Made by a program: the position numbers and the translations under genes. Shown in pieces: positions 1 to 64,000 of a DNA stretch of 64,000 nucleotides; positions within the stretch are counted from its first letter, which is position 1; each line of letters starts with the position of its first letter. The stretch comes from Candidatus Bathyarchaeota archaeon (GTDB lineage: Archaea > Thermoproteota > Bathyarchaeia > Bathyarchaeales > Bathycorpusculaceae), in the NCBI GenBank assembly GCA_963768425.1, contig CAVYHV010000017.1, positions 96,001 through 160,000 on the forward strand, given 5' to 3'. The notes below the pieces were generated by a model, which saw only the letters and a program-made list of their open reading frames with translations, did not search any database and had not been told where the DNA came from.

Positions 1-191
1 ACAGGCATTTTGCCAGCTAAGTCCTGCAAAAGGGGATTTAAAAGTCCCCGCGATATTAGGAAGTTTGAATGTGGTAGAGGTAGAAAGTTTTTCTTTGTCC
101 GCTCTCGCAGTCAGGAATTTCATCTTGATTTAGCGTTTTCAACCATTCACTGACTGTTGGGAACCCTGATTTCGTGACGTAGAATCCCAGG

Positions 192-488
192 TTAGAAGGC
201 ATGGTGTTTGATGGGGGAATTTACGTTGAATACGGTGACGACAAATTCTGCGGACGGATTGTTTGGGTCATTTTGATCTTCAGGGTATCCTTTGCAGAAT
301 TCCACGAATTCTTCGAACTTGATTTTAAGGTTAGCGTCGTAACCCTTCACCCTGTAGTAAGTGTATTGCGGGTTTTGAACATCCGTTAGGACAAAGACGT
401 CACCACTTTTCTTAAGAAACTCAAGAGCATGAGGATCAATCTCGATTTCCAAGCTATCCATGCTGTTTTCACTCATCCTAATCTTCAC
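192..488 (-). CDS. hypothetical protein (98 aa)
   Basis: Open ORF with protein-like composition, divergent from htpX; no motif recognised. Confidence 0.5.
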   Translation of the reverse strand: MKIRMSENSMDSLEIEIDPHALEFLKKSGDVFVLTDVQNPQYTYYRVKGYDANLKIKFEEFVEFCKGYPEDQNDPNNPSAEFVVTVFNVNSPIKHHAF

Positions 489-691
489 CGCTGATGACTT
501 TCATTATTACTTAATGCATCCTATTTTAATATTAAACACTATCGACACTTAGCTACTTTTTTTGCGGCGAAAACCAAGAGTCTCTGGCGGTTTTCTGTTT
601 TCAAATAACTTGTCATCTGTTCCTTGGCAAAAAGCGCTTGTAATAAGCAAAAAATATAAGCGGCTTTTACGCATGCCAATGGTTGACCAAT

Positions 692-1669
692 ATGGGTATA
701 GTTGAACTTAGGCTTTCAATGTTAGCGACCCTGACGATCATCATCGGGTTGTCTACGCTAGTCTTAACGGGTGTTATGCTTTACTTCGGTGTATTCAACA
801 TCATTGCAGTGGGCATAATCGTAGTAGCCATAAACATTGCCGCAATGGCTCTTCGCGCCGTACTTACTAGGCTTCGTTTACAAGATTAGAAAAATTTCAC
901 AAACAGAGAATCCGCAACTTCACCAAATCGTCAACAACCTAAGCCAGAAATGCCACATAAAAACCCCAGAACTCATGCTAGCTCAGGTTCCTGTTCCAAA
1001 CGCTTTCGCATATGGTTCACCGCTTACAGGCAGCCGCGTCGCAGTAACTCCGGGATTGCTGACAGCGCTGAACACGGACGAGGTTGAAGCGGTTTTAGGA
1101 CATGAACTGGGACATCTCAGGCACAAGGACGTTCAGGTTATGATGGCTGTTTCTGTCCTTCCGTCTGTTTTCATGTACCTTGGTTATTCACTTATGTGGT
1201 CAGGAAATGGCTTCTGGAGGAAGCAGAAGAAGCGGCGGCGGCAACGGCAACGGTGCAATCATCGGCATAGGCTTGATGGGATTCGGTTATCTGCTTACCT
1301 TCTTTACGTTGTGGCTCAGCAGGGTACGCGAGTACTACGCAGACAGGAACAGCGTCCAAGTGGTAGATAACGGCGCATGGAAGCTTTCAACGGGCCTCGC
1401 GAAAATCGTCAGCGCCTCAAAGAAACCCAGCAAGTCAAAGAGGACAAGGACAGCAGCAAGGCGCAAGCGCTTTCAGATGCCTCTTCATCTCCGACCCAGG
1501 CGATTCAGACCAAGCTGCGAAAAGCATCGACGCATCGCTCATGGTTCAGGAAATCCTCTCGAGAAAAATAACAGGCGAAGACAAGCTGGCAGAAGCTTTC
1601 TCGACTCACCCGAACATAACCAAACGTCTACGAGCACTTCAGCAGCTAAGCCAAAACCCCAACGCCTAA
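692..1669 (+). CDS. htpX: HtpX-family (M48) membrane zinc metalloprotease, split by indels
   Basis: PNAFAYG, EAVLGHELGH (HExxH), LSRVREYYAD and THPNITKRL motifs spread over several frames. Confidence 0.9.
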
Positions 1670-1671
1670 TC

Positions 1672-3025
1672 TTAGGCGTATTTTCCTTCTTGACTTAAGG
1701 GATTAGTCCATTTGATTATTGCGCTAACCGAGTTCTGGTTGAACCCCTTGAAACCTTGACCGCGCTGAATATTCTCTAAATGGCTCGCAACTGCCCCATC
1801 CCGAAGAAACACTGAAGCTTGCTCGCTGGTTAAGCTATGGTTTTTCAGGAGCAAATTCAGTTTTTCGCCGTGAACCTGCCATTTCTCAGGCTCAGTGAAT
1901 GCTTGTTTGAGGAACGGGAAATTGGAGAAAGGCTTCATCATGCCGACGCCCAAAGCCTTGAGGTCTTCTCGGGCAGCTTCGAAGTTGAACCGCGCGGCTA
2001 AATGATGCATCCCAGCTTCAAGAATGCTTTCGCCATGCAGCCCGACCCATAAGCCTACCGTACCCAGCTGGCTTCGCGTTTCAAGCGCTTTATGAGCGAA
2101 ATCAATGTCTTTTTCCTCAACCGACAAGTCAACATCGGCGAAAACAACGTTTCTTCCATCTTTCTCCTCAAGAATTTGGGCTCCCCAACCTGCTTGGGCG
2201 CCAGCATGAAAACTTTCCCGAGGCTCAAGCCCAAGGTACTCGAACATATGAATTAAAGCGGCAAAGTTCCCTCGTGAAGACCTGAAGGTGTGGTGGTCGA
2301 CGTTTCCCCACCCCATGCCGACTTTATCCTGCCTGCTTTTCTGAACTTTGGCTGCGTCGGTTTCGGGTTTCCCAGTAACGTCTTTCCGCTCGGAAGAAGA
2401 CGTCAGCTAAGCGTGGCTTGCTAAGTTTGTTTTCGAAGTTTTTAAGCAGTTTTTCAGTTTCGTAAATCCCTTCTTCAGCAGACAAGAACACTCGTTTACG
2501 CGATTCCAAAGCACTTCAACGCTTCAACGTATGAGTCAATGTCGCCTGTATCTTCAACTGCATATCCTGATGAGCCCCGCCTCTCCACAAAGGAAAACGC
2601 AAAATCATTTTCGTTGACAAGGGAAAGCTTTCTAAAGCTTGAGTTGGGTGCTCCCTGAACGCTTTTTTCTTTGCCAATGGTCTTTCGGAAATCATCCATG
2701 TTTTCAACCGCAAGTGCAACTTCTGAACTTTTGCCGCTTTTCAGAACCAAAGGAAAAAGCGAGCTTCCGCCTACCCGAAAAACAGTTGCGTCGTCAATGC
2801 TTTTCTGGGATTCTTTAAATCCCATCTTCAAAAGTTCCTCAACGTTTACGCTTTCTGCTGGAAGCGCAAGGTGGTCTACCCAGTCGAAAATGTTGGTTGA
2901 AGTGCTGCGTTGAATCTCCGTCGCTTGCTGCTAAAGCAAAACTACTCTTGTTTAAGAGTTCCTTAAGCCTACATTTGAAGGAAAGATTCCGCATCGGCAA
3001 AAAGTTGCCAATCAAATAAGCTCAA
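1672..3025 (-). CDS. conserved hypothetical protein, putative VOC/glyoxalase-fold metalloenzyme, split by indels
   Basis: GGAGG then TTG at 3025 (MSLFDWQLF); fragments 2496-2831, 2324-2509 and 1672-2316 are colinear; motifs GWGNVDHHTFRSSR, GMHHLAARF, HLENIQRGQGFKGFNQ. Confidence 0.7.
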
Positions 3026-3169
3026 AAAAATCCTCCTAAGAACATTGAAATGCCCACATTTTAACGAGTTAAAGGTTTCTTATAAAGCTGTTTTACTAAG
3101 TCTGACACGACGGAAAAACGGAGTACAGGATAAACTTAAAACTGAAAGCACACTTATCGCTTACAAGAT

Positions 3170-4024
3170 GTGTTCGCCTTGGATGTTTCCGTAACCAAAG
3201 CAGATGGCTCTAAACAGCTCTTTAACAGAGAAAAGGTCGTTCAAACTTGTTTAAAGATGGGCGCAACCATTCAGATGGCCAATGAGGTTGCTGGACAGGT
3301 TCAAAGAAGCCTTTTTGAAGGCGTATCAACTCGAACAATTCTTCAGTTGATTTTCAGGCTCATGGAGGAATACAAACCTGAAGTCGGGCATCTCTTGGAT
3401 TTAAGGACGGGTATAAGCCTGATGGATAGCAAACCAGAATTTGAAATGTTCGTTCAGGTCTTGCTTGCCCACAGCGACTTCGACGTTTCGCCTAACAGGA
3501 TTCTCAGGGGAAAATGCGGGAGACACGAGGTAGACGGCATCGCGAAACGTGACGGCGTCATCTATTTTGTGGAAATAAAACATCATCTAAGCTATCACTC
3601 CTTAACTGGGTTGGATGAGAGCCGCATTGCACAAGCCATACTGGAAGACGTCCAGGAAGCGGTTGCTTTAGGATTGACCGATTTCAAAGTGGACCGTGCT
3701 ATGATAGTAACCAACACAAGATATTCCGAGCATGCTGTTGAATATGGAACCTGCAAAAATATCTTGCTGATTGGGTGGAGTTCGCCGCAGACGCTGGGGT
3801 TGCGAGAAATAATTGAAAAAGGCAATTTGTACCCGCTCAGTTGCCTTCGAGGCTTAAGCCACGACGACAGGATAAGGTTTGTCAACTCGGGGATACTTCT
3901 CTTAAAACAACTGCTTGAACAAGACCGATCCTCAATAGCTACGAAAACTGGGTTGCCATATGAAGTAGTCGTAGAAGTCACGAAAAAAGCTCGAGCTAGC
4001 GCGAATGCACTCTGGGGCCAATAG
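3170..4024 (+). CDS. ATP-cone domain plus Mrr-like PD-(D/E)xK nuclease protein
   Basis: N-terminal VTKADGSKQLFNREK (ATP cone); HEVDGIA...VEIKHH nuclease motif. Confidence 0.85.
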   Translation: MFALDVSVTKADGSKQLFNREKVVQTCLKMGATIQMANEVAGQVQRSLFEGVSTRTILQLIFRLMEEYKPEVGHLLDLRTGISLMDSKPEFEMFVQVLLAHSDFDVSPNRILRGKCGRHEVDGIAKRDGVIYFVEIKHHLSYHSLTGLDESRIAQAILEDVQEAVALGLTDFKVDRAMIVTNTRYSEHAVEYGTCKNILLIGWSSPQTLGLREIIEKGNLYPLSCLRGLSHDDRIRFVNSGILLLKQLLEQDRSSIATKTGLPYEVVVEVTKKARASANALWGQ

Positions 4025-4039
4025 CCGCTTCTGGGAATT

Positions 4040-4360
4040 TTATGTCGATCTTGCGATTTCAACCATTATCTTTCCATTTTCAACCTTGCATCGGTAACAA
4101 GACAATTTCACCTGCGGAATTTCTTGGTATTGCCCATTTCGTATGTCGAATTTCCAGCCATGACAGGGGCACATCAATGTGTAACCATTGAGGATTCCCC
4201 CTTGAAAGCTACAACCTTCATGGGGACAATAGTTTGAAACACCATAAACTTCACCACCAACCCTCAATAGCAAAACAGGCTTTCCCTTTAGCCTGACAGC
4301 TTTCATTTTGCCTTCCCCCAGCTCGCTTTCCTTAATCGAAACCACAAAACCGTCATTCAT
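4040..4360 (-). CDS. Rieske [2Fe-2S] ferredoxin
   Basis: CPHEGC and CPCHGWKFD motifs; likely start at MNDGF. Confidence 0.9.
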   Translation of the reverse strand: MNDGFVVSIKESELGEGKMKAVRLKGKPVLLLRVGGEVYGVSNYCPHEGCSFQGGILNGYTLMCPCHGWKFDIRNGQYQEIPQVKLSCYRCKVENGKIMVEIARST

Positions 4361-4543
4361 AACGACTGAACCTTCTGTATAAATGGGATGGGAAAGCTCA
4401 AAAACCTTGCCTACACGAACCTTTCGACCGTCTTTTTTGATCGTAACCAAAATACAAAATGTTTGGGACAAAATTCAAAAAGGATAAATGCTAATGTTTG
4501 GTATTGTAGTCGGTTCAAAATTACTTCATGTTGTAGGATATAC

Positions 4544-6466
4544 ATGAGTTTTGTAAATTGCCGCAAAGCCACTGTTCTTCTGTTCATTGTTCTCTTGACG
4601 GCCTTCATAATTCCCGTTTCGGCAGTTAGCAACGTCGAAAAAACTTACTCCATAAAACCGCCATCAACCATCAGCCACCAATACAGCATCATCAATGTGC
4701 AGCCGAGACTTCTCACCAATGAACACAACGAAAAACTATACGTCTCCACACCCATGTCGCTTGTTAATTATTATGGTAATTTGTCTCACACAATAAACGA
4801 CAACGGCGACTACGCATGGCTCGTCACACCGCAGGCAGTAGCGCCGATAGCAGCATCCCTCCTCAAAATCACTAACGGCCTTTCTAACCGCGACGAACAA
4901 TTCGCCGATGTCGTGTTAGGCTTCGTGCATCAACTTTCATACAATGTTACAAGCCCACAGTACCCTGTTGAAACTCTTGCAAGCAACAAGGGCGACTGCG
5001 TGGGATTATCACTTCTTACCGCATCCATTATGGAAGCGGGCGGCTTGGACGTTGTTTTGATTCTCTACACGGGCATAAATCCGCAGCACATGAACGTAGG
5101 AGTCTATTTGCCTTATACTCCGATCTATCATACGCCTTTACTTGCTCCGACAAGCTTCACTTACGATAACAAAACCTATTGGACTGCTGAAACCACCCCT
5201 GAAGGCAACTGGAAAGTCGGGGATCAATCCCAAGCCTTATCCGGGGCAAAAGCAAACATTATTCCCCTCAACCAAACTGCCCAGTCGCTTTCTCCATCCC
5301 AAGTTTCAGCAAGCCTGAAAACTGCATTAGTTCCTTCAGCGATAACTGTTGACACAAGCCAGCAGGCAACAACCCCAGATGTGAATGGGAAAAGATCAAT
5401 CTCAATCTCGGGCCAAATAACTCCTGCAATCGCCGGTCAAACAGTTAACGTATACGTAAGCAGCACCAACTACGAAGGTGAAGTGCTTAACTTCTTTACA
5501 ACGGTAACGGACAATTACGGCAACTACAAATTAATCTGGAACTTCACCAATTCAGGAACATACTACATAACAGCAAACTGGAACGGTGCCTCAAACAATG
5601 CAGCCGCAGACAGCCAAACAGTACCAGTCTTTGTTGGACCCCAATCTTATATGCAGTTTAGCTCGCCTGATTACAACTACATTTTCGGGCAGCCCGGCTT
5701 AGCAGCCTTCGCTACATATCCCATGCAAGGCGAAAACGATTTCCTAACAGTCCCACTTGGCACCCAAGCTTCGTTGAGCTATAACTTCATCGTGCTGCAG
5801 GCAGGACAAACCATATCTAACGTTCCCACCACGAACATAACAGTGCCTGCCACAATGGAAAAAGTGCTGACAAGCCAGGGGAAAGCGGAAACAATCGAGA
5901 TACCTGCCCACAACGAAACGGTACCTCTCGGGGTTCCAAACGGTCTTGAGCCGCTCATGTTACCAGACGATTTCAACCAAACATTAGACAATCAATTCAG
6001 TCTTGTCCTTCAAAATAACGCAGGCAACTACAGCCTGAACTTTAAAGCGTTAAGCCAAGACGACATAGCTAACATGCAAGCAACGGCGACAGTCACAAAC
6101 GCCACCGAGACCATTAGAGAAAACACCTGGTATCAAGTAACCACGAAACTAAACGGAAATTCAGCTACCACCACCTTGAGCAACGAAAACGGCACCGTAA
6201 TCCAAAACACAACAAACCAAACCAGCGACAACCCAGCTGTGCTCCTTATAACAAACAACGAAGATACCGCTATAGCAATCAAAAACCTTACAATCCAAAC
6301 CCCAAACGCCAACCCCGTTCAGCCTCAGACAACCCAAAAACCAACCGGTATCCTCAGTTACACAAATCTTGCCCTATACGCGATTATCGCAATCCTGGCA
6401 GCTGCGACAGTAGTGGCTGTGCTTTACATAAAGAGAGCCAAGAAAACCGCACCAATCACTCGTTAG
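4544..6466 (+). CDS. cell-surface transglutaminase-like cysteine protein with Ig-like domain and C-terminal membrane anchor
   Basis: Signal peptide; YPVETL..GDCVG, QHMNVG and AETT catalytic motifs; Thr/Asn-rich beta region; TM helix plus basic tail. Confidence 0.8.
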   Translation: MSFVNCRKATVLLFIVLLTAFIIPVSAVSNVEKTYSIKPPSTISHQYSIINVQPRLLTNEHNEKLYVSTPMSLVNYYGNLSHTINDNGDYAWLVTPQAVAPIAASLLKITNGLSNRDEQFADVVLGFVHQLSYNVTSPQYPVETLASNKGDCVGLSLLTASIMEAGGLDVVLILYTGINPQHMNVGVYLPYTPIYHTPLLAPTSFTYDNKTYWTAETTPEGNWKVGDQSQALSGAKANIIPLNQTAQSLSPSQVSASLKTALVPSAITVDTSQQATTPDVNGKRSISISGQITPAIAGQTVNVYVSSTNYEGEVLNFFTTVTDNYGNYKLIWNFTNSGTYYITANWNGASNNAAADSQTVPVFVGPQSYMQFSSPDYNYIFGQPGLAAFATYPMQGENDFLTVPLGTQASLSYNFIVLQAGQTISNVPTTNITVPATMEKVLTSQGKAETIEIPAHNETVPLGVPNGLEPLMLPDDFNQTLDNQFSLVLQNNAGNYSLNFKALSQDDIANMQATATVTNATETIRENTWYQVTTKLNGNSATTTLSNENGTVIQNTTNQTSDNPAVLLITNNEDTAIAIKNLTIQTPNANPVQPQTTQKPTGILSYTNLALYAIIAILAAATVVAVLYIKRAKKTAPITR

Positions 6467-6558
6467 CGACGCCATTGGCGACTTAGGTGTTTAAAATAGG
6501 AATTCTTAAAAAATCTAGTATTTTATGGTTGGATTCCACCATAAAAATGGGTTTGTTC

Positions 6559-7686
6559 CTATTCGCTCGAGTTCTTAATGTTGTGGAGTTCGCAGAGTTT
6601 AAGCAGGGTTTCTTTGTAGACTTGGATAGACTTCAGATATTCTGCTACGTCGATATGCTCGTCTAGAGTATGGTCAAGTCGGCTATTGCCCGGTCCATAA
6701 GTCACAATTGGCAAGTTCATGGCTTTGCCCAGGATGTTCATATCGCCAGTTCCAGTCTTATGCAGAAGCGTTGCAGGCTTGTTTAGGACTTTTCGGACGG
6801 AAGAAGAAAAGACGTGGACAAGCGGCGAAGCCTTGTTCACCTCGAAAGGCTCCACAGTATCCAGCACAGTTGCCTTCACAGAAACCTTCGGGTTAGCAGC
6901 CTGATACTTTGCAATGATCTTCTCTATCTGCTCAAAAATCTGAGACGTCGAAAACTGAATTGGCACACGAACATCAATGTTCATTTCAGCCTCAAAAGGA
7001 ACAACAGACATCGCTCTGCCACCGGCAACTTTAACCAAACAGGCAGTAAGCGCGTTAAAAGGGCTCTCTGAAGGGTCCAGCGACGGGAAAGAAGAAGCAT
7101 TCTTGATCTGCATCCAAACCTCAAACGCCTTCTCCAACGCGTTTTCATAAAGCCAGGGCGTAGAAGAGTGACCAGTCTCAGTTTTGCACACAACCTTCAG
7201 CTGAATCTGCCCCTTGTAGCCAACCGTAATGTTTTCGACACCACTTGGTTCTCCAAAGATGGCGTAGTCGGCTTTGATCCCCTGAGTGATAAGGTGCTTG
7301 ACGCCTCGGCTAGTAGCTTCCTCCTCGACCACGCTTGCAACCAAAATTTTACCTTTAAACCCTGGCTCCTGCGCAACGGAAACGGCAGCCATAACCATTG
7401 CGGCAAGCGGACCCTTTGCATCCACAGCGCCCCGAGCGTATATTTTGCCTTCTTCAATGCGCAGCGGCAAGTGTCCAGCCACAGTATCCATGTGACCACA
7501 CAGCAAGATTACGGGTTCGCCTTCGCCAACGACGCCAATCACGTTTCCGATTGCATCTTTGCCGACTTCAAAACCCATCTTCTTCATTTCAACCGCTAAA
7601 AAGTTAGCCGCATCCTCTTCTTTCCCTGAAGGGCTATAAATGCCCAAAAGGTTAGTTAGAAATCGTACTGCTTCCTGCTCGCTCAT
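6559..7686 (-). CDS. lysK: [LysW]-lysine/ornithine hydrolase (M20 family)
   Basis: GHMDTV, GAVDAKG, EEE, GPGNSRLDHT motifs; last gene of lysW operon. Confidence 0.93.
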   Translation of the reverse strand: MSEQEAVRFLTNLLGIYSPSGKEEDAANFLAVEMKKMGFEVGKDAIGNVIGVVGEGEPVILLCGHMDTVAGHLPLRIEEGKIYARGAVDAKGPLAAMVMAAVSVAQEPGFKGKILVASVVEEEATSRGVKHLITQGIKADYAIFGEPSGVENITVGYKGQIQLKVVCKTETGHSSTPWLYENALEKAFEVWMQIKNASSFPSLDPSESPFNALTACLVKVAGGRAMSVVPFEAEMNIDVRVPIQFSTSQIFEQIEKIIAKYQAANPKVSVKATVLDTVEPFEVNKASPLVHVFSSSVRKVLNKPATLLHKTGTGDMNILGKAMNLPIVTYGPGNSRLDHTLDEHIDVAEYLKSIQVYKETLLKLCELHNIKNSSE

Positions 7687-8866
7687 TCTCTTCCTCACCT
7701 AAAACTTCATCCAGCACAGCTACCACAAGATCGATTTGATCCTTTTGAATAACTAGAGGCGGCAACATACGAACCACAGTTCGCCCTGCATCCAAGACTA
7801 AAACGCCCTTCGCAGCCGCCTTCACAATAACGTTCAAAACATCGAAGCGCAACTCCATCCCAAGCATCAAACCCAAGCCGCGAACTTCTTTAACGATTCT
7901 ATGCTTAGTATGCAACTTCTCTAATTCAGCCTTAAAGTAGCTACCCATTTCCAGGGCGCGTTCAGTCAAGTTTTCCTCGACAAGCGCCTCTATCGCTGCG
8001 CATCCAGCCGCACAGACCAGTGGGCTGCCGCTGAAGGTAGTTGAGTGCTCGCCAATTTTGAGGGCTGACATAACATTTTCTTTAGCTGCAGTTATGCCAA
8101 TGGGTAATCCACCTGCAAAAGGCTTAGCTAAACACATCACGTCGGGCGTTACATCCCAGTTCTGGCAACCGAACAGCTTGCCCGTGCGCCCGAAACTTGT
8201 CTGCACTTCATCAAGAATAAGCAAAACATTCTTCTCGTCGCAGATTTTCCGTACCTCTTGCAGGTAACCGTCAGGAGGAACCCTCACGCCGCCTTCCCCT
8301 CGAATAGGCTCCATAAGAACCGCCGCCGTTTTCTCGCTAATAGCTTCACGGATTTTGTCAGCGTTATCAGGGGCAACATGCTTTATTTCAGGAACCAAAG
8401 GCATGAAAGGCTCGCGGTATTTTTTATCCCATGTCGCCGAAAGGGCACCCATGGTTTTGCCGTGAAAGGCACCCATCAAAGCGATGATTTCAGGTTTGCC
8501 CATGTATTTACGGGCGAGTTTAATGGCGCATTCAACTGATTCGGCGCCGCTGTTGGACAGAAACACCTTGTCTAAGCCTTTCGGCGTTAGGTGCACAAGT
8601 TTTTTGACAAATTCTGCACGTCTATCGTTGTAGTAGGCTCCGTGACAAGTGATAAGCTGCTCTGCTTGAGCCTGAATCGCCGAGACAACTTTAGGGTGAC
8701 AGTGTCCCAGCAAAGCTACGCCGTAACTGGTTGAGCAGTCAACGTATTCTTTGCCGTTAATATCCCAAACTTTAGCGCCTTTGCCTTTTACAAGAACGAC
8801 TGGTTTTTTGGAGAAAACGTTTGCCATGAACCGCGTTTCAACATCAATTATTTCTCTTTCATTCAC
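7652..8866 (-). CDS. lysJ: [LysW]-aminoadipate semialdehyde transaminase (class III PLP)
   Basis: SNSGAESVE, FHGKT, DEVQTSFGRTG motifs; operon context. Confidence 0.93.
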   Translation of the reverse strand: MNEREIIDVETRFMANVFSKKPVVLVKGKGAKVWDINGKEYVDCSTSYGVALLGHCHPKVVSAIQAQAEQLITCHGAYYNDRRAEFVKKLVHLTPKGLDKVFLSNSGAESVECAIKLARKYMGKPEIIALMGAFHGKTMGALSATWDKKYREPFMPLVPEIKHVAPDNADKIREAISEKTAAVLMEPIRGEGGVRVPPDGYLQEVRKICDEKNVLLILDEVQTSFGRTGKLFGCQNWDVTPDVMCLAKPFAGGLPIGITAAKENVMSALKIGEHSTTFSGSPLVCAAGCAAIEALVEENLTERALEMGSYFKAELEKLHTKHRIVKEVRGLGLMLGMELRFDVLNVIVKAAAKGVLVLDAGRTVVRMLPPLVIQKDQIDLVVAVLDEVLGEEENERAGSSTISN

Positions 8867-9677
8867 CAGTTATCACCGTTCCAACCTTATGATTCAAAGC
8901 TGAACTGATGGGTTCATTTCCCGTGCCCGCCGTAACCAAAACCTCTTTAACGCCTTGGTTTAAAGCCTCCAGTGCTGCATGTACTTTGGTGCTCATGCCT
9001 TGCCCGATACTGGATAGGACCTCTTTAACTTCGATGGCGGCAATTTTGGGAACACACTCGCCGTGAAGCATCAAACCCTTTACATCCGTGAGAAGAACCA
9101 AACGGTCAGCCTTCAATGCGCCAGCGATTACAGCCGCTGTTCGGTCACCATCTACGTTGAGGGGCTCGTAGTCCTGACTGACCGCGATAGGCGTCACAAT
9201 CGGCACATATCCCTTTTCAAGCAGAAGAGTAAGCAGGCCGCTGTTAACCTCAGTTATCTTTCCTGTGTAGCCGCCGTCTATGATTTTTTTGCGTCCCCGC
9301 TCGTCAACGGCTATAAGTTTCGTTTTACGCTCAGCCTTCAACGTACCGGCATCCAACCCAGTTATTCCAACTGCATTTATACCCTGGCTTTGCAGGGCTA
9401 AGACGATTTGTTTATTGATTTTGCCAGCCATAACCATGGTGTAGATCTCTATAGTTTCTTTGTCGGTGTAGCGACTTCTGAACCCTTCTGGTGAAACGAT
9501 GAATTTCTGTTCCTTCCCAAGTTTGGAGGCTATCTCGGTGACTTCAACCCCGCCGCCGTGGACCAAAACCATCTTGTTGGTTTTCGACACCTCTTTCAGG
9601 TCAGCAACCAGGTCTTTAGATGCCCCTTCTTTGAGTATGCTTCCGCCTATCTTGATAACGAGCAACATAGCTATCAC
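8859..9677 (-). CDS. lysZ: [LysW]-aminoadipate/glutamate kinase
   Basis: KIGGS, VHGGG, SRYTD, LNVDGDR motifs. Confidence 0.94.
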   Translation of the reverse strand: MIAMLLVIKIGGSILKEGASKDLVADLKEVSKTNKMVLVHGGGVEVTEIASKLGKEQKFIVSPEGFRSRYTDKETIEIYTMVMAGKINKQIVLALQSQGINAVGITGLDAGTLKAERKTKLIAVDERGRKKIIDGGYTGKITEVNSGLLTLLLEKGYVPIVTPIAVSQDYEPLNVDGDRTAAVIAGALKADRLVLLTDVKGLMLHGECVPKIAAIEVKEVLSSIGQGMSTKVHAALEALNQGVKEVLVTAGTGNEPISSALNHKVGTVITGE

Positions 9678-10729
9678 ACCGGATGGAACCCTGTGCTCTT
9701 CAAGCCAACGGTCTCGTCAATGCCTAGCTGTATGTTCATGCATTGCACGGCTTGGCCTGCGGCGCCTTTAGTCATGTTGTCGATTGCTGAGAAAAGCAGA
9801 AGCCGATTCGCATGCTCGTCGATTTCGAAGCCGACGTCGCAGAAGTTTGTTCCTAAAGTCACCTTCGGATCAGGCAGTTGATAAGGACCCTTCTGATACT
9901 TTACCAAACGCACAAACGGCTCGTTCCCGTACATACCTCGCAGGGCTCGCCAAAGATCCTTGTTCTCCAGCTTCTGTTTGGGAAAAGTGTGAATAGTCGC
10001 CAAAATCCCGCGAACCATATTAACCGCATGCGGAGTAAACGAAATCTTAACGGGTTTACTACCCAACGCATTAAGTTCTTGTTCAACTTCGGCGGTGTGG
10101 CGGTGACCAGCCACCTGATAGGGGCGGACTCCACCGAATCGTTCAGGGTGATGGGACGAAGCGGTCGGTTTGCTACCTCCGCCTGAAGAGCCAACCTTCA
10201 GGTCAACGACAATCTTGTCTTCATCAACCAGACCAGCCTTCACCACAGGCGCCAAACCCAGAATGGCTGATGTCGCCATGCAGCCTGGGCAAGCGATGAT
10301 TTTGCCGTTTTTGATTTCTTCGCGATGAAGTTCCGGCAACCCGTATACGGCGTCTTTGAGCATTTCGGGGTGTGCATGCTTCCACCCATAGTAGCTTTCA
10401 TAGTCAGCTGGGTTTTTGAGGCGGAAATCAGCGCTCATGTCAATTACTTTTAATCCAGCGTCTAAAAGTTTAGGCACAAGATTAACCGAGCCCCCATGCG
10501 GCGTTGCCGTGAATATTAAATCGCAGTTTTTCTGCAGCTCAGCAACGTCTAAGGGTACAAATTTCAGCTGTGTTAAGCCTCGCAGGTTGGGGTGAACGTT
10601 GAAAACATATTCTCCTGCGCTTTGCCGTGAAGTAACCATAGTGACCTCTGCTTGGGGATGAAGAAGCAGCAGCCGCAACAGTTCGCTGCCAACGTAGCCT
10701 GAACCGCCGATTATTCCAACTCGCACCAT
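9674..10729 (-). CDS. lysY: [LysW]-aminoadipate-phosphate reductase (ArgC family)
   Basis: GGSGYVG, PGCMAT, IDNMTKGAAGQA motifs. Confidence 0.95.
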   Translation of the reverse strand: MVRVGIIGGSGYVGSELLRLLLLHPQAEVTMVTSRQSAGEYVFNVHPNLRGLTQLKFVPLDVAELQKNCDLIFTATPHGGSVNLVPKLLDAGLKVIDMSADFRLKNPADYESYYGWKHAHPEMLKDAVYGLPELHREEIKNGKIIACPGCMATSAILGLAPVVKAGLVDEDKIVVDLKVGSSGGGSKPTASSHHPERFGGVRPYQVAGHRHTAEVEQELNALGSKPVKISFTPHAVNMVRGILATIHTFPKQKLENKDLWRALRGMYGNEPFVRLVKYQKGPYQLPDPKVTLGTNFCDVGFEIDEHANRLLLFSAIDNMTKGAAGQAVQCMNIQLGIDETVGLKSTGFHPV

Positions 10730-10754
10730 TTTTCAGTCTTCCTTTGTCATACTA

Positions 10755-11954
10755 TTAATGATCAATCAAGCTTTGAGCACCCTTCAGGAGGGAAACTGCA
10801 ACGTTAAGACCAGTTGCAAGCCGAGTGTTCTCCCAGAACTCGGGACACGAATTTGATTCATGAAACACAAGGGCGCTCTTATTTTTTTCTACACTCTCTT
10901 CAATGACATTCTTAACATTTTCGTAACAGTCACTGTTCGCATAAACCTGAAAAGCCTTCTCAAGCTTCATGGTCCAAACTGGGAAATCGGTCAAGCGCAT
11001 TTCATCTTGCTTAACCTTCTGAACGGGCAAAAACGCTTGCCCAGCCTTATCCAACTGACCCTTTACGTAAGCATCATCGACGGTTTTGTTTTCTTCAACG
11101 TTCACCATCGCGTCCAAAGCAAAAATCCACGCTTCGCTGCCTTTGCCAAGGGTCTTGCCACATCTCACAGCGGTTTCTTGAACACTTTTTGGAAGTTTGG
11201 CACCGAAAACCAAGTTGCCGAGAAAAGTGTTTGTTCTGAAATCTTTGAAGCCAGCACGGGCCATCGAAGTTGGGTAGCAAACGGGTTTTTTGCCTTTTTC
11301 CTTTGAAACGATTATCCTCAGATCGTAAAACCATTTTTCAACGAGTTCCTGCGCAACCACGCCGACTGGGTTGATGATTGACGGTTTGGTTTCTTTGATG
11401 TTGGTGATAAGTTCGTCACTATTTTTTGCCAGCATAATCATTTTGCCGTGTGTTCCAGCGTCAGCCTTGATCACGATGCCTTTGGAGAGAGAGATTTCCT
11501 GCTGGAGAAGCTCTGCTATGTCTTTTTCGTTGTGGATTTCTTTACCGTTTTTGAGGGCGTCAGTCGGGTCGCATGGAACGTAAACTGTTTTGGGAATCGG
11601 CAAGCCTTCCTTCCAAAGATTAAGCAGCGTGCGAAGTTTGCTGTAGCAGACAAATTCGGCTTGAGATGTGTTGAGGGTTTTCTTGCCAAGTTGCTCCATG
11701 AGATATGAGGCTTGGAGTCTGCGGTTTTTGCTTTGCGCACGATTAAGCACTACCGCGATGTCTTTGATTATTCCAGTGTAATCCTTGCCCTTTGTTTTAG
11801 CCGCAAACCCTTCTTTAGAAATTGACAAAGCGATTTTTCTGAAGGGCAGAAAAGTCAAATCCACGCCTAATTGCTGCGCTGTGAGCTTAATGCCGTTTTC
11901 GTCGTTTTCAGAACGTTCATATAAAAGGGCAATGCTCAACGCTGTTTCCACCAA
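10755..11954 (-). CDS. lysX: divergent LysX/RimK-like ATP-grasp ligase
   Basis: Directly after lysW; LPIPKT, VAQELV, YDLRI, FRTN, HESNSCPEF; carries a long insertion. Confidence 0.75.
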   Translation of the reverse strand: MVETALSIALLYERSENDENGIKLTAQQLGVDLTFLPFRKIALSISKEGFAAKTKGKDYTGIIKDIAVVLNRAQSKNRRLQASYLMEQLGKKTLNTSQAEFVCYSKLRTLLNLWKEGLPIPKTVYVPCDPTDALKNGKEIHNEKDIAELLQQEISLSKGIVIKADAGTHGKMIMLAKNSDELITNIKETKPSIINPVGVVAQELVEKWFYDLRIIVSKEKGKKPVCYPTSMARAGFKDFRTNTFLGNLVFGAKLPKSVQETAVRCGKTLGKGSEAWIFALDAMVNVEENKTVDDAYVKGQLDKAGQAFLPVQKVKQDEMRLTDFPVWTMKLEKAFQVYANSDCYENVKNVIEESVEKNKSALVFHESNSCPEFWENTRLATGLNVAVSLLKGAQSLIDH

Positions 11955-12003
11955 AAAATGCTAAAAAATCAAGTAAAATGAAAGCTATAGCGATGAATAC
12001 TGC

Positions 12004-12210
12004 TTATTCTCCCCAGTCTTCCCCTTCAATCGTTAACTCTTGAAGGTCCACGCAGCCGCCTTTAACTTGTTTGACTTCAAGTTCAAGCCCGCAGCCCGGG
12101 CAACTGAGGATTTCTCCTTTCTCTGTGTCAACTGGAACATCAAGTTCTGCTTCACAGTCAGGACATTTTGCCTTCATGCATTGCGAATTTGAATTTACAG
12201 GTTTAATCAT
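12004..12210 (-). CDS. lysW: amino-group carrier protein LysW
   Basis: CPDC...CPGC zinc ribbon and C-terminal EDWGE; start at 12210 or 12177. Confidence 0.97.
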   Translation of the reverse strand: MIKPVNSNSQCMKAKCPDCEAELDVPVDTEKGEILSCPGCGLELEVKQVKGGCVDLQELTIEGEDWGE

Positions 12211-12281
12211 TTTGTATTCGTCACTTTATTTTTTCTATCGGAAATGACTTTTCCATTAATTCAATACCAAATTTAAACATT

Positions 12282-12297
12282 GTGACTAATTTGTTAC
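12282..12297. promoter_or_regulatory. palindromic operator candidate upstream of lysW (GTGACTAATTTGTTAC)
   Basis: Imperfect inverted repeat 4 nt upstream of a minus-strand TTTAAATT TATA-like box; 11/16 identical to the palindrome before leuC. Confidence 0.45.
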
Positions 12298-12413
12298 AAC
12301 TTGAACTGCTAATGTTCCATTTGGTGCACCACTAAGCCAGCCACACGTAAAGAAACAGTAACCAAACATGCTAAACCTTAGCGAAAAACGCACTGCCAGC
12401 CAAGTGCTGTAAA

Positions 12414-12433
12414 GGGAAACGTTAAATTTTCCC
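12414..12433. promoter_or_regulatory. BRE/TATA promoter of the Lrp regulator inside an inverted repeat (possibly bidirectional)
   Basis: GGGAAAcgttaaatTTTCCC reads as BRE plus TATA on both strands, about 30 nt before the ATG at 12461. Confidence 0.45.
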
Positions 12434-12460
12434 CAAAACAATAACCCTACGGCGACACAG

Positions 12461-12871
12461 ATGGACGAGAAAGACAAAGAAATAATCAGGCTTCTAAGAG
12501 ATAACGCACGAGCAGGCTACGGAGAATTAGGTACGCAAATCGGGCTGTCAGAGGGCGCGGTTCGAAAGAGAATCAGAACATTAACCAATGAAGGAATAAT
12601 ACGTAAATTCACAGTTAAAATCAGCCTTGCAGAAGGCGCCCAAGCCATAACTCTGCTCACGGCAAACACAGCTTACCCAACGCAAGAAGTATCAAGGAAG
12701 ATTCAGGCAATCCCAAACGTGGAAACAACCTACGAAGTCAGCGGCGAATATGACATTGTCGCAGTTATCGGCGGCATGAACATGACTGAAGTCAACGAGT
12801 GCATCGAAAAAATCCGCATGGTTGAAGGCATCGTCAAAACCAACACAATGATCGTCTTACGCAGCTCATAA
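12461..12871 (+). CDS. Lrp/AsnC-family regulator, LysM-like
   Basis: MDEKDKEII..GLSEGAVRKRI HTH and VSGEYD RAM domain; divergent from lysW. Confidence 0.9.
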   Translation: MDEKDKEIIRLLRDNARAGYGELGTQIGLSEGAVRKRIRTLTNEGIIRKFTVKISLAEGAQAITLLTANTAYPTQEVSRKIQAIPNVETTYEVSGEYDIVAVIGGMNMTEVNECIEKIRMVEGIVKTNTMIVLRSS

Positions 12872-13010
12872 GGCGCTTTTTCCCAATTTTTACTTTGGCA
12901 AAAGTTGTTTTCTATTCAGAGTGTTGATATGTTGAACAGATATTTAGTTGAGAACAGAATGAATAATGCTTATTAAGATTCACTATACATCTTTTGTTGA
13001 GAGAGCTAAA

Positions 13011-13655
13011 ATGAATGAAAAACTTCAAGAAAGCGCTCAATACCTCAAATGCTTCAGCAACCTAGAAATCGAAGCCTTCCGCGTTTACGAAGCAATGTCC
13101 AAGAAAATTAATCAACCCGAAAGCAGCTTTGTCTTAGGCTTAGCCTACGACAGCTTCAAATGCTCCAAAATCCTTCAGGGAATACTTAGCCACCTTAACC
13201 CCTCTGAAATCGAAAACACCGAATGCAAGAAAGAAATAACGGAGTTAGCCGCCGAAATCTCAACATTCACCAAGATAGTTTCAACCATCAACAATCTAAG
13301 CCCCCTTCTTAGCTGCGAAATACTTAGTGAACTAATCAACATGGAAGACCTCCTCAACGAAACATACGCAAATTACCTGCAATCCTCAACAACCAAGTTT
13401 GTTGCAGACGAATTTTCAGCGCTGATACCGCAGAGCTCAAACAATTTCAAGCGGATCTTCGAATGCTTCGTGGAAGAAAAAGAAGCACATCGTCAAACCC
13501 TCATCGAAGTCATCTACAACCTCGAATCCAAAGAAGCCGAAAGAGTCAGGCACGTGTCACCTGTCGTGAAATATCAAAACCCCGATGCTTGGTACCACGA
13601 ATCAACAATCCACGCCTTCACCAGAATCCCACTGAGAGCCAAAAACCAACCATAA
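13011..13655 (+). CDS. hypothetical ferritin-like helical protein
   Basis: LEIEAFRVY and EEKEAH patterns resembling rubrerythrin/ferritin helices. Confidence 0.6.
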   Translation: MNEKLQESAQYLKCFSNLEIEAFRVYEAMSKKINQPESSFVLGLAYDSFKCSKILQGILSHLNPSEIENTECKKEITELAAEISTFTKIVSTINNLSPLLSCEILSELINMEDLLNETYANYLQSSTTKFVADEFSALIPQSSNNFKRIFECFVEEKEAHRQTLIEVIYNLESKEAERVRHVSPVVKYQNPDAWYHESTIHAFTRIPLRAKNQP

Positions 13656-13674
13656 GTCAAGTCTTCTTATGGCT

Positions 13675-13712
13675 ATAGTCCCTGTTGCTTAAGGTAACAG
13701 GGGCTATTTTTG
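13675..13712. terminator. hairpin followed by T-tract
   Basis: ATAGTCCCTGTTGC-TTAAG-GTAACAGGGGCTAT (14 bp, 2 G.U) then a T run, just after the stop at 13655. Confidence 0.6.
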
Positions 13713-13960
13713 GCTCCACAAACGTCCCTTTTGCCACCGCTCGGAAAATTCCTCTGTTTTTAGTTTTGCACTAGAATTGGTTGTTTGATTCTGCGCAAAT
13801 CTCTTCCTGGACTCAATTTGCCTAAGGGCGATACACGTTAGCTGCGAGGTTTTTCTTCTGCTTTTGGTTTTCACTTTCACTAACCTCTCCCCTTCCTCGA
13901 ACATTAGTTTCTCAGTTCACCTTTTAACCGCCGGCAACAATAAGCCGGCTTCACAGGTGA

Positions 13961-14185
13961 TTGACAATAAAAAAGAAAACAGTGCTTTTAGCCCCACAGG
14001 AGGAACTTCAGATTGACTTGACACTTCATGATGTTCCCGCTTCGCTGGTCAGCGAGTTTGCGGAAAAAATCGTGAGACTCTACTACAACGGCAACCTAAA
14101 CGCTGCCATACAAGACCTAATAAACAAAGCCCTCACGGAACAAGAATTCGTACACTCACACATAACCCATGTCAAAAACTTATAA
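13961..14185 (+). CDS. small hypothetical protein (possible RHH-like)
   Basis: AGGTGA RBS before TTG; strand-helix-helix pattern IDLTLHDVP...LNAAIQDLI. Confidence 0.65.
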   Translation: MTIKKKTVLLAPQEELQIDLTLHDVPASLVSEFAEKIVRLYYNGNLNAAIQDLINKALTEQEFVHSHITHVKNL

Positions 14186-14200
14186 ACAAACTATTTGCGT

Positions 14201-14911
14201 TTAGCCTTTCTTAATTTTCTCCACAGACCCAGCTGCCGTTCCTATGTAGACGAGGTCAGTTAAACCGACGAAAAAACCCGTTTCAACAACACCCGGAACC
14301 ATTTTGACTTTGACTTCTAGCTCCGCTGGGTTGGCGATTTCGCCGAAGTATGAATCTAAGATTGCGTTTCCGTTGTCCGTGATTGTTGGGCCAAGTTTAC
14401 CTTTGCCTTCCCGCAAAACAGGCTTGCCTCCATTTGCCATGATTTTTCGTTTAGCCAAAGAAATAGCGAAGGGCAAAACCTCAACTGGGACACTCTGACC
14501 TTTTTCGCCTAGCAACTTGACTTTCTTTTGCTCATCCGCAATAATAATGTTCAATTCTGAAGCGGCGGCCACTATTTTTTCTCTTGCCAGAGCAGCGCCC
14601 ATTCCTTTGATAAGATACAATTCTGGGGTCACTTGGTCGGCTCCATCTATTGTTAAGTCGACTTCGGGATGTTCATCTAAAGTTGTTATCGGGATTCCGC
14701 ATTCGACGGCCAGCAGGAAAGCTTGATATGAAGTGGGTATGCCCATCACATGCAGGTTTTCGAGTTTCACTCTTTCGCCTAACGCTTCTATGGCAAACGC
14801 GGCCGTGCTTCCACTGCCCAAGCCGACAATAAATCCATCGTTAACATGCTTAACAGCGGACAGCGCTGCATTCCTCTTTGCCTCTTGAATTGGATCAATG
14901 TTAGCTTTCAA
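14201..14911 (-). CDS. rpiA: ribose-5-phosphate isomerase A
   Basis: GLGSGST, IDGADQ, KGMGAALAREKI, PGVVETG motifs. Confidence 0.96.
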   Translation of the reverse strand: MKANIDPIQEAKRNAALSAVKHVNDGFIVGLGSGSTAAFAIEALGERVKLENLHVMGIPTSYQAFLLAVECGIPITTLDEHPEVDLTIDGADQVTPELYLIKGMGAALAREKIVAAASELNIIIADEQKKVKLLGEKGQSVPVEVLPFAISLAKRKIMANGGKPVLREGKGKLGPTITDNGNAILDSYFGEIANPAELEVKVKMVPGVVETGFFVGLTDLVYIGTAAGSVEKIKKG

Positions 14912-15656
14912 TTTCCATCTGCCCCAGCTTATCTAAAACCTTCTCAACTTCACTTCGAATAACCTCAATTCTTTTCTCCGCCTCTGTTTTGGCATCAGGC
15001 TTCTCTTCAGGCGGCTTGCGTTTACGCTTCTGCTTTTCCTCAGCTGCTTCTGTTTCTTCCTCTTCTTCCTCCGCCGCCTCAGTTTTCTCCATTTGAGGAA
15101 CACCGACGGTTGTAGGCATCCTAACAGGTATCTCTTTGATAGGTTTGACGTCGATTCGAGTTCTTAGTTCCTCAACCTTTGACGTTAATTCAGTGAAACG
15201 TGAGCTGAAAAGTTTCATCAAGTCTTCCTGCATGTCTTCAAGGTCGTGCAATGCAACAATGGATTCATCTTTAGAGATGGATTCTTTAATCGACATCATT
15301 CTTGCCGTGTAAGTGCCAGCAAGCTTCTCGCGTTCTTGCTCATTGATCTTACCTTCAGCTTGTGCTTCATAAAGACGACGAATTGCATCGCCAAGAATTT
15401 CCCGCTCCAAATCCAGCATCCGCAACTCGTTTTTCGCGTTGGAAGCAGCTGATGCTTGGACACTCTTGGAGATTTTGAATGGTAAACCTGAATAATCAAG
15501 ATTCGGGTCGCCCACTAATGCCTGGGTCTGCTGGGGTTTTTTCTTGGGCGGGTTTTTGGCGCCGAGGCGTCTCATAGCGTAGATGACTACTCCGCATGCG
15601 AAAATTATCACTACCGCAACTGCAATGACCGTTAACGGATCGTCATACCAAGCCAT
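14901..15656 (-). CDS. membrane-anchored coiled-coil hypothetical protein
   Basis: N-terminal TM helix, long helical region, acidic/basic tail; overlaps rpiA start. Confidence 0.8.
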   Translation of the reverse strand: MAWYDDPLTVIAVAVVIIFACGVVIYAMRRLGAKNPPKKKPQQTQALVGDPNLDYSGLPFKISKSVQASAASNAKNELRMLDLEREILGDAIRRLYEAQAEGKINEQEREKLAGTYTARMMSIKESISKDESIVALHDLEDMQEDLMKLFSSRFTELTSKVEELRTRIDVKPIKEIPVRMPTTVGVPQMEKTEAAEEEEEETEAAEEKQKRKRKPPEEKPDAKTEAEKRIEVIRSEVEKVLDKLGQMEIES

Positions 15657-15726
15657 GCCAAGCTGTCCTCGGTATCTTGATTATGTACCATTAATATATA
15701 AATTATACAAATGTAAGCGATTGTTT

Positions 15727-16559
15727 TCACTTCTGCGTGTGCAATGTTTTAAGCATGCTGCCTGACTGGTAACCGTCTAGATCAAATGTCACATATTTGA
15801 AACCCAGCTGTTTCAACCGCTCAGATACCTCATCCAAAACGTTGACGTTGCAGAAAGTGGCACGCTCCGTTTTTCCTACTTCTATTCTGGCTAAGCTATT
15901 GTGGTCCCTTACTCGAACCTGCTTAACCCCAGTTAACGCTTTCACTGCTTGCTCCGCCTTATCAATTCGATTCAACTTTTCAGCCGTAATTCTCTCGTTG
16001 AACGGGACCCTCGAAGCCAAACATGCAAGAGCAAGCTTATCGTGAACACTGAGTCCCATTTCTTTGGCTATTTGCCGAATTTCGCTTTTTGTAAACTTGT
16101 TTAGCATCCACGGGCTGCATACGTCTGTTGCTTCTTTGACCGCTTGGAACCCAGGTCTGTGATCATTTAGGTCGGAGAAGTTCGTACCTTCAAAAACTGT
16201 CTTGAAGCCGATTTCATGTGCGAAATCACTCAAGGTTTTTGAGCAGTTCTTTTTTGCAGTAGTAGCAACGGTTTTCTGGGTTTCGGCAAAAATTCTCGTT
16301 GGATAGCTCGTTGGTTTCTATGATGAATAGTTTGATGCCTATCTCTTTGGCTACTATCTTTGCATCCTCCAGCTCTTCAGAGGTGTAAGTGGGCGACTTT
16401 GCGATAACAGCAACTGTTTTTTCACCCAGAACCTCGCGAGTGACTGCTGCCAAAGTTGAACTATCTACGCCACCGGAAAAAGCGATGACAACACCATCTT
16501 TGCCAGTTTCCTTGATGAAACGTCGAAGCCTGCTCAAGTTTGCCGCTTAACTCTTCCAT
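15727..16559 (-). CDS. larE: ATP-dependent sacrificial sulfur transferase LarE, split by indel
   Basis: AFSGGVDSS PP-loop, RCYYCK, DHRPG, ACLASR, VRVRDH motifs. Confidence 0.93.
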
Positions 16560-16564
16560 TGCGA

Positions 16565-17819
16565 TTACCTTTCTCGTAGAAAAATCTCTCTTGCCCGTGA
16601 AACCGCCATCTCTGAAAGTTCCCTTAGGGGCTTACTCGTTTTTTCCGCGAGTCTCTTGAGGTCATCGTACTCTGGTTTTAAGCGGATGATGTTGCCGTCT
16701 GTGTCTTTGGCGATTTTGACTTTTACAAATTCCTTTGATCCGCCGATAAGGATGTCTACAGAGCTTAGTTCCCGATTTATTATGTGCCGTTCACATGGGT
16801 AAACTCTGACGCCAAGAGTCCCTGTCTCTTCAATCAGCACGCGAGAGAGCCGTTTGGAATCTTTTTGGTCAGCAACCACCTTGATTATTTGCCCAGGCCT
16901 GTTCTTTTTGGTGAACATGGGAATAACGCTTACGTCCTTTGCCCCTTCAGCAAGAAGCCTGTCGACAGCGTGTCCTACGATTTCTCCTGAAACATCATCA
17001 ATGTTGGTTTCCAACACTGCAATCTGATCCTTCAACAAGCCATTCTCCAGAGGCTTTCCAATCACTATTCGGAGAACATTGGGGATTTCAGCAAAATCTT
17101 TGCCGCCTGCGCCGTACCCAACCCCCAGGGGAATCATTTCAGGGTAGAAACTGGTCAATTCCTGCGCCAAATTAACAATCAAAGAAGCCCCAGTAGGCGT
17201 AGCTAACTCTGACTCTACAGGTCCCCCTTTAATCGGGAAACTTTTCGATTGAAAAATAGCCAACGCAGCCGGTGACGGGCTTGAGACAGTGCCATGAGAG
17301 AACTGAAACAGCCCTCCGCCAACAGATACGGGTGTAGAAACGATCTTTGCATCGAAGAAGCCGAGCTCCTCCATAGCAACTGCTGACCCGATTATTTCCG
17401 CGGCGGTGTCGACCAATCCGACCTCATGCAGATGCGCGTCGGCTAAAGTGATGCCCATGAAGTTTCGTTTCCGCGTCAACGAGAGTGTGGATAACGTTTG
17501 AGGCGAACTGCCTTGCCTTTGCGGAAAGCCCTATTTTTTCCGCTGTTTTTTCGATTATCGTGATTAATTGTTTGCCGTCTTTTCTTGATTTTCCTTCGGC
17601 GGTAACGTCAACTTTGGTCGCTCTGAACCCCTTTCGCATAACCTGCTTGATATCTATTGTCACGTTTTTGTAGCCATACTCGGTGCTTTCCAAGCTTTTT
17701 ATTGCAGCGGTAACTTTATCCTGGTTTGCACCAAGGTCCAGCAACGCGCCTAGCATCATGTCTCCAGAAACTCCAGCGACCTGGCAATCAACGATAACTA
17801 TTTTAGAAAACTCAGCCAT
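16565..17819 (-). CDS. larC: nickel insertase LarC, split by indel near 17450
   Basis: GVSGDMMLGAL, HLHEVG, ELATPTGA, ETNIDD, KKNRPG, ETGTLGVR, KPEYDD motifs. Confidence 0.94.
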
Positions 17820-17896
17820 TATGTTTCGACCGCTTGCAATATTGAAAACAGCAAAAACGATATATTACTTGTGGTTCTATGGCGAGTGATTAAGTC

Positions 17897-18682
17897 ATGA
17901 GCGCGTTGAAGGATATTTTGGAGAAAACTGCTAAAGGCGAATTAACGGTTGAGGAAGCTGAGAAACTCGTTCGTTTGCAAGCCGTCGCTGAGCTTGAAGG
18001 CGTGGCGAAAATCGATTGTAACAGAGAACTGAGGAAAGGCATTCCCGAGGTAATATTGGCAGAAAACAAGACAGCAGCAGACGTGGTCGACATAACCTTG
18101 CGGATGATGCGTGAATGCGGAAGAGTCATAGTCAGCCGTTGCAGTCCAGAGCAGATTCAAGCACTCAAAGACGCGTTCCTCCGTAAAGCCGTTTTTGAGG
18201 TGAATGAAAAAGCAAGAATAGCCGTCGTAAAAACCAAGGATTTCTCCGTGAAAAGCACGGGAGGAAAAATTGGGATTTTGACTGCTGGTACCTCTGACAT
18301 CCCCGTGGCTGAAGAAGCAAAGGTTATTGCCCAAGAGATGGGCTGCGAAGTTTACGCTTCGTACGATTTAGGTGTCGCTGGAATCCACAGGCTGCTTGCG
18401 CCTCTAAAGGACTTAATCATGAAGGACGTTGATGTCATAGTTGTTGTTGCAGGCAGGGAAGGCGCCTTATGCTCCGTTGTCGCCGGCATGGTTAATGTTC
18501 CAGTGATTGCTGTTCCAACATCTAACAGCTACGGTTTCGGCGAAAAAGGAATCAGCACGCTTATGGCGATGCTTCAGTCATGCTCGCTGGGTCTGTCAGT
18601 TGTGAACATTGACGCGGGAGTTGCAGCAGGCGCAGCAGCGACGTTAATCGCTAATCGCGCCGCCAAATTTAGAGAAAAATAA
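17897..18682 (+). CDS. larB: NPN biosynthesis carboxylase/hydrolase LarB
   Basis: TAGTSDIPVAEEA, GVAGIHRL, AGREGAL, VPTSNSYG motifs. Confidence 0.94.
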   Translation: MSALKDILEKTAKGELTVEEAEKLVRLQAVAELEGVAKIDCNRELRKGIPEVILAENKTAADVVDITLRMMRECGRVIVSRCSPEQIQALKDAFLRKAVFEVNEKARIAVVKTKDFSVKSTGGKIGILTAGTSDIPVAEEAKVIAQEMGCEVYASYDLGVAGIHRLLAPLKDLIMKDVDVIVVVAGREGALCSVVAGMVNVPVIAVPTSNSYGFGEKGISTLMAMLQSCSLGLSVVNIDAGVAAGAAATLIANRAAKFREK

Positions 18683-18803
18683 CCTGACTATTTTCAAATT
18701 AAACTTTCATGCACTGGACTTTCCGTTGGACAGTATGATTTATCTTTAACAAGTTACCATTTCCTCGTTAAGCAGCGAGGCATGTTTGTGAGTTTCGAGT
18801 GAA

Positions 18804-20047
18804 ATGGGTGCGTCAGAGAAAACTAGGCTTGTCGTATTCGATGTAGAAGGAGTGCTGGTTCCGAAAAACCGCTTCATATTTGAAGTTGGAAAGAAATTAG
18901 GCTTCGCTAGGCTTTTTAAGCTTCTTTTTTTCGGTTTCCTCTACGAAGCGGGGATTCTTAGGCTTGATTCCGTGTTAAAACGCCTTACAATGAATTGGAA
19001 GGGGTTAAAGTTGAAGTTTTAAAGGAAGTCTTCGAAAAAATCTCGTCAACCAACCTACCTCAAAGGCATCTTTTCTCAGATAAAGGCAAGAAACTGCAAG
19101 ATTGCCTTGATCAGCTCTGGGTTGCCGACAGTCGTTGTTAAAGAATTAGCTGATGCCTTAGGCGCGGAATACGCTTACGGAGTTGAAGTTGAAACTGTAG
19201 ACGGCAAGCTAACAGGGAAAATCTGGGGCGACGCGATTCAACCTGAAGGAAAACTGAAGATTGTTGACGCAGATATCTGACAGCTGAGAACCTGAGACTG
19301 AGGGACTGCGTTGTTGTGGCTGACGATAGAAACAACCGTTGCATGTTTCTGCCTGGAATGCTCAAGATCGGTTTCAACCCTGACTTTGTGATACGGGTAA
19401 AAGCAGACAGGGTGGTTAACGGCAAGCTTTCAGCAATCATCCCCATAATAGATGGAAAACCCCGCAAGCGTTCCTTCCCCTCGACCAACGATTTTGTCCG
19501 AGAAGACATTCATGCATCTGGTGTATTCATGCCCGTTATCGCAGGTTTAATCGGTGTACCCGCAGTTGGAACGTTAATTTTCCTTATAGCCGCGGTGTAC
19601 ACGATATCTGAACTTTGGCGCTTGGAAGGTAAAGAGCTGAGGATTGTTTCAGCTGTGACCCGCCACGCTGCTTCCCAATCTGAACTGCATGGGTTCGCGG
19701 CAGCGCCACTGTATTTTGCAGGCGGCATCCTGTTTACACTGGTTGTTTTTCCCCATCCTGCAAGCTATGCTGCAATTGCCATGTTCTGCCTAGGCGACAG
19801 CGCAGCATCACTGTTCGGAGGCTTAGTTTCAGATTCTTTGCCGTTTAACAAGGGGAAAACTTGGGAAGGCTCATTGGCCGGGTTTTTCTTCGCGTTTTTG
19901 GCTGGGATGTTCTTTTTGCCGACGAAGCCACTTGTAGCTCTTGCCGGAGCAGCAATCGCGATGACAGTTGAGGTTCTTCCTTTGCCGATAAACGATAATG
20001 TTCTGATTCCAATAATCACAGGTGCAGCGTTGACATTACTGATTTAA
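18804..20047 (+). CDS. fusion of SerB-like HAD domain and dolichol/phytol-kinase-like membrane domain, split by indels
   Basis: FDVEGVL, ISSG, GKLTG, CVVVADDRNN HAD motifs, then REDIH, GDSAASLFG, GKTWEGSLAG, INDN motifs. Confidence 0.8.
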
Positions 20048-20515
20048 CGCTATGACCGAGTTCAGGTAGTCTTTGACGAAATATTTCTTGCCAATTTTGG
20101 CTACAATGTGCCCTTCCTCCTCGAAAAGGCGCTTTTGATTTTCCATGCCGCCCGGATATTTCTCGTTTAGGAACCCGCCTGTTTTGAGGGTACGCCAGTA
20201 AGGAGTAATATCAACAGTGCCTTGCATTCTTTGTTCTTCCGCCGCATTAGCAGATATCCAAGCGAAAATGCCTGTCGTCAAAGGACAACCGATTGTAGCG
20301 GTGTGTTTCTTTGCAAGGGCTGAGCGGATCTCGTTAATTGTCGTCAGTTTGCCTTTGGGCACCATCTTCATTAACATGTCAACTTCGATCGGCGCCGGGA
20401 TAACTAATGTGCCTGTGCCCCATTTAGCCGCCATCTTACCAGTAAGCGGCTCAACTTTGGGGTAGCCTTTGCTGTTGTTGAGTTTCTCTTGCCAAGTCGC
20501 CTTCTTCTTAGCCAT
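20036..20515 (-). CDS. MGMT-family / alkyltransferase-like DNA-binding protein
   Basis: VPKGKLTT, CPLTTGIF, PYWR (in place of PCHR), KYPGG..Q..L..EG. Confidence 0.8.
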   Translation of the reverse strand: MAKKKATWQEKLNNSKGYPKVEPLTGKMAAKWGTGTLVIPAPIEVDMLMKMVPKGKLTTINEIRSALAKKHTATIGCPLTTGIFAWISANAAEEQRMQGTVDITPYWRTLKTGGFLNEKYPGGMENQKRLFEEEGHIVAKIGKKYFVKDYLNSVIALNQ

Positions 20516-20619
20516 TCAGTTAGCCCAGTGACTATGTAGCTGAAGTAATTTAATGAAACTTTCTAGCAACCCGTTTTTCAAGTAATTCTTGGTTCAAAAG
20601 AAAATCAATGGGCTGAAGT

Positions 20620-20873
20620 TTATTTCTTGCTTTGCGTGTTGATCAATTCTTGTTTTTGATGGTGGTTCATTTTTTTTAATTCCCGTTCTCGCTTCATGGC
20701 ATCGCTTCTGAGCCGAACAGTTCAGTGTAGGCGAGTTTTTGCGGTTTGTGGGATTTGGTGTATCTTGCTCCAATGCCGTTCATGTGCTGCTTGGTTCTGA
20801 CGTCTAAGTCTTTCGTGTATCCTGTATAAAATGTGCCATCGCTGCAAAGCAGGATGTAAACGCAGAAGGACGT
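20620..20873 (-). CDS. GIY-YIG nuclease (UPF0213/YhbQ-like), absent from ORF track, one indel
   Basis: Hand translation: (ACG)SFCVYILLCSDGTFYTGYTKDLDVRTKQHMNGIGARYTKSHKP...AMKRERELKKM; GGAGG 9 nt before ACG. Confidence 0.88.
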
Positions 20874-20877
20874 TTGC

Positions 20878-21559
20878 CTATGCCTCCCTTAGCTCTCGAG
20901 GCATGTAATCATAAACGATCCCTCTTTGAATGGCTCTTTTCAGGTAGGCTTCAGGGTCGATTTCTTGAACTTTCGCATGGTCAACGTCGATGATATAAAT
21001 TTCATGGATTCGCGCGTTCCTTATTTCTTCAAGTTGTGACTGGCGGCTTCTGGTAGTAGGCGTCGCAGAGCCGTTTTATCTGCTGGATTTCCCAGTCTTC
21101 ACGGTTTCGGGGCGGCTTAGCCAATGCACGGGGAAACGGCAGAATATAGTGGGGTGGTACGCCTAGAGCGAATTTTCCTGCGAAGCTGCTGTACCTGATT
21201 ATTTTGCTTGCCAAACGTGCTGAAGTGTAAGTAAGCGGCGCTAGGGCGTTTTCAGGAGGAATGAAGCCTGTTTCAACCTCAACTATAAGGTTCCCTAAGC
21301 CCTTTGTAGCGAACAAGTCGCAGGTTAAAATCTCGTTTAGGGGATATTCAATCTGGACTTCGTGACCTTTTTCAACCAGGTACTTGGCGCAGCCAAGCTC
21401 CATCACGGAATGATTGATCTTCACGATGTTTTCTTTCCGAAGGTCTACGAGACAGTTTTTGAGGATGTTAAGTTTGTTTTTGACTTGCTCATCCGAATCC
21501 ACCGTCAGCCTTGACAGAAAAAAAGTTAAATCCTCTTCGAACTGTTGCCTGCTGCTCAT
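20878..21559 (-). CDS. conserved archaeal PD-(D/E)xK-like hypothetical protein, indel near 21030
   Basis: KINHSVMEL, CDLFATKG..IVEVETGF; reading continues in another frame to TAG at 20878. Confidence 0.75.
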
Positions 21560-21742
21560 TTACCTTCCTTTCCAAATTGACCTGACATGTTTACTTAAAC
21601 TATTTGGTTTCGGAATTCAAGAAGCCAAAACGCTTGGTCGTAAAGAAACAAAGGGGATTGCTTTTTTTATTTAGAATAATTTTTGTTATTTACTTATTCC
21701 TTTATCATAAAGAGACGCTGCTGTTTTTTCTTGAAAGCCAAT

Positions 21743-21928
21743 TTAGGGTTTTACGGGAACGAGTACAAGCCTTGTGTAGTTAACGTCGACTTCCACGATT
21801 TTGCAGTCTTTGAACTCTTTTGATTCGCCCAAAATGTTCCTGACTGTCACGTTGTCGCCTTCAACTTTGACGTAAATCACATCTTTAAACAAGGTTTTTC
21901 CGCCGAGGATAATGTTGAATTCACACAT
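21743..21928 (-). CDS. CooT-family small nickel-binding protein
   Basis: N-terminal MCE, KDV..V..EG, ILGE.K...CKI.EVD pattern. Confidence 0.8.
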   Translation of the reverse strand: MCEFNIILGGKTLFKDVIYVKVEGDNVTVRNILGESKEFKDCKIVEVDVNYTRLVLVPVKP

Positions 21929-22106
21929 AATCTTTCACGACTAAGGAAAAAGTTGTTCTACGTATTAAGGGCTTTCCGAAAACAAACGCAAAGCTCCGAA
22001 AGCAACTGCTTTATTGATTGGAAATTAAATCGCGTCCGGAGCTGAACCACAAGCTTTTTATTGATTCAATCGTGTATTTTTAAAGAATATTTAAAGAGGC
22101 ATAAAA

Positions 22107-22157
22107 ATGAGGGATCGTCACCTCAATCGCTGGGATCGTCGGGTACTTATTCTTTGA
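22107..22157 (+). CDS. putative ilv/leu leader peptide MRDRHLNRWDRRVLIL
   Basis: GAGG RBS, ATG at 22107, last four codons Val-Leu-Ile-Leu, TGA at 22155-22157, 99 nt before ilvB; TTTTTATT TATA-like box at ~22055. Confidence 0.7.
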   Translation: MRDRHLNRWDRRVLIL

Positions 22158-22256
22158 TTCGCCCAGGAACCCCTCTGAAAAACACGCAGCAAGATTTGCA
22201 GCTATTATTTTTCGAGACGAGAGCATGTTTATTGAAAAAGGAGAGATCGTTGAAAA

Positions 22257-23972
22257 ATGACTAAAATGTCTGGTGCAAAGGTACTCGTAGAATCCCTCGA
22301 ACAGCAAAACGTCGACGTTATATTCGGCATTTTGGGCGGCGCAATACTACCTGTTTATGATGCATTATGTGGCAACGAGAAAATTAGACATATACTCGCT
22401 AGACACGAACAGGGAGCCGCACACGCAGCCGAAGGCTATGCTAGAGCCAGCGGAAGAGTTGGAGTATGCATTGCAACGTCAGGACCGGGAGCAACTAACC
22501 TAGTCACTGGAATAGCGAACGCATACTTGGATTCTTCGCCGTTGATAGCCATAACAGGGCAGGTTCCATCGACCGGTGTAAACTCTTCGTACATGATCGG
22601 CAAAGATGCCTTTCAAGAAGCAGACATCATCGGCATCACCACTCCAATTACCAAGCATAATTATCAGCCTCGAACGATCGCTGAAATTCAGCCAATGGTT
22701 AATGCAGCCTTCTACATCGCATCTTCCGGCAGACCTGGACCAGTTCTTATTGACTTACCTAAAAACGTACAGTCAGACATAGCCGACGTGGATATGGGAA
22801 TTACAGGGAAAATTGAAGCTCGAGGCTACAAACCAGCATTGACTCCCGACTTAACCAAAATCAGCAAAGCAGTTGATTTGTTAGCTAACGCAGTTGAACC
22901 AATGATACTGGCCGGCGGAGGAGTCATCTCTGCAAATGCCTCCGACGAATTAACGCAAATGTCCGATTTACTAATTGCGCCGGTTGCTACGACCTTTATG
23001 GGCAAAGGCGCTTTTCCCGAATGCCACCCCCTGTCAGTTGGATGCATCGGAATGCACGGAAACCCAGCTGCAAACAGGCTCATCGGGGAAGCTGATGTGC
23101 TGTTAGCTGTCGGAACAAGATTTTCTGACCGAGCAACAGCTAACTTGGATACCTTCGCGCCAAACGCCAAAAAGATACACATAGACATTGACCCGGCTGA
23201 ACTCGGTAAAAACATTGACGTCGACGTCCCCATTGTTGGAGATGCAAAAGTATCATTAAAGCTACTGCATAATGCCGCTGCAAAGAAGCTGCCCAAGATG
23301 AAAGTTAACGCATGGTGGTCAAAACGCATCAAAGAAACCAAGGAGCAGCTAAGTCCATTGCTAAAAGACAGACCCAGAGAGCTGGTGCCTAAAGCCTTAC
23401 TGATAGAGCTAAGGAAACTTCTGCCAGTAGACACAATCGTAACAACAGAAGTTGGGCAAAACCAGATGTGGTCAGCCCTATACTTCCAAGCATTAAAACC
23501 AAGAACCTTCATCAGTTCAGGAGGACTTGGAACCATGGGCTTTGGGTTCCCGGCAGCCATAGGCGCAAAAGTTGCCTGCCCAGATAGGCCCGTCGTGGAC
23601 ATAGCTGGCGACGGCAGCTTCCTGATGACTGAGCAAGAACTGGCGTGTTCGGTAGCGGAAAAGATTCCAGTCATAGTCATAGTGCTGAACAATTCGGTAC
23701 TTGGCATGGTGGCGCAGTGGCAAAGAATGCTCTACGAACGCCGTTACATGGCGGTTCACTTAGGAAAAACACCTGATTTCGTGAAACTTGCAGAAGCTTA
23801 TGGTGCACAAGGTCTTCGCGTAAACTCGATTGAAGAGTTCCAGAAAGCGGTAAAAACAGCGTTAAACAGCGATGTTACAACGGTAATCGACGTGCCTATT
23901 GGCTCAGAACAAGATGTTGTTCCATTTGTGCCTCCAGGCTGCGGTTTACCACAACAGAGAGGTGACTATTGA
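22257..23972 (+). CDS. ilvB: acetolactate synthase large subunit
   Basis: RHEQGAAH, TSGPGATN, SGGLGTMG, GDGSF..N TPP motif. Confidence 0.97.
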   Translation: MTKMSGAKVLVESLEQQNVDVIFGILGGAILPVYDALCGNEKIRHILARHEQGAAHAAEGYARASGRVGVCIATSGPGATNLVTGIANAYLDSSPLIAITGQVPSTGVNSSYMIGKDAFQEADIIGITTPITKHNYQPRTIAEIQPMVNAAFYIASSGRPGPVLIDLPKNVQSDIADVDMGITGKIEARGYKPALTPDLTKISKAVDLLANAVEPMILAGGGVISANASDELTQMSDLLIAPVATTFMGKGAFPECHPLSVGCIGMHGNPAANRLIGEADVLLAVGTRFSDRATANLDTFAPNAKKIHIDIDPAELGKNIDVDVPIVGDAKVSLKLLHNAAAKKLPKMKVNAWWSKRIKETKEQLSPLLKDRPRELVPKALLIELRKLLPVDTIVTTEVGQNQMWSALYFQALKPRTFISSGGLGTMGFGFPAAIGAKVACPDRPVVDIAGDGSFLMTEQELACSVAEKIPVIVIVLNNSVLGMVAQWQRMLYERRYMAVHLGKTPDFVKLAEAYGAQGLRVNSIEEFQKAVKTALNSDVTTVIDVPIGSEQDVVPFVPPGCGLPQQRGDY

Positions 23973-24484
23973 TGGAAACTGACCAAACCAAGGTAATTTC
24001 GGTTCTCGTCGAAAACAAGCCCGGTGTCCTCCATGGGGTAGCAAACCTGTTCAGACGCAGAAACTTCAACATTGAAAGCATAACTGTTGGATTAAGCGAA
24101 AACATCGATACATCACGTATGACAATCACTGTAAAAGGCGACGAAAAAACGCTTGAACAAGTCGTGAAGCAATTAGCGAAACTCATTGATGTCCTAAAAG
24201 TGGAAGAGTTAGAGCCAGGGCATTTTGTGATGCGAGAGTTAGCTTTGATAAAAGTTAATGTACCGACCACGAAAGACCGCTCAGACATAATAAACTGCGT
24301 TGAGGTCTTCAGAGGGCGAATCATTGACGTCTCAACTGACAGCTTAACCGTAGAGATCACTGGAACACCAGACAAGCTTGACGCGTTCCTGAAACTAATG
24401 CAGACAAACGGCATCATTGAATTGGCAAGAACAGGCATAACAGCGTTGGCAAGAGGAGCAAAAACTGTAAGAATGGACGAATAA
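23969..24484 (+). CDS. ilvH: acetolactate synthase small subunit
   Basis: VENKPGVL..F.RRNFNIES ACT domain; RELALIKV, ELARTG. Confidence 0.96.
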   Translation: MMETDQTKVISVLVENKPGVLHGVANLFRRRNFNIESITVGLSENIDTSRMTITVKGDEKTLEQVVKQLAKLIDVLKVEELEPGHFVMRELALIKVNVPTTKDRSDIINCVEVFRGRIIDVSTDSLTVEITGTPDKLDAFLKLMQTNGIIELARTGITALARGAKTVRMDE

Positions 24485-24500
24485 ATCGTTCCTGCAAACG

Positions 24501-24544
24501 GAAACCCTTAATTTCAAGTTTCTTAAAAATGACAAACTTGTCAT
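24501..24544 (+). promoter_or_regulatory. internal promoter before leuC with palindrome ATGACAA-AC-TTGTCAT
   Basis: GAAACCCTTAATT BRE/TATA-like at 24501-24513; perfect 7-bp inverted repeat at 24529-24544. Confidence 0.55.
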
Positions 24545-24589
24545 AGTTATCGGCAGCAAAAAAAGGGAATGATAGAGAAGAGAATTAAA

Positions 24590-25858
24590 ATGAATATTAC
24601 AGAAAAAATCTTGGCTAAAGCTTCAAGCAAAAAAGAGGTGCATCCAGGAGAAATCATCGACGCAAGCGTTGACATGGTTATGGTGCACGATTTAACTGGA
24701 CCTTTAGCGGTTGAAGCCTTCAATAAAATCGGTGTGCAGAAAGTTTGGGATAGCCAAAAGGCAGTGGTGATACTGGATCATCAGGTACCAGCTGAATCCG
24801 TGAAAGCGGCTGAACTGCACAAGACGATGCGTCAATTCGCCAAAGACCAAAACCTACGCATTTACGATGTTGGAAGAGGTGGAGTCTGCCATCAAGTTAT
24901 GCCTGAGAAGGGTCACGTGGTTCCTGGGACAGTAATCGTAGGCGCCGACTCACACACATGCACCTACGGAGCCTTCGGAGCTTTCGCCACTGGAATAGGT
25001 TCAACTGAAGCCGCGTCAGTCTTAGCTACGGGAAAAATCTGGTTAAAAGTGCCCGAAGCAATAAAAGTTAACGTGACTGGGCGTTTCCCAAAGTATGTAA
25101 CTCCAAAAGATCTAATACTGTTCATAATCGGGCAAGTAAGTGTTGAAGGCGCCATATACGAAAGCGCCGAATTCACCGGTCCAACAATCAAGGATATGAG
25201 CATCTCGGGAAGAATGACCCTGTGCAACATGGCTGTGGAAATGGGTGCTAAAAATGGTATCATCGAACCCGACGAAATAACCCGAAAGTTCTTAGATAGA
25301 AGAGTCAAAATCCTGCCAGATTTTGAAGCGTTAAGAAGCGACAAAGACGCGGTTTACCGACGCACATTAGAATTTGATGTTTCAAAAATGGAGCCACAGA
25401 TTGCCTGCCCATCCTCAGTTGACAACGTCAAGCCAGTTTCAGAAGTCGGCAACGTCTCCATCGAGCAGGCGTTTATCGGGTCATGCACCAACGGCAGAAT
25501 CGAAGATTTGCGCATAGCTGCTCAAGTCATGAAGGGCAGGCGCGTCAAAGATGGCGTTAGGGCACTGGTGATTCCAGCTTCACAGGAAGTTTACAAGCAG
25601 GCATTAGACGAAGGCTTAATGGACGTGTTCACGGACGCAGGCGCCATGGTTTGCGGTTCAGCGTGCGGACCATGTTTAGGCGGACACATAGGATTACTGG
25701 CGGCAAACGAAGTTTGCGTCAGCACATCCAACAGAAACTTCATCGGAAGAATGGGCAGCACCCAAGCAAGTGTGTATTTAGCTTCACCAGCAACAGTAGC
25801 TGCTTCAGCAGTAACAGGCAAAATCACCGACCCAAGAAAACTGGAGACAAAACAATGA
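24590..25858 (+). CDS. leuC: isopropylmalate/homoaconitate dehydratase large subunit
   Basis: GADSHTCTYGA, GSCTNGR, CGPCLG, NRNFIGRMG motifs. Confidence 0.95.
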   Translation: MNITEKILAKASSKKEVHPGEIIDASVDMVMVHDLTGPLAVEAFNKIGVQKVWDSQKAVVILDHQVPAESVKAAELHKTMRQFAKDQNLRIYDVGRGGVCHQVMPEKGHVVPGTVIVGADSHTCTYGAFGAFATGIGSTEAASVLATGKIWLKVPEAIKVNVTGRFPKYVTPKDLILFIIGQVSVEGAIYESAEFTGPTIKDMSISGRMTLCNMAVEMGAKNGIIEPDEITRKFLDRRVKILPDFEALRSDKDAVYRRTLEFDVSKMEPQIACPSSVDNVKPVSEVGNVSIEQAFIGSCTNGRIEDLRIAAQVMKGRRVKDGVRALVIPASQEVYKQALDEGLMDVFTDAGAMVCGSACGPCLGGHIGLLAANEVCVSTSNRNFIGRMGSTQASVYLASPATVAASAVTGKITDPRKLETKQ

Positions 25859-26358
25859 ACATGAAAATCAAAGGCCCAGTCATAAAATTCGGAAACAACG
25901 TTGACACAGACGTCATTCTGCCAGGAAAATACCTGACGTTGGTTGATCCCCACGAGCTAGCAAAACATGCCTTGGAAAGTGTAGATATAGATTTTCCCCA
26001 GAAAGCAAAGAAAGGCGTGGTTGTAGTTGGCGGCAAAAACTTTGGATGCGGATCCAGCAGAGAACAAGCGCCCTTAGCCTTAAAATACGCTGGCGTGAAA
26101 TGTGTCTTAGCTGAGTCTTTCGCGCGTATATTTTTCCGAAACGCCATCAACATTGGCTTGCCAGTAATTGAATGCAAAGGCATATCGGCAGCTGTTGAGA
26201 CAGGCGATGAGTTGGCTGTAGATTTCGAAGCTGGTAAGGTAGAAAACGTCTCAAACGGCAAAAAGTTTCAAGTAGAGAAGCTACCTCCGTTTATCTTAGA
26301 AATCTTAGCTGATGGCGGATTAATAGAGAATTTACGTAGGAGAATGAACAAGAAATGA
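25855..26358 (+). CDS. leuD: isopropylmalate/homoaconitate dehydratase small subunit
   Basis: DTDVILP, NFGCGSSREQA, SFARIFFRN motifs. Confidence 0.95.
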   Translation: MNMKIKGPVIKFGNNVDTDVILPGKYLTLVDPHELAKHALESVDIDFPQKAKKGVVVVGGKNFGCGSSREQAPLALKYAGVKCVLAESFARIFFRNAINIGLPVIECKGISAAVETGDELAVDFEAGKVENVSNGKKFQVEKLPPFILEILADGGLIENLRRRMNKK

Positions 26359-27392
26359 CAGAATACAAGATTTCGCTGATTCCCGGAGATGGAATCGGTC
26401 CGGAACTCACAGAAGCAACACTGAAAGTGTTAGATGCCGCCCAGAAAAAATACGGCATAAAACTGAAAATTATCGAGGCGGAAGCAGGCGACGACACCTT
26501 GGCAAAAAGAGGCGCAGCGCTACCTGCGGAAAGTGTAGAAATCATTAAGGCATCACACGCTTGCCTTAAAGGCCCGGTTGGCGAAACGGCAGCAGACGTC
26601 ATAGTTAAACTGCGGTTAATGTTTGATTTGTACGCGAATTTGCGTCCGTTGAAGGCTTATCCTAACGTTCCTGTAGCTAGACCCGACATTGACATGATGT
26701 TTGTTCGGGAGAACACCGAGGACGTTTACAAAGGCTTAGAATTCACCGTTGGCAACGACACAGCGATATGCATGAGAATTATTACAAGAGGAAATTGTGA
26801 ACGTATAGCCAAAAAAGCGTTTGAGATTGCACGTTTACGCAACGGCAAAAAGAAAGTAACCGCTATTCACAAGGCAAACGTTATGCGCGTAACAGACGGT
26901 TTATTCGCAAGCGTGTGCCGCGAAACCGCAAAACGCTACCCAGACATCGCATTTAACGAGCTTTATGTTGACGCGGCGTCAATGCGTCTTATCAAAGAGC
27001 CTCAGGTATTCGATGTGTTCTGCACATGCAACATGTTCGGCGACATCCTATCAGACGAAGCAGCCCAGCAAATCGGCGGCTTAGGAATGGCTCCTGGCGC
27101 AAACATCGGTGAAAACTTCGCGCTTTTTGAACCCATCCATGGTTCAGCTCCAAACAGGGCAGGAAAACACACCGCAAACCCAATCTCGATGGTTCTAAGC
27201 GCCAAAATGATGCTGGAGTGGCTCGGCGAAAAATACAACGATAAAAAATGCATGCAGGCAGGCGCGGCGATTGAGAACGGCGTCGTTTACGCGTTACGAA
27301 ACGGTCAAACTGTTCCAGACTGTGGCGGCAACACAACGACCGTGGGAATGGCGGAAGCCATTGCTGCAGCCTTAACAGTGAAAACTGGCTGA
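26355..27392 (+). CDS. leuB: isopropylmalate/homoisocitrate-family dehydrogenase
   Basis: GDGIGPE, RENTED, HKANV, NMFGDILSD, EPIHGSAP motifs. Confidence 0.92.
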   Translation: MTEYKISLIPGDGIGPELTEATLKVLDAAQKKYGIKLKIIEAEAGDDTLAKRGAALPAESVEIIKASHACLKGPVGETAADVIVKLRLMFDLYANLRPLKAYPNVPVARPDIDMMFVRENTEDVYKGLEFTVGNDTAICMRIITRGNCERIAKKAFEIARLRNGKKKVTAIHKANVMRVTDGLFASVCRETAKRYPDIAFNELYVDAASMRLIKEPQVFDVFCTCNMFGDILSDEAAQQIGGLGMAPGANIGENFALFEPIHGSAPNRAGKHTANPISMVLSAKMMLEWLGEKYNDKKCMQAGAAIENGVVYALRNGQTVPDCGGNTTTVGMAEAIAAALTVKTG

Positions 27393-27396
27393 AAAA

Positions 27397-28908
27397 ATGA
27401 CGAGTAAATATATTCGAATCTTAGACACTACCCTAAGAGATGGTGAACAAACTCCCGGGGTTTCTTTAACCTCTGAAGAGAAAATTGAGATTGCACGCCA
27501 ACTAGACAAACTAGGCGTTGACGTTATCGAAGCGGGTTTTCCAAGCTCCTCCGACGGCGAAAAAAAAGTTGTAAGAGAAATTGTCAAGTTAGGTTTAAAT
27601 TCTGAAATCTGCGCCCTTTCCAGAGCGACAAAAAAAGATATTGACGCGGCACTGGATTGCGAAGTCGACTTGATTCACGTTTTCATCCCGACTTCTGCAG
27701 TGCAGATGAAGTACGCCGTCAATTTAACGCCTGAACAAGTTTTAACTTCAGCAGTTGAGTCGATTGAGTACGTTAAGGCACACGGCGTGAAATGCGAGTT
27801 TTCACCTATGGATGCAACACGCTCCGAAATGCCCTTCCTCAAAAAAATCTGCCAAGCCGCACAGAAAGCAGGAATGGACAGCTTAAACCTGCCCGACACA
27901 GTCGGCATAATGATCCCAAGATCAATCATAAAATTCGTTGAAGATGTAAAATCCGTCGTTAACGTTCCAATAAGCATCCACTGCCACGATGACTTCGGAT
28001 TGGCAGTTGCAAACTCGCTGGCTGCAGTTGAAGCAGGCGCCGCTCAAGTGCATGTTGCCGTCAACGGGTTAGGCGAAAGGGCAGGTAACGCTTCGCTGGA
28101 AGAAGTGATTATGGCGCTGCATGTAATTTACAAGTACAAGACAGGCGTAAACAGCCGACTGCTCTACGGCACATCCCGAATGGTTTCCGCATTAACCGGC
28201 ATAGCTGTGCAGGCTAACAAGGCATTAGTCGGCGAAAACGCTTTCGCGCATGAATCCGGCATCCACACACGCGGAGTAACTGAGAAGCCATTAACCTTTG
28301 AACCGATAGACCCCGCACTAGTCGGACGCACAAGAAAACTTGTAGCTGGAAAACTAGCGGGAACAAGCGGCATCAAAGCAGAGTTGGAAGAAGTTGGCAT
28401 TAACCCAACCGAAGAGCAACTGAAAGAGATTGTCCAACGTGTTAAAGAACTTGGTGACAAGGGCAAAATGGTTACAGATGCAGATTTACTGGCGTTAACT
28501 TCCGCAGTTATGGGCGAAGTCATCAAAGAAGAAAAAATCGTTGACTTATGCGATATGGCAGTCGTCACAGGCATAAAAGTCATACCAACAGCCTCAGTGC
28601 GGCTGGTTCTAGACGGCAAAGAATACGTTGCCGCCGAGACAGGCGTGGGTCCAGTTGACGCAGTTCTTAAGGCAATCCAGAAACTAATTAGCAGCCAAGA
28701 AAAAATCCGTCTCAGAGAATATCGGCTTGAAGCTATCACTGGCGGCTCAAACGCCGTTGCAGAAGTCATCATCAAAGTGGAAGATGAAAAAGGCAACATC
28801 GTCTCAGCCCGCGCAGCAAGAGAGGACATTGTGATGGCAAGCGTCGAAGCGATGATAAACGGTATGAACAAGCTTTTGATTAAGCATAAGCAGGAAAACA
28901 AACCTTGA
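27397..28908 (+). CDS. leuA: 2-isopropylmalate/citramalate synthase
   Basis: DTTLRDGEQ, HCHDD, GERAGN, HESGIH motifs and C-terminal regulatory domain; LeuA versus CimA not resolved. Confidence 0.88.
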   Translation: MTSKYIRILDTTLRDGEQTPGVSLTSEEKIEIARQLDKLGVDVIEAGFPSSSDGEKKVVREIVKLGLNSEICALSRATKKDIDAALDCEVDLIHVFIPTSAVQMKYAVNLTPEQVLTSAVESIEYVKAHGVKCEFSPMDATRSEMPFLKKICQAAQKAGMDSLNLPDTVGIMIPRSIIKFVEDVKSVVNVPISIHCHDDFGLAVANSLAAVEAGAAQVHVAVNGLGERAGNASLEEVIMALHVIYKYKTGVNSRLLYGTSRMVSALTGIAVQANKALVGENAFAHESGIHTRGVTEKPLTFEPIDPALVGRTRKLVAGKLAGTSGIKAELEEVGINPTEEQLKEIVQRVKELGDKGKMVTDADLLALTSAVMGEVIKEEKIVDLCDMAVVTGIKVIPTASVRLVLDGKEYVAAETGVGPVDAVLKAIQKLISSQEKIRLREYRLEAITGGSNAVAEVIIKVEDEKGNIVSARAAREDIVMASVEAMINGMNKLLIKHKQENKP

Positions 28909-29717
28909 AAGTAGCCTATCAAGGTGAAACTGGTGCCTACGGCGAAATGGCGGTCTACAAGTTTTTCGGCAGCAAAGTGGAGCCATTTCCCTGCAAGGAC
29001 TTCCGCGATGTCTTCGAATCTGTAAAGACAGGCGCTGTCCCAAATGGTGTGGTCCCGATTGAGAACTCCATCGAGGGAAGCGTCAACCAAAACTATGATC
29101 TTTTCCTCACCTATGACCTCAAAGTTTGCGGCGAAGTTGCTGTGAAGCTTGCCCACGTCCTAATCGGTAATCCAGAAACCAAATTCGAGGACATCAAAAC
29201 CGTTTACTCGCATCCCCAAGCATTAGCGCAGTGCCGCAAATACTTAGAAAAGCACAAGTGGGAAATCATCCCCGCTTATGATACTGCCGGAGCCGTAAAA
29301 ATCATAAAAGAAAAAAACCTCACAAACGCTGCAGCGATCGCAAGCGAAAAAGCTGCAGACCTTTACAGCATGAAGATTCTTTCTCGAGATATCGCCGATA
29401 ATCCATCTAACTACACTCGATTTCTTGTCCTGGGCAATGAAGATGCAGCACCCACAGGTGACGATAAGACCTCGATCATTTTTTCAGCCAAACATGCTCC
29501 TGGAACTCTATACCATGCTCTTGGAGAGTTCGCGTCAAGAAACATCAACCTAACCAGAATAGAATCCAGACCGACAAAAACCACAGCTTGGCAATACAAC
29601 TTTTACCTCGACTTCGAGGGGCACAGAACCGAAAAGCGCTGCGCAGAAGCCTTAGAAGCGCTGGAAAAATACGCTACCTTCGTGAAGATTCTGGGATCTT
29701 ACCCAAGAGTCATTTAA
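28905..29717 (+). CDS. pheA: prephenate dehydratase
   Basis: PIENSIEG, SHPQALAQC, NYTRF, IESRP ACT, LGSYP motifs. Confidence 0.96.
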   Translation: MKVAYQGETGAYGEMAVYKFFGSKVEPFPCKDFRDVFESVKTGAVPNGVVPIENSIEGSVNQNYDLFLTYDLKVCGEVAVKLAHVLIGNPETKFEDIKTVYSHPQALAQCRKYLEKHKWEIIPAYDTAGAVKIIKEKNLTNAAAIASEKAADLYSMKILSRDIADNPSNYTRFLVLGNEDAAPTGDDKTSIIFSAKHAPGTLYHALGEFASRNINLTRIESRPTKTTAWQYNFYLDFEGHRTEKRCAEALEALEKYATFVKILGSYPRVI

Positions 29718-29781
29718 AAGCCGTCTAGCGAAGAACAACTGTTACTTGAGCGTTGCAGAGGCCGCGAATAGAAGCGGATTT

Positions 29782-30402
29782 CTATCGCTTAACCACGTTC
29801 TTGTAGAAGTTCCCGATTATTCTGTGTCCCTCAGGATGGGTTTCGCTTTTTACAGTTATGCGTTCAGGATGAAATTGGACGCCCCAGAAGGGTTTGCTTT
29901 TGTGTTTGACGGCTTCCACTTCGCATGAAGCTGAATCCGCGAGCAAGATGAAACCTGCTTCGCTCAAGTTCTCTTTCAAAACGTAATCGAAATGGTTTTC
30001 TGAGAGCGGAACAGTTTGGTCTTTTCTGAACCCATCAAATATTCCATTTAATTCAGCTACACGGACCGCCTCAAAACGGTCCAAAACTGGCTGTTTCAAT
30101 GACCCGACTTTGGCGCCGAACGCCCAGCAGAGCAACTGATGCCCAAAGCAAATGCCTAACGTAGGCAACTCACAGGTTCGTATCAGATTAACAACCCCCT
30201 CGAATAGGCGTCTGTCAGAAGAGTCAACTATTCTAACTCCAGAACCGCTGACGATGACAGCGTCAATTTCTCCTTTCACGCAATAGTCTTCATTAATGTC
30301 TTTGAAGTGGATAATTTGGCATTGGCTGAACTTTCCAACGGCTTCAACTAAAGCCTCGCTTTTCGATTTTAAAGAACAGTTCACAACCAACGATTTAGGC
30401 AT
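29782..30402 (-). CDS. class I glutamine amidotransferase (GuaA-A/TrpG-like)
   Basis: GICFGHQ, GVQFHPE catalytic triad; last gene of aro operon. Confidence 0.88.
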   Translation of the reverse strand: MPKSLVVNCSLKSKSEALVEAVGKFSQCQIIHFKDINEDYCVKGEIDAVIVSGSGVRIVDSSDRRLFEGVVNLIRTCELPTLGICFGHQLLCWAFGAKVGSLKQPVLDRFEAVRVAELNGIFDGFRKDQTVPLSENHFDYVLKENLSEAGFILLADSASCEVEAVKHKSKPFWGVQFHPERITVKSETHPEGHRIIGNFYKNVVKR

Positions 30403-30411
30403 CTGGTTTCC

Positions 30412-31288
30412 TTACTTCTCTGTGGCTTCAAGCATTTTGTACATGACTTCGTAGGACTCCGCTAAGTCGGGATCAGCTTTGAGGAGTTTGGCTTTTAGCT
30501 GCTCCATTCGGTCAACGATCGCTTGCGAGTTCTTCTGCTTAAGCAAGTCCAGCCATTCCTGCGCTTTTGCGATGTAAAGGTCTTCGATTTTTGCCATCTC
30601 AGGCAGCTTAATCTGCAGGTTAGCAAATAGATCGGGAGTTTCAAGCGCGGTTACTTCCGCCAGGGTGAAGAGCATGCGGTAAGTCGTCCCAGCCACTTGC
30701 TTGGTTTCAACGAAGCCCTTTTGATCAAGGAGAGTTTCGCAGACGGCTAATCCAAGGAAATGGGGCAATCCGAGAACGACGGACATGAGTTGGTCATGTT
30801 TTTTGGGGGTCATTATGAAAACATGCGCTTCTTCCTTTTCCAGCCATTTCCTAAAGCCATCCGCATACTTCTCCTCGGCATCGTTCGTAGGTGTGAGGAC
30901 GTAAGCTTTGTGTTTTACGCCTTTGCTGCCTGGACCAAAAACCGGATGAGTGCCCAACACCAAGCCATGCTTGATGTATTGATGCATGACTTTGACGGGG
31001 TATTCCTTGATTGAACATATGTCCGTGACCGCCTGCCCATCATGAACGTAAGGAGCTATTTTTTTAACGACATCTTCAAAGCTGCTAATAGAAACGCAAA
31101 TCACGATTTCGTCGGCTGCCTTGACTGCTTCTACAAAGTCAGTGGTAGTTTCAACGCCTAGTTCTTTTCCGAGACTTAGACAGTTTCTCAGCTTTTCTGT
31201 CTGACAGAATTACGCTGTCGCCTTTCTCTTTGCAAAACTTTGCGAACCAAACACCCATTTTTCCCGCGCCGAGAACGGCGGTTTTCAT
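30412..31288 (-). CDS. tyrA: prephenate/arogenate dehydrogenase, indel near 31170
   Basis: MKTAVLGAGKMG start read by hand; DICSIK, HPVFGP, HDQLMS..LGLPH motifs. Confidence 0.93.
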
Positions 31289-32364
31289 TTAAGCGCCTCG
31301 CTGATTTTATCCAACCCGACCTTTATTTCTTCTCTGGGGGCAGTCAAGGAGATTCGGAAGTGTTCTCTGTAGTCGCCAAATGCTGTTCCTGGAGCCACGG
31401 CGACGCCTTTGTCAAGCAGGTCCAATGTGAATTTTTCTGAGTCCAAACCTTTACGTTTGGGGAACACGTAGAAGGGTGCTTCAGGTTCTGTGAAGGAAAG
31501 CCCTGCTTTCGCCAATGTTTTGCATGCAATTTTTGCGCGTTGTGCGTATTCTTTTTCGATGGTTTTAGTAAGGTTCTTCTGCATTTCAAGGCCTTTCAGA
31601 GCTGCTTCTTGGATGAAGACTGGGACGTTGTTTATGGTAATTTGGTTTAGTTTTGTGATGTTGTCAATTAGTGGCTTGTTAGCTATGATGTAGCCGATTC
31701 GCCAGCCTGTCATGGTGAACATTTTTGAGAATCCATTTGAAAGAACGTGGGTGTTGTTGCCGTCGTATTCAAGGATGCTTTTTGTTTTCACGAAGCTGAT
31801 AGGACCATAAACTTCGTCTGACAGAATGGTAATGCCTTTCTTGTTGGCGATTTCCACAATGCCGTCTAAAGTCTTGGAATCCATAACTTTGCTTGTCGGG
31901 TTATTCGGGTTGTTTAGAATTATCATCTTTGTGTTTTTGTCTATCAATGCTTCAAGCTTGCATAAATCCACTTTCCAGCCGTCTTCCATTTCAGTTCTAA
32001 GCAGCCGCGTCTGGGCGCCGATGCTTTTAGCCATCAGATCGTAAGCGGTCCAGTAAGGCGTGGGTATAATGATGTTGCCACCAGCCTTCATTGTTAAATA
32101 GAGGGTTGCAAAGACGCCCCATTTTGAACCTGGTGTGATAACCACGTTTTCGGCTTTTACTCCATGAATTTTAGCGAGTTTTTGCCTTAGTTTTTCCTCG
32201 CCATAAGCTGAAGAATACTTGGTTTTCCCTGCCTTCATCGCAGCGTATGCTGCCTCTACAATCTCCGTGGGCGTGGCTAGGTCAGGGTCACCTAGGTTTA
32301 AGCGGATTATTTTTTTCCCTTGGTTTTCGAGTCTTATGGCTTTCTCGTTTATTTCGTAGAGCAT
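31285..32364 (-). CDS. class I/II PLP aminotransferase (aromatic/aspartate)
   Basis: NNPNNPT, SDEVY, SKMFTMTGWRIG motifs. Confidence 0.93.
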   Translation of the reverse strand: MLYEINEKAIRLENQGKKIIRLNLGDPDLATPTEIVEAAYAAMKAGKTKYSSAYGEEKLRQKLAKIHGVKAENVVITPGSKWGVFATLYLTMKAGGNIIIPTPYWTAYDLMAKSIGAQTRLLRTEMEDGWKVDLCKLEALIDKNTKMIILNNPNNPTSKVMDSKTLDGIVEIANKKGITILSDEVYGPISFVKTKSILEYDGNNTHVLSNGFSKMFTMTGWRIGYIIANKPLIDNITKLNQITINNVPVFIQEAALKGLEMQKNLTKTIEKEYAQRAKIACKTLAKAGLSFTEPEAPFYVFPKRKGLDSEKFTLDLLDKGVAVAPGTAFGDYREHFRISLTAPREEIKVGLDKISEALK

Positions 32365-32393
32365 TAGTGAACTTTCCTTTTTCTGATTATTTC

Positions 32394-32657
32394 TTACTCT
32401 TGAACTGCACTGCACATATTAACTATTTCGCGGTAGAGTGCCTCAACTTTCTGGGAATCTAAGCCTAATTCACCAGATTTCTCTTTCACTTTTTTGTAAA
32501 CATCGTTTTCTCTGGAGACATCTTTTACAGGCATGCCGCGCTTCTTCTTCACTAAACCAATAGCCATGCATATCTTGATTCTTTCAGTCAGAGATTTCAA
32601 AATCAAATCGTCTACTTGGTCAACCTGCTTTCGGTACATTTCAAGCTCATCTAACAA
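32394..32657 (-). CDS. chorismate mutase (AroQ type)
   Basis: R..VD.VD..I...L.ER, K...GMPVKD..RE, VQE end; GGAGG before TTG. Confidence 0.92.
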   Translation of the reverse strand: MLDELEMYRKQVDQVDDLILKSLTERIKICMAIGLVKKKRGMPVKDVSRENDVYKKVKEKSGELGLDSQKVEALYREIVNMCSAVQE

Positions 32658-33765
32658 TTTTCTTTGCCTCCAAGACTTTCGAAATGAAACCACCACGGAT
32701 CATATGGTCAGCTAACGTAACAGCTACAGCGGCTTCCACCACCGGCACGGCTTTCGGGACCACACAGGGGTCATGCCTTCCTTTGACGGTTACAGATGCA
32801 TCTTCCATATTGGACATGTTCACGGTTTTCTGCGGCAAGCTGATGGAAGGCGTCGGTTTAATCGCTACCAGCATGAGAATTGGCATGCCGTTTGATAAGC
32901 CCCCCAAGATTCCACCCATGTTATTGGTGAAAGATGCAACTTTCCCGTTTTGCATGACGTAAGCGTCGTTGCTTTCTGAGCCTTTTGACTCAGCGATCCC
33001 GAAACCCAACCCGAATTCAACTGCTTTGACCGCTGGAACATTAAACAGCGCCTTAGCTAAATCAGCGTCAAGAGAGTCAAACAATGGCTCGCCTACCCCC
33101 ACTGGAACGTTGAGAACAAGACATTCGACTACGCCGCCTACGCTTTCACCTTCTTTTCTGGCTTCAACAATGACTTCCTTCATAATTTCACTGCACTCCA
33201 AGTCAGGGCATCGAGTCGCCGCCACATAACGATTCCTTCGGATCACTTCAGAACTAAACTTTTTGTCGCTTCTGATTTTGCCTATTGCTCTTGTATATGC
33301 TAAAACGTCGACGTCGAAGCGGCTTAGCAGTTTCTTGGCTATGGCGCCAGCCATTATTAATGCGACTGTGAGTCTTCCGCTGAAGCGTCCGCCCCCACGG
33401 TAATCGTTAAAGCCGCCGTACTTGATACTTGCAGTGTAGTCTGCGTGCCCGGGTCTTGGCAGATTCTTGTTTACCTCATAGTCTGAGGAGTCAACTTCTT
33501 TGTTCTCCACTGTCACCGCTATTGGTGCACCAGTCGTGAATCCATTAAAGACGCCTGAAAGGATTTTAGGCATGTCTTTTTCGATCCTTCCCGAAACAAT
33601 TTTGGGATCAGATGGGATGCGTCTGTCCAACTCGTCTTGAATGTCCGCTTCAGAGAGAGCTAAGCCTGCCGGGCAACCATCCACAACTACACCTACGATT
33701 TTGCCGTGGCTTTCTCCGAAACTGGTGACAACGAATTCTTTACCTATCGAATTTCCCGCCAACAA
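32647..33765 (-). CDS. aroC: chorismate synthase
   Basis: FGESHG, PRPGHAD, KPTPSI, GRHDPC motifs. Confidence 0.97.
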   Translation of the reverse strand: MLAGNSIGKEFVVTSFGESHGKIVGVVVDGCPAGLALSEADIQDELDRRIPSDPKIVSGRIEKDMPKILSGVFNGFTTGAPIAVTVENKEVDSSDYEVNKNLPRPGHADYTASIKYGGFNDYRGGGRFSGRLTVALIMAGAIAKKLLSRFDVDVLAYTRAIGKIRSDKKFSSEVIRRNRYVAATRCPDLECSEIMKEVIVEARKEGESVGGVVECLVLNVPVGVGEPLFDSLDADLAKALFNVPAVKAVEFGLGFGIAESKGSESNDAYVMQNGKVASFTNNMGGILGGLSNGMPILMLVAIKPTPSISLPQKTVNMSNMEDASVTVKGRHDPCVVPKAVPVVEAAVAVTLADHMIRGGFISKVLEAKKIVR

Positions 33766-35044
33766 TTTCCGCTCCTAACTGTTGTAGATGAATAAAGAAC
33801 TGTGGATAAGACTTTCTGACGCATTGAGCGTTTTGAATGAGAGTTTGCTTTTCCGCGCCTAGGGCTGCTACCGCGCAAGCCATCACTATACGATGGTCAT
33901 TGTGGGGGTTAATTGTGGCGCCGTGCAGGCTAGCGGTTTCCTTTATAGTTAGGCTGCTTGAATCCACTTCTATTTTGGCCCCCATCTTTGCGAATTCAGA
34001 ATGGAGGGATAGCAGCCTATCAGATTCTTTTAGCTTGAGCCTTTGCGCTCCGCTGATTTTTGAGGTACCTTTGGCGAAACATGCAAGAGCCGTGCACACT
34101 GGGACAAGATCAGGGATGTTTCTTGCATCGATGTTGAGTGGCTCAAGCGGACTTCCGACGCCGTCTATTTCGACGCTGTTCTCACAAACCTTGCCAGCTA
34201 CGCCCATTTGCTTGAGAATACCCAAAATTGCTTTGTCGCCCTGAATGGTCTCGTAATCGAGATCGTTTATCTGCACTTTTGAGTTAGTTACGGCTGCGGC
34301 TGCCAATAGAAATGCGGCTGAAGAGAAGTCTCCGGGCACTCGACAATCAACGGGCTTGAAGGTTTGGTTGGCTGGAATGACGATACTTTCGAAATTTCCG
34401 TAAACGTCCACTCTGATCCCATGCTTTGAGAGCACGTCCAAAGTCATCTTGACGTAGTCCGTTGACTCCAGCGGCGAGGTGAGCTTAATTTCAGTGTCAA
34501 CTTTAGCCATTGGGCATGCAAACATTAGACCCGAAATGAACTGGGAAGTAACATCGCCGCGAATTGAGGTTTGTCCTCCGAGGATTCCGCCGCCCTCGAC
34601 AATTACTGCGTCTTTGCCTCCGAATTTTTTTATATGAACCCTTGTGCCCAAATCGTCGAGGCTTTTGATTAGTGGTTCGATTGGTCTGCGGTTAAGAGAG
34701 CCGCGGAAGAGCAGCGTGGAAGAGTCACTTGCTAGGGCAGCTAGGGGTATCATGAAACGTAGCGTAGCCCCAGATTCTCCGCAGTCAACGGGTGCTTTCG
34801 CGTTTTGAATCGGCGCTGCGCCTTTGATAACCCAGCAGTTTTCCTCAAAGCTTGTTTCTGCACCTAACGCCGTTATCCCGCGCAAGGTAGCTTCTGTGTC
34901 TTCGGAAAGAAGCGGGTTTGAGACTTTTCCGGTACCGAATGAAAGCGCCGCTGCGATGAGCATTCTCTGTGTGTAAGATTTTGAAGGGGGAGCGCATAAT
35001 TCGCCTTTTAGTTTTTCAGATTTTTTAACGATTACGTCGACCAT
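33740..35044 (-). CDS. aroA: EPSP synthase
   Basis: PPSKS, GESGATLRF, SQFISG, KESDR, DHRI, KSYP motifs. Confidence 0.97.
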   Translation of the reverse strand: MVDVIVKKSEKLKGELCAPPSKSYTQRMLIAAALSFGTGKVSNPLLSEDTEATLRGITALGAETSFEENCWVIKGAAPIQNAKAPVDCGESGATLRFMIPLAALASDSSTLLFRGSLNRRPIEPLIKSLDDLGTRVHIKKFGGKDAVIVEGGGILGGQTSIRGDVTSQFISGLMFACPMAKVDTEIKLTSPLESTDYVKMTLDVLSKHGIRVDVYGNFESIVIPANQTFKPVDCRVPGDFSSAAFLLAAAAVTNSKVQINDLDYETIQGDKAILGILKQMGVAGKVCENSVEIDGVGSPLEPLNIDARNIPDLVPVCTALACFAKGTSKISGAQRLKLKESDRLLSLHSEFAKMGAKIEVDSSSLTIKETASLHGATINPHNDHRIVMACAVAALGAEKQTLIQNAQCVRKSYPQFFIHLQQLGAEIVGGKFDR

Positions 35045-35045
35045 G

Positions 35046-35916
35046 CTAAATCACCTTTGCTTTCTCCTGGTTGAAGTTGGCTTGCAAGACTTCGCCGTCG
35101 AATTTCTTAAGCGCAGCACTCACCGAATCAACTTTGCCCTTGGGCGTAACTGCTGTTACCGCTGGTCCTTTACCGCAGAGCCCAGCCGCCACCGCCCCAG
35201 CTTCCAACGCGTCAATCGCGATTGAGGAGTCATACCCCCATGCTGATGAGTAGATTATGCCGTTGAGCGTCAACGACTCCCAGAACTTGCCCGCTAAAGC
35301 TTCTTCGTAGGCAACTTGAACTAGCGGTTTTACTTTTCGTGCCCTCTCAACGTTTGAGTCAGCTGTGTAGGATTTTTCCAGAGGAACATGGAAAAGCACA
35401 ACCAAATCTTCAGGCAAAGGTGACTTTCTGAGAAGTTTCTGCTCCAAATTGTCAGTAATAACCACGCCGCCGAAATATGAAGCGCATGCATCGTCAAAAG
35501 CGCCCGTAACTGTCACTTTAGCGTCGAAAGCAGCGTCAACGCCCAGCCTGACGATTTCAACGTCATCCAGCGTTTCGCCCAAGAGCCGCTATAGTTGCCA
35601 ACGCAACCGCATTAGCTGCGGCACTGCTGCTTTTAAGCCCCTTTGCGATGGGAATGTTGGACCAAGTTTTGACTTTGGCGCCGAATCTCCTCTCCGCCTT
35701 AAAATATTGGAGAACTCGCGCGACAGTTTTTTCCATCAGAACCGTGCTTTCTTTCGGATCAGAAACTATCTCTGCGTTGAAAATCGCGACCTCATCCGTC
35801 AATTCTACCTGCGCCTTCGTAAACAGGTCAACTCCGAAAGCGGCGCCTTTGCCCAGCGCCATTGCGTTAACAATCGTTGCTGCGCCATGAGCTATAGCTG
35901 TGGCTTCCTTCGTCAA
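35046..35916 (-). CDS. aroK: archaeal (GHMP-type) shikimate kinase, split by indel near 35580
   Basis: IVNAMALGKGAAFG, GLKSSSA, TGAFDDACAS, G.GPA motifs. Confidence 0.93.
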
Positions 35917-36780
35917 CTCTTCTGCACCTTTCGCAAGTGACTAAGCGCTGCCTCCCTCATAACTTGAACTGGCGCCTTAGCTCCAGTCCAGATTTCAAAT
36001 GACGCTGCCCCTTGATAAATCAGCATTTCAACCCCACTGACCACTTTGGCGCCTGCAGCCTTCGCTTTTTTCGCTAATTTGGTTTCGATTGGGTTGTAGA
36101 CTATATCCATTACAGCTAAGTCAGGCTTGAGCCATTTTGGGGCTACCAGAGTTTCGTTATCGTTTGGTTTCATCCCGACTGAGGTAGCGTTAATCAGAAT
36201 GTCAGCATCAACTAGATTTCCTTTGACCGTGAGGGGGGAAAGCGCGTACGCAAACACTTTGCTGTCAAATGTTTCCTTTATGAGGTCAGCTAACTGGGCA
36301 GCTGGCACAATTGAACGATTCAAAATTGAAATCTCTGCTGTGTGCTCGGCCAAAGCGAAGGCTATAGCTCTTGCAGCGCCGCCTGCGCCAAGCAACATTA
36401 CTTTTTTGCCCTTGGGCTCAACTCCATTTTCTCTCAGAGCTGACAATGCACCGACGCCGTCAGTGTTAAAGCCCAAAAGTTTGCCATTTTCATTCTTTAC
36501 TGTGTTAACTGCCTTCAGAGCCTTGGCTGCCGGGTCAACTTCATCCAAGAAGCTAAGTACAGAGGCTTTATAAGGCATCGTAACGTTCAAGCCCTGAATC
36601 CCCAACGCACGTACGCCGTCCATGGCTTTTCCAACGTCAGGAGATTTTACATTAAACGCTAAGAATGTGCAGTCAAGTTTGGTTGCATGCAAACGCCGCG
36701 TTCTGCATAACTGGACTTAAGCTATGCTCAATGGGGTCGCCGATTACTCCGAAAACCTTGGTTTTCCCTGAAACAGCCAT
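35913..36780 (-). CDS. aroE: shikimate dehydrogenase, indel near 36690
   Basis: GDPIEHSLSP (read by hand), NVTMPYK, NTDG, GAGGAA, NATSVGM motifs. Confidence 0.95.
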
Positions 36781-36781
36781 T

Positions 36782-37465
36782 TCACTGTGCCCCCAAAAGC
36801 TCGTATGCAGCCTTCATTTTGCCGATAGACATTTGCCCCTTCGCAGTTTCGCTACCCTGCTCAAGACAAGCAAAAGTGAAGAAAGCGCCGAACATCGGTG
36901 AAATAAGCCTTGAAACCTTCCCTTCTTCGCCCATGCAGAAACAGACAAGCTTCACCTTACCTGAATGGGAAGATACAAAATTCAGCACTTCCAAATTGTC
37001 CTCGATTTTCTTGGCTGTCACCACAATTTTGCAGACGTTGGCGCCGCATGCGACTTCTTGCTCAAGAACGTTTTCCATCGATGAACGGCTTAATTCGCCG
37101 TCGAATTTGTGGTGGGAAACTATTATTTTGGCGCCCAGCTGCTTGAGTTTTTCGATTATTTCTTGGCGATTCGGGCTTGACAGGTCAACGTCAACGTACT
37201 CGAACCCGTTTTGGGCTGCATTTAGAAGACTTTGTTGACGTTCGGTTTCTGACGCCGAGGAAACGCCGTTTTCACTGGTCAGTTTATGGGTTGCGATTAA
37301 AGGGATTTTTGCGCTCTGAATAAATGCCTTCAAGTCTGTTGTAACATCCATGCGGTCGAGCCTAACTTCGATTAGGTCGGCTTTGGCTTCCTCCGCGCTT
37401 TTGATGAGGTTTAACGCTTCAGCCGTGTTTTTTGGAAGAATCGAAACGCAGATTCTCATTGTCAC
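36782..37465 (-). CDS. aroD: type I 3-dehydroquinate dehydratase
   Basis: IEVRLD, IVSHH, CKI, FCMGEEGKVSR, TA.GQ motifs. Confidence 0.95.
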   Translation of the reverse strand: MTMRICVSILPKNTAEALNLIKSAEEAKADLIEVRLDRMDVTTDLKAFIQSAKIPLIATHKLTSENGVSSASETERQQSLLNAAQNGFEYVDVDLSSPNRQEIIEKLKQLGAKIIVSHHKFDGELSRSSMENVLEQEVACGANVCKIVVTAKKIEDNLEVLNFVSSHSGKVKLVCFCMGEEGKVSRLISPMFGAFFTFACLEQGSETAKGQMSIGKMKAAYELLGAQ

Positions 37466-38504
37466 CTTTCAATCACCGTTTCTTCAGGCACGGAAACGCC
37501 AAAGTGCCTGCCTCCCTTAGCGGCTAAATGCACCAGAACCTCGTCGTTTACGTTGAGTTCCGTGACGGGTTTGGAGGCTTTCGGCGTGACAAGGCGGATG
37601 GTTTCAGCGTTTTGCAGTATAGTTTTGATTTTTGTGTCGTCCGCTTGCGCTTCAATCAGGATGAGTGGTCGGAACTCGATTTTTGACCTGCCCACATTGG
37701 TTATTCTTGCTTTTCCTTCTCTGTTAATGATTAAAACTTCGTCCCCGGCTTTCAGTTCAGAGAGGTACCGAGTGTTCTGGATCGATGTTAGCGTGTAATG
37801 TGATGCAGGTCCAGCGTTCACTCGGAAGGGTCGGGATTGCACATACGGGTTCTCATTTACTTCCGCCTCAACGAGGAAGAACCCTGCTGATTGGCAGCCA
37901 ACGAGCATTCCCTCGCCTGGAACCATCAAATCTACAGTGTCCACGCAGACTCTTGCACCTGTGCCGATAGTTTGAATGGAGAGAACCTTTGCGATCGTTA
38001 ACGCGACCTTAGGAATTTGACCCTTGACCAGCTTTACTGTTTTGGCGAGTTCATTGAGGTTTGAGGTTTTTAGTAGAACACCGTCTGTTCCCAGCTCTAA
38101 GGCTTCAAGAACCACTTTGGCTTCTTGCGCGGTGGCGACTTCGCGATAAGTTTGCTTTTACCCCCATGCGCCTTCGCAATTAAGTTCTCCAGCGGGATAA
38201 CACGCCAATCAAACGTGCTAATAATTATGTAATCAACTCCCATCTCAGCCGCTTTGGCAGCGCGGTTCTCTTCTTCTTTCCCTGTTATGTTGATTTTAAC
38301 GGCGGTTTTTCTGCTTTCATTTTTAGTTTGCGAAATTTTTTTCTCAGACAGATCAGCGAGGAAAACTATGTCTAATTTGCCGTTACGGGTGCTCGCTTGG
38401 GTTCCTTCGAGCACTACATCCGCGTTTTCATGTGCAGTGCTGAGCAAGTTTTCTTTTTCTTGCGGTGAAGCCGCATGTTCGATTTCTACCCAAAGTTCCT
38501 TCAC
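37462..38504 (-). CDS. 3-dehydroquinate synthase II (AroB'), split by indel near 38130
   Basis: DWRVIPLENLIA, RVCVDT, RPFRVNAG, LQNAETI, GRHFG motifs. Confidence 0.94.
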
Positions 38505-39291
38505 GTTTTTTCACCGAGAATTTTAGCGCTTCTTGCACGCTGGCGCCGCCGTGAACGATTGCTGAGAGCGCCTTGACGATTAGGGTTGGGTTTTCATGTT
38601 GGAAGACGTTGCGTCCGATTGAAAGCCCAGATGCTCCAGCTGAAAGGGCGTCATGTGTGGTTTGGAGAACTTCTTCAGAAGTCTTGCATTTCGGTCCCCC
38701 GGCAATCACCACTGGAACGGGGCAACTCTCCACCACGGTTTTGAAGGTGTCTATGCTTCCTGTAAAGTTTGCTTTGATGATGTCTGCGCCAAGCTCGGCG
38801 CCGATTCGTGCTGCATGAGCAACGACGTCGGCTGCGTGTTCATTTTGTATTTTGGGTCCCCGAGGATACATCATTGCAAGAAGCGGCATGCCGTAAACAT
38901 CACATTCGTCGGCTACGCTACCAAGGTTTTGAAGCATTTTGTCTTCGTCTTGGGCGCCGATGTTAACGTGCACTGAAACCGCGTCTGCACCAAGGCGAAT
39001 TGCTTCCTGTACGCTGCAAACTTGGACTTTGCCGTTCACGTTCGGGCTAAGGTTTGACATGCCTGAAAGCATCACGATTAACCCTACGTCATCAGCGTCG
39101 GTGTGTTTAGCGATGCCTTTGTGGACAAGGACGGCGTCGGCGCCGCCTTTGATGAGTTGATCGATTGTTTTCTGCATGTTGGTTAACCCTTGGATTGGGC
39201 CGATTGTTACGCCGTGGTCCATAGGTACGATTACAGTACGGTTGTCTTGCTGCATTATTCTTCTTAGTCTTCGACTTTTTCCTTGATTCAT
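38501..39291 (-). CDS. 2-amino-3,7-dideoxy-D-threo-hept-6-ulosonate synthase (AroA', class I aldolase family)
   Basis: PMDHG, MMYPRG, ELGADIIK, AGGPK, GRNVFQ; adjacent to DHQ synthase II; 3' indel. Confidence 0.92.
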
Positions 39292-39300
39292 GTTTCCACC

Positions 39301-40549
39301 TTACTTAGCGCTCCTTAAAGAGTTTTTAATCATTTTGAGGGCTTTTTCCCGTTCATTCCAATCCACAAAAAGTAGGATGCTTGACGTTATTGTCAGTATT
39401 CCTGAAATGTTTATGCCGCTAACTCGCAAATCTTCACTGATTTTCCCAATTATGCCGTGGGTTTCCTCCAAGCCGACGCCGCTTGTCTTTATGAAAACAA
39501 GGTCCTTTTTCACAGCCATAGCGATCGTTTCCTTGTTGCTCTTTGTTATATTGTGGATATCGTTGAATAACCCCTCCAAGTTTGCTTCTTCTGAAACGTA
39601 AAGGATAACGGAGTTCGTGTTCATCGACATGCCCAAGAGATGCGAATGCAGCTTCGTTTTCTCAACCATCTCCTGAACGATCTGCGGGTTAGCTGAGATG
39701 CCGTTCCCTATCACGGTAATTTCGGCGACAGGGAAAGGATGCGCAATTTCAGCGTCAAGCTCACTGGCTAAGTCCACCTGTAACTAACGTTCCTTCTTCT
39801 GAAAGGTTGCCGCAGGCGTGGTTGATGACGCGGACGTTGATATTTTTGGGTTTGTACTTTAACGCTTTGCTGTGGATGAATTTCGCACCTGAATCGGCAA
39901 GCCCAACTAGCGTGTTGACATCGATTTCTTTTAGACGCTCAACGTTGGAAAGAAGTTTCGGGTCTCCTGTCATGATGCCGTTAGCGTCTGTTACCAAGAT
40001 GATTTCGTTCGCTCCTAGCGCTTCGGCGAGGACAAAGGCCGTTGTGTCGCTTCCACCTCTTCCAAGAGTTGTGATTTTGCCGTCTTTGGTTTTACCCAAG
40101 AAACCTGCAACCACGGGAACTGTGCCTTTTTCCATGATTGGCAGGACGCATTCACGGATATTTTTTTCGCAGTCTTTGAGGATTGGATTAGCATTTTGAA
40201 AGGCTGCATCAGTTATTATAGGCCAGTTGCTGTCAATCGGGTCAAAATAGCAGGATTCCGCTCCGTTCGTTCTTAGCGCTGTTGAGAAGATTCGGATGCT
40301 GGTCCGCTCACCCATCGACAGGATATCGTCCAAATCTTTTTTCTCCAGTTTCCCGTTGGAAGCGTTCTTCGCCGTAGCCATGAGGACATCAGTTGTTTTG
40401 CCCATAGCGGAAACTACAACAGCGATCCGAGTGCCTTTTTTAGCTTCATTAACCACAGCAACCACAGCTTTTAAGAGTCTTTCGTGATCCGCTAGGCTAG
40501 ACCCACCGAATTTAACAACAATTGTTTTGTTAGAGCGAGTTTTCTCCAT
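39301..40549 (-). CDS. lysC: aspartate kinase, split by indel near 39770
   Basis: KFGGSS, VVSAMG, TTLGRGGSDTTA motifs and C-terminal ACT domains. Confidence 0.93.
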
Positions 40550-40566
40550 TTGTTACACCCGTGCTT

Positions 40567-40605
40567 GCCCAGAACCAACCCCAAAAAAATTCTTTAGTTC
40601 TGGGC
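40567..40605 (-). promoter_or_regulatory. attenuator-like hairpin enclosing a U7 tract
   Basis: mRNA sense GCCCAGAACTAA-AGAATTTTTTTGGGG-TTGGTTCTGGGC; 12 bp with one G.U; 5' arm is the last codons and stop of the leader ORF. Confidence 0.75.
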
Positions 40606-40689
40606 TTGAGGAAAATAACTATAATAAAAGTAGTCGAAGCTCTGGAACCATGAGGCAACGTTTTCTTTGTTGAGTGCGAGATTAGACAT
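40594..40689 (-). CDS. putative aromatic leader peptide MSNLALNKENVASWFQSFDYFYYSYFPQAQN
   Basis: 31 codons; 9 of residues 14-26 aromatic (1 W, 4 F, 4 Y); stop 44 nt before the first gene of the aro operon. Confidence 0.85.
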   Translation of the reverse strand: MSNLALNKENVASWFQSFDYFYYSYFPQAQN

Positions 40690-40728
40690 TGAAGCTTCGA
40701 ACCTTGCAGAATGAGTCATAAAATAGAA

Positions 40729-40744
40729 AATATAAGCGTTTCGG
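40729..40744 (-). promoter_or_regulatory. BRE/TATA promoter of leader plus aro operon
   Basis: Minus strand CCGAAACG-CTTATATT, about 40 nt before the leader ATG. Confidence 0.65.
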
Positions 40745-40850
40745 ATTCAGCCTCCATTTTAGTCGCCTGCCTGAGACTTTTAGGCCTTGAAATCTGTGTA
40801 TAGCATTTATCAACTTGTCCATTCTATAACAACAAGCAGGAAGAGCCGCC

Positions 40851-41687
40851 ATGAAAACTCAAAACCAAAGCAACTGGCAAAGTATCCTTCTCGAATGCAA
40901 AAACAATGTTCAGAAAAGCATCGCGCCCTGCCTCAAAACTATCAAAGAAACTCAACCCAACCTTGGAGTGGGCGCAGGCGGCGACTCGATGAAGCCTATG
41001 GATTTAGCGGCTGAAAAAGCGATCATAGACACCTTGAACCTACATAAAGTTTCGTTTACTTTAATCAGCGAGGAATCGGGGGTAAAGCAATTTGGCGAGT
41101 CGGCGAATGAGTGTTTTGTTACGGTTGACCCGATTGATGGAAGCACAAATTTCATGCGTGGCTTACCCTTCTACGCATGCTCTATCGCGGTTTCAGATAA
41201 GCCTCGGCTAGCGGATGTTTACGCTGGGTTGGTCGCAGACCTCTTCCATGATGTGACGTACACTGCTTTATTGGGGAAAGGCGCATTCCGGGACGGAAAA
41301 AAGATTGAACCCTCAAAAACTGCGTCGTTGGATGAGGCGCTGATAGGTTTAGATCTGAATACTTACAAAGTCAAAGAGGTTGCGCCCAAAGTAACTGCAC
41401 TTATCGAGAAAACTAAGCATATACGCCACTTCGGTGCAAACGCGCTGGAACTCTGCTACGTGGCCGATGGCTCAACAGACGCGTTCGTCGACTTACGAGG
41501 GAAACTGCGCACAACTGACGTCGCAGCGGGTTTCCTCATCATAAAAGAGGCAGGCGGAATTGTTACAACCCCAGATGATCAAGCCATAGATGTCGAGTTA
41601 GACCCTAAGCGGACGTTGAGTTTTATCGCTTCAAGCAACAGGAAAATCCACGAAAAAATCTTAAGCCTGGTTAAAAAACCATGTTAA
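40851..41687 (+). CDS. inositol monophosphatase / FBPase family protein
   Basis: ISEE, DPIDGSTN, RTTDVAAG motifs. Confidence 0.92.
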   Translation: MKTQNQSNWQSILLECKNNVQKSIAPCLKTIKETQPNLGVGAGGDSMKPMDLAAEKAIIDTLNLHKVSFTLISEESGVKQFGESANECFVTVDPIDGSTNFMRGLPFYACSIAVSDKPRLADVYAGLVADLFHDVTYTALLGKGAFRDGKKIEPSKTASLDEALIGLDLNTYKVKEVAPKVTALIEKTKHIRHFGANALELCYVADGSTDAFVDLRGKLRTTDVAAGFLIIKEAGGIVTTPDDQAIDVELDPKRTLSFIASSNRKIHEKILSLVKKPC

Positions 41688-42503
41688 GTTTGCTTTGGCC
41701 CAACCCTGCTGCAATGGTAAAGACGGGAAACGTCAAGACTCTTCTCATCGCCGACCCACACATAGGATGGGAAATGGAGCTCCAGGAAAAAGGCATCCAT
41801 GTGCCCAGCCAGACACCCAAAATCCTCAACAAACTAACCACAATTCTGTGCAGGTACAAGCCTCAGCAACTAGTTATCGTCGGCGACGTGAAGTACACGA
41901 TTGTTTCAAGCGAACTCGGCGAGTGGCATGACGTACCCGACTTCTTCACCAAATTGCAAAGCATTCATTGGAAACATAGCAGTTGTCCGGGGAAACCACG
42001 ACGCGAACATAGAGCCTCTTCTGCCAGAAAACATCAAGCTTCTACCCGCAACTGGCATAACAATCGGCGATGTAGGCGTTTTTCACGGACACAAGTGGCC
42101 GTCGCCTGCGCTGCTCGGCTGCAAAACGCTTGTGATGGGGCACCTGCATCCCGTTGTTGTATTCCGTGACCCGGCAGGCTTTAAAATTACAAGGCAAGTC
42201 TGGATTAGGGCAACCTGCGACACCGAAACGCTTGGAAAGATTCTTCTGCAAAAACACCATGTAAGAATCGAGGGTTCAGTCGCCAAAACTTTGCAAAAGC
42301 ACTATGGAGTCAAGCTTAAAGTGAAGGAGATTTTCATAATGCCCAGCTTCAACGATTTCTTAGGCGGCAGACCTGTAAACGAGACTAGACCAAGAAAAGA
42401 AATCGGCGGAGAAGCATTGATTGGACCCGTGTTGCGTTCGGAGGCTGTGGATGTGGATAACTCTGAGCTTTACTTGTTGGACGGGACCTATCTTGGGACC
42501 TGA
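41681..42503 (+). CDS. calcineurin-like metallophosphoesterase, split by indel
   Basis: ADPHIG, GD, GNHD, HGH, GHLHP, MPSFN motifs. Confidence 0.9.
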
Positions 42504-42712
42504 ACCAGCTAAGAAAGCTTTAAGACAAAACGTGGGTCCCACCGTTTTTGTTGGAATCAAATCATAACGAAACAGGTGACTACGAGTTCGAAAAGCAAAG
42601 AAGGGGAACCTAATCTGCATCAAAGGTCTGCTGTTCGGTTAGAGTTTGCTGGTTAATTCTTATATTTGCCGCATGTTATAAGCATATTATAGTTTGAGTG
42701 GAGGAAAATGAA

Positions 42713-42868
42713 ATGAAACTTGTAACAGTCTTGTTGCCAGAAGCATATCTGGAAGGTTTAGATGAACTTGTACGAGCGAACATGTACCCGAGCAGAAGCA
42801 GCGTCATAAGGTCAGCAGTTCGAGACCTTCTTAAGAAAGAGCTTTGGGAAAACAAACGCGGAAGATAA
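42713..42868 (+). CDS. ribbon-helix-helix regulator, CdrS/aCcr1-like (51 aa, below ORF-track cutoff)
   Basis: GGAGG RBS; MKLVTVLLPEAYLEGLDELVRANMYPSRSSVIRSAVRDLLKKELWENKRGR. Confidence 0.9.
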   Translation: MKLVTVLLPEAYLEGLDELVRANMYPSRSSVIRSAVRDLLKKELWENKRGR

Positions 42869-42873
42869 GCCGC

Positions 42874-43643
42874 TTAAACCCCTTTTATTGAATCTAAAAT
42901 TTCGCCTGCCGCCTTGGCGGGGTCAACTGCAAGAGTAATTTCTCTTCCGATGATAAGATAGTTGGCGCCTGCTTTAAGTGCGGTTTCCGCAGAGCCGCCC
43001 TGCGCACCTACGCCTGGGGAATAAATCGCTACTTTTTCGCCAACAATCTGTTTCACTTCAGTTATTTTTTGTGGGAAAGTTGCGCCGACCACTATTCCGT
43101 CTGCACGATACTTTACAGCTTTTTCAGCAAAAGAAAGGTACTGCAGCTTTTGCTTGCCCGTTTCCGTGTCAATTATGGTTTGTCCGTAGCCTTCTTGTGC
43201 CCCTCTGTGGCTCATGTAGCAAAGAAGTATAATGCCTCGGTTAAGTCGCTGGGAAACTTCAAAGAGCGGTTTTAAGCCTTCTTCCCAACCGATGAATGGG
43301 TTCGCAATCAACGCGTCAAAGCCAGCTGCAAAGTAATATTGCGCTATGACTTGGTTGGTGGAGCCTATATCGTTGACTTTAGCATCCATAATCGCTATCA
43401 GTCCTTGCCCTCGAATTTTCTCCACGAGCTGCTGAACGCCGTCGAACGTACCTAAGCGGAAGAACAAGATGATGATTTATCTTGACTGCACAAATGTAGG
43501 GATGAACCGCTTTGAGGATACTTTGAGCTTTAGCCAAGATTTTGCTTCGGTCTTCTGGAGCTTCAAACGGTAAATCTAAGGCTAAAACTATTCGAGAACC
43601 CTTACTCTTAGCTGCTTCCTGAATTTTCGCGCTAATAAGACAA
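42874..43643 (-). CDS. pyrF: orotidine-5'-phosphate decarboxylase, split by indels
   Basis: IVLALD (read by hand), DAKVNDIGST, SPGVGAQGG, IIGR motifs. Confidence 0.93.
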
Positions 43644-43793
43644 TAAAGTCGCCTCTTGCTGTATCAATTTAATCGCTTGACTATTTCATTTTTTCGCCTG
43701 CTTCAAAAATCTTTGGATCATTTGGCCACGAGAAAAAATTCAACCTAAAGAAAATGGAGAAAAACAGAAAATCAATAGTTAAAAAATGTCGGC

Positions 43794-44490
43794 TTACATT
43801 GGCCAAGCATTTGTGCTGTAAGCGTCCAAATGATCTCGGTGGATATTACCGGGTTATTGTAGTCGGTTATGGCTACTATGCTGGTCGCCATTCCTGTTTG
43901 TTTGTCAAAGTATACTTGGTCGTATGTCGAGCCTTGTGTGCTGCCCGTCGGATCTTGAGTGTAGTAAATCAGACTTGTAGCCGTATAATAGTTTGTTTCT
44001 CTTGACCCCTGGATAAGTTGTTGTAATCGGTGCCGTTAATGTGGACACCTTGATAGAGATGAGGGTAAATCGTCTGGTTTGCATTCATGTCAGCAGGGTA
44101 AAGCGGATAAAACCCGCTTTGATCACTCAAAATTCCAGAAGCCAAATCAATCGTCTGAGGACTATCAAATTTTGTTCCATTTCGCAACACCCAATCCGTG
44201 TCAAGCGTCACTCTTGTTCCGTTAATGGCTGTCACAGTGACTTTGTAGTACTGGGTGGCGTTATAAATTCCAAAATCTGAACTTATCGTATCGGGAACTG
44301 GACCTGAACTGGAGCCTGATAGAGCGTACGTAAAGGTGTCACCGACCTGAACGCCGACTTTTGTAGTGGTGTTGGTAGATTGCTTCGGATTTGACAAGAC
44401 AACAGCCGCAACAACTCCCACTACAATTACAGCTAATAGAACGACGGCGAGAATTATCTTCTTGTTTACACCCTTCTTTTTGAAAGCCAT
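43794..44490 (-). CDS. membrane-anchored secreted hypothetical protein, split by indels
   Basis: Basic N-terminus plus TM helix, VGVQVGDTFTY; continues in another frame (YFDKQTGM) to ~43794. Confidence 0.7.
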
Positions 44491-44655
44491 GGAGACATGA
44501 GTATATAGTCAGGTATTTAGTTTTTTCCCAAAAAGACATTGAACCTACGAAACCGGTTTTCCCGCAGAAAACATTAGAGTAAACAGTTGCTGAAGGAAGA
44601 TATTTGAGGTAAATTTAAGAGAAAGAAGATTTATTTAGAGAGTCGGTGGAATAGA

Positions 44656-45721
44656 TTGTATTGCCATAATTGTGGTGCTCAGCTTCCAGACGACGCTGCG
44701 TTCTGCACTAAATGCGGAACGAGCACAGGAATAAATACGTTAAAGCCAACTTCGGCAGCTGGACCTGTTCTTGCACCTTCGGGAGTAACATCCTTGAAAT
44801 GTCCGAGTTGCGGAGCACCGATTGCGCCTAAGTTCGGAGAAATGGTTATCACTTGCGAGTACTGTGGCACTGGAGTGACCTTGGGAAGCCAAGGGTGGAC
44901 TAACATTCAGAAGCAGACAATGCTGGTTTTGAAGGTTGCCACCGTTGACCAAGTGAATTCGATAATCACGCCCATGATGGATAAAGGTCTTCTCCACAGG
45001 CACCTTCACGAAGACTCTAAACAAGAAGAAATGAGCCTCACCTACGTGCCTTACTGGATTGTAAGCGTCTCAGCTAGAACAAGCATCGTCGCCACAGACG
45101 AAACAGCCCAAATTGCACAGACAGCTACAACGGCCGCTTTGATGGGTGTAATATTCGGCGGCATGGGAGGGGGCTTCGGAGGAGGCGGCGGTCGACGAGG
45201 CGGTGGATTCGGAGGAAGACGCGCTTATCAAGGCCAATCAGTGGACAACCCGTTTGCAGGCATTTTCGGGCTTAAACGAATAAGAATCATGGCTTGGGGG
45301 ATGGGGATGGGTTACGGCGGCGGAGCTAAGAAAATCCGAGCAGATGGACATGAACTACAATTTCCCAGTTATCGCATTAAAAGCCCTCACTGATTATCAG
45401 CCCCGCGACTACCAATTCAACCTGGAGGGCAGAGAACTGTTTGATATTTCTAAGCTGCCCAAAGACGTCAAAATCTTAAATGGCGATATCAGTGAAGACG
45501 TAGCCAAATCCCAGGCGAAAACCCTTGTCGATCAGCTTCAATCACAAAAGGCACATGAAAAATACCACATGATACAGTCCATACATACTGATTCGGACAT
45601 TGGCGACGTAGAATTGCTTCATGCACCCGTATGGTTCTCAAAGTTCGACCACAAAGGGAACAAAATCGTTCTAGTTGTCGACGCCAACTCAGGCAGAGTA
45701 ATCAACAGTCTCGGCATCTAA
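44656..45721 (+). CDS. double zinc-ribbon protein with Gly-rich segment, split by indel
   Basis: CHNCG..FCTKCG and CPSCG..CEYCG ribbons; YVPYW and HAPVW..VDANSG C-terminal domain. Confidence 0.8.
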
Positions 45722-45872
45722 GATCACTCTACCCAAACTTTATTTCTATAATTTGCCAGTAACCAAGAATTTGCCGAATCCATTTTGCCTTTTTCATACA
45801 ACCAAGATTTTTAGCGAGAAAACAATAGCGAAAAAAGATTAGTTTTAAAAAAAAAACTAAAATGAGAAAAGT

Positions 45873-46211
45873 TTAGTCGGTTTTTTCTTCAGTTACTGGC
45901 TCGGCAGCGGCTTTCTCTGCTTCTTTTGTTACTTGCTCAACTGGCAAACCTTTAGCTGCCCGTCTCGCTACTACGCCGAGCTTTGTCAGTGGTGTGTAAG
46001 CTCCACCCGAGTAGGTGTAACTGCATTTGCCGCATTTCCAGATGCCGACGCTTTCACGGTGTACCCGCACGAATCCGCAATTTGGGCATTTGTGGGGTTT
46101 TTTGAGTTCAGTGACGACTTTGATATAGCGTTTCCTAACTGTGGCACCGTAACGTGGCCCTAAACCTCTTGTTGGACCGACTTTCTTTGTTTTAGGCACT
46201 TCTTTCACCAA
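45873..46211 (-). CDS. rpl37ae: 50S ribosomal protein L37Ae (eL43)
   Basis: GPRYG, CPNC, GIWKCGKC, GGAYTP motifs. Confidence 0.96.
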   Translation of the reverse strand: MVKEVPKTKKVGPTRGLGPRYGATVRKRYIKVVTELKKPHKCPNCGFVRVHRESVGIWKCGKCSYTYSGGAYTPLTKLGVVARRAAKGLPVEQVTKEAEKAAAEPVTEEKTD

Positions 46212-46996
46212 TCAAACTTCTTGCGTATTTCGACTGCTTTCTCCTGAGCAATCTTTGATGCCTCTAAAATCTGTTGCGGTGTAAAGTAGCCTGAGCCGCC
46301 TTTCTGAGTAGCGCAAATCTTGCCTTCGCTGTTGGTTGCAATTGTTATTCGGGAATCCATAACCTTTTCTTCTTCAAGCCATGGATCTACAATCAAAACA
46401 TTGTTTATTTTGCCCATGGTTACGGTTACTGGATGGCTTTTCATAGGTAATGAAGTGTATCCCTGTTTCATCTTCAATTCGCCATCTTTGATCTCATAGT
46501 TTGGCATCTTCGTGTTCATTAATGCAGCTACAGCAGCTAATGCGGCGCAGTCAATCAGGTTCCCATCATGGTTCAGCACGTAAACGTCAACGAAAACAAC
46601 AAATACTTTCTTGCCTGGCTCAATACAAAGTTTTTCAGTGTCAATTGCGTGAGATTCGCGGATACCTCGGTCAACAACTCTTGCAAGCTCAATTGAGTTT
46701 TCGTCTGGTGGTCCTGGCTCAAAATTCGGTGAAGCCAACGGCACAAGTTCAGCGTTAACTGTCATTACACCTTCATTTGGTGTGTCTGGGAACGGCTCGC
46801 CTGTTTCAACTTTTACGCCTGCAAGAACCTCAGATTTGCCAAGATAACATCGTGCTGACCCTTCAGCTCGTTCGATTAAGCCTTGCTCGATTTTGATTTC
46901 TCTGTAGTCATGTAAGCCTCGTTCGTCTAGGCGTTTTCCTTTTTCGAGAAGCCCTTCTATTTGCTTCAGTCTAACTTTAGTTATAAGTGATGACAT
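46205..46996 (-). CDS. rrp42: exosome subunit Rrp42
   Basis: AEGSA, FEPGPPDE, ELARVVDRGIRES, HDGNLID motifs. Confidence 0.96.
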   Translation of the reverse strand: MSSLITKVRLKQIEGLLEKGKRLDERGLHDYREIKIEQGLIERAEGSARCYLGKSEVLAGVKVETGEPFPDTPNEGVMTVNAELVPLASPNFEPGPPDENSIELARVVDRGIRESHAIDTEKLCIEPGKKVFVVFVDVYVLNHDGNLIDCAALAAVAALMNTKMPNYEIKDGELKMKQGYTSLPMKSHPVTVTMGKINNVLIVDPWLEEEKVMDSRITIATNSEGKICATQKGGSGYFTPQQILEASKIAQEKAVEIRKKFDW

Positions 46997-47733
46997 TACT
47001 CTTCACCAGTCTCCTTAACAACCATATACTTGGTTTTTAACGCTTCCTTCTGCATTTCATAGATTTTCTTGCATCCTTCCATAGCCATTCCGATGGCTTT
47101 TTCAAATTCTTCTGGCGCAAGGATGCCGTCCATTTGAAGCAGCGTAATCGCGTTTAGTGCGGGCATGTAAGCTACTGGCACATCGGCGGCGCCAAGCTTG
47201 TCTTCGGCGTCATAAAGATCCAAGACTACTGTGTCGTCCACCTTTCCAGCTGCACAACCTACTACTAAGTCGCGCATTGGAACGCCTGCGTCAGCGATGG
47301 CCAAGGCAGCCGCTGTGATTGCAGCACAACGTGTTCCACCGTCAGCTTGCAAGACTTCAACGAAAACGTCTACGCCTGTCCGCGGATAAAGCTCCAAGAA
47401 CAAAGCTGGCTCTAAAGCTTCTCTTATGACTTTTGAGAGTTCAACTTCCCTTCTAGAAGGTGCGGGTGATTTACGTTCCTGTACTGAGAAAGGAGCCATG
47501 TGATAGCGGCACCGCAAAACCATGCGGTCTGGCTGAGCCAAATGTTTAGGATGCATCTCTCTTGGGCCAAATGCAGCGGCTAAGATCTTGTTTTTGCCAT
47601 GTTCAATATAGGCTGATCCGTCAGCGTTTGATAATACTCCGACTTGAAGCTTCAAAGGTCGAAGCTCGTCTGCTTTTCTACCATCCGATCTGATGCCTTT
47701 TTTATCAATCAGTTTTTCGGGTTTTTCATTCAT
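46996..47733 (-). CDS. rrp41: exosome subunit Rrp41
   Basis: [33 protein letters not shown] motifs. Confidence 0.97.
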
Positions 47734-48448
47734 TCTTGTTTTCCTCCACTTTTTCTTCAACTTTACCTTTACGTTCTTTAAGCAACTGTGTTATGCGATC
47801 TGTGAGGCCACTTGTATGAGACTCTTGCTCAATTTTTTTGATTACCTCTATCGCGAGATCTTCATCCTCAAGGGCCTTGCCGGTGACCAAAATAACTCCG
47901 TTCAATCCAAGAATAATTTGGCAACCTGTTTCCTGTTTTATCATTGAAATCATTGATCCTTTTCTTCCGATTACCCTTGGAATCTTTGTCGGTGTCACAT
48001 GAAGGATTTGCCCTCGCGTGATCTTTCCCAGTCCTGGCTCTCCAACGGTGAGCTGTGGGTCATGGGCTCGGTCGTATGAAGCGATTTTTGCAACTATCAA
48101 GTCGCCTGCGTTCAGAACTGCAGATAGCTCGTCGTTTTGAGGCTTAAAAGGCCTAGCTAAAACGTCTGAGGCACGTAGGAGCGCTGTGTAGGGTGCTTTA
48201 ATGTCGATTGTCCATCCGTTAAACCCAACTTCGAGGACTGTCCCTATCACAATGTCTCCCATTTTGGGCACATAAAACGCCCTTAATGCGACCACGTTTA
48301 CTTTTTTGTTATCGGTATCTACAAGTCCGATTCTTGAGGCGTAAATCTTGTTTTGCTCCATGTATGTGTTTTCGCCAGGCAAGTATTCGCCTTCAGCGAC
48401 AAGTTCTCCCGGCGTCACAAGCTGTTTTTTTTCAAAGAATATTGGCAT
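47726..48448 (-). CDS. rrp4: exosome RNA-binding subunit Rrp4
   Basis: S1 and KH domains; [18 protein letters not shown]. Confidence 0.96.
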
Positions 48449-48477
48449 TAAATCTTCACCATCCATTTATCTTTCTT

Positions 48478-49167
48478 TTACGAGATTATTTTTGCTTCTC
48501 CACTTCCTTTGGTTACGTCGCCAAGTTTAGTCAGCAACGAGGCGTAGGATCCAGCGGGCAACTCTAATTCGCCATACCACGAGCCGTCTCCACGCCATTC
48601 CTCCCGTTTTATAGTTCCTAAGGTTTTTACTGACCCATAAGCCCGTGCAGAGTATTGTGCGGGAACCTTCACTGCTACTATAACTTGCTCGATTTTCAGG
48701 GGCAAAATCGGACGTAGCAGCTTAACGATGTCTCTTGCTTGTTCCTCAACTGGTTTGTACGGGTCAATCGGGTAACGTATCTGATCCATCGCGTTCTCGA
48801 TGCGCATTGGAGGATGCGGCAGGTTTGTCTTTGGGTCTACTGCTTGTCGGGAGATGAAATCTATTATTTGTCTTCTTTTGTCTTCCACCATTTTTCGTCT
48901 TTGTTCAGTTGTAAGCTGAAGCGTTCCCTTCTTCAGTATGATATCGGCGATTTGCAGTGCATTCACTGTTCCAAAGGCTTTGTGCATAGATTCCTCTGAA
49001 ACTTTGGTTCCTTTGTTTGCGTCAGAAAAAATCAGTTCAGCAGCTAAAACTTCGGTTATTCCTGAGATTTTTCCGTTGCGGTAGTCAAGTGCTTTTTGAG
49101 GTTTGACTAGGATTTCAAAATGCTCGTTTTCTTTTGTTAGGCGTGCAACGGTGAACTTTTCACTCAT
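48478..49167 (-). CDS. ribosome maturation factor SBDS/Sdo1
   Basis: HFEILV, QLTTEQR, PHPPMRIE motifs. Confidence 0.96.
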   Translation of the reverse strand: MSEKFTVARLTKENEHFEILVKPQKALDYRNGKISGITEVLAAELIFSDANKGTKVSEESMHKAFGTVNALQIADIILKKGTLQLTTEQRRKMVEDKRRQIIDFISRQAVDPKTNLPHPPMRIENAMDQIRYPIDPYKPVEEQARDIVKLLRPILPLKIEQVIVAVKVPAQYSARAYGSVKTLGTIKREEWRGDGSWYGELELPAGSYASLLTKLGDVTKGSGEAKIIS

Positions 49168-49174
49168 CAGGTTT

Positions 49175-49903
49175 TCACTTGCTTGAACCCAGCTCTTTGA
49201 TGTAGCCTTCCACTTTGTCGTCTGCCAGCATTTCCATTTTCTTTGTCTCTAAGGGTATGATCGCGATCTTTATTCTTGGAGGCAGCTGTCGTGCTTCTAA
49301 GGCTTTGACTAAGCATTTTACTGCTAGTTTGATGCCTGCTTCGAGCGATAAGTCGTCTTTGTAGTCTTCTTTGAGGATTGACAGGACGGTTTCTCTTCCT
49401 GCGCCAAGTGCTGTGGCTTTGTATCCTCGGTAGGTTCCGCTTGGATGTGTGCCGAAGACACGTGTACCTGTTTTGTCGACGCCGCCGAAGATTATTGAGA
49501 CTCCGAAGGGTCGAACACCGGCGTGCTGCGTGTACATCTGCTGGATGTCGCATATTCTTTTGGTGACGACTTCAACATCTATGGGTTCATCGTAGGTTAA
49601 TTTGTTACTTTGAGCGTAAATCCGCGCTTGATCGATAAGTATTCGGGCGTCTGAACTTAAACCGACTATCGCCGCGCCGATATGATCATCTACCCTGAAG
49701 ATTTTCCATGAGTACCCTGCTTCTTCAAGGACTTCGATGTTTTCTTCTGAGCCCAAAACTAAGCCTTCTTGGCATTGGATGCCTAAGATGGTGGCTCCAC
49801 GGTTCACTAGTTCCATTGCGTATTCGACTTGGAAGAGTCGTCCGTCCGGCGAGAAAACGGTTATTGCACGGTCATATGCTCCTGGTGCTGCAAAGACTGA
49901 CAT
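49175..49903 (-). CDS. psmA: proteasome alpha subunit
   Basis: YDRAITVFSPDGRLFQVEYA, RPFGVS motifs. Confidence 0.97.
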   Translation of the reverse strand: MSVFAAPGAYDRAITVFSPDGRLFQVEYAMELVNRGATILGIQCQEGLVLGSEENIEVLEEAGYSWKIFRVDDHIGAAIVGLSSDARILIDQARIYAQSNKLTYDEPIDVEVVTKRICDIQQMYTQHAGVRPFGVSIIFGGVDKTGTRVFGTHPSGTYRGYKATALGAGRETVLSILKEDYKDDLSLEAGIKLAVKCLVKALEARQLPPRIKIAIIPLETKKMEMLADDKVEGYIKELGSSK

Positions 49904-50320
49904 AATGTTAACCTCACTTTACACAATACACTTTTTCAACAACTCATATAATAACCACACTAAAAACCTTTCCTAGCCGAAAAGCATTTGAGGCAAAATA
50001 GACAGTGACGGATTTTTTCAATTTAGATGTTTGCAGAAAACAGAGTGATGTTTGCTTCCTCTTATTGTGCTGGTTTTTGCAACAAACAGTAGCCTGACTT
50101 GTTGGGTCCCGCTCTATCTTTCTCACTGTCTACCTCCGCGGTTCGCTTTAGAACCTAAATAGGCTTATCATTGAGGCCCAAATAAACAAGTATATCGGTG
50201 CTGTGAACTGCACCATCGAGTTTCCATTTAAGTTCTGTCTTTTTAAGATGACATTTATAGCTCTGGCAAACCAAATAGTTCCGCAATACTTTTCACAGTA
50301 GAGAAGGCAAGATAAAGATA

Positions 50321-50989
50321 GTGGCTCAATCCCGTGCGGCAACAATCATGAAGATACTGCAAGATACTTTAGCTTTGCCGAGGCTGGTTAAGCCGAAAGC
50401 TGACCCATTTGAAACATTGATTGTAACCATTATTTCACAGAACACGGCAGACACCAACACTGAGAGAGCCTTCGAAGCCTTATCGAAGCACTTCGAAATT
50501 ACCCCCCAAACGCTGGCTGGCGCTCAATTAAGCGAAATTGAAGATTGCCTTCACATTGCGGGCTTGTACCACAGTAAAGCCAAAGCAATACAGGCAGTCT
50601 CAAAAATCATTATTGAAAAATTTCAGGGCTCTCTTGCGTCAGTCTTGTCTAAGCCGCTTGATGAAGCGAGAAAGACGCTTATGGCGTTGCCAGGAGTAGG
50701 ACCGAAAACGGCAGACGTTGTGTTGCTTTTCTCAGCCAACCAACCCACAATTCCAGTGGACACCCATGTAAATCGCGTTTCTAAACGGCTTCATTTAGCC
50801 CCGGCAGACGGCGACTACGAGGCTGTTCGGTTGAGTCTCCAGTCGATTTTTAAGCCTAAGGATTACTTGGCGGTTCATCTGTTGTTGATTGCGCACGGCA
50901 GAAAGTTCTGCAAAGCAAGCTGCCCACATTGCCATGAGTGCCCAGTTTACGATTATTGCCCGTCAAACTTTTTGGGGGATAAAGCATGA
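50321..50989 (+). CDS. nth: endonuclease III (HhH-GPD, 4Fe-4S)
   Basis: SQNT, LPGVGPKTA, VDTHV, C-x6-C-x2-C-x5-C motifs. Confidence 0.95.
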   Translation: MAQSRAATIMKILQDTLALPRLVKPKADPFETLIVTIISQNTADTNTERAFEALSKHFEITPQTLAGAQLSEIEDCLHIAGLYHSKAKAIQAVSKIIIEKFQGSLASVLSKPLDEARKTLMALPGVGPKTADVVLLFSANQPTIPVDTHVNRVSKRLHLAPADGDYEAVRLSLQSIFKPKDYLAVHLLLIAHGRKFCKASCPHCHECPVYDYCPSNFLGDKA

Positions 50990-52922
50990 TTAAGCTGCCC
51001 AGCCAAGTTTCTGCGTTCTTCCCTTACAATAGTGTGCGACCTCACCAGGACGAGTTTGTCAGCACGGTTTACAACGCCGTGCATGAGAGGCGTTCGGTTC
51101 TCATTGAAGGCAGCAATGGGTTGGGAAAAACGATTTCGGCTCTTTCCGCTTGTGTGCCAGTCGCCATCGAAAAGAACTTAAAGATTCTGTATGTGGCGAG
51201 GACACATCGGCAGCATGATCGGGTCATAGAAGAGCTGCGAGCTATCTACAATAAGCATCATGTATCAGGAGTTTCAATCCGTGGACGCAACGAGATGTGC
51301 CTAAACGTTTTTGCTCAGAGAGGCGCGTTTGACTCGAAATCGCTTATGGAAGTCTGCGAGCTCCTTAAAGCCAAAGGCAGATGCCCTTACTATGTAAGCG
51401 TAGACGAGCGAACCTACGATTACCTTGTGCTTCAGCAGCAAGTTTCAACTAAACCGTACATGGCGTCGGAAATCATACAGGTTTGCAAGAAAAAACAAGT
51501 CTGCCCCTACGAATTGGTCAAATCAGCCCTGTCAGAAGCTAAAGTAATCGCATTAAGCTACCTCTACGTTTTCGACCCCCAAATTCGACACGGCTTTCCT
51601 AAAAAACTTGGAGACTGAACTTGGAAAAATCATCTTAATTGTTGATGAAGCCCACAACTTGCCTGAAACAGCCATTGACATTTCAAGCATCAGCCTGTCG
51701 CTTTTTGTGATGAAGCAGGCGGAGCTGGAAGCAAACAGATTTCACAACAAGGATGCTGAAGCGTTTGCCTTATTCTTCAGAGAAGAAGTGGAAAAACTGA
51801 TTGATCATGTCAGCCGAGAGGAAATCATGTCTCCCGAATCCATCCTTGAAATCATCGAAAAGCAAGGGAACATTAAAAATCCACGCGAGTTTTTTGAGCA
51901 GCTACACGATGCAGGTGGGGCAATTAGGAAGACCTTGTTGGCTGAGGGAAAGAACCCGCGTTCCTACATTCATGCGATGAGCGAGTTTTTGCTTAAATGG
52001 GTTGATACTGTGGGAGATGAGCTCCTACATCAACGTTGCAAGCAGCTACCTCAACAAGGAAAGAAACAGGACGGCGAAGCTGCAGATAGTTGCGTTGGAC
52101 CCTGCGAAAATCACCGAACCCGTTTTCTCGTCAACCTATGCCAACGTTATAATGTCAGGGACACTTCAGCCGCTGCAGGCTTTCGAAAGAATAACTAAAC
52201 TTCCACTGAACACCGTTGAATGCGTTGTGCCTTCGCCGTTTCCCAAAGAGCACGTTTTTTCAGCAGTCTGCTGCGGCGTGAGCACTTCGTTGGAGAAAAG
52301 AACCCCAGCCATGTACCAGACAATGATTGAGCGGATAGATGAGGTGGTTGAGAATACTCCGACTAACACGGGGGTTTTCACCGCTTCATTTGGAGTGCTG
52401 AATTCGCTAATTGAGGCAGGCTTAGAAAATAAGCTGCAGAAGCCGTTTTTTCATGAACGAAGAGACATGACTTCCAAAGCCAACGAGAAAATAGTTCAGG
52501 ACTTTAAGGGATTCGGGGGCAAAGGCGGCGCTGTTTTCCTCGGCGTGCAGGGCGGAAGAACATCCGAAGGCGTGGATTTTCCCGGCAACCAAATGAACTC
52601 CGTGGTGGTCGTCGGGGTCCCATACGCTGAGCCAACCCCCAGAGTAAAAGCACAGATCGAATATTATGAGAAGCGTTTTCCAGGATTCGGTCGCGAATAT
52701 GGGTACATTTTGCCAGCTATGAAAAAAGCGTCTCAAGCGGCGGGCAGACCCATAAGAACACTGGACGACATGGGAGCAATTATCTTCTTAGATTACCGCT
52801 TTTCTACAAGTTATTGCCGAAACTTTCTCCCGTCATGGATAACTGAACGCATGAAAACGCTTCCAAATGAAAACGGGGTTTTAGCGCAGGAAATAAAAAG
52901 CTTCTTCAAAGGTCAATCTTGA
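50986..52922 (+). CDS. XPD/Rad3-family Fe-S DNA helicase, split by two indels
   Basis: GLGKT, RTH.Q, Fe-S cysteines, DEAHN, SGTL, SEGVDF, QAAGRPIR motifs. Confidence 0.93.
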
Positions 52923-53998
52923 ATTTCCCTCAACTTCTCATCCAAACAAACTTTCCCAACAACAATTCTTGAAGGCTTGGTTGAAACAGCCGTTTGCACC
53001 TTTAGGGCTCTTCGCAACTGGTTAATTTCTCTCAAGACGCCGATTCCTAAAAATTTACTACCTGAACCGTAAAGCCCCACAAGCAATCCTTTGTCTGGCG
53101 TCAGATTTTTGGGAAGAGCACCTCGAGGTTCAATAGTCACTTGGGTTACGGGATAGTTTTGGAGTTTAGCATCTTTAAGGTACCTTGCGTAGGTCATTTC
53201 CCTTAGGCTTTTACGTTTCTCAGCGGTTCTTGGGCTAAGAGATGAAGAAAGTTCAACTGTAAGAACGGGTTGTCCTATGTTAGCGATCAGCGCTTTAAGT
53301 TCATCTGTGGCTTGAACTCCAACGATTACGTCGGGTGTTAGCTCTTTAATTAACGCCGTCTTGTACTGAATTGCGATGTCACCTTCGACCCAGCCGTCTG
53401 TGTTAACTACGACAAAGTCAACTGGTCGCTGCAGAATTTCAGCCTTCAAAACAGCGAAGCCTTCAATTGTTTTGACAATTGCCATTATCGGCGATGTTAC
53501 CCCGACAAAGTTGGCGTTTTCAAGTTTCAAATCGTAGAGTTCCGTGACGGGTTTGGAAGCCAGGGCGTAGCTAACGGTTCCTGAGGGTCCAATGTCTGAC
53601 TGACCTAAGTCTCCATCTAATACCGCAACCCTACATTTGCCATTTACGAGTTTGTTCACTAAGTAAGTGCAGTAGCTGCTTTTTCCTGAGTCAATTTTTC
53701 CTAAAACCAAAACGACGGGGGGTCTCTTCTGCACAGCCAAAATTGATTCAAGAGGGTTGCTCCATGAATCAGGGATTGTGCTGCCATCTGTCTCTTGCAT
53801 TGCCGCGTTTGGCCCTAGAGATATGTCAAAGACTGCTTTTTCAAAAGCAAGAAAAGGCAGTCTCTTTCCTTCCCGCACCACAACCTTTTGAGAAGGCTTA
53901 ACTTGACAGCCGAAGACCTCAGATCTTCCGGAAACAAGCTTCACGGATGCAGGACCATCAACTAGAATTGTCCTATTGGATTCGACTGTCTGTTGCAA
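52913..53998 (-). CDS. Clp1/Grc3-family polynucleotide 5'-OH kinase
   Basis: GKIDSGKSS, DGDLGQSDIGP, NTDGW, R..LRE..Y motifs. Confidence 0.92.
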   Translation of the reverse strand: MQQTVESNRTILVDGPASVKLVSGRSEVFGCQVKPSQKVVVREGKRLPFLAFEKAVFDISLGPNAAMQETDGSTIPDSWSNPLESILAVQKRPPVVLVLGKIDSGKSSYCTYLVNKLVNGKCRVAVLDGDLGQSDIGPSGTVSYALASKPVTELYDLKLENANFVGVTSPIMAIVKTIEGFAVLKAEILQRPVDFVVVNTDGWVEGDIAIQYKTALIKELTPDVIVGVQATDELKALIANIGQPVLTVELSSSLSPRTAEKRKSLREMTYARYLKDAKLQNYPVTQVTIEPRGALPKNLTPDKGLLVGLYGSGSKFLGIGVLREINQLRRALKVQTAVSTKPSRIVVGKVCLDEKLREIQD

Positions 53999-54629
53999 CC
54001 TTTTCTCCCCTTGGAACAATGTACCCTGTTCTCGCGGCTATTCGTTTGGCCGAAGAAATGTGCCTAATTTTTCGGCTTCGTCTATTCTCTTTAAGTGGCT
54101 GATTGGTCCCTTTTTCGTTTACAACTTCAAGCGCAACCTGCGGCGGCAACGCAGAATCCAAGTTCTCAACTATTTCCTTGTAAATGGGAACACCGTTACC
54201 GATTTTCACAGAAACATTTGTCAAAGAAAAATCAACGTCCTTAACCAGTTTTTGTAGGCTGAGCACTAACTCGTTTATACTGAAACAGTTGTTTTCCTCT
54301 ATCACTATGCCATCAGCGATAACTGCAAGCCCTATAGCCCCGCCGGGGTCAACGCCCACTATTATTTTTTCGTATTTTTCTTTACCTTGGAGAATCAGCT
54401 TTACCGCTTTAACTAAAGCATCGAGTTCACCCTCTTCGGGCAGGATCAGAATTTTTTCATGGGAAACCAGATGCCTTTCTTTTTCGGTTGTTATTACAAC
54501 CTCAACTTCGGATGAGACAGGTTCGCCCGGAACCAAATTAACAAAGGGGATGCCTTGCTCTTGCAGCTTGTTAACAATCAGGAAGTAAGCTTTTCCTTTT
54601 ACCGTTGCTACCGCAACTTTTTCTTTCAA
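53973..54629 (-). CDS. hypothetical protein with RNase H-fold (YqgF/RuvC-like) domain
   Basis: IIVGVDPG, KIGNG, VNE.GT, H..SA..IA pattern. Confidence 0.75.
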   Translation of the reverse strand: MKEKVAVATVKGKAYFLIVNKLQEQGIPFVNLVPGEPVSSEVEVVITTEKERHLVSHEKILILPEEGELDALVKAVKLILQGKEKYEKIIVGVDPGGAIGLAVIADGIVIEENNCFSINELVLSLQKLVKDVDFSLTNVSVKIGNGVPIYKEIVENLDSALPPQVALEVVNEKGTNQPLKENRRSRKIRHISSAKRIAARTGYIVPRGEKVATDSRIQ

Positions 54630-54693
54630 TCAATCAACCTTGGAGCACACGTTTAAGTGCAAAAAACATTACTAGTTTCAAGTTTAATAAAAC

Positions 54694-55404
54694 TTGGGTA
54701 TGAAAATGGACACGATCATCACGGGCTGCAAATGCATCGACGACAACATCGGTGGAGGAATCTTGCCCCAAAACGTTGTTTTAATCTATGGTGAACCCGA
54801 AACTGGGAAATCTACACTTGCAATACAATGCGCCGTCAACTGTGCATTTCAAAACCTCAAAACCCTCTACGTTGACTGTGATAACACGTTCTCATCGAAA
54901 AGAATGGCGCAGATATCAAAAGGAAATTTTGAGCATATCGCTGACCAAGTCATTTTGATTAGACCCAAGAATTTCCGTGAGCAAACTGCAGTTATTGACC
55001 GTATCCAAGATTACACGGCGAAGAATTTTGGGTTAATAGTGATTGACACTTTAACTTCGCTTTACGGCGCAGAGGTTGCCCAACGTTCAGGCAAAGCCTT
55101 TAGCGTAAACCGCGAGTTAAACAGGCAACTGGCGATTTTAGCGCAGTCTACAAAAATCCGAAAAATCCCCGTAATCGTGATAAGCCAAGTTCGAAGCGTG
55201 CTTGACAATCCAAACGTCACAGTGGCACCCGTCGCTAACAGGGTTTTGAAGTTCTGGGGAGACACAATTATCGTTCTGAAACCAACCGAGTACCCGCAAA
55301 CCATCGAAGCCACCATTGAAAAATCCCCTGCAAACGTCAACGAAATCACCTGTTATGTACAAATACTTGAATCCGGAATACAAGATACTCAAATCCCGAA
55401 ATAA
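54694..55404 (+). CDS. radB: RadB-like RecA-family ATPase
   Basis: TGC..ID...GGG, GEPETGKST, IVIDT, SQVR; core-only length. Confidence 0.85.
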   Translation: MGMKMDTIITGCKCIDDNIGGGILPQNVVLIYGEPETGKSTLAIQCAVNCAFQNLKTLYVDCDNTFSSKRMAQISKGNFEHIADQVILIRPKNFREQTAVIDRIQDYTAKNFGLIVIDTLTSLYGAEVAQRSGKAFSVNRELNRQLAILAQSTKIRKIPVIVISQVRSVLDNPNVTVAPVANRVLKFWGDTIIVLKPTEYPQTIEATIEKSPANVNEITCYVQILESGIQDTQIPK

Positions 55405-55913
55405 TGACGGTTGACCATATGAGCATAGTCTTGCTAGTTGTTGATGCACTGAAATTTATTTTCCCAGCTTACTGTGCAAACGCAACGCCAGTACTTGCAG
55501 GCGGCGGAACAAAAATGGATTTCGGCAAAAACTTCTTTGACGACAAACGGGTTTTCGGCGACAACAAAACTTTCAGAGGCTTCTTCTTCGGTCTCGCCAT
55601 CGGCGCCCTGGTCGGTGCCATGGAGGTCGTTGCTTTTCACTTCCCGACGCTATTTGCCTTCCTAATCCCTTTAGGAGCGCTTCTCGGCGATTTAACAGGG
55701 GCGTTTTTGAAGAGAAGAGCAGGAATCGCGCCCGGGGGCTTGCTACCTATCGTTGACCAAATCGATTTTGTTGTGGGCGCTGTTGTGTTTGCGCTTCCTT
55801 TAGCAATCGTGAGCTGGCAACTCGCAGTTGCAGTTCTGCTGATCACCCCGCCAATCCATCTTTTCACAAACTACTTAGCCTTCAAATTGAAACTAAAAAA
55901 GAACCCATGGTAG
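55404..55913 (+). CDS. carS: CDP-archaeol synthase
   Basis: PAYCAN..PV, KTFRG, GDL..AFLKRR, DQIDF, K..PW motifs. Confidence 0.95.
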   Translation: MTVDHMSIVLLVVDALKFIFPAYCANATPVLAGGGTKMDFGKNFFDDKRVFGDNKTFRGFFFGLAIGALVGAMEVVAFHFPTLFAFLIPLGALLGDLTGAFLKRRAGIAPGGLLPIVDQIDFVVGAVVFALPLAIVSWQLAVAVLLITPPIHLFTNYLAFKLKLKKNPW

Positions 55914-56080
55914 AAAACCACTTACTTAGTAGGGATTTTGTTGCAAAAAACAGGTCTTAGCGGAGAAAAACGCCTGTGTTTTTGGTGCGATTTGATAACA
56001 ATGTTGAAAAAGTTCAGCCGTAAAACGGGTTAATTTCTATTTTAGAGATACCGAGCAAAAAAGAAAATGAAAAGGCTGAC

Positions 56081-56506
56081 TTAGCCGCCTTGAGTGGATT
56101 TGAATGATATTGCGCCTTCTAGGAATATGTATGATAGAAGCAGAAATGTCACGCCTATTATAAGCAACATGTAGGCTTGCCGCGGCTTGTAGGCGCTCTT
56201 TGTGCTTTGATAAATCGCAAATAGACCAAAGAAGCCGAAAGCATAGAGTATACATGCGATAATTGTGTCGGAGATGAATTGTCCGCTGACGCTTGGGTAA
56301 AGGAAGTAGATCACTGTGGTTCCCAGATAAGCTGGGGCAGGGTGAGTGATGAGAGTGTACAATCCGCCGCCGAAAAGGAAAATTGCATAACCGACTCCAA
56401 CGAATGTTAATATTAGCGCTGTGGGGGTTGTCGTTTGGATCCTTTGGAACCAGCGACTCAGCGAAAAGGATACATCTGAAGACCGCTTTTTCAGTTTATT
56501 TGACAT
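56081..56506 (-). CDS. OSTC/DC2 (OST3/OST6-family)-like three-TM protein
   Basis: FLFGGGLY.LI..P, SVSGQFISD, GFFGL, LLIIG...LLLSY...K matches my recollection of the eukaryotic DC2 pattern. Confidence 0.75.
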   Translation of the reverse strand: MSNKLKKRSSDVSFSLSRWFQRIQTTTPTALILTFVGVGYAIFLFGGGLYTLITHPAPAYLGTTVIYFLYPSVSGQFISDTIIACILYAFGFFGLFAIYQSTKSAYKPRQAYMLLIIGVTFLLLSYIFLEGAISFKSTQGG

Positions 56507-56720
56507 GCCCGTTCTCATCCTTAATTAAGTGCTCTACCACCTCTTTAGCCCATCCTCCAGTTAATGAATTTTTCTGAATCGCAACCAGATATTCCATCCA
56601 AACGAGGTCTGACGCCCTTCGCCAAGCATCAAATTTCTCCAAAACGTTCCTGTAAGCCCTTAAATGAAGCGAGCAAAAGCCAGCCTCCTCTGCTTCCCTG
56701 ACGCAAACCTTACATTTCAC
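56496..56720 (-). CDS. small CxxC/CxxH zinc-binding hypothetical protein
   Basis: CKVC...FCSLH; GTG start overlaps topA stop. Confidence 0.75.
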   Translation of the reverse strand: MKCKVCVREAEEAGFCSLHLRAYRNVLEKFDAWRRASDLVWMEYLVAIQKNSLTGGWAKEVVEHLIKDENGHVK

Positions 56721-58795
56721 TATTTTGCCTCCTTCTTGTCGGGGCAATCAGGGTTAAGGCATAGGATCCAAGAATGCCGGCTTCCAAACCAGACATTAAT
56801 CATCGGGCTACCGCAGCTTTTGCACGGACTATTCAACCTTTTTAAAGCTCCTTTTTGAGGCAACGGAAAAGTAGCGTGACATTTGTTTTCTTTGAAGAAG
56901 TTTGTGCAGCCCACAAAACGTTTACCAGTTTTTTGGGAACGCAAAATAATCAACTTTCCGTCATCGCATTTTGGGCAAGCCCCAACTGTCTTTTCATCAA
57001 AACGAACTTGTTGTAACGTTCCACTTAACCGTTGACCAATCTCGGATTCATTTGCCTTAAGTTTTGACATAACTGGTTTCAGAATGGAAACAGCGTTTTT
57101 CAACACTGATTCTTTTGTTACTTTGCCTTCTTGGATGTCAGCCATTTCTTTCTCGAGGTTTTTGGTCATTTCAGGCGAGACAATCGCAGGCGAATATTTC
57201 GTCAAGGCATCGACTACTTCAAAGCCAAGTTCAGATATAGAAAAATTGCCCGCGCCGCAGACATATTTGCGGTCCTGCAGCGTCTCTATGGTTGCTGCCC
57301 TAGTAGCCTTGGTTCCAATGTTTTCTTTCTCCATTTTCAAAAGCAAACTACGGGGATTATACCTTGGCGGGGGCTTGGTAAAATTGGTCTTTACAACTAC
57401 CCGTTTAACAGTCACTTTTTGCCCCACACTTAAAGATGGCAAAAGCACGTCTTTAATTTGATCAAAGGGCTCATAGAGTCGAATCCATCCTGCCTTAAGC
57501 GTTTTCACGCCGCCTAAGTGAAACTTGTTTCCATTGACGGCCACAGTTATCTTTGTGCTTTGGCGGATGGCGGGTTCACCGAACACAGCCATAAATCTGC
57601 GTATGATAAGGTCAAAAACATTTCTTTCAGCGTTCTCAAGGGGGTTCCCAAGTAAATCCCCCGTCGGATAAATTGCAGGATGTGCAGAATCAAACCTTGG
57701 TCCCTCATTCGGCTTTAAAGACGGCTTGGATAGCAACTCAGAAGCCTGTTTCTTGTAAATTTGGATTTTAGCCAGCTTTCCCAGTATAGCTTTGTAACCT
57801 ATTGTAGGCGGAAGCTTTTGACTGCTTGTCCTCGGATATGAGATTAATGCGTTCAGATACAGTTGCTGCGCTATGCTCGAAGTCCTCGCAGGCGTGTACT
57901 TGAAGAGTCTGTATGCTTCACTCTGCAGCGCACCTAAATCAAATGGAAAAGGCGGCTGCACATAGAACTCTTCCCCAACAACGGATTCCACTTCCCCTTT
58001 CCCTGTTTTGCATTCAACCATGACCCGCGCAGCGTCTTGCTTGCGATTCAAAATATTTTCGTATTCCGCGTCTAATGCAAAATCGTCGACAATTACTTTG
58101 GCAATCAGCATCCAGTATGGCGTTGGTACAAAGCATCCAATTGTTTTTTCTCGTTCTTCCAGAAACTTTAGAGTTGGCCCCTGAACTCGTCCAGTACTGA
58201 GCACTGCATATTGCCCGCTGTTTTTTTTGACGGCTGATGTTAATGCTCTTGAAAGGTTGATACCGTAAAGCCAGTCGACTTCATGCCTGGCCAATCCCGC
58301 TTGGATGAGGGCAAAATCCAGGGTCGGTAGTAGGTGATTATATGATTCCCGTAGCTCATCTCGCGTGAGAGTGGAGTACTTCATGCGTTTTGCATTTTGC
58401 TCTTTGCCCCCGCAAGCGTATTTGAGAATGCAGTAGCCGATGAGACTGCCTTCAATATCGTAGTCGCATGCGTCAACGAAGCAATCGGCATTCTCCGCTA
58501 GCTTAGCGATAACTTTGAGCCAAACGAGAATTCTCGACGCACCCTTCTCAGCCAAGTACCTTGGGACCCATTCGTAGTCGAAAATAGGAAAGCCGCCGTG
58601 AGGTTTTTTCTTGGCTGCCACAGTGTATAGATGTCCAAGTGCGGGAACTACAACCAAGTCCCCGTCACTATAAGCGTGATAGTAAGGGACACCGCGATCA
58701 ACGTTTCTTTTTCCGCGCCCTTCAATATCCAAAGCCGCAGCTATTCTGCTGGCGGCATCAGGCTTCTCGGTGATAATTAAAGTGTACTTTCCCAT
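56720..58795 (-). CDS. topA: type IA DNA topoisomerase
   Basis: TEKP, DYDIEG, GRVQGPTL, ISYPRT active Tyr, AHPAIYPT, C-terminal zinc ribbons. Confidence 0.96.
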   Translation of the reverse strand: MGKYTLIITEKPDAASRIAAALDIEGRGKRNVDRGVPYYHAYSDGDLVVVPALGHLYTVAAKKKPHGGFPIFDYEWVPRYLAEKGASRILVWLKVIAKLAENADCFVDACDYDIEGSLIGYCILKYACGGKEQNAKRMKYSTLTRDELRESYNHLLPTLDFALIQAGLARHEVDWLYGINLSRALTSAVKKNSGQYAVLSTGRVQGPTLKFLEEREKTIGCFVPTPYWMLIAKVIVDDFALDAEYENILNRKQDAARVMVECKTGKGEVESVVGEEFYVQPPFPFDLGALQSEAYRLFKYTPARTSSIAQQLYLNALISYPRTSSQKLPPTIGYKAILGKLAKIQIYKKQASELLSKPSLKPNEGPRFDSAHPAIYPTGDLLGNPLENAERNVFDLIIRRFMAVFGEPAIRQSTKITVAVNGNKFHLGGVKTLKAGWIRLYEPFDQIKDVLLPSLSVGQKVTVKRVVVKTNFTKPPPRYNPRSLLLKMEKENIGTKATRAATIETLQDRKYVCGAGNFSISELGFEVVDALTKYSPAIVSPEMTKNLEKEMADIQEGKVTKESVLKNAVSILKPVMSKLKANESEIGQRLSGTLQQVRFDEKTVGACPKCDDGKLIILRSQKTGKRFVGCTNFFKENKCHATFPLPQKGALKRLNSPCKSCGSPMINVWFGSRHSWILCLNPDCPDKKEAK

Positions 58796-58945
58796 GACAG
58801 TTTAACTCGCCGCATTAAGTCACAAAATACCCATTCTTGAAATAAAGGTTTGCAATACCGCAAACGTCAAAGCATTAACCAGCATGGTGATCATTTTTTA
58901 GCAACCAATAAATATTCCATGACCATGTATTAGCTGGGAAATTAG

Positions 58946-59116
58946 ATGCCGCAACGTGTTATTTGCCATGGGTGCAATCATGTTTTGTATGAAGGATCTG
59001 AGCTAAAGCCTCCGGACGAAATTATTTCTCAAAATGGAGGAAAATGTCCGAAATGCAATCGGAAACTTTCATTGTTGCCATTAGATGTGGAAGTTAAACC
59101 ACTAAGTAAGCGGTAA
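58946..59116 (+). CDS. small zinc-ribbon protein (56 aa, below cutoff)
   Basis: MPQRVICHGCNHVLYEGSELKPPDEIISQNGGKCPKCNRKLSLLPLDVEVKPLSKR. Confidence 0.85.
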   Translation: MPQRVICHGCNHVLYEGSELKPPDEIISQNGGKCPKCNRKLSLLPLDVEVKPLSKR

Positions 59117-59269
59117 CAGCCAGGTTCATTTTCACAGTCAAAACCAACAAAAAGATAGGGCAGAAATTTTTCCTAGGAATAAGAGGCAAATGGGTGAGTG
59201 CGTAACTTGAAATCCGCACACAGCAGTTTATGTCGTGTTGTCCTATTTGTTTTTAAACGAGATAAATTG

Positions 59270-59428
59270 ATGAGTCAAATGACTAAGCGCAAAATCACTT
59301 CTAAAACAAAAGCTGGGCAGTACATGTGCCCTGAATGCGGCAAAATCTTTGAGGACAAAAAATCCGTTGACACTCACATTTATGGCAAGCATGAACCCAA
59401 CTTGAAGAGCGCATGGAAACTCGCGTAG
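59270..59428 (+). CDS. single C2H2 zinc-finger protein
   Basis: YMCPECGKIFEDKKSVDTHIYGKH. Confidence 0.8.
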   Translation: MSQMTKRKITSKTKAGQYMCPECGKIFEDKKSVDTHIYGKHEPNLKSAWKLA

Positions 59429-59542
59429 AAATAAGCGTTTTTCATGCATTTTTCCTCCCCAACTCAAAAGGGCAAAACTTTGTTTTGTAGTCACTAAAGA
59501 TTTTAGTCTCATATGCGCATAGACATGTTAAGGTCAAATGGG

Positions 59543-62281
59543 ATGGCGCGAACACTCTTAGACTATTGCATTAGTGAACCAGCTAAGCTCCTGCCAAAAC
59601 AAGAGGCTAACGCGCAAGTCACGCCCTCACCTGAAGTTTTCAATGCTTTGAAATTCAAAGAGAAAAAGAAGAAGCCTCGCAGTTTTCCGCCTGTTGCGCC
59701 CCAGAATCTTCCCGCATCTTATTTTGTCTCCGCGTCTTACGATGGGCGCCTAAAAAAGGCAGTCATCAAACTTTACGAGCCCGAGTCAGGGCAGATTTAC
59801 TTTTGGTACGACAACACGGGACACAAACCCTACTGCCTAACCAACTTGTCTAAGGCTGATTTGGAAAAGATCGAGCGGGTGGTTAAACATGAAGGCTTTG
59901 ACCACATTGAAACATGCAAAAAACTGGATCCTTTTCAAGATCAAGAAATTGAGGTATCAAAAATCGTTACAGACGATCCATTAGCCATAGGAGGCAAACC
60001 ATACGGCACTATAAGAGATATTATTCCTGCAGATTTTCCGAAAGTTTCTGATTTGCCAGTTGCCAGGGAAGATATCAAGGTATGGGAATCGAGCATAAAA
60101 TATTATCAATCATACATTTATGACCGCCAATTTTTGCCCGGCATGATTTACGAAGTCAAAGATGGCTCCCTTGTTGAAAAAGTGGTTGAAGAAGCAAAAA
60201 ATAGCCTAAACATGATACGTGCACTTTTCAAAGACTGTTCTGAAGAAGAACGTGGCTATGCTGAAATGTGGGCAAAACTGTTAGAGTATCCGGCGCCGAA
60301 GTTCCGCAGGGCAGCTATAGACATCGAAGTTCTGTCACCAATAGCAACGAGAGTTCCTGACCCCGAGAAAGCGGAAGGTCAAGTAATTGCCGTATCGGTG
60401 TACAGTTCAGACGGCGAAAAAAGAGTTCTCGTTCTGAAGCGGGATGGAATGAGAGAAGGCATTCAGCACCTCACGGAAGACATTGAGGTGGAGTATTGCG
60501 AGACAGAGGAGGAACTTCTCAAAAAAACGTTCGAGGTTCTTTGGGATTACCCGTTCATTTTGACTTTTAACGGTGATGACTTCGATTTACGCTACCTTAG
60601 TAACAGAGCGTTAAGAAAGGGATTAAAGCCAAGTGAAATCCCGATTGTTGTTGGAGACAGGGTTTGCTTACTTAAATATGGTGTCCATATTGACCTCTAC
60701 AAGTTTTTCTTTAATCGTTCCGTGCAAATTTATGCTTATGGCAACCGCTATAAAGACGTAAGTCTTGACGACGTAGGAAACGCTCTCTTAGGCGAGCAAA
60801 AAATTCATTTAGAAAAAGCATTCGGAGACTTGAACTACTCTGAGCTAGCCGCCTACTGCCTCAGAGACTCAGAAATCACCTACAAACTAACAAGTTTCGA
60901 CAACGATTCAGCGATGAAACTGATCCTTGTTCTGGCACGTATTGCGAGCATGCCGATGGAAGATGTCAGCCGCCAAGGAGTAAGCCGATGGATCCGCAAC
61001 TTTATGCACAGAGAACATCGCAAACGCAACATTTTGATTCCAAACGCAGAAGACATCCTAACTAAGAAAGGCAAGACCTCAACAACAGCCGTTATAAAGG
61101 GCAAAAAATACAAGGGCGCGATTGTCGTTGAGCCAACTCCGGGTATTCACTTTAATGTTGCAGTTATGGACTTTCCCAGCCTGTACCCTTCAATCATCAA
61201 AGTCTGGAATTTGGGCTACCAATCTATCCGCTGCAATCATCCTGGATGCAAAGGACACAGCATTCCTGGCACTCAGCATTGGGTCTGCACAGAAAAACGG
61301 GCTCTCGAAAGCTTGCTTATAGGCTCACTAAGAGATCTGCGTGTAAAATGGTACAAAAGCCGAGCCAAAGACAAAACCTTGCCTCCTGAACTCAGAAGTT
61401 GGTATGGTATCACTCAGGGAGCGCTCAAAGTCATTTTAAATGCAAGTTACGGAGTGTTCGGCGCCGACAGCTTCGACCTTTACTGCCCACCCGTAGCTGA
61501 AGCAACTGCAGCCATCGGCCGATATTCTATCACCCAAATACTTAACCATGCTGAGTCAGTAGGCATAAAGGTTCTCTATGGAGACACAGACAGCCTTTTC
61601 CTCAAAAACCCCACAAAAGAACAGATTGAAGATGTCGTCAACTTTACAGAACATGAATTGCACATGGGCATAGATGTTGACAAAGTCTACCGCTATGCAG
61701 TTTTCAGTTCACGCAAGAAAAACTACCTTGGTGTTTTGGAAGACGGAACCGTTGACGTTAAAGGCTTAACGGGGAAAAAGAAGCATATCCCACTTTTCAT
61801 TAAACAAGCCTTCAACAATATGAAGGATACGCTTGCAAGAGTTAAAACCCCAGCCGATTTCGAAAAAGCCCGAAAAGAGATTGCCGAAATTATCCGTGAA
61901 CGGTACTCGCGGCTGAAACGTCGGGATTGGGCTGACATAAACGAGCTTGCTTTCCACGTAGTATTAGGCGATGAACTTGCAAGCTACACTAAAACTACAC
62001 CTCAGCATGTCAAGGCTGCTCGGATTCTTCAGAAAAGCGGCAAAGAGTTGAGGGCGGGTGATTTGATCAGTTTTGTTAAAGTCATAAAGTCCTCGTCTCG
62101 CGGTTCATTGGATGATTCCAATTGGGGGGTTAAGCCCGTTGAGTTAACGTCAAGGAACGAGGTTGACGTTGACAAATATATTGCTTATTTGCAGTCTACA
62201 TTTGACCAAGTCCTTGATGCGTTGGGCTTGAGTTTTGAAGAAATCATCGGGTTAACGAAGCTTGAAAGCTTTCTTGCTTAA
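59543..62281 (+). CDS. polB1: family B DNA polymerase, PolB1 type
   Basis: DNTGHKPY N-terminus; DIE, FNGDDFD exonuclease; DFPSLYPS, KVILNASYG, YGDTDS, KKNY motifs. Confidence 0.96.
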   Translation: MARTLLDYCISEPAKLLPKQEANAQVTPSPEVFNALKFKEKKKKPRSFPPVAPQNLPASYFVSASYDGRLKKAVIKLYEPESGQIYFWYDNTGHKPYCLTNLSKADLEKIERVVKHEGFDHIETCKKLDPFQDQEIEVSKIVTDDPLAIGGKPYGTIRDIIPADFPKVSDLPVAREDIKVWESSIKYYQSYIYDRQFLPGMIYEVKDGSLVEKVVEEAKNSLNMIRALFKDCSEEERGYAEMWAKLLEYPAPKFRRAAIDIEVLSPIATRVPDPEKAEGQVIAVSVYSSDGEKRVLVLKRDGMREGIQHLTEDIEVEYCETEEELLKKTFEVLWDYPFILTFNGDDFDLRYLSNRALRKGLKPSEIPIVVGDRVCLLKYGVHIDLYKFFFNRSVQIYAYGNRYKDVSLDDVGNALLGEQKIHLEKAFGDLNYSELAAYCLRDSEITYKLTSFDNDSAMKLILVLARIASMPMEDVSRQGVSRWIRNFMHREHRKRNILIPNAEDILTKKGKTSTTAVIKGKKYKGAIVVEPTPGIHFNVAVMDFPSLYPSIIKVWNLGYQSIRCNHPGCKGHSIPGTQHWVCTEKRALESLLIGSLRDLRVKWYKSRAKDKTLPPELRSWYGITQGALKVILNASYGVFGADSFDLYCPPVAEATAAIGRYSITQILNHAESVGIKVLYGDTDSLFLKNPTKEQIEDVVNFTEHELHMGIDVDKVYRYAVFSSRKKNYLGVLEDGTVDVKGLTGKKKHIPLFIKQAFNNMKDTLARVKTPADFEKARKEIAEIIRERYSRLKRRDWADINELAFHVVLGDELASYTKTTPQHVKAARILQKSGKELRAGDLISFVKVIKSSSRGSLDDSNWGVKPVELTSRNEVDVDKYIAYLQSTFDQVLDALGLSFEEIIGLTKLESFLA

Positions 62282-63176
62282 TTAATAAAGTTGGCTGGCG
62301 ACCGCGAGCACAGCGAAAACTGCAACGATCAAAGCTATTATTCTTACAGTTTGTTTTTCACTTAGTGGACGATGATAAGTTACTAGTGTAATAAGGCTTC
62401 TTCTGTGCTCAGAGCAGAGTTTGTTTCCGTCAAAGATAACTTTAGCCTTTTGTCTGGAGAAGAAAATCGAGAGGAGAATCAAGGAAGAATTGAAGATGTA
62501 GGGCAGCATAGCTATGATTAAACTCAGTTTTAGATCCGAAATTACTGCGAAAGATGCTATAGTAATGCCTATGGCAAATGAGCCGGAGTTTCCCACGAAG
62601 ATTTTTCCTTGAAAATTAAAGTAGGCGAGCACCAACCAGAACAGCAGAGGCCCAACCATCAGCAAATAGGATGACGAAATAGCCATCAACCCAATTATCA
62701 CAATTGCGGGGCATATTGTTTCTAAACCGTTTAACCCGCCGAGCATGTTCACTGCGTTGGTGACTATCATTACGATTACGGGAATTATGATGTAAAAGTA
62801 AATTGCACCCAGGTGAAATGACGCGATGTAGGGTAGCAACAAGGTTGTTCTTGCTCCTATCGCTTGGGCGTAGTATATGAGAGGGAGCGCGGCGATTAGA
62901 GGCATAAATGCTTTGTAACGCCATTTAAGGTCGATCCAATCGTCAAGCAACCCCATGAAGCCGCCGAAAAGGATGCATGAAGCCAAAATCAATGGTGCTG
63001 AAATAGGTGCGGAAACGCCTGCCGGGTTCTTAATTGCCCCTGCGAAGTAAAGAAGAAAGAGGTAGATGGTGGTGAACAGGACGTAAAATACGCCGAAGCC
63101 GTTTGGAATAAGGGGATGTCCCGGTTTGTGTTGATCTGGAACCTTTGGGAACACAGAGCCGCTTCCTTGTTGCCAT
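62282..63176 (-). CDS. UDP-GlcNAc:dolichol-phosphate GlcNAc-1-P transferase (GT4, AglH/DPAGT1-like)
   Basis: DQHKP..P.IP, GLLDD, NAVNMLGGLNGLE, IFVGNSG; ATG at 63176 needs one indel, otherwise GTG at 63154. Confidence 0.88.
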
Positions 63177-63179
63177 CGT

Positions 63180-64000
63180 CTAGCCGACGTTAGTAACGCC
63201 TGTGCCTTTTGCGCCTGTTGCTGCGTAGTATGCTGGGTAGTTAACTTGGTATATTGCGACTAATGGCACTAGTCCGCCGTATTGGAATGGTGAAGTGCTT
63301 ATGCCTGCGATTTCTACTGGTGTGAAGTAGCTTGGCAAAGTTGCTTTCCAGCTTGTGGAGACGCTGAATCCAGCCTGAGTTAAAGCTCCCACATACTGTG
63401 ATGCAGCATCGTACATTAGCTCGTTTATTGTGCAGTTTTCTCCTTGGCTATTCCAACTCCAAGCTCCATTTGTGCTGCTGTAGTTGCCGAATGACGTTTC
63501 ATCTTTCCACTTTGTTAATCCGTTGCTCGTGCCCATATAGCCGTCGTTAATGTACATTTGCTCGTATGTTCCTGATATCCTTGCCATCCACACGAATTTG
63601 CCTTCGTCTCCGTATCCCGCCGGCGAAGCTGTGTAGGTGGTGCTACCACCGTTTGACTGCTGAATCGCCAAGACAAGGAACACGACCACGTAGTTTACGC
63701 GTCCTGGGTTGTCATAGTTTTCATAGTGGTTTAGCATCATCAATGATTGATTTTCGTTGCCCATCATTATGAGACCTACGTTAGCGATTTGCGTAGCATT
63801 GTATGTTGTGTTATCGCAAAGCGTAGTAACGTTTCCAATATCGCTTAACCAGTCGCCGTAATCCCACCAAGCAACGACAACACTATTTGCAGGAGCATTA
63901 CCCGGACTTTTGAACCAACTTAACGCGGAAGTCCATGCACTTACGGATTCCGTTAAACTTGTTCCGCCTATAGGTAGGCTGGATGCGCTGATAGCGGTGG
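63180..64000 (-). CDS. aglB: oligosaccharyltransferase STT3/AglB, C-terminal part (runs off window)
   Basis: Hand translation upstream of the ORF: VVAWWDYGDWL, CDNTTYN; GDEGKFVWMARIS DK motif. Confidence 0.93.
   Translation of the reverse strand, partial: TAISASSLPIGGTSLTESVSAWTSALSWFKSPGNAPANSVVVAWWDYGDWLSDIGNVTTLCDNTTYNATQIANVGLIMMGNENQSLMMLNHYENYDNPGRVNYVVVFLVLAIQQSNGGSTTYTASPAGYGDEGKFVWMARISGTYEQMYINDGYMGTSNGLTKWKDETSFGNYSSTNGAWSWNSQGENCTINELMYDAASQYVGALTQAGFSVSTSWKATLPSYFTPVEIAGISTSPFQYGGLVPLVAIYQVNYPAYYAATGAKGTGVTNVG

Follow-up and report, generated by a model that had tools for sequence, protein, structure and literature searches.

A conserved leader with a short open reading frame upstream of branched-chain amino acid operons in Bathyarchaeia

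The ilvB operon and the leader upstream of it

The window, the 64,000-nucleotide stretch of DNA analyzed here, contains on its forward strand an operon of branched-chain amino acid genes in the order ilvB-ilvN-leuC-leuD-leuB-leuA-pheA. The first gene, ilvB, carries the Pfam domains TPP_enzyme_N/M/C, and the genes behind it carry ALS_ss_C, Aconitase, Aconitase_C, Iso_dh, HMGL-like with LeuA_dimer, and PDT, the last of which identifies the final gene as a prephenate dehydratase that ends at 29717. The source genome, which is 91% complete, yielded no ilvD (PF00920), and no leader-like upstream open reading frame (uORF) was found ahead of its ilvC.

Upstream of ilvB lies a uORF of 16 codons encoding the peptide MRDRHLNRWDRRVLIL, with its ATG at 22107-22109 and its TGA at 22155-22157, 99 nt before the ilvB ATG at 22257. 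The codons that follow the ATG are AGG GAT CGT CAC CTC AAT CGC TGG GAT CGT CGG GTA CTT ATT CTT. The initial annotation described this uORF as a branched-chain-sensing leader that ends in a Val-Leu-Ile-Leu codon run; on re-reading the sequence, the codon run, the position of the uORF, the TATA-like element, the GAGG ribosome-binding site, and the 99-nt gap were all as described. The local copy of the leader family occupies the region 22093-22245. Searches of the source genome with a 15-nt word and a relaxed leader pattern revealed no further copies: the 15-nt word is confined to the uORF locus and the relaxed pattern has one match, with the 9-mer occurring also as scattered single copies elsewhere in the genome. 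The features of the locus, together with a second leader in the window, are as follows.

22045..22062, + strand: promoter-like sequence (inferred promoter), a BRE-like purine-rich AACCACAAG followed by a TATA-like CTTTTTATT
22093..22099, + strand: Shine-Dalgarno-like AAAGAGG, 7 nt ahead of the uORF start
22095-22099 with 22172..22176, + strand: pairing P1, within the Shine-Dalgarno site, with CCUCU
22107..22157, + strand: uORF of 16 codons plus TGA, a direct reading of the sequence
22109..22124, + strand: hairpin P2, GAGG (last start-codon base and codon 2) with CCUC (codons 5-6), loop GAUCGUCA
22111-22119 and 22132-22140: direct repeat GGGATCGTC, two exact 9-bp copies, 21 bp apart
22115..22119, + strand: UCGUC, codons 3-5, 5' strand of a long-range pairing with 22216-22220
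22122..22124, + strand: codon 6 of the uORF, CUC (Leu), the branched-chain codon that the family conserves
22130..22166, + strand: hairpin P3, CUGGG 22130-22134 with CCCAG 22162-22166
22143-22145, + strand: Val13 codon GUA of the uORF
22186..22212, + strand: small hairpin GCAGCAAGAUUUGCAGC then UAUUAUUUUU, with T5 at 22208-22212, a candidate site of pausing or termination
22214..22226, + strand: box GAGACGAGAGCAU, whose GACGA (22216-22220) pairs over long range with 22115-22119 as the 3' strand
22240-22245, + strand: ilvB ribosome-binding site GGAGAG
22257-23972, + strand: ilvB, first gene of the operon
40719-40594, - strand: leader of the aromatic operon

The putative promoter includes the TATA-like TTTTTATT at 22055-22062. 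In the genus alignment the block ACCGTAAACTTTTTATTTG is kept 45-50 nt before the uORF start, and boxes of the form AAA(A/G)CTT(T/A)TAAG are present ~50 nt before the leader start in other families. Contigs from RNA libraries span 22104-23192 and 22111-22545 and join the uORF to ilvB. The initial annotation had named a transcription start downstream of 22107 as evidence against a leader; one contig runs from 22104 into ilvB, and such contigs give neither a start site nor a level. The segment 21988-22103 is covered by no RNA-library contig, and the uncovered part proves nothing.

Conservation of the leader among relatives

A leader of this family is present at the 5' end of all 127 ilvB operons sampled across the order, where the initial annotation had counted the lack of a conserved uORF as contrary evidence. 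The homologous uORF lies directly before ilvB in each of the 121 loci with an intergenic upstream region; 117 of these contain the exact word RTGAGGGAT and the other 4 contain variants. In the remaining 6 loci the leader precedes a leuA-like gene that is itself followed by ilvB. Judged by its sequence conservation, the uORF as a unit is far beyond chance.

The same type of leader occurs ahead of leuC-leuD-leuB-leuA operons and of leuA-like/ilvB/ilvN/ilvC operons and, in another order of the class, before leuA and once before leuS. The leuS leader is found in one of the two genomes of genus g129 in which leuS was found; leuS of the second species is without such a leader. The leader family evidently fronts branched-chain, especially leucine-pathway, operons in the sampled relatives. 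In family f7, inspection of the sequence ahead of the leuA-like gene revealed the leaders, which carry a CGAGG-type ribosome site. The main gene there follows 13-17 nt after the leader stop and lacks both a ribosome site and a conserved start codon, so its translation would depend on the terminating ribosome. Several candidate leaders were rejected. Pattern matches in five f7 genomes were attributed to chance, two of them lying inside a coding gene on inspection, and the class-wide matches in families f20 and f21, together with the f24 match L350, lay inside ORFs of 117-544 codons. A second f24 match (L349), a 16-codon ORF on a short contig, showed no branched-chain gene downstream.

Within the genus, the uORF is 16 codons long in 57 of 60 leaders, and Leu6 and Val13 are present in all 60. 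Codons 1-13 are near-invariant, third positions included, while codons 14-16 vary; pairwise identity is 0.93-0.97 for codons 2-13 and 0.45-0.62 for the last three. The conserved set consists of the Shine-Dalgarno site, a start codon (ATG or GTG) and AGG GAU, a single codon for Leu or Ile, a Val codon in the same frame, and the RNA pairings described below. GAGG/GGAGG-type words lie close upstream of the start in every leader examined, and the unit (A/U)GG-(G/A)AU recurs in frame in every architecture that was read by eye. The start is ATG in 9 genera and GTG in 25, counts that come from 119 leaders chosen by a search word requiring ATG or GTG; the independent cases are L127, with ATG, and L102, in which the start is lost (ACG) and an in-frame ATG lies two codons upstream.

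Synonymous variation is seen at the Val codon (GUU/GUA), at the Leu codon (CUC/CUU), and at Arg4 (CGU/CGC/CGA/AGA). Codon 6 is CTC in 97, CTT in 3, and GTA in 19 of the 119 leaders, the last being forms that open with a Val unit and carry the Leu/Ile codon later; Ile (AUC/AUU) replaces Leu in some lineages. CUC accounts for 15% of the Leu codons of the source genome. In none of the leaders found are AGG and GAU exchanged for a synonym, though GAC and AGA are the commoner codons; part of this invariance reflects how the leaders were selected, since AGG and GA were fixed in the word by which most were found. Should it be real, the invariance suggests that the RNA or the peptide has a specific role that goes beyond the sensing of codons.

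The peptide core M-R-D-R-x-L is common to 34 genera, and short leaders of other families end after 6-8 codons, as in MRDRFLR, MRDRYLI, and MRDRFLVH. One reading of this core is a nascent-peptide sensor, in which M-R-D-R-(F/H/Y)-L would, from inside the ribosome, arrest elongation or termination upon binding of a small molecule, such as free leucine, and block downstream expression. Retention of the core across the genera suggests such a role, as classical leaders keep only their regulatory codons, and so do the spelling of Arg4 with four codons, the position of (D/N)R(F/Y)(L/I) 0-3 codons before the stop in many lineages, and the close spacing of the f7 main gene. The reading is nonetheless distinctly unlikely. 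Position 4 also accepts C, S, H, N, T, I, and Y, and position 5 accepts H, F, Y, I, V, T, and W; a peptide has no need of invariant AGG and GAU nucleotides; and 6-8 residues are very short for a tunnel sensor. Selection on the peptide and selection on the RNA are inseparable here because the nucleotide sequence is conserved alongside the core.

The Val-Leu-Ile-Leu ending was proposed as the sensor itself, which would make the leader a classical attenuator on which ribosomes stall at the terminal codons when charged branched-chain tRNAs run short. The window has the run, as do single leaders of genera g38, g22, and g39, codons 14-16 read Leu-Ile-Leu in 22 of 60 same-genus leaders, and a hairpin and T5 follow the uORF in the window. 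Bacterial ilvB leaders operate in this manner according to PMC10272879. Against this stand the position of the run in the least conserved part of the uORF, the 11 of 60 same-genus tails with no branched-chain residue, and the early stop, after 6-8 codons, in other families. The tails without a branched-chain residue include HFY, PRN, QFF, and YFY, and a tail of QLF also occurs among other species. Neither enrichment nor kept tandem runs of Leu/Ile/Val codons were found in orthologues from 34 genera: the Leu/Ile/Val fraction per genus is 0.21 in frame, compared with 0.26 and 0.19 when the two alternative frames are read and with 0.237 for the proteome, and Arg makes up 28% of the leader peptides. 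By the standard that the initial annotation itself had set, a lack of Val/Leu/Ile enrichment at orthologous loci, the proposed comparison of ilvB upstream regions tells against a sensor at the variable end. A classical attenuator of this kind is very unlikely.

Of the proposed branched-chain-sensing leader, the conserved leader before branched-chain genes stands and the terminal run as sensor does not; the latter leaves behind a single invariant Leu/Ile codon and a single Val codon in frame. The Val-Leu-Ile-Leu ending is best explained as a lineage-specific tail rather than a core sensor, and the conserved part of the peptide is, on this comparison, its Arg-rich start (MRDR-x-Leu). The idea that the codon content of a leader tracks the content of its operon was likewise rejected, as the leader of f5g14 has Val and Ile codons and no Leu codon, yet its operon includes leuCDB.

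The aromatic operon of the same genome offers a contrasting partner. Its leader is a short uORF 77-98 nt before a biosynthetic operon, kept in 29 of 29 genomes of the genus, and in all 29 it has the conserved aromatic run of the textbook type. Phe/Tyr/Trp codons persist as a run at its C-terminal end and the N-terminus is the part that varies, the opposite of the ilv leader. Leader-type control is plausible in these organisms because one of their operons has such a textbook leader.

RNA pairings and their bearing on alternative readings

Four pairings were recognized in the leader. In P1, CCUCU is complementary to the Shine-Dalgarno site of the uORF and is kept in the genus as CCTCT(G/A)AA, with 95.0% of alignment cells paired and no double change. 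Hairpin P2 pairs at all four positions in 60 of 60 leaders, and since no pair varies there is no covariation; other families carry a longer form, GAGGGA-UCGU-UUCCUC. The 3' strand of the long-range helix lies in a box kept in the genus as TAGACGA(G/C)AGTAT, ~35-45 nt ahead of the ilvB start. The helix, UCGUC/GACGA, is paired in 90.7% of cells; one of its pairs is CG in 43, UA in 10, UG in 2, and other in 5 leaders, and the adjacent pair is GC in 54, GU in 3, AU in 1, and other in 2. Double changes were identified by eye in at least two separate sequence groups (the L019 group and L096). Hairpin P3, which encloses Val13, the variable codons 14-16, and the stop codon, is paired in 94.3% of cells, with one pair distributed as GC 44, GU 9, AU 5, and other 2, and a CUGGA/UCCAG version in L004, L005, L093, L095, and others.

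Pooled over all pairings, 94.7% of cells are paired compared with 42-50% when the partners are slid. Changes on both sides of a pair occur in 16 cells compared with 4.5 in shuffles, and none of 500 shuffles reaches the observed value, a covariation signal that rests on few independent events and on a structure derived from the same sequences as those used for the test. With that scope, covariation appears to support the long-range helix that joins codons 3-5 of the uORF to the GACGA box.

The whole-leader fold of the single sequence is no more stable than shuffles (z +0.43), and RNAalifold on 23 sequences predicted 15 pairs, 0 of them with a compensatory change. Masking of ribosome positions in 119 leaders left the ilvB ribosome site at a predicted accessibility of 0.48-0.50 in all states; a simple switch by sequestration of the Shine-Dalgarno site is without support because the masked folds did not shift accessibility consistently. 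No clear alternative fold between the uORF and ilvB was found with the single-sequence fold, RNAalifold, or the masked folds. Rfam gave no match in the leader when the window segment 21500-22700 was scanned at E up to 10, and with a limit of E up to 1 it gave none for 16 leaders from other genera.

The pairings also suit a structured RNA of the riboswitch or T-box kind that binds a ligand, a protein, or tRNA-Leu, with the uORF untranslated or serving only as an output platform. Forty leader nucleotides are near-invariant, third codon positions included (0.968, compared with 0.71 in ilvB codons 2-10), the changes in stems preserve pairing and the loops are invariant, the variable tail sits in a hairpin loop, and the conserved CUC word recalls a T-box specifier. 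A structured RNA of this kind is unlikely, however, given the conservation of the Shine-Dalgarno site, the start codon, the frame, and in-frame duplications of units. The architectures differ widely between families with their units permuted, which is unusual for an aptamer, and both the thermodynamic stability and the Rfam searches speak against it.

The direct repeat GGGATCGTC raises the question of a DNA operator that binds a transcription factor downstream of the promoter. Its two exact copies lie two helical turns apart, and binding near the TATA box or behind it is common among archaeal repressors. In many families the word is present just once, the conserved block takes in the ribosome site, the start codon, and a kept frame, and the word is at no other promoter of the source genome, in which no repeated or palindromic site common to several promoters was found. 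Changes in the first copy co-vary with the box ~100 nt downstream in the manner of RNA partners. An operator is extremely unlikely on these grounds.

The leader is best explained as a short translated ORF whose first 13 codons double as RNA structure. Its conservation supports a leader that is apparently translated and tied to branched-chain amino acid genes. Downstream, a T run of five or more occurs in the spacer of 48% of 58 leaders of the same genus (g1), compared with 9% in shuffles, and in 0 of 13 leaders of genus g21; enriched as it is, the U-tract was rejected as a universal terminator. A scan for bacterial-type promoters and terminators, which is unsuited to archaea, found nothing on the + strand of the leader. 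Archaeal termination does not rely on hairpin terminators, as stated in PMC13681488.

Proposed mechanism and comparison with known systems

We propose, with a probability of roughly one half, that a translated leader is coupled to an RNA switch in which the position of the ribosome chooses between pairings, most likely in response to a leucine or branched-chain signal. Which leader pairings form would be decided by where the first ribosome stands on the uORF, with codon 6, the invariant CUC for Leu, and codon 13, the GUA for Val in the same frame, as the key dwell points. The pairings at stake would be those of codons 3-5 with the GACGA box, of CUGGG with CCCAG, and of the Shine-Dalgarno site with CCUCU. 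These may set either transcription past the U-tract at 22208-22212 or translation, in each case reaching ilvB, with leucine or branched-chain supply as the most likely signal.

With just one Leu codon and one Val codon, the uORF offers few codons by which to sense starvation, a point against the proposal. Further points against it are the lack of Leu/Ile/Val enrichment, the unchanging AGG and GAU, the leader fold that does not exceed shuffles, the absence of compensatory pairs in RNAalifold, the steady accessibility in the masked folds, the patchy occurrence of U-tracts, the small number of independent covariation events, and the presence of the leuS leader in one of two genomes.

A more specific and rather doubtful version is a ribosome-dependent leucine sensor of an undescribed kind, in which MRDR-F/H/Y-Leu, of 6-8 residues, is encoded by a leader that is also an RNA switch. 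The ribosome would halt at or just after the single CUC, depending on leucine or on the charging of tRNA-Leu. The targets would be ilvB-leu, leuCDBA, and leuA operons, with leuS in one lineage, and in f7 the output would be termination-reinitiation onto a gene without its own ribosome site or canonical start codon. If true, Archaea would thereby have their first leader-peptide regulon, as far as the literature was searched.

Leader-peptide (uORF) control of amino acid operons is a textbook bacterial mechanism, and a full-text literature search found no description of it in Archaea. The ilv leader looks like a new kind of regulatory leader. Conserved for an Arg-rich start and not for cognate codons, it is of a type that standard leader-peptide searches would miss. 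The locus provides a defined, widely conserved archaeal leader of ~150 nt, with mutational handles in the start codon, the CUC and GUA codons, the UCGUC/GACGA pairing, and the natural tail variants. Together, the ilv and aromatic leaders make it possible to test whether leader translation in archaea is coupled to operon expression without hairpin terminators.

In Escherichia coli, ivbL, ilvL, and leuL encode branched-chain leader peptides. Like a classical attenuator, the archaeal leader is a conserved uORF with a ribosome site and a start codon before a biosynthetic operon (127/127). PMC10272879 describes bacterial ilvB leader uORFs in the Corynebacterium ilvB-II, ilvB-OMG, and Leptospira ilvB motifs, the last with at least three consecutive Val codons. 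As in the leaders described there, the archaeal uORF is short, has an AUG or GUG start and an in-frame stop, occurs once per genome ~100-150 nt before ilvB with lengths divisible by three, and lies within a conserved RNA motif (PMC10272879). The bacterial peptides of that account are enriched in Ile/Leu/Val at several positions, whereas the archaeal leader is not (0.21 compared with 0.237; PMC10272879). Further differences are the Arg-rich conserved part, the archaeal host, and the lack of an Rfam match.

The T-box leaders of Firmicutes control ilv-leu operons and aminoacyl-tRNA synthetase genes. By analogy, the archaeal leader may be likened to them in its gene set (leucine operons, and leuS in one genome) and its conserved CUC word. 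Unlike a T-box, it contains no T-box sequence or structure detectable with Rfam, and the element, of ~60-130 nt, comes with a ribosome site and a start codon of its own. TnaC, SpeFL, and the fungal arginine attenuator peptide are metabolite-sensing arrest peptides. The archaeal leader arguably resembles these in that the peptide is conserved and not a codon run, in its place upstream of a metabolic operon, and in a motif close to the stop codon in many lineages; it differs in being much shorter (6-19 residues) and in its strong invariance at the RNA level.

A leader before the ilvB-leu operon

The leader before the ilvB-leu operon of the window is confirmed, and on re-reading of the window sequence its features are as the initial annotation described them.

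21743-21928, minus strand: small CooT-like gene, divergent, upstream of the leader
22055-22062, plus strand: TATA-like TTTTTATT
22093-22099, plus strand: AAAGAGG
22107 (start), plus strand: uORF, ATG and 15 codons, reading MRDRHLNRWDRRVLIL
22155-22157, plus strand: uORF stop TGA
22257, plus strand: ilvB ATG, 99 nt past the uORF stop

The downstream gene order by Pfam is ilvB, ilvN, leuC, leuD, leuB, leuA and prephenate dehydratase; the last (PDT and ACT domains, 28905-29717) closes the operon. A PDT gene of ~273 residues holds the same position in the annotated family f7 operon (L292), and several other families have unannotated ORFs of like size, 271-282 residues, at the operon end. The ilvC of the window's own genome is located on a separate contig (C14:193472-193978), where nothing resembling the leader uORF precedes it, and the ilvD family PF00920 has no match in this genome (91% complete).

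Searches for ilvB matched 32 of 41 genomes of relatives and, at E <= 1e-150, 186 of 301 genomes across the order. Upstream regions were read for 127 loci (30 from relatives, 60 spread over families, and 37 more from the same genus). An intergenic region precedes ilvB in 121 of them, and a short ORF starting (A/G)TG AGG GA is present in all 121; the uORF itself is conserved in orthologous loci, as the initial annotation anticipated. The exact word RTGAGGGAT occurs in 117; the four variants have GAA, GAG or AAT at codon 3 or, in the sole ACG-start leader, retain an in-frame ATG two codons upstream. The remaining six loci belong to family f7, in which ilvB is the second gene and the leader precedes a leuA-like gene before it, an arrangement present in 11/11 f7 genomes (the 6 sampled and 5 more). 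The word is present once in the window's own genome.

A strict-pattern scan over one genome per prokaryote species listed 80 records, 72 of which are genuine: ilvB begins within 400 nt in 63, a leuC-like gene follows in 8, and one is cut off by the locus end. By record title, 67 of these are Bathyarchaeota or Bathyarchaeia and five are unclassified or other archaea. The other eight records, from bacteria and one methanogen, lack a branched-chain gene downstream and were rejected as chance matches.

The genes behind the leader vary among lineages. Most families have ilvB-ilvN-ilvC-leuC-leuD-leuB-leuA(-pheA), the window's family has the same order without ilvC, and f7 has the leuA-like gene followed by ilvB-ilvN-ilvC. 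In eight Bathyarchaeota/Bathyarchaeia records (L166, L187, L195, L196, L211, L216, L222, L227) a second leader, MRDRFL(F/L/R)R and a stop, lies ~135 nt before leuC-leuD-leuB-leuA. In two genomes of genus g129 (family f34), from another order of the class, nearly identical MRDSVLF... leaders stand ~100 nt upstream of leuA, and one of these genomes has a further copy ~130 nt before leuS, encoding leucine-tRNA ligase (NCBIfam TIGR00395, 923 bits; loci L346 / L355 in G371:C11, L344 and L345). The leuS leader is not present in a second species of g129. In the genome with both copies, ~40 nt around the start are identical between them, which suggests a recent duplication of the leader. The operons that carry the leader share a link to leucine and branched-chain metabolism, and Leu CUC is the one codon found in nearly every leader.

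Conserved core and variable tail

Among 60 same-genus leaders, Leu6 and Val13 are invariant and the 16-codon length is kept in 57. After Val13 the tail reads LIL in only 22, the others having QLF, QIL, QLL, HFY, PRN and so on, and 11 have no Leu, Ile or Val there at all.

Pairwise identity within the genus, by codon position
uORF codons 2-13: third positions 0.968; first and second positions 0.934
uORF codons 14-16: third positions 0.449; first and second positions 0.62
ilvB codons 2-10: third positions 0.71; first and second positions 0.846

These identities, third positions included, indicate that the uORF core is constrained at the nucleotide level beyond the needs of the peptide. The tail is the freest part of the uORF, which argues against the initial proposal that the Val-Leu-Ile-Leu run is the regulatory element. 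Over 34 genera the peptides include MRDRFLVH, MRDRFLQV, MRDRYLI, MRDRFLR, MRDRILNHVRFL, MRDSRVRRNRFLRK and MRDHWVSEGHEMGDRFIH; their Leu/Ile/Val share is 0.21, compared with 0.26 and 0.19 in the other frames and 0.237 in the proteome, while Arg reaches 0.28 vs 0.043 in the proteome. For the run, the lack of V/L/I enrichment that the initial annotation named as refuting is thus observed, and an attenuator that senses the codon run is very unlikely. What stands of the earlier interpretation is a real leader tied to branched-chain metabolism, with the wrong element named as the sensor.

Translation, RNA pairings and mechanism

The signs that the uORF is translated are indirect. Every leader examined has a Shine-Dalgarno word just before its start. 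Nine genera use ATG as the start and 25 use GTG, within a set selected by a search word demanding one or the other; L127 (ATG) and L102 (the ACG leader with its in-frame ATG) are leaders whose starts are independent of that word. The unit (A/U)GG-(G/A)AU-NNN recurs in several leader architectures, and wherever read the two units share one reading frame. Synonymous change affects the Val codon (GUU/GUA in f7) and Arg4 (CGU, CGC, CGA or AGA); Leu is encoded by CUC or CUU, or gives way to Ile AUC/AUU. RNA contigs ~98% identical to the window start at 22104 and 22111 and cross the uORF into ilvB (four libraries, one study), although they give no start, strand or level and such libraries may contain DNA. 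They represent a strain that differs from the window at leader positions 22140, 22170 and 22203; the first, C>T, changes codon 12 from CGG to TGG, a variant shared with several other species. A DNA operator is the most improbable of the readings considered.

The stability of the whole leader fold is not unusual, and no Rfam family matches the leader. Four pairings, read from the sequences, were tested on the alignment of the 60 same-genus leaders.

22095-22099 with 22172-22176, plus strand: P1, AGAGG with CCUCU
22109-22112 with 22121-22124, plus strand: P2, GAGG with CCUC
22130-22134 with 22162-22166, plus strand: P3, CUGGG with CCCAG
22115-22119 with 22216-22220, plus strand: long-range pairing, UCGUC with GACGA

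In a test run on the same, mutually related sequences from which the structure was derived, 94.7% of cells are paired, compared with 42-50% after the partners are shifted by 1-3 columns, and both sides change in 16 cells vs 4.5 in shuffles (observed value reached by 0/500). Independent double changes number only two or three by eye. One long-range pair is CG in 43 leaders, UA in 10, UG in 2 and other in 5; one P3 pair is GC in 44, GU in 9, AU in 5 and other in 2. P2 is invariant within the genus and takes a longer form, GAGGGA-UCGU-UUCCUC, in other families. U-tracts of at least five occur in 48% of same-genus spacers vs 9% expected, and in 0/13 in a sister genus. With ribosome positions masked, the ilvB ribosome site is predicted to be as accessible as before.

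What is observed is the conservation and the pairings; the best reading of them, at a probability of about 0.5, couples translation of the leader to an RNA switch, the further steps of which are proposed. A ribosome on the first uORF codons would exclude P2 and the long-range pairing, whereas one further along, or at the stop, would exclude P3; the pairings formed would in turn govern read-through beyond the U-tract at 22208-22212 or access to ilvB. An RNA that binds a ligand, protein or tRNA is unlikely, and a sensor acting through the nascent peptide is slightly more so.

In family f7 (L142, L143-L152) the leader stop lies 13-17 nt from the ATA that opens the conserved leuA-like N-terminus, ATA AGA ATT TTT GAC..., or (I)RIFDTTLRDG. 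The gap and the frame before the protein contain no ribosome site and no conserved ATG, GTG or TTG, and the candidate start position is ATG, TTG, GTG, ATA, AGA or AAA depending on the genome. For this family the arrangement speaks for coupled translation or reinitiation and not for attenuation of transcription, and suggests a non-canonical start or termination-reinitiation for the leuA-like gene. It also lends weight to models that place regulation at the terminating ribosome.

Comparison with known leaders

The aromatic operon of the window (40549-29782) provides a comparison within the genus. Its uORF (40594-40719, minus strand, MTHSARFEASMSNLALNKENVASWFQSFDYFYYSYFPQAQN) has a C-terminal aromatic run and looks like a classical leader peptide. 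In 29/29 same-genus genomes examined, the first gene is preceded at 77-98 nt by a uORF ending ...SF(D/E)Y(Y/G)FY.Y.F(P/T), its C-terminal Phe/Tyr/Trp codon run kept and its N-terminus variable; these organisms thus seem to have leaders of the classical design, from which the ilv leader deviates. Two overlapping ORFs make up the 3-dehydroquinate synthase II gene (PF01959; 37462-38504, minus strand), 38097-38504 covering profile positions 1-124 and 37462-38115 positions 129-344; the split reflects a frameshift or else an error of assembly.

Among open-access full texts, none was found that describes archaeal amino-acid operons controlled by a leader peptide or uORF, which does not prove the absence of such control. 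The nearest described systems are the bacterial ilvB uORF motifs (ilvB-II, ilvB-OMG and Leptospira ilvB), which are defined by Leu/Ile/Val enrichment (PMC10272879). The archaeal ilvB leader resembles these motifs in position, size, and in-frame start and stop, but does so without the enrichment that defines them.

Follow-up and report, generated by a model that had tools for sequence, protein, structure and literature searches.

The leader of the ilv-leu operon in this Bathyarchaeia genome, together with its counterparts ahead of hisG and trpE, looks from its sequence like a +1 frameshift switch that responds to amino-acid scarcity. More broadly, we put at roughly 0.6 the probability that this lineage senses charged tRNA by way of short ORFs at the 5' ends of its biosynthesis mRNAs, and that it does so by two designs: a frameshift cassette in the ilv-leu, his and trp leaders, and a Phe/Tyr-rich leader of classical appearance in the aromatic operon.

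The window analyzed is a 64,000-nt stretch of a MAG from the Bathyarchaeia, an uncultured archaeal lineage. An earlier note, made from the DNA alone, had described a branched-chain operon on the plus strand and an aromatic operon on the minus, each preceded by a short upstream ORF (uORF) rich in codons for its own end products. NCBIfam matches agree with the gene content, and both uORFs exist where the note placed them (Table 1). Three genes of the aromatic operon look split, and assembly indels are the probable cause. When relatives are compared, both uORFs prove to be conserved, each keeping a start codon and its frame. Leader ORFs with cognate codons are indeed present throughout the lineage, at 72/72 aromatic loci and, as codon 6, at 39/39 ilv loci; because the genus loci are kin, counts such as 30/30 overstate independence. 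Sensing would be lineage-wide, as the earlier note foresaw, yet it would appear to proceed without terminator-based attenuation.

Table 1. Leader and operon features, in positions of the window
Feature	Position	Strand	Remarks
BRE/TATA-like element of ilv-leu leader, CCACAAGCTTTTTATTGA	22047..22064	+	putative promoter
Shine-Dalgarno (SD) AAGAGG of ilv uORF	22094..22099	+	7 nt 5' of uORF ATG
ilv uORF, frame 0, MRDRHLNRWDRRVLIL, then stop	22107..22157	+	16 codons
Cassette A: SD-like GAGGGAT, spacer CGT, codon CAC, Leu codon CTC	22109..22124	+	CTC at 22122-22124
Start-less +1 ORF, GIVTSIAGIVGYLFFDS...EIVEK, then stop	22111..22260	+	TGA 22258-22260 overlaps ilvB ATG 22257-22259
Cassette B: CTGGGAT, CGT, CGG, Val codon GTA	22130..22145	+	GTA at 22143-22145
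ilvB SD region, AAAGGAGAG	22237..22245	+	AGGAGA kept in alignment A2
ilvB-ilvN-leuC-leuD-leuB-leuA-pheA operon	22257..29717	+	NCBIfam matches
Aspartate kinase, ADH synthase, DHQ synthase II, aroD, aroE, shikimate kinase, aroA, aroC	32647..40549	-	NCBIfam matches
SD-like GGGTG of aspartate kinase gene	40556..40560	-	
P2 hairpin, GCCCAGAAC, T7 loop, GTTCTGGGC	40567..40605	-	T7 at 40589-40583
Aromatic leader ORF, MSNLALNKENVASWFQSFDYFYYSYFPQAQN, then stop	40594..40689	-	31 codons here
Aromatic codon run W F Q S F D Y F Y Y S Y F	40612..40650	-	9 aromatic of 13 residues
P1 3' strand, AGCTTCGA	40634..40641	-	codons Ser-Phe-Asp
P1 5' strand, TTCGAAGCT	40693..40701	-	RNAalifold 7-bp helix
BRE/TATA of aromatic leader, CCGAAACGCTTATATTTT	40727..40744	-	71 sequences

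The trp, his and ilv cassettes

An ilv-type cassette also lies ahead of hisG and trpE in the same genome, and for these two pathways the earlier note's prediction of further leaders is borne out. We compared 47 trp loci, 30 from the genus and 17 spread over six families. All 47 have NTT as codon 5, 45 have TGG as codon 6, and in 40 the base that follows is C; NUU-UGG with TrpE in the +1 frame is the arrangement at 45 of the 47 (28/30 genus, 17/17 other). The two exceptions, L213 and L218, are without the TGG; there TrpE shares the frame of the cassette ATG, and the TrpE products align with the product predicted for the shift, MGNRL/G... With this arrangement, a +1 shift is needed to make TrpE. 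At 17 of the 28 genus loci of the +1 kind, and at 11 of the 17 from elsewhere, the sequence 5' of the conserved block offers no ATG, GTG or TTG in the reading frame of TrpE. At 11 of the 28 genus loci there is a canonical start in the TrpE frame—an in-frame upstream ATG (-8 to -44), a GTG, a TTG or, once, an ATG at +19—that could begin TrpE directly.

The his cassette is doubled. Codon 6 is His at 30/30 loci, and a second unit, displaced 19 nt (3n+1) downstream, gives CTT-CAT-stop when read in +1. At 29/30 loci the +2 frame remains open as far as the hisG start, compared with 6.3% of shuffles, and the stop falls at +5 or slightly past, relative to the hisG start, in 27/30 and at -10 in two.

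The ilv cassette preserves a start codon, the SD-like motif GAGGGAU, 3 nt, one codon and then the cognate codon. Its uORF is 16 codons long at 30/30 genus loci, with the frame-0 stop at codon 17; in other families it reads MRDSRVRRNRFIHSR or MRDRFL. Codon 6 is Leu throughout the genus (30/30) and GTA (Val) or CTC/CTT (Leu) in other families. Unit B, a direct repeat of GGGATCGTC, follows 21 nt (3n) downstream of unit A, and there codon 13 is Val at 30/30 genus loci. The uORF was said to be loaded with branched-chain codons, and this does not hold: five codons are Arg, the cognate codons at set places are Leu 6 and Val 13, and the tail, 'VLIL' here, varies, its last three codons specifying LIL, QLL, HFY, YFF, PRN and others (I, L or V at 56/90 positions in the genus). 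Upstream, the AGAGG shows almost no variation in alignment A2 and is replaced in other families by GGAGG at equal spacing, ahead of an ATG or GTG start, and the promoter-like block (..CCGTAAACTTTTTATTTG..) is kept across the 30 genus loci. The 16S rRNA of this genome ends in ..GGAUCACCUCCU, to which GAGGGAT is almost complementary. In the MFE fold of the window's leader the ilvB SD region is base-paired, and the ilvB initiation region has a mean pairing probability of 0.50 over 30 loci.

The ilv +1 frame is open for about 140 nt, and it stops within -5 to +5 of the ilvB ATG at 30/30 genus loci, compared with 8.8% of shuffled sequences; at 29/30 the +2 frame soon closes. This is so although the spacers are indel-bearing and all different (30/30 distinct), with 144-158 nt separating the uORF ATG from the ilvB ATG within the genus. 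In other families the +1 frame is open as far as the ilvB start region at 9/9 loci, which makes 39/39 overall, and at the seven for which the fetched sequence includes the stop, that stop overlaps the ilvB start or lies directly beside it (ATGA, TAGATG and ATGGTTGA, for example).

The distance from the SD-like motif (GGGGAAU in trp) to the shift codon is the same, 3 nt, in ilv (GAGGGAT-CGT-CAC, CTGGGAT-CGT-CGG), his and trp. The P-site codon can re-pair in +1 at trp (NTT-T in 47/47) and, in part, at his (GTT-C, CTT-C); in ilv (CAC-C, CGG-G, TTC-C) it is not of the slippery prfB kind. The A-site codon is a cognate sense codon in every case, and presumably would be decoded slowly under starvation. 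Motif scans for further cassettes beyond ilv, his and trp were too noisy to find any with confidence.

The co-occurrence of an SD-like motif, a constant spacing, one cognate codon and a +1 frame that has no start of its own and ends on the gene start, or runs into it, argues for programmed +1 frameshifting and translational coupling and against transcription attenuation. The cassette would be a prfB-like one, in the order start codon, G-rich SD-like motif, 3-nt spacer, P-site codon and one cognate codon in the A-site. When the cognate aminoacyl-tRNA is plentiful, ribosomes would continue in frame 0 and reach a stop some 16 codons on. When it is in short supply, they would wait, held by SD/anti-SD pairing, and shift to +1, turning the pathway on. 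At trp, the frame entered would be TrpE itself. At ilv, the start-less spacer ORF would bring the ribosome across the leader to the ilvB start codon (ATGA), and because the +1 frame ends there, we propose that ilvB is translated by coupling. At his, two His-dependent shifts in succession would be required. The shift sites of ilv and his are placed by analogy with trp; a shift at the cognate codon, its increase in starvation and the coupling that follows are what we infer from these arrangements.

The aromatic leader

The second design is of a more familiar kind. The claim that this uORF is loaded with codons for its own end products is correct: the last 12 codons hold 6-9 aromatic residues at 72/72 loci (Tyr 332, Phe 234, Trp 5). 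The leader was found at 77 of the 80 related loci fetched, the upstream sequence of the other three (L010, L067, L076) being too short to contain it, and its indels are multiples of 3 at 67/72. Where this genome has CAA, at 40608-40606, nearly all relatives have a stop codon (TAA, TAG or TGA), and each of the three RNA contigs has TAA. Families f14 and f30, another genus of family f1 (g29) and three further Bathyarchaeota loci (L068, L075, L080) have leaders whose hairpin differs in sequence. In the BRE/TATA element, GAAA, CTT and TAT are invariant and the remainder nearly so across 71 sequences. Within this one genome, aromatic loading is not exceptional—among 3696 uORFs scanned, three reach seven aromatic codons in 10, and two of these precede unrelated genes—and it is conservation that lifts the leader above chance. 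De novo scanning of this genome found no other classical loaded leader.

RNAalifold, applied to 71 aromatic leaders, gives two helices only, P1 and P2. The first six bases of the P1 3' strand, AGCTTC, are invariant at the nucleotide level and the next G nearly so, and where only one strand of P1 has changed, the change is nearly always to G-U. Contig ends in the RNA of three studies fall at 40694, which would leave the P1 5' strand outside the RNA and conflicts with P1 in the mature transcript. P2 (40605-40597 with 40575-40567, 9-10 bp) comes out as a 10-bp helix with G-U and a few compensatory changes and a mean dG of -16 kcal/mol. GGGTG or GGATGG is kept about 18 nt or less 3' of it. In this design, a Phe/Tyr-rich leader whose stop directly adjoins a stable hairpin that closely precedes the first gene's SD, the position of the ribosome on the codon run would control expression through P2, and the read-out might be translation, termination at the loop U tract or a slip at UUU-UAU.

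In ermC and cat, the regulated gene's SD is preceded by a leader ORF with a hairpin beside it, and the position of the ribosome opens the hairpin. Translational attenuation of this type, proposed for the aromatic leader only, is a possibility we take seriously but hold doubtful. P2 would be opened by a ribosome held at the final aromatic codons or by one that had slipped +1 at UUU-UAU, and this would free a standby site or bring ribosomes to the SD of the aspartate kinase gene; during rapid reading of the leader, P2 would remain closed. The sign of the regulation would be right. The leader stop adjoins P2 at 65/72 loci, in every family seen an aromatic codon stands one or two codons ahead of the stop, the median distance from the end of P2 to the aspartate kinase start is 18 nt, the hairpin is retained though its sequence varies by family, and C-TTT-TAT is among the most conserved stretches. 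Against this, the aspartate kinase SD lies outside P2, and stalls on the earlier aromatic codons would keep P2 closed. Predicted opening energies of the aspartate kinase initiation region (means of 8.2 kcal/mol with the leader free, 7.4 with a ribosome stalled and 6.7 with one terminating) shift by less than 1.5 kcal/mol and change inconsistently with ribosome position. Nor is the +1 frame open everywhere: it gets to the aspartate kinase start at only 51/72 loci, and about 12 are without any open alternative frame.

Archaeal transcription can end at oligo-U alone. The earlier note took both leaders for transcription attenuators, in which stalling at cognate codons alters how the RNA folds or is coupled, and RNA polymerase then either terminates at a U tract, intrinsically or with FttA/aCPSF1, or passes it. 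We consider this unlikely. The pairing and T-tracts on which the proposal was built exist in part: there is a P2 hairpin, a T7 and, in the ilv leader, a T5 (22208-22212). But the T7 is inside the P2 loop, and, as the note observed, no hairpin in the window is directly followed by a U tail; a hairpin and then TTTTT is seen only in relatives of family f14. A loop run of at least four T is common (67/72), but it is reduced to two or three in 5/72 and absent from L170. The U tract is transcribed earlier than the 3' arm of P2, which therefore cannot hide it, and that arm has no alternative partner. Neither the 71 aromatic nor the 30 ilv leaders yield an antiterminator/terminator pair by RNAalifold; those of ilv form small helices, free of covariation, alternative hairpins and terminators. 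Uncoupling by a stalled ribosome would reduce expression in starvation, the wrong sign. RNA contigs from the three studies continue from the aromatic leader into the aspartate kinase gene, and attenuation leaves unexplained why the ilv +1 frame should end on the ilvB ATG.

Other readings of the ilv and his leaders

Two further readings avoid the frameshift altogether, and both strike us as more improbable still. The ilv and his leaders might be structured RNAs, riboswitch-like or protein-binding, with their ORFs and open frames mere by-products. A 40-nt core is kept down to its nucleotides, synonymous changes in it being few; folding predicts GAGG/CCUC pairings, and direct repeats are present. 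The Rfam 15 covariance models give no gathering-score match anywhere in the window, and no match at E<=1 in the three leader regions of L081, L122 and L001; covariation is lacking. A structured RNA would not explain why frames stay open across variable spacers, why stops overlap starts, why ATG and GTG exchange behind an SD, why a cognate codon keeps a fixed place in three pathways, or why repeats are spaced 3n in one leader and 3n+1 in another.

The ilv +1 ORF might, instead, start by itself at a non-canonical second codon (AUC, AUA, AUU) and be a branched-chain-rich leader peptide coupled to ilvB, a suggestion that follows from its conserved beginning (here GIVTSIAGIVGYL, 6 I/L/V of 13 residues; GI[VA]GYGGI[VA]S across families), but we give it little weight, for the conserved SD is positioned for the frame-0 ATG or GTG, the same cassette in trpE demonstrably begins at that ATG (L213 and L218, in frame), and a ribosome stalled in a coupled leader would make for less ilvB translation during starvation.

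Comparison with known systems

The frameshift switch that we favor for ilv, his and trp has its nearest likeness in prfB, where, as the treatment of that gene in PMC12421855 sets out, an internal SD-like purine run is followed by a 3-nt spacer, the slippery CTTT, a slow codon and then C. In the same terms, the trp cassette has the prfB layout (CUU-UGA-C), with an early stop in frame 0 and the product in +1. The cassettes differ from prfB in that the slow codon is not a stop codon but a sense codon for the end product (UGG, CAU, CUC, GUA); the signal would therefore be charged tRNA rather than release factor. Further, the cassette begins with the start codon; what ilv and his have in +1 is not the protein but a spacer ORF that would lead to coupling; and the host is archaeal whereas prfB is bacterial.

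Like the classical leader-peptide attenuators of transcription (trp, his, leu and pheA of E. coli; for Actinobacteria, PMC1262725), these leaders place a short ORF with cognate codons before the operon, and the codon run of the aromatic leader resembles pheL. Unlike them, they do so without alternative hairpins or a terminator, and the ilv, his and trp leaders have one or two cognate codons at fixed positions instead of a run. Set against ermC and cat, the stall signal in the aromatic leader would be amino-acid supply, not a drug, and the SD lies outside the hairpin.

Our literature searches found no printed precedent for a +1 frameshift switch at a cognate codon, and on starvation-specific trans-frame products the relevant passage of a 2016 review states that 'no examples are known' (PMC5009743). 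The same review's section on +1 shifts at hungry codons (CUU-AGG-C in Ty1; starved E. coli) describes a P-site tRNA that slips while the A-site awaits a scarce tRNA. The step we propose would be of this kind, a +1 slip in the P-site during the wait for a scarce A-site tRNA, with the difference that here it would serve as a regulatory sensor of the pathway's own product.

A shared cassette in the trp, his and ilv leaders

We put the probability at about 0.55, somewhat better than even, that this Bathyarchaeia order runs trp, his and ilv-leu by a single modular device, in which a +1 frameshift, provoked by starvation for the cognate tRNA, either yields TrpE or carries the ribosome to the start of ilvB or hisG. 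In such a device a start codon would be followed by an SD-like motif and, after a spacer of 3 nt, by a shift codon and one ‘hungry’ codon for the cognate amino acid. All that goes beyond the sequence anatomy we infer: lack of charged cognate tRNA would make the ribosome shift +1; the enzyme TrpE would be made only after the shift; and in ilv and his the start codon of ilvB or hisG would be reached only after it.

The trpE leader begins ATG GGG AAT CGC CTT TGG, and in this frame (frame 0) it stops after 10–24 codons. The conserved TrpE block lies in the +1 frame, both in the genus (28 of 30 loci) and in six families (all 17 loci), and a canonical start in the TrpE frame is absent in 17/28 and 11/17 of these, respectively. 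All 47 trp loci have NTT as codon 5; 45 have TGG as codon 6, and the base after codon 6 is C in 40. The two that lack TGG, L218 (CTT GAC) and L213 (one G fewer), have TrpE in frame with that same ATG, and their products can be aligned with the one predicted for a shift; the skipped base would thus sit in NTT-T-GG. By its anatomy, then, trpE needs a +1 shift. The SD-like motif, GAGGGAUC, nearly complements the 3′ end of the 16S rRNA of this genome.

Just upstream of the trp promoter TATA box stand two TGTACA boxes, conserved in the genus (L201–L230), which we take to resemble those of the TrpY repressor; by this analogy, trp may be under transcriptional and frameshift control together.

Codon 6 specifies the pathway end product throughout: Leu or Val in ilv, His in his and Trp in trp. 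The chance of all three being cognate is about 1e-4, a rough, post-hoc figure that takes uORF background frequencies of 0.22 for I/L/V, 0.025 for His and 0.016 for Trp. The his and trp leaders that the earlier note predicted exist, and its idea of lineage-wide sensing by leader ORFs appears right in spirit.

The hisG leader starts ATG AGG GAT TGC GTT CAT and contains a repeat of GATTGCNTTCAT. Its +1 frame shuts directly after the second unit (CTT CAT TGA), and the +2 frame is then open to the hisG start in 29/30 loci, versus 6.3% of shuffles. The two units are 19 nt apart, the spacing needed for the frames to match after one +1 shift, and this fits a two-step sensing of His. A sequence resembling a C/D-box sRNA lies upstream of one his locus, its match to sR41 being weak (28.8 bits, E = 0.0025; gathering threshold 54).

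In ilv, units A and B are 21 nt apart and hence in the same frame, Leu first and then Val, which fits an either-or sensing of the two. In the genus, AAGAGG is followed after 7 nt by ATGAGGGATCGTCACCTCAATAGCTGGGATCGTCGGGTAC, then by three variable codons, and codon 17 is a stop (30/30 loci); leaders in other families have GGAGG, an ATG or GTG start and AGGGAT, and encode peptides such as MRDSRVRRNRFIHSR or MRDRFL. In two of the 11 loci from other families, ilvB comes after another gene, and a leader is therefore lacking. The +1 frame opens after the TGA of A-TGA-GGG, has no canonical start, and runs for about 140 nt to a stop that lies between −5 and +5 of the ilvB ATG in 30/30 genus loci; in the window, its TGA overlaps that ATG. 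All 30 spacers are different, and 144–158 nt separate the uORF ATG from the ilvB ATG. Shuffles reproduce the open +1 frame in 8.8% of cases; the +2 frame meets an early stop in 29/30 loci. Nine loci from other families likewise keep the +1 frame open as far as the region of the ilvB start, and in 7/9 (those with the stop inside the fetched sequence) the stop overlaps or abuts the ilvB start. Attenuation, which the earlier note proposed for ilv, is the wrong mechanism: the +1 frame ends on the ilvB start, with neither alternative hairpins nor a terminator. Folding gives a pairing probability of about 0.5 for the ilvB and hisG initiation regions, a faint hint that coupling or unfolding could matter for initiation at these genes.

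Just past the ilv frame-0 stop lies GCCCAGGAAC, which nearly matches GCCCAGAAC, the 5′ arm of the hairpin in the aromatic leader; in the ilv leader its predicted partner is CTGGG within cassette B.

The aromatic leader and its read-out

According to the earlier note, the ilv and aromatic operons each start with a short uORF loaded with codons for their own end products. Both leaders are real and conserved, but the ilv uORF has no run of branched-chain codons in the 30 genus loci; only the aromatic leader, MSNLALNKENVASWFQSFDYFYYSYFPQAQN, fits the description. An aromatic-rich uORF occupies the same place in 77 of 80 related loci, and the other three have no upstream DNA. The last 12 codons hold 6–9 aromatic residues (Tyr 332, Phe 234, Trp 5; n = 72 loci), versus 8% aromatic in the variable N-terminal part. 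These 72 leaders comprise 54 distinct nucleotide versions, and in 67 of them an invariant AGCTTCG is separated from the hairpin by a multiple of 3 nt. From 5′ to 3′, the alignment consists of an invariant BRE/TATA, GGTTCGAAGCT, ATG, about 17 variable codons, AGCTTCGA, the aromatic run, the stop, GCCCAGAACT, an A/T loop, AGTTCTGGGC, the SD and the aspartate kinase ATG. In the window, nearly alone among its relatives, CAA replaces the stop, and the leader is consequently five codons longer, running through the 5′ arm of the hairpin.

Other lineages have aromatic leaders of their own (..KAYRYYYYRFF, MFFDFFYYYFYFE and MFYGYGFYFYR, each ending at a stop), followed by hairpins of different sequence. 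Under strict filters, a covariance model of the leader (R1) found matches in 11 of 151 class-sampled genomes, all in family f1. Direct inspection of 38 other-family loci revealed a clear aromatic leader in four (L170, L180, L181 and L182) and a doubtful one in L172.

In three metatranscriptome studies, RNA contigs run from the leader into the aspartate kinase gene; they come from relatives 93–98% alike, cover small shares of the 64-kb window, and reveal neither transcript 3′ ends nor expression levels. They read TAA at the window's CAA, and in all three studies their end is 40694; this base precedes the leader ATG by 5 nt, and the start site that BRE/TATA would predict lies about 10 nt upstream of it. 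If 40694 is the true 5′ end, then P1, the first of two helices found by RNAalifold, cannot form in the mature RNA. The second, P2, is the hairpin between the leader stop and the aspartate kinase SD, and RNAalifold finds no alternative partner for its arms among the aromatic leaders.

The leader stop abuts P2 in 65/72 loci, and all lineages share a strong hairpin with a stop codon tight against its start and the SD shortly after its end. Because this arrangement is kept, we lean, tentatively, toward a translational read-out. A +1 read-through is not convincing here, for the frame through P2 is open in just 51/72 loci. Termination at the T tract, which lies inside the P2 loop, has the sign of regulation and its timing against it as the main read-out, as well as the fact that the tract is not universal. 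That the aromatic run sequesters the initiation region of aspartate kinase is not borne out by modeled opening energies, which show no consistent effect, and the modeled accessibility of that region hardly responds to ribosome position. P2 as a DNA palindrome, an operator, is ruled out: nearly every one-sided change in P1 and P2 turns A-U into G-U, a pair that the sense strand tolerates, and so the helices are those of sense-strand RNA.

Operons, assembly and the search for further leaders

The minus-strand operon encodes the archaeal aspartate-semialdehyde route to aromatics, which the aspartate kinase at its head fits. The gene for prephenate dehydratase, pheA, lies outside it, as the final gene of the ilv-leu operon. 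Homologues of the window's ADH synthase come from Bathyarchaeia MAGs of peat and soil, and so assign the window to these. The genome assembly consists of 33 contigs (2.96 Mb), the window being positions 96001–160000 of C17. Three genes of the aromatic operon are each split into two overlapping ORFs, and trpE of the same assembly is spread over three frames; together these point to indel errors in the assembly, a likelier explanation for the split genes than pseudogenes.

Positions of features in the window and elsewhere in the same assembly (C numbers, contigs) or in a related locus (L122)
Feature	Source	Position	Strand
ilv uORF	window	22107-22157	+
GCCCAGGAAC past ilv frame-0 stop	window	22160-22175	+
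ilvB ATG	window	22257	+
ilv +1-frame TGA	window	22258-22260	+
ilvB, ilvN, leuC, leuD, leuB, leuA, pheA operon	window	22257-29717	+
pheA	window	28905-29717	+
Aromatic leader	window	40689-40594	-
CAA in place of stop	window	40606-40608	-
Aspartate kinase, ADH synthase, DHQ synthase II, aroD, aroE, shikimate kinase, aroA, aroC operon	window	40549 to at least 32647	-
Aspartate kinase (split)	window	39301-40549	-
DHQ synthase II (split)	window	37462-38504	-
Shikimate kinase (split)	window	35046-35916	-
trpE	C6	47848-49850	
TGTACA boxes, ~60-90 nt upstream of trpE start	C6	around 49900-49935	-
MRDWKP uORF	C6	238090	
MRDWKP uORF	C14	165174	
MRD uORFs before CTP synthase gene	C1	24115-24235	-
Uorf MDFGTYFWYFAEFSFFPVWF	C14	80701	
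uORF starting MNLFLPYFYFFSFSEY	C28	67460	
sR41-like match	L122	481-534	-

The earlier note expected similar leaders before other amino-acid operons. When the genome was scanned for uORFs enriched in a single amino acid, the top matches besides the aromatic leader preceded unrelated genes (DUF1697, LCM methyltransferase, ABC ATPase, dienelactone hydrolase, flavodoxin and PQQ repeat); because its ORF calls were crude (≥150 aa, first ATG only) and the assembly bears indels, the scan can miss leaders. Motif scans for further cassettes were too noisy to add members. Two uORFs begin MRDWKP. Two more that start with MRD, MRDCTFLQ.. and MRDVGCCGENYG, lie upstream of the CTP synthase gene, the stop of the latter overlapping the gene start; the MRD start may thus serve beyond amino-acid operons. 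Aromatic-rich uORFs also precede a 382-aa protein with no Pfam hit (MDFGTYFWYFAEFSFFPVWF) and an ABC ATPase (MNLFLPYFYFFSFSEY).

Relation to known systems

Little is known of how archaea match biosynthesis to the supply of amino acids. The literature searched describes no archaeal case of attenuation by an amino-acid leader, and the leaders have no Rfam match. Nor do the accessible parts of that literature report regulatory frameshifting in archaeal biosynthesis genes, trpE included; supplements may hold relevant lists. As far as their accessible text goes, two archaeal Ribo-seq papers say that sORFs in 5′-UTRs may function as uORFs, and nothing further. Of starvation-specific trans-frame products from hungry-codon shifts, a 2016 recoding review states that ‘no examples are known’ (PMC5009743). 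The literature cited comprises PMC6393860, PMC11456600, PMC10117724, PMC8211752, PMC5009743 and PMC12421855.

If our main reading is true, these leaders would be the first natural case of hungry-codon frameshifting as an amino-acid sensor: a simple one, readable in the sequence, independent of transcription-translation coupling, and an archaeal translational counterpart to bacterial attenuation. Gene callers, too, would mis-annotate trpE in these genomes, as broken or lacking its start. The leaders, having neither alternative hairpins nor a terminator, do not qualify as classical attenuators. The closer likeness is to prfB, which, as described in PMC12421855, has the same layout as trp: an SD-like motif, 3 nt, CTTT, a slow codon and C. 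Most features of a prfB-type shift site are present in trp, and the slippery codon is missing in ilv; in the trp cassette, UGG takes the place of the UGA of prfB.

Follow-up and report, generated by a model that had tools for sequence, protein, structure and literature searches.

The leader ahead of an aromatic amino-acid operon in Bathyarchaeia contains a real, deeply conserved element; from comparison of related sequences, the best reading is a leader peptide that senses Tyr/Phe and is of a distinct, archaeal type. A short upstream open reading frame (uORF), rich in Tyr and Phe codons toward its end, adjoins a stable hairpin, and the hairpin in turn lies directly before the ribosome-binding site of the first enzyme gene. 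The core idea of the earlier note on this DNA, that the aromatic operon is headed by a translated leader peptide rich in Phe and Tyr, is strongly supported by the comparison. The element is probably a ribosome-sensing leader peptide that gauges Tyr/Phe supply for the operon. All positions given here refer to the window, the whole stretch of 64,000 nucleotides that was analyzed (GenBank assembly GCA_963768425.1, contig CAVYHV010000017.1).

The leader is located on the minus strand and occupies the intergenic region up to the aspartokinase gene. The earlier placement of the promoter element, uORF start, run of 9 aromatic codons in 13, stop, stem, U7, GGGTG and kinase start is confirmed throughout on this strand. 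The features are, in the direction of transcription:

40744-40729, minus strand: BRE/TATA promoter element, ccgaaacgcttatatt, read from the sequence
40703-40694, minus strand: element A, GGTTCGAAGC, the 5' strand of helix A:B and the predicted 5' end of the transcript
40689-40594, minus strand: uORF, MSNLALNKENVASWFQSFDYFYYSYFPQAQN plus stop, 31 codons (ATG at 40689-40687, TAA at 40596-40594)
40650-40612, minus strand: control-codon run, WFQSFDYFYYSYF, with 9 aromatic codons in 13 (1 W, 4 F, 4 Y)
40641-40633, minus strand: element B, AGCTTCGAC, codons for Ser-Phe-Asp, the 3' strand of helix A:B, directly before the aromatic run
40608-40606, minus strand: CAA codon, aligned with a TAA or TAG stop in relatives (the usual uORF end, adjoining the stem)
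40605-40567, minus strand: hairpin C:D, from folding and RNAalifold
40605-40594, minus strand: 5' arm of C:D, GCCCAGAACUAA
40593-40579, minus strand: 15-nt loop of C:D, with U7 at 40589-40583
40578-40567, minus strand: 3' arm of C:D, UUGGUUCUGGGC, which forms a 12-bp stem with the 5' arm
40560-40556, minus strand: Shine-Dalgarno-like GGGTG of the aspartokinase gene, conserved in the genus alignment
40549, minus strand: ATG of the aspartokinase gene
29782-40549, minus strand: operon headed by the leader, from Pfam and NCBIfam matches

The CCGAAACGCTTATATTTT portion of the promoter element is conserved in the genus alignment, and the exact 12-mer has just three occurrences in the genome. The transcription start site (TSS) is predicted at element A from its spacing to the TATA box alone. 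Element A is nearly invariant among the 41 genus sequences, and the core of element B is invariant as well, including its synonymous sites. A longer in-frame uORF start is available at the ATG at 40719, but this is located where the TSS is expected. On the other side of the intergenic region, an FBPase/inositol-phosphatase gene is transcribed divergently (start at 40851, plus strand).

The operon content proposed earlier is borne out by the Pfam and NCBIfam matches. The first six genes encode aspartate kinase, ADH synthase (TIGR01949, above the cut-off), DHQ synthase II, DHQase I, shikimate DH and archaeal shikimate kinase. They are followed by genes for EPSP synthase, chorismate synthase, chorismate mutase (CM_2), an aminotransferase, prephenate DH and a generic GATase. 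A prephenate dehydratase gene (28905-29717) is convergent to the operon. The aspartate kinase gene is split in this assembly (39761-40549 and 39301-39777), as is that for DHQ synthase II; in relatives, aspartate kinase is unbroken, with 411-430 residues. Judged by these family assignments, the operon corresponds to the archaeal DKFP-type aromatic pathway together with the Tyr/Phe branch, and its predicted products are Tyr/Phe precursors.

The uORF and its aromatic bias are kept in relatives; their absence there was what the earlier note had named as evidence against its reading. In each of the first 30 loci of the genus, a uORF stops 45-65 nt short of the kinase start, and its tail resembles SFDYYFYYYHFP. 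A uORF is also present at 12 further loci, six of the genus and six from three other families of the order, and it was found in 12 of 14 named Bathyarchaeia contigs. The tails in the other families of the order (MFYSFSYYFYN, PFFGSFGYFGY and LFAYFGYNI) are encoded by quite different DNA. After pooling and de-duplication, the aspartokinase-aro operon has ahead of it a Tyr/Phe-rich uORF with a stable hairpin right at its end in 52 of 54 distinct loci of the order, and the two exceptions have a different conserved frame instead (FGGHIYG...).

The element can be followed across the class. In an even, class-wide draw, a kinase match with E≤1e-60 was found in 56 of 101 genomes, and 40 upstream regions were taken, of which 39 were usable. 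At least six aromatic residues are present in the last 14 codons in 17-18 of these 39 loci, from at least 10 families, compared to a genome background of 27 in 1760. Examples of such tails are FFDFFYYYFYFE and PYYYYYYYCFF. The remaining 21-22 loci have no clear aromatic uORF, and some of them have a second uORF type (LFGDGVY, MGGHLYWH). Some of the class-level kinases, with weaker matches, may not be linked to aro genes. In GC-rich lineages, PFFGSFGYFGY is encoded by TTC/GGC-rich DNA that is unalignable to that of the genus. What is conserved is the aromatic codons, not the DNA.

The reading frame of the uORF is maintained. Its ATG is invariant in the genus alignment except for one sequence, in which it is shifted 4 nt further on, and the distance from the ATG to element B is 42, 45 or 48 nt in all 41 genus sequences, while the N-terminal half of the peptide varies freely. 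A coding test based on gap lengths in the MAFFT alignment was set aside, as the gap runs (multiples of three in 5 of 9 inside the uORF and 8 of 29 outside) are confounded by alignment artefacts.

The last 14 codons of 69 leaders contain on average 7.9 aromatic codons, with means of 3.7 F, 4.1 Y and 0.16 W. Both F and Y are present in all 69 leaders. Trp had been counted earlier among the control codons, but it is not conserved in this role (any W in 11 of 69). In 66 of 67 leaders, the last aromatic codon is no more than three codons away from the stop. Tyr is encoded by TAT 193 times and by TAC 90 times in the leaders, and TAT is rarer in the long ORFs of the genome (36%); with the leaders being related, this preference is a hint alone.

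Two helices, A:B and C:D, are found by RNAalifold in the genus alignment. In helix A:B, the 5' word (U)UCGAAG pairs with CUUCGA(A/C) in the Ser-Phe-Asp/Glu codons of the uORF. For this helix 98.4% of the cells are paired, with one compensatory pair, and for C:D the values are 98.1% and two. Over both helices 98.2% of the cells are paired, compared to 23-49% when the partners are slid, and the three pairs with double changes compare to 0.4 in shuffles (0 of 500 shuffles reach three). This covariation is limited by the close relatedness of the genus sequences, and the alignment in which it is counted is also the source of the structure; the genus thus lends the helices modest support. Hairpins of unrelated sequence at the same place in other families are stronger support for C:D than the covariation within the genus. 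Helix A:B is stronger than in shuffles (p≤0.05) in 24 of 65 leaders, most of them from the window's own family.

The position of the hairpin relative to its neighbors is well kept. In 63 of 67 leaders its start is at most 3 nt from the stop, its median stability is -17.1 kcal/mol, and a Shine-Dalgarno-like word is located within 8 nt of its 3' end in 49 of the 54 leaders in which such a word was found. Two details of the window are more local. The overlap of the uORF stop with the 5' arm, described earlier, is true of the window but specific to this assembly, as 38 of 41 genus sequences have the stop upstream of the stem, at a distance of 2-3 nt. Related peat populations have TAA where the window has CAA at 40608-40606 (G>A at 40608 on the plus strand, in RNA run X18 and DNA run X1). 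Likewise, the U7 described for the loop is present in the window, and a run of T4-T7 is found there in 36 of 41 genus sequences, but it is missing in the other five. Where a U-run is present in other families, it is located after the hairpin, and there is no universal position for the U-tract.

Taken by itself, the window sequence is less distinctive, and it is conservation that places the element above chance. Among the small ORFs that precede long ORFs in this genome, 5535 in all, the uORF ranks about 12th for runs of any amino acid. In 1760 upstream regions of the genome, a 14-codon tail with at least seven aromatic residues occurs in eight and with at least six in 27. The whole 171-nt leader folds no better than its shuffles (z of -0.70). 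No cognate leader was seen for the trp and his operons of the same genome, so codon-sensing leaders are no general strategy of this organism.

Several other candidates in the same DNA were rejected. Other small ORFs of the genome with codon runs (MMTITTIAAIIT, and an aromatic-rich one before cofE) have no matching amino-acid operon downstream, and the DHDFVYVSYWFYYD frame on C9 has no start codon. A transcription-factor regulon defined by GGTTCGAAGC or by the stem words was discarded, with genome counts at the level of chance (5 versus 5.6 expected, and 23 versus 22.6). An internal second promoter at the TATA-like GGCTTTTATTAT was rejected because the aromatic codons persist in GC-rich lineages that have no TATA-like DNA.

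The leader is represented in an RNA library. A metatranscriptome contig of 268 nt (97% identical, depth of 4) spans 40427-40694; it begins 5 nt upstream of the uORF ATG and continues through the uORF and the hairpin with U7 into the kinase gene. A TSS downstream of 40689, which the earlier note had named as evidence against the leader peptide, is thus at odds with this contig, as it extends upstream of that ATG. RNA contigs are absent over 40695-41019, where a DNA run is continuous. Such contigs show neither ends nor strand, and the library may hold contaminating DNA, so the evidence that the uORF is on the operon transcript and that read-through molecules exist is weak but concordant. RNA runs X19 and X20 gave no leader contig, a gap that is uninformative.

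The closest layout among known systems is that of pheL-pheA of E. coli and other gamma-proteobacteria (also trpL, hisL, thrL, leuL and ilvL), with a short uORF, a run of codons for the end product near its end, and then a hairpin. Attenuation mediated by the ribosome is textbook knowledge for bacteria, where it depends on the coupling of transcription to translation, and archaea also couple the two. As in leaders of the window's family, the pheL of E. coli ends in Phe-Pro-stop. The pheL genes are described as short, with runs of Phe codons, in the passage of PMC3082878 that treats them. There are clear differences, however. The leader here is archaeal, and Tyr and Phe are proposed to be sensed together. 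It has one hairpin that adjoins the stop, in comparison to the four segments with a 2:3 antiterminator in bacteria, and no U-run follows the stem in the window's genus. The bacterial mechanism would moreover give the wrong regulatory sign here (see below). Of the pheL/trpL/hisL likeness drawn earlier, the codon run in the uORF and its conserved bias therefore stand, while mutually exclusive terminator and antiterminator structures, and a terminator made of a stem plus U-run in the window, do not. With cmscan over 40350-40950 (E≤10), the Rfam leader families (Phe_leader, Trp_leader, His_leader and others) gave no match, and two chance lncRNA matches were the only ones returned.

In the full-text literature outside subscription journals, only bacterial systems were found and no description of leader-peptide attenuation in archaea, in agreement with the view of the earlier note that it is not established there. 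The passage of PMC10219788 on the subject has one general sentence, that uORFs act in archaea too, with no example there, and in PMC2965389 archaea appear solely in the reference list.

The following sequence of events is proposed for the leader. A promoter about 45 nt upstream would drive a transcript starting near GGUUCGAAGC. This transcript would first encode a peptide of 27-31 codons, the last dozen of which are about two-thirds Tyr and Phe, and the speed of the ribosome over these codons would report the supply of charged tRNA-Tyr and tRNA-Phe. The codon run ends at most three codons from the stop, and the stop adjoins the predicted hairpin of about -17 kcal/mol, which would end about 7 nt before the Shine-Dalgarno sequence of the first enzyme gene.

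The sign of the regulation constrains how the position of the ribosome could be read out. Only a ribosome that has reached the stop or its vicinity can cover the 5' arm of a single hairpin, and a terminator built on this hairpin would therefore read through when the amino acids are plentiful and terminate when they are scarce. By this reasoning, the operon would be read through at Tyr/Phe plenty, the opposite of what biosynthesis requires, and models with a paused polymerase that is pushed on by the ribosome have the same wrong sign. The right sign needs a stalled ribosome that protects the leader, or a departed ribosome that exposes it. On these grounds we prefer, tentatively, an output step of shielding, by analogy to tnaC-tnaAB of E. 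coli.

In this shielding model, helices A:B (around the uORF start) and C:D (after the stop) would leave the U-rich Tyr/Phe tract as the sole long stretch of unpaired RNA in the leader. At low Tyr/Phe supply, a ribosome parked on the tract against the hairpin would shield the leader from FttA/aCPSF1 or from RNases, and the operon would be expressed. With the hairpin ending at the next ribosome-binding site, little naked RNA would be left. When the supply is good, the ribosome would finish and depart, and the naked tract would lead to early termination or degradation of the transcripts. As helix A:B is mostly confined to the window's family, the model, which calls for a helix on either side of the tract, may not extend to the whole class.

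TnaC responds to free Trp by way of its nascent chain, and it induces a catabolic operon. The likeness to the preferred model is that the ribosome, stopped at the 3' end of the leader ORF, keeps a termination factor off the neighboring RNA. The stall here, on the other hand, would come from uncharged tRNA at many codons, and the operon is biosynthetic. What fits masking of the tna type is the geometry alone, with a stop that adjoins the hairpin (63 of 67) and a last control codon within three codons of it (66 of 67). Stalling on TnaC is described in part of PMC8429421. For the archaeal factors, FttA is proposed as a Rho-like monitor of transcription-translation coupling in a section of PMC11616081, and aCPSF1 cooperates with U-tracts according to a section of PMC8716108.

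Transcription attenuation of the bacterial type, in which ribosome position sets whether the stop-overlapping stem forms and hence whether RNA polymerase terminates at the loop U7, is unlikely. The U7 is present in the window, a run of at least four U's is found inside the hairpin in 49 of 67 leaders, and archaeal terminators are given as U-tracts in a passage of PMC8716108. In several other families, a hairpin followed directly by U4-U6 resembles an intrinsic terminator (leaders L031/32, L053, L054, L036, L134, L140/141/143 and L145). A count of U4+ after the stem over the 67 leaders was set aside as unreliable, as RNAfold absorbed the U's into the stem. Against this, 18 of the 67 leaders have no U4+ inside the hairpin, and five of the 41 genus sequences have no T4+ either in the loop or after the stem. 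In the window itself, the stem is followed by AAGCAC with the U7 in the loop, and a scan for bacterial promoters and terminators found no terminator there and nothing else of relevance. A stop placed within the stem is seen in this assembly alone, and the RNA contig continues through U7.

No conserved antiterminator was found either. With D or C blocked in the 41 genus leaders, no consistent new partner appears; C deprived of D is mostly left unpaired or binds the Shine-Dalgarno region. Pairing of the 5' UTR with C, seen by eye in three other families, was discarded, as this A:C pairing beats shuffles in just 9 of 65 leaders. The suggestion that ribosome position selects between alternative structures is not upheld, since none is conserved and helices A:B and C:D are mutually compatible.

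Control at the level of translation is quite unlikely as well. Here the ribosome on the uORF would refold the leader to expose or hide the kinase Shine-Dalgarno sequence (as in erm/cat), or ribosomes that terminate on the uORF would be passed by the hairpin to the kinase start. In 49 of 54 leaders, the Shine-Dalgarno sequence lies 2-8 nt beyond the end of the hairpin, and in GC-rich families the CCUCC-like 3' arm of the hairpin could, by eye, pair with GGAGG. By thermodynamic folding with a ribosome mask only, the accessibility of the Shine-Dalgarno sequence is 0.42 without a ribosome and 0.49-0.52 with a ribosome on the leader. The position of the ribosome makes little difference, however. 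The accessibility is 0.52 for a stall six codons before the stop and 0.49 for a ribosome at the stop, with the stall higher in 32 of 51 leaders. This is no consistent difference, and the earlier proposal that ribosome position controls downstream initiation finds no support in it. The distance from the uORF stop to the kinase start, 45-90 nt, is long for reinitiation, and handing on would raise expression at amino-acid plenty.

It is improbable that the peptide itself is the sensor or the product, as a nascent arrest peptide for free Tyr/Phe (of the TnaC or fungal AAP type) or as a functional small aromatic peptide. Pro-stop endings terminate slowly. Within a family, the peptide is conserved beyond its aromatic residues (S-F-D/E ... 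F-P-stop), and arrest at amino-acid excess would have the right sign with a single hairpin. Between families, on the other hand, aromatic richness is the sole shared trait (SFDYYFYYYHFP, MFYSFSYYFYN, PFFGSFGYFGY, FFDFFYYYFYFE and PYYYYYYYCFF), which argues for a function at the level of codons and not of a motif, and the N-terminal halves are free to vary.

A +1 frameshift, by which starved ribosomes would slip on U UUU N, translate across the hairpin and open the kinase start or become coupled to it, is hardly credible: C-UUU-UAU is conserved at the nucleotide level and no stop interrupts the +1 frame between the aromatic run and a point within 12 nt of the kinase start in 34 of 52 leaders, but the +2 frame is likewise free of stops in 21 of 52, so that open frames are common, the +1 frame closes at once in families L031/32/49, L034, L036 and L053, and the distance from stop to kinase start is 0, 2 and 1 modulo 3 in 20, 17 and 4 of 41 sequences, a mixed phase in which no frame is kept through the hairpin.

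The chances seem evenly balanced that archaea own a widespread class of leader-peptide amino-acid sensors, unlike the four-segment attenuator of bacteria. In such a class, the control codons would be located at the end of the uORF, with a single hairpin between the stop and the next ribosome-binding site, and the output would be set by a parked ribosome that shields the leader from an archaeal termination or cleavage factor. If so, the Tyr/Phe leader of Bathyarchaeia would be a well-sampled and testable example.

Annotators would gain from the Tyr/Phe leader a means to recognize the DKFP-type aromatic operon, and engineers a candidate amino-acid-responsive part for archaeal hosts. In the biology of this abundant uncultured class, it offers a concrete system in which to ask whether archaeal ribosomes gauge amino-acid supply in cis, how their position might be read out where RNA polymerase terminates on U-tracts together with a CPSF-type factor, and whether such sensors may have arisen independently of the bacterial ones.

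Several genes of the aro operon are split by frameshifts, as is trpE on contig C6 of the source genome (G000).

39761-40549 / 39301-39777 (minus strand): aspartate kinase
38097-38504 / 37462-38115 (minus strand): DHQ synthase II
35046-35582 (minus strand): shikimate kinase, matching model positions 103-264 only
C6, about 49100-49800: trpE

Aspartate kinase is unbroken in relatives (411-430 aa). Assembly indels, not pseudogenes, are the probable explanation of these four splits, as other sequencing runs have 1-nt indels relative to the window at 39770, 38141 and 38521. Convergent to the operon, the window also carries prephenate dehydratase (pheA), the third gene in a stretch on the plus strand (26355-29717), after genes for an isopropylmalate/homoisocitrate dehydrogenase-like protein and 2-isopropylmalate synthase.

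The N-terminal half of the Tyr/Phe-rich uORF, together with the 5′ UTR, is exchanged in a related strain's DNA contig of low depth (record 2 of run X1). The contig has 107 dissimilar letters at window 40618-40725, with both flanks kept. This exchange agrees with the free variation of the N-terminal half of the uORF.

Elsewhere in the source genome, no Trp-rich upstream ORF is found at the trp operon (C6, about 49800-49860), and no His-rich one at the his operon (C30:133749-133999). Ahead of trpE, MGNRLWHNNDKNQTS is the sole candidate ORF, and it contains a single Trp. A small ORF containing QSFYFLFYYFFDNFVVNYFF (C22:79399-79566; positions 500-667 of upstream region L122) ends 15 nt upstream of the cofE / cofC cluster, in which cofE encodes F420-0:gamma-glutamyl ligase. 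Tyrosine is the starting point of F420 synthesis. This ORF may be an in-frame reading of an AT-rich spacer and nothing more.

In other Bathyarchaeia families, a second type of conserved uORF, with few aromatic codons, replaces the Tyr/Phe run upstream of the aspartokinase gene (leaders L135, L136, L138, L148, L153-L155, L055 and L056). Its peptides include ..LFGDGVY.., ..MGGHLYWH.. and ..FGGHIYGGHYW...

Three leaders of family f14 (L140, L141 and L143) carry Tyr codons in runs as long as seven. Directly after the Tyr run, these leaders have a perfect hairpin, GCUUCGAAACC...GGUUUCGAAGC, followed by U5 and GGAGG. The words in the hairpin arms are those of elements A and B, which pair in the genus leader (A in the 5′ UTR, B inside the uORF), placed at different positions.
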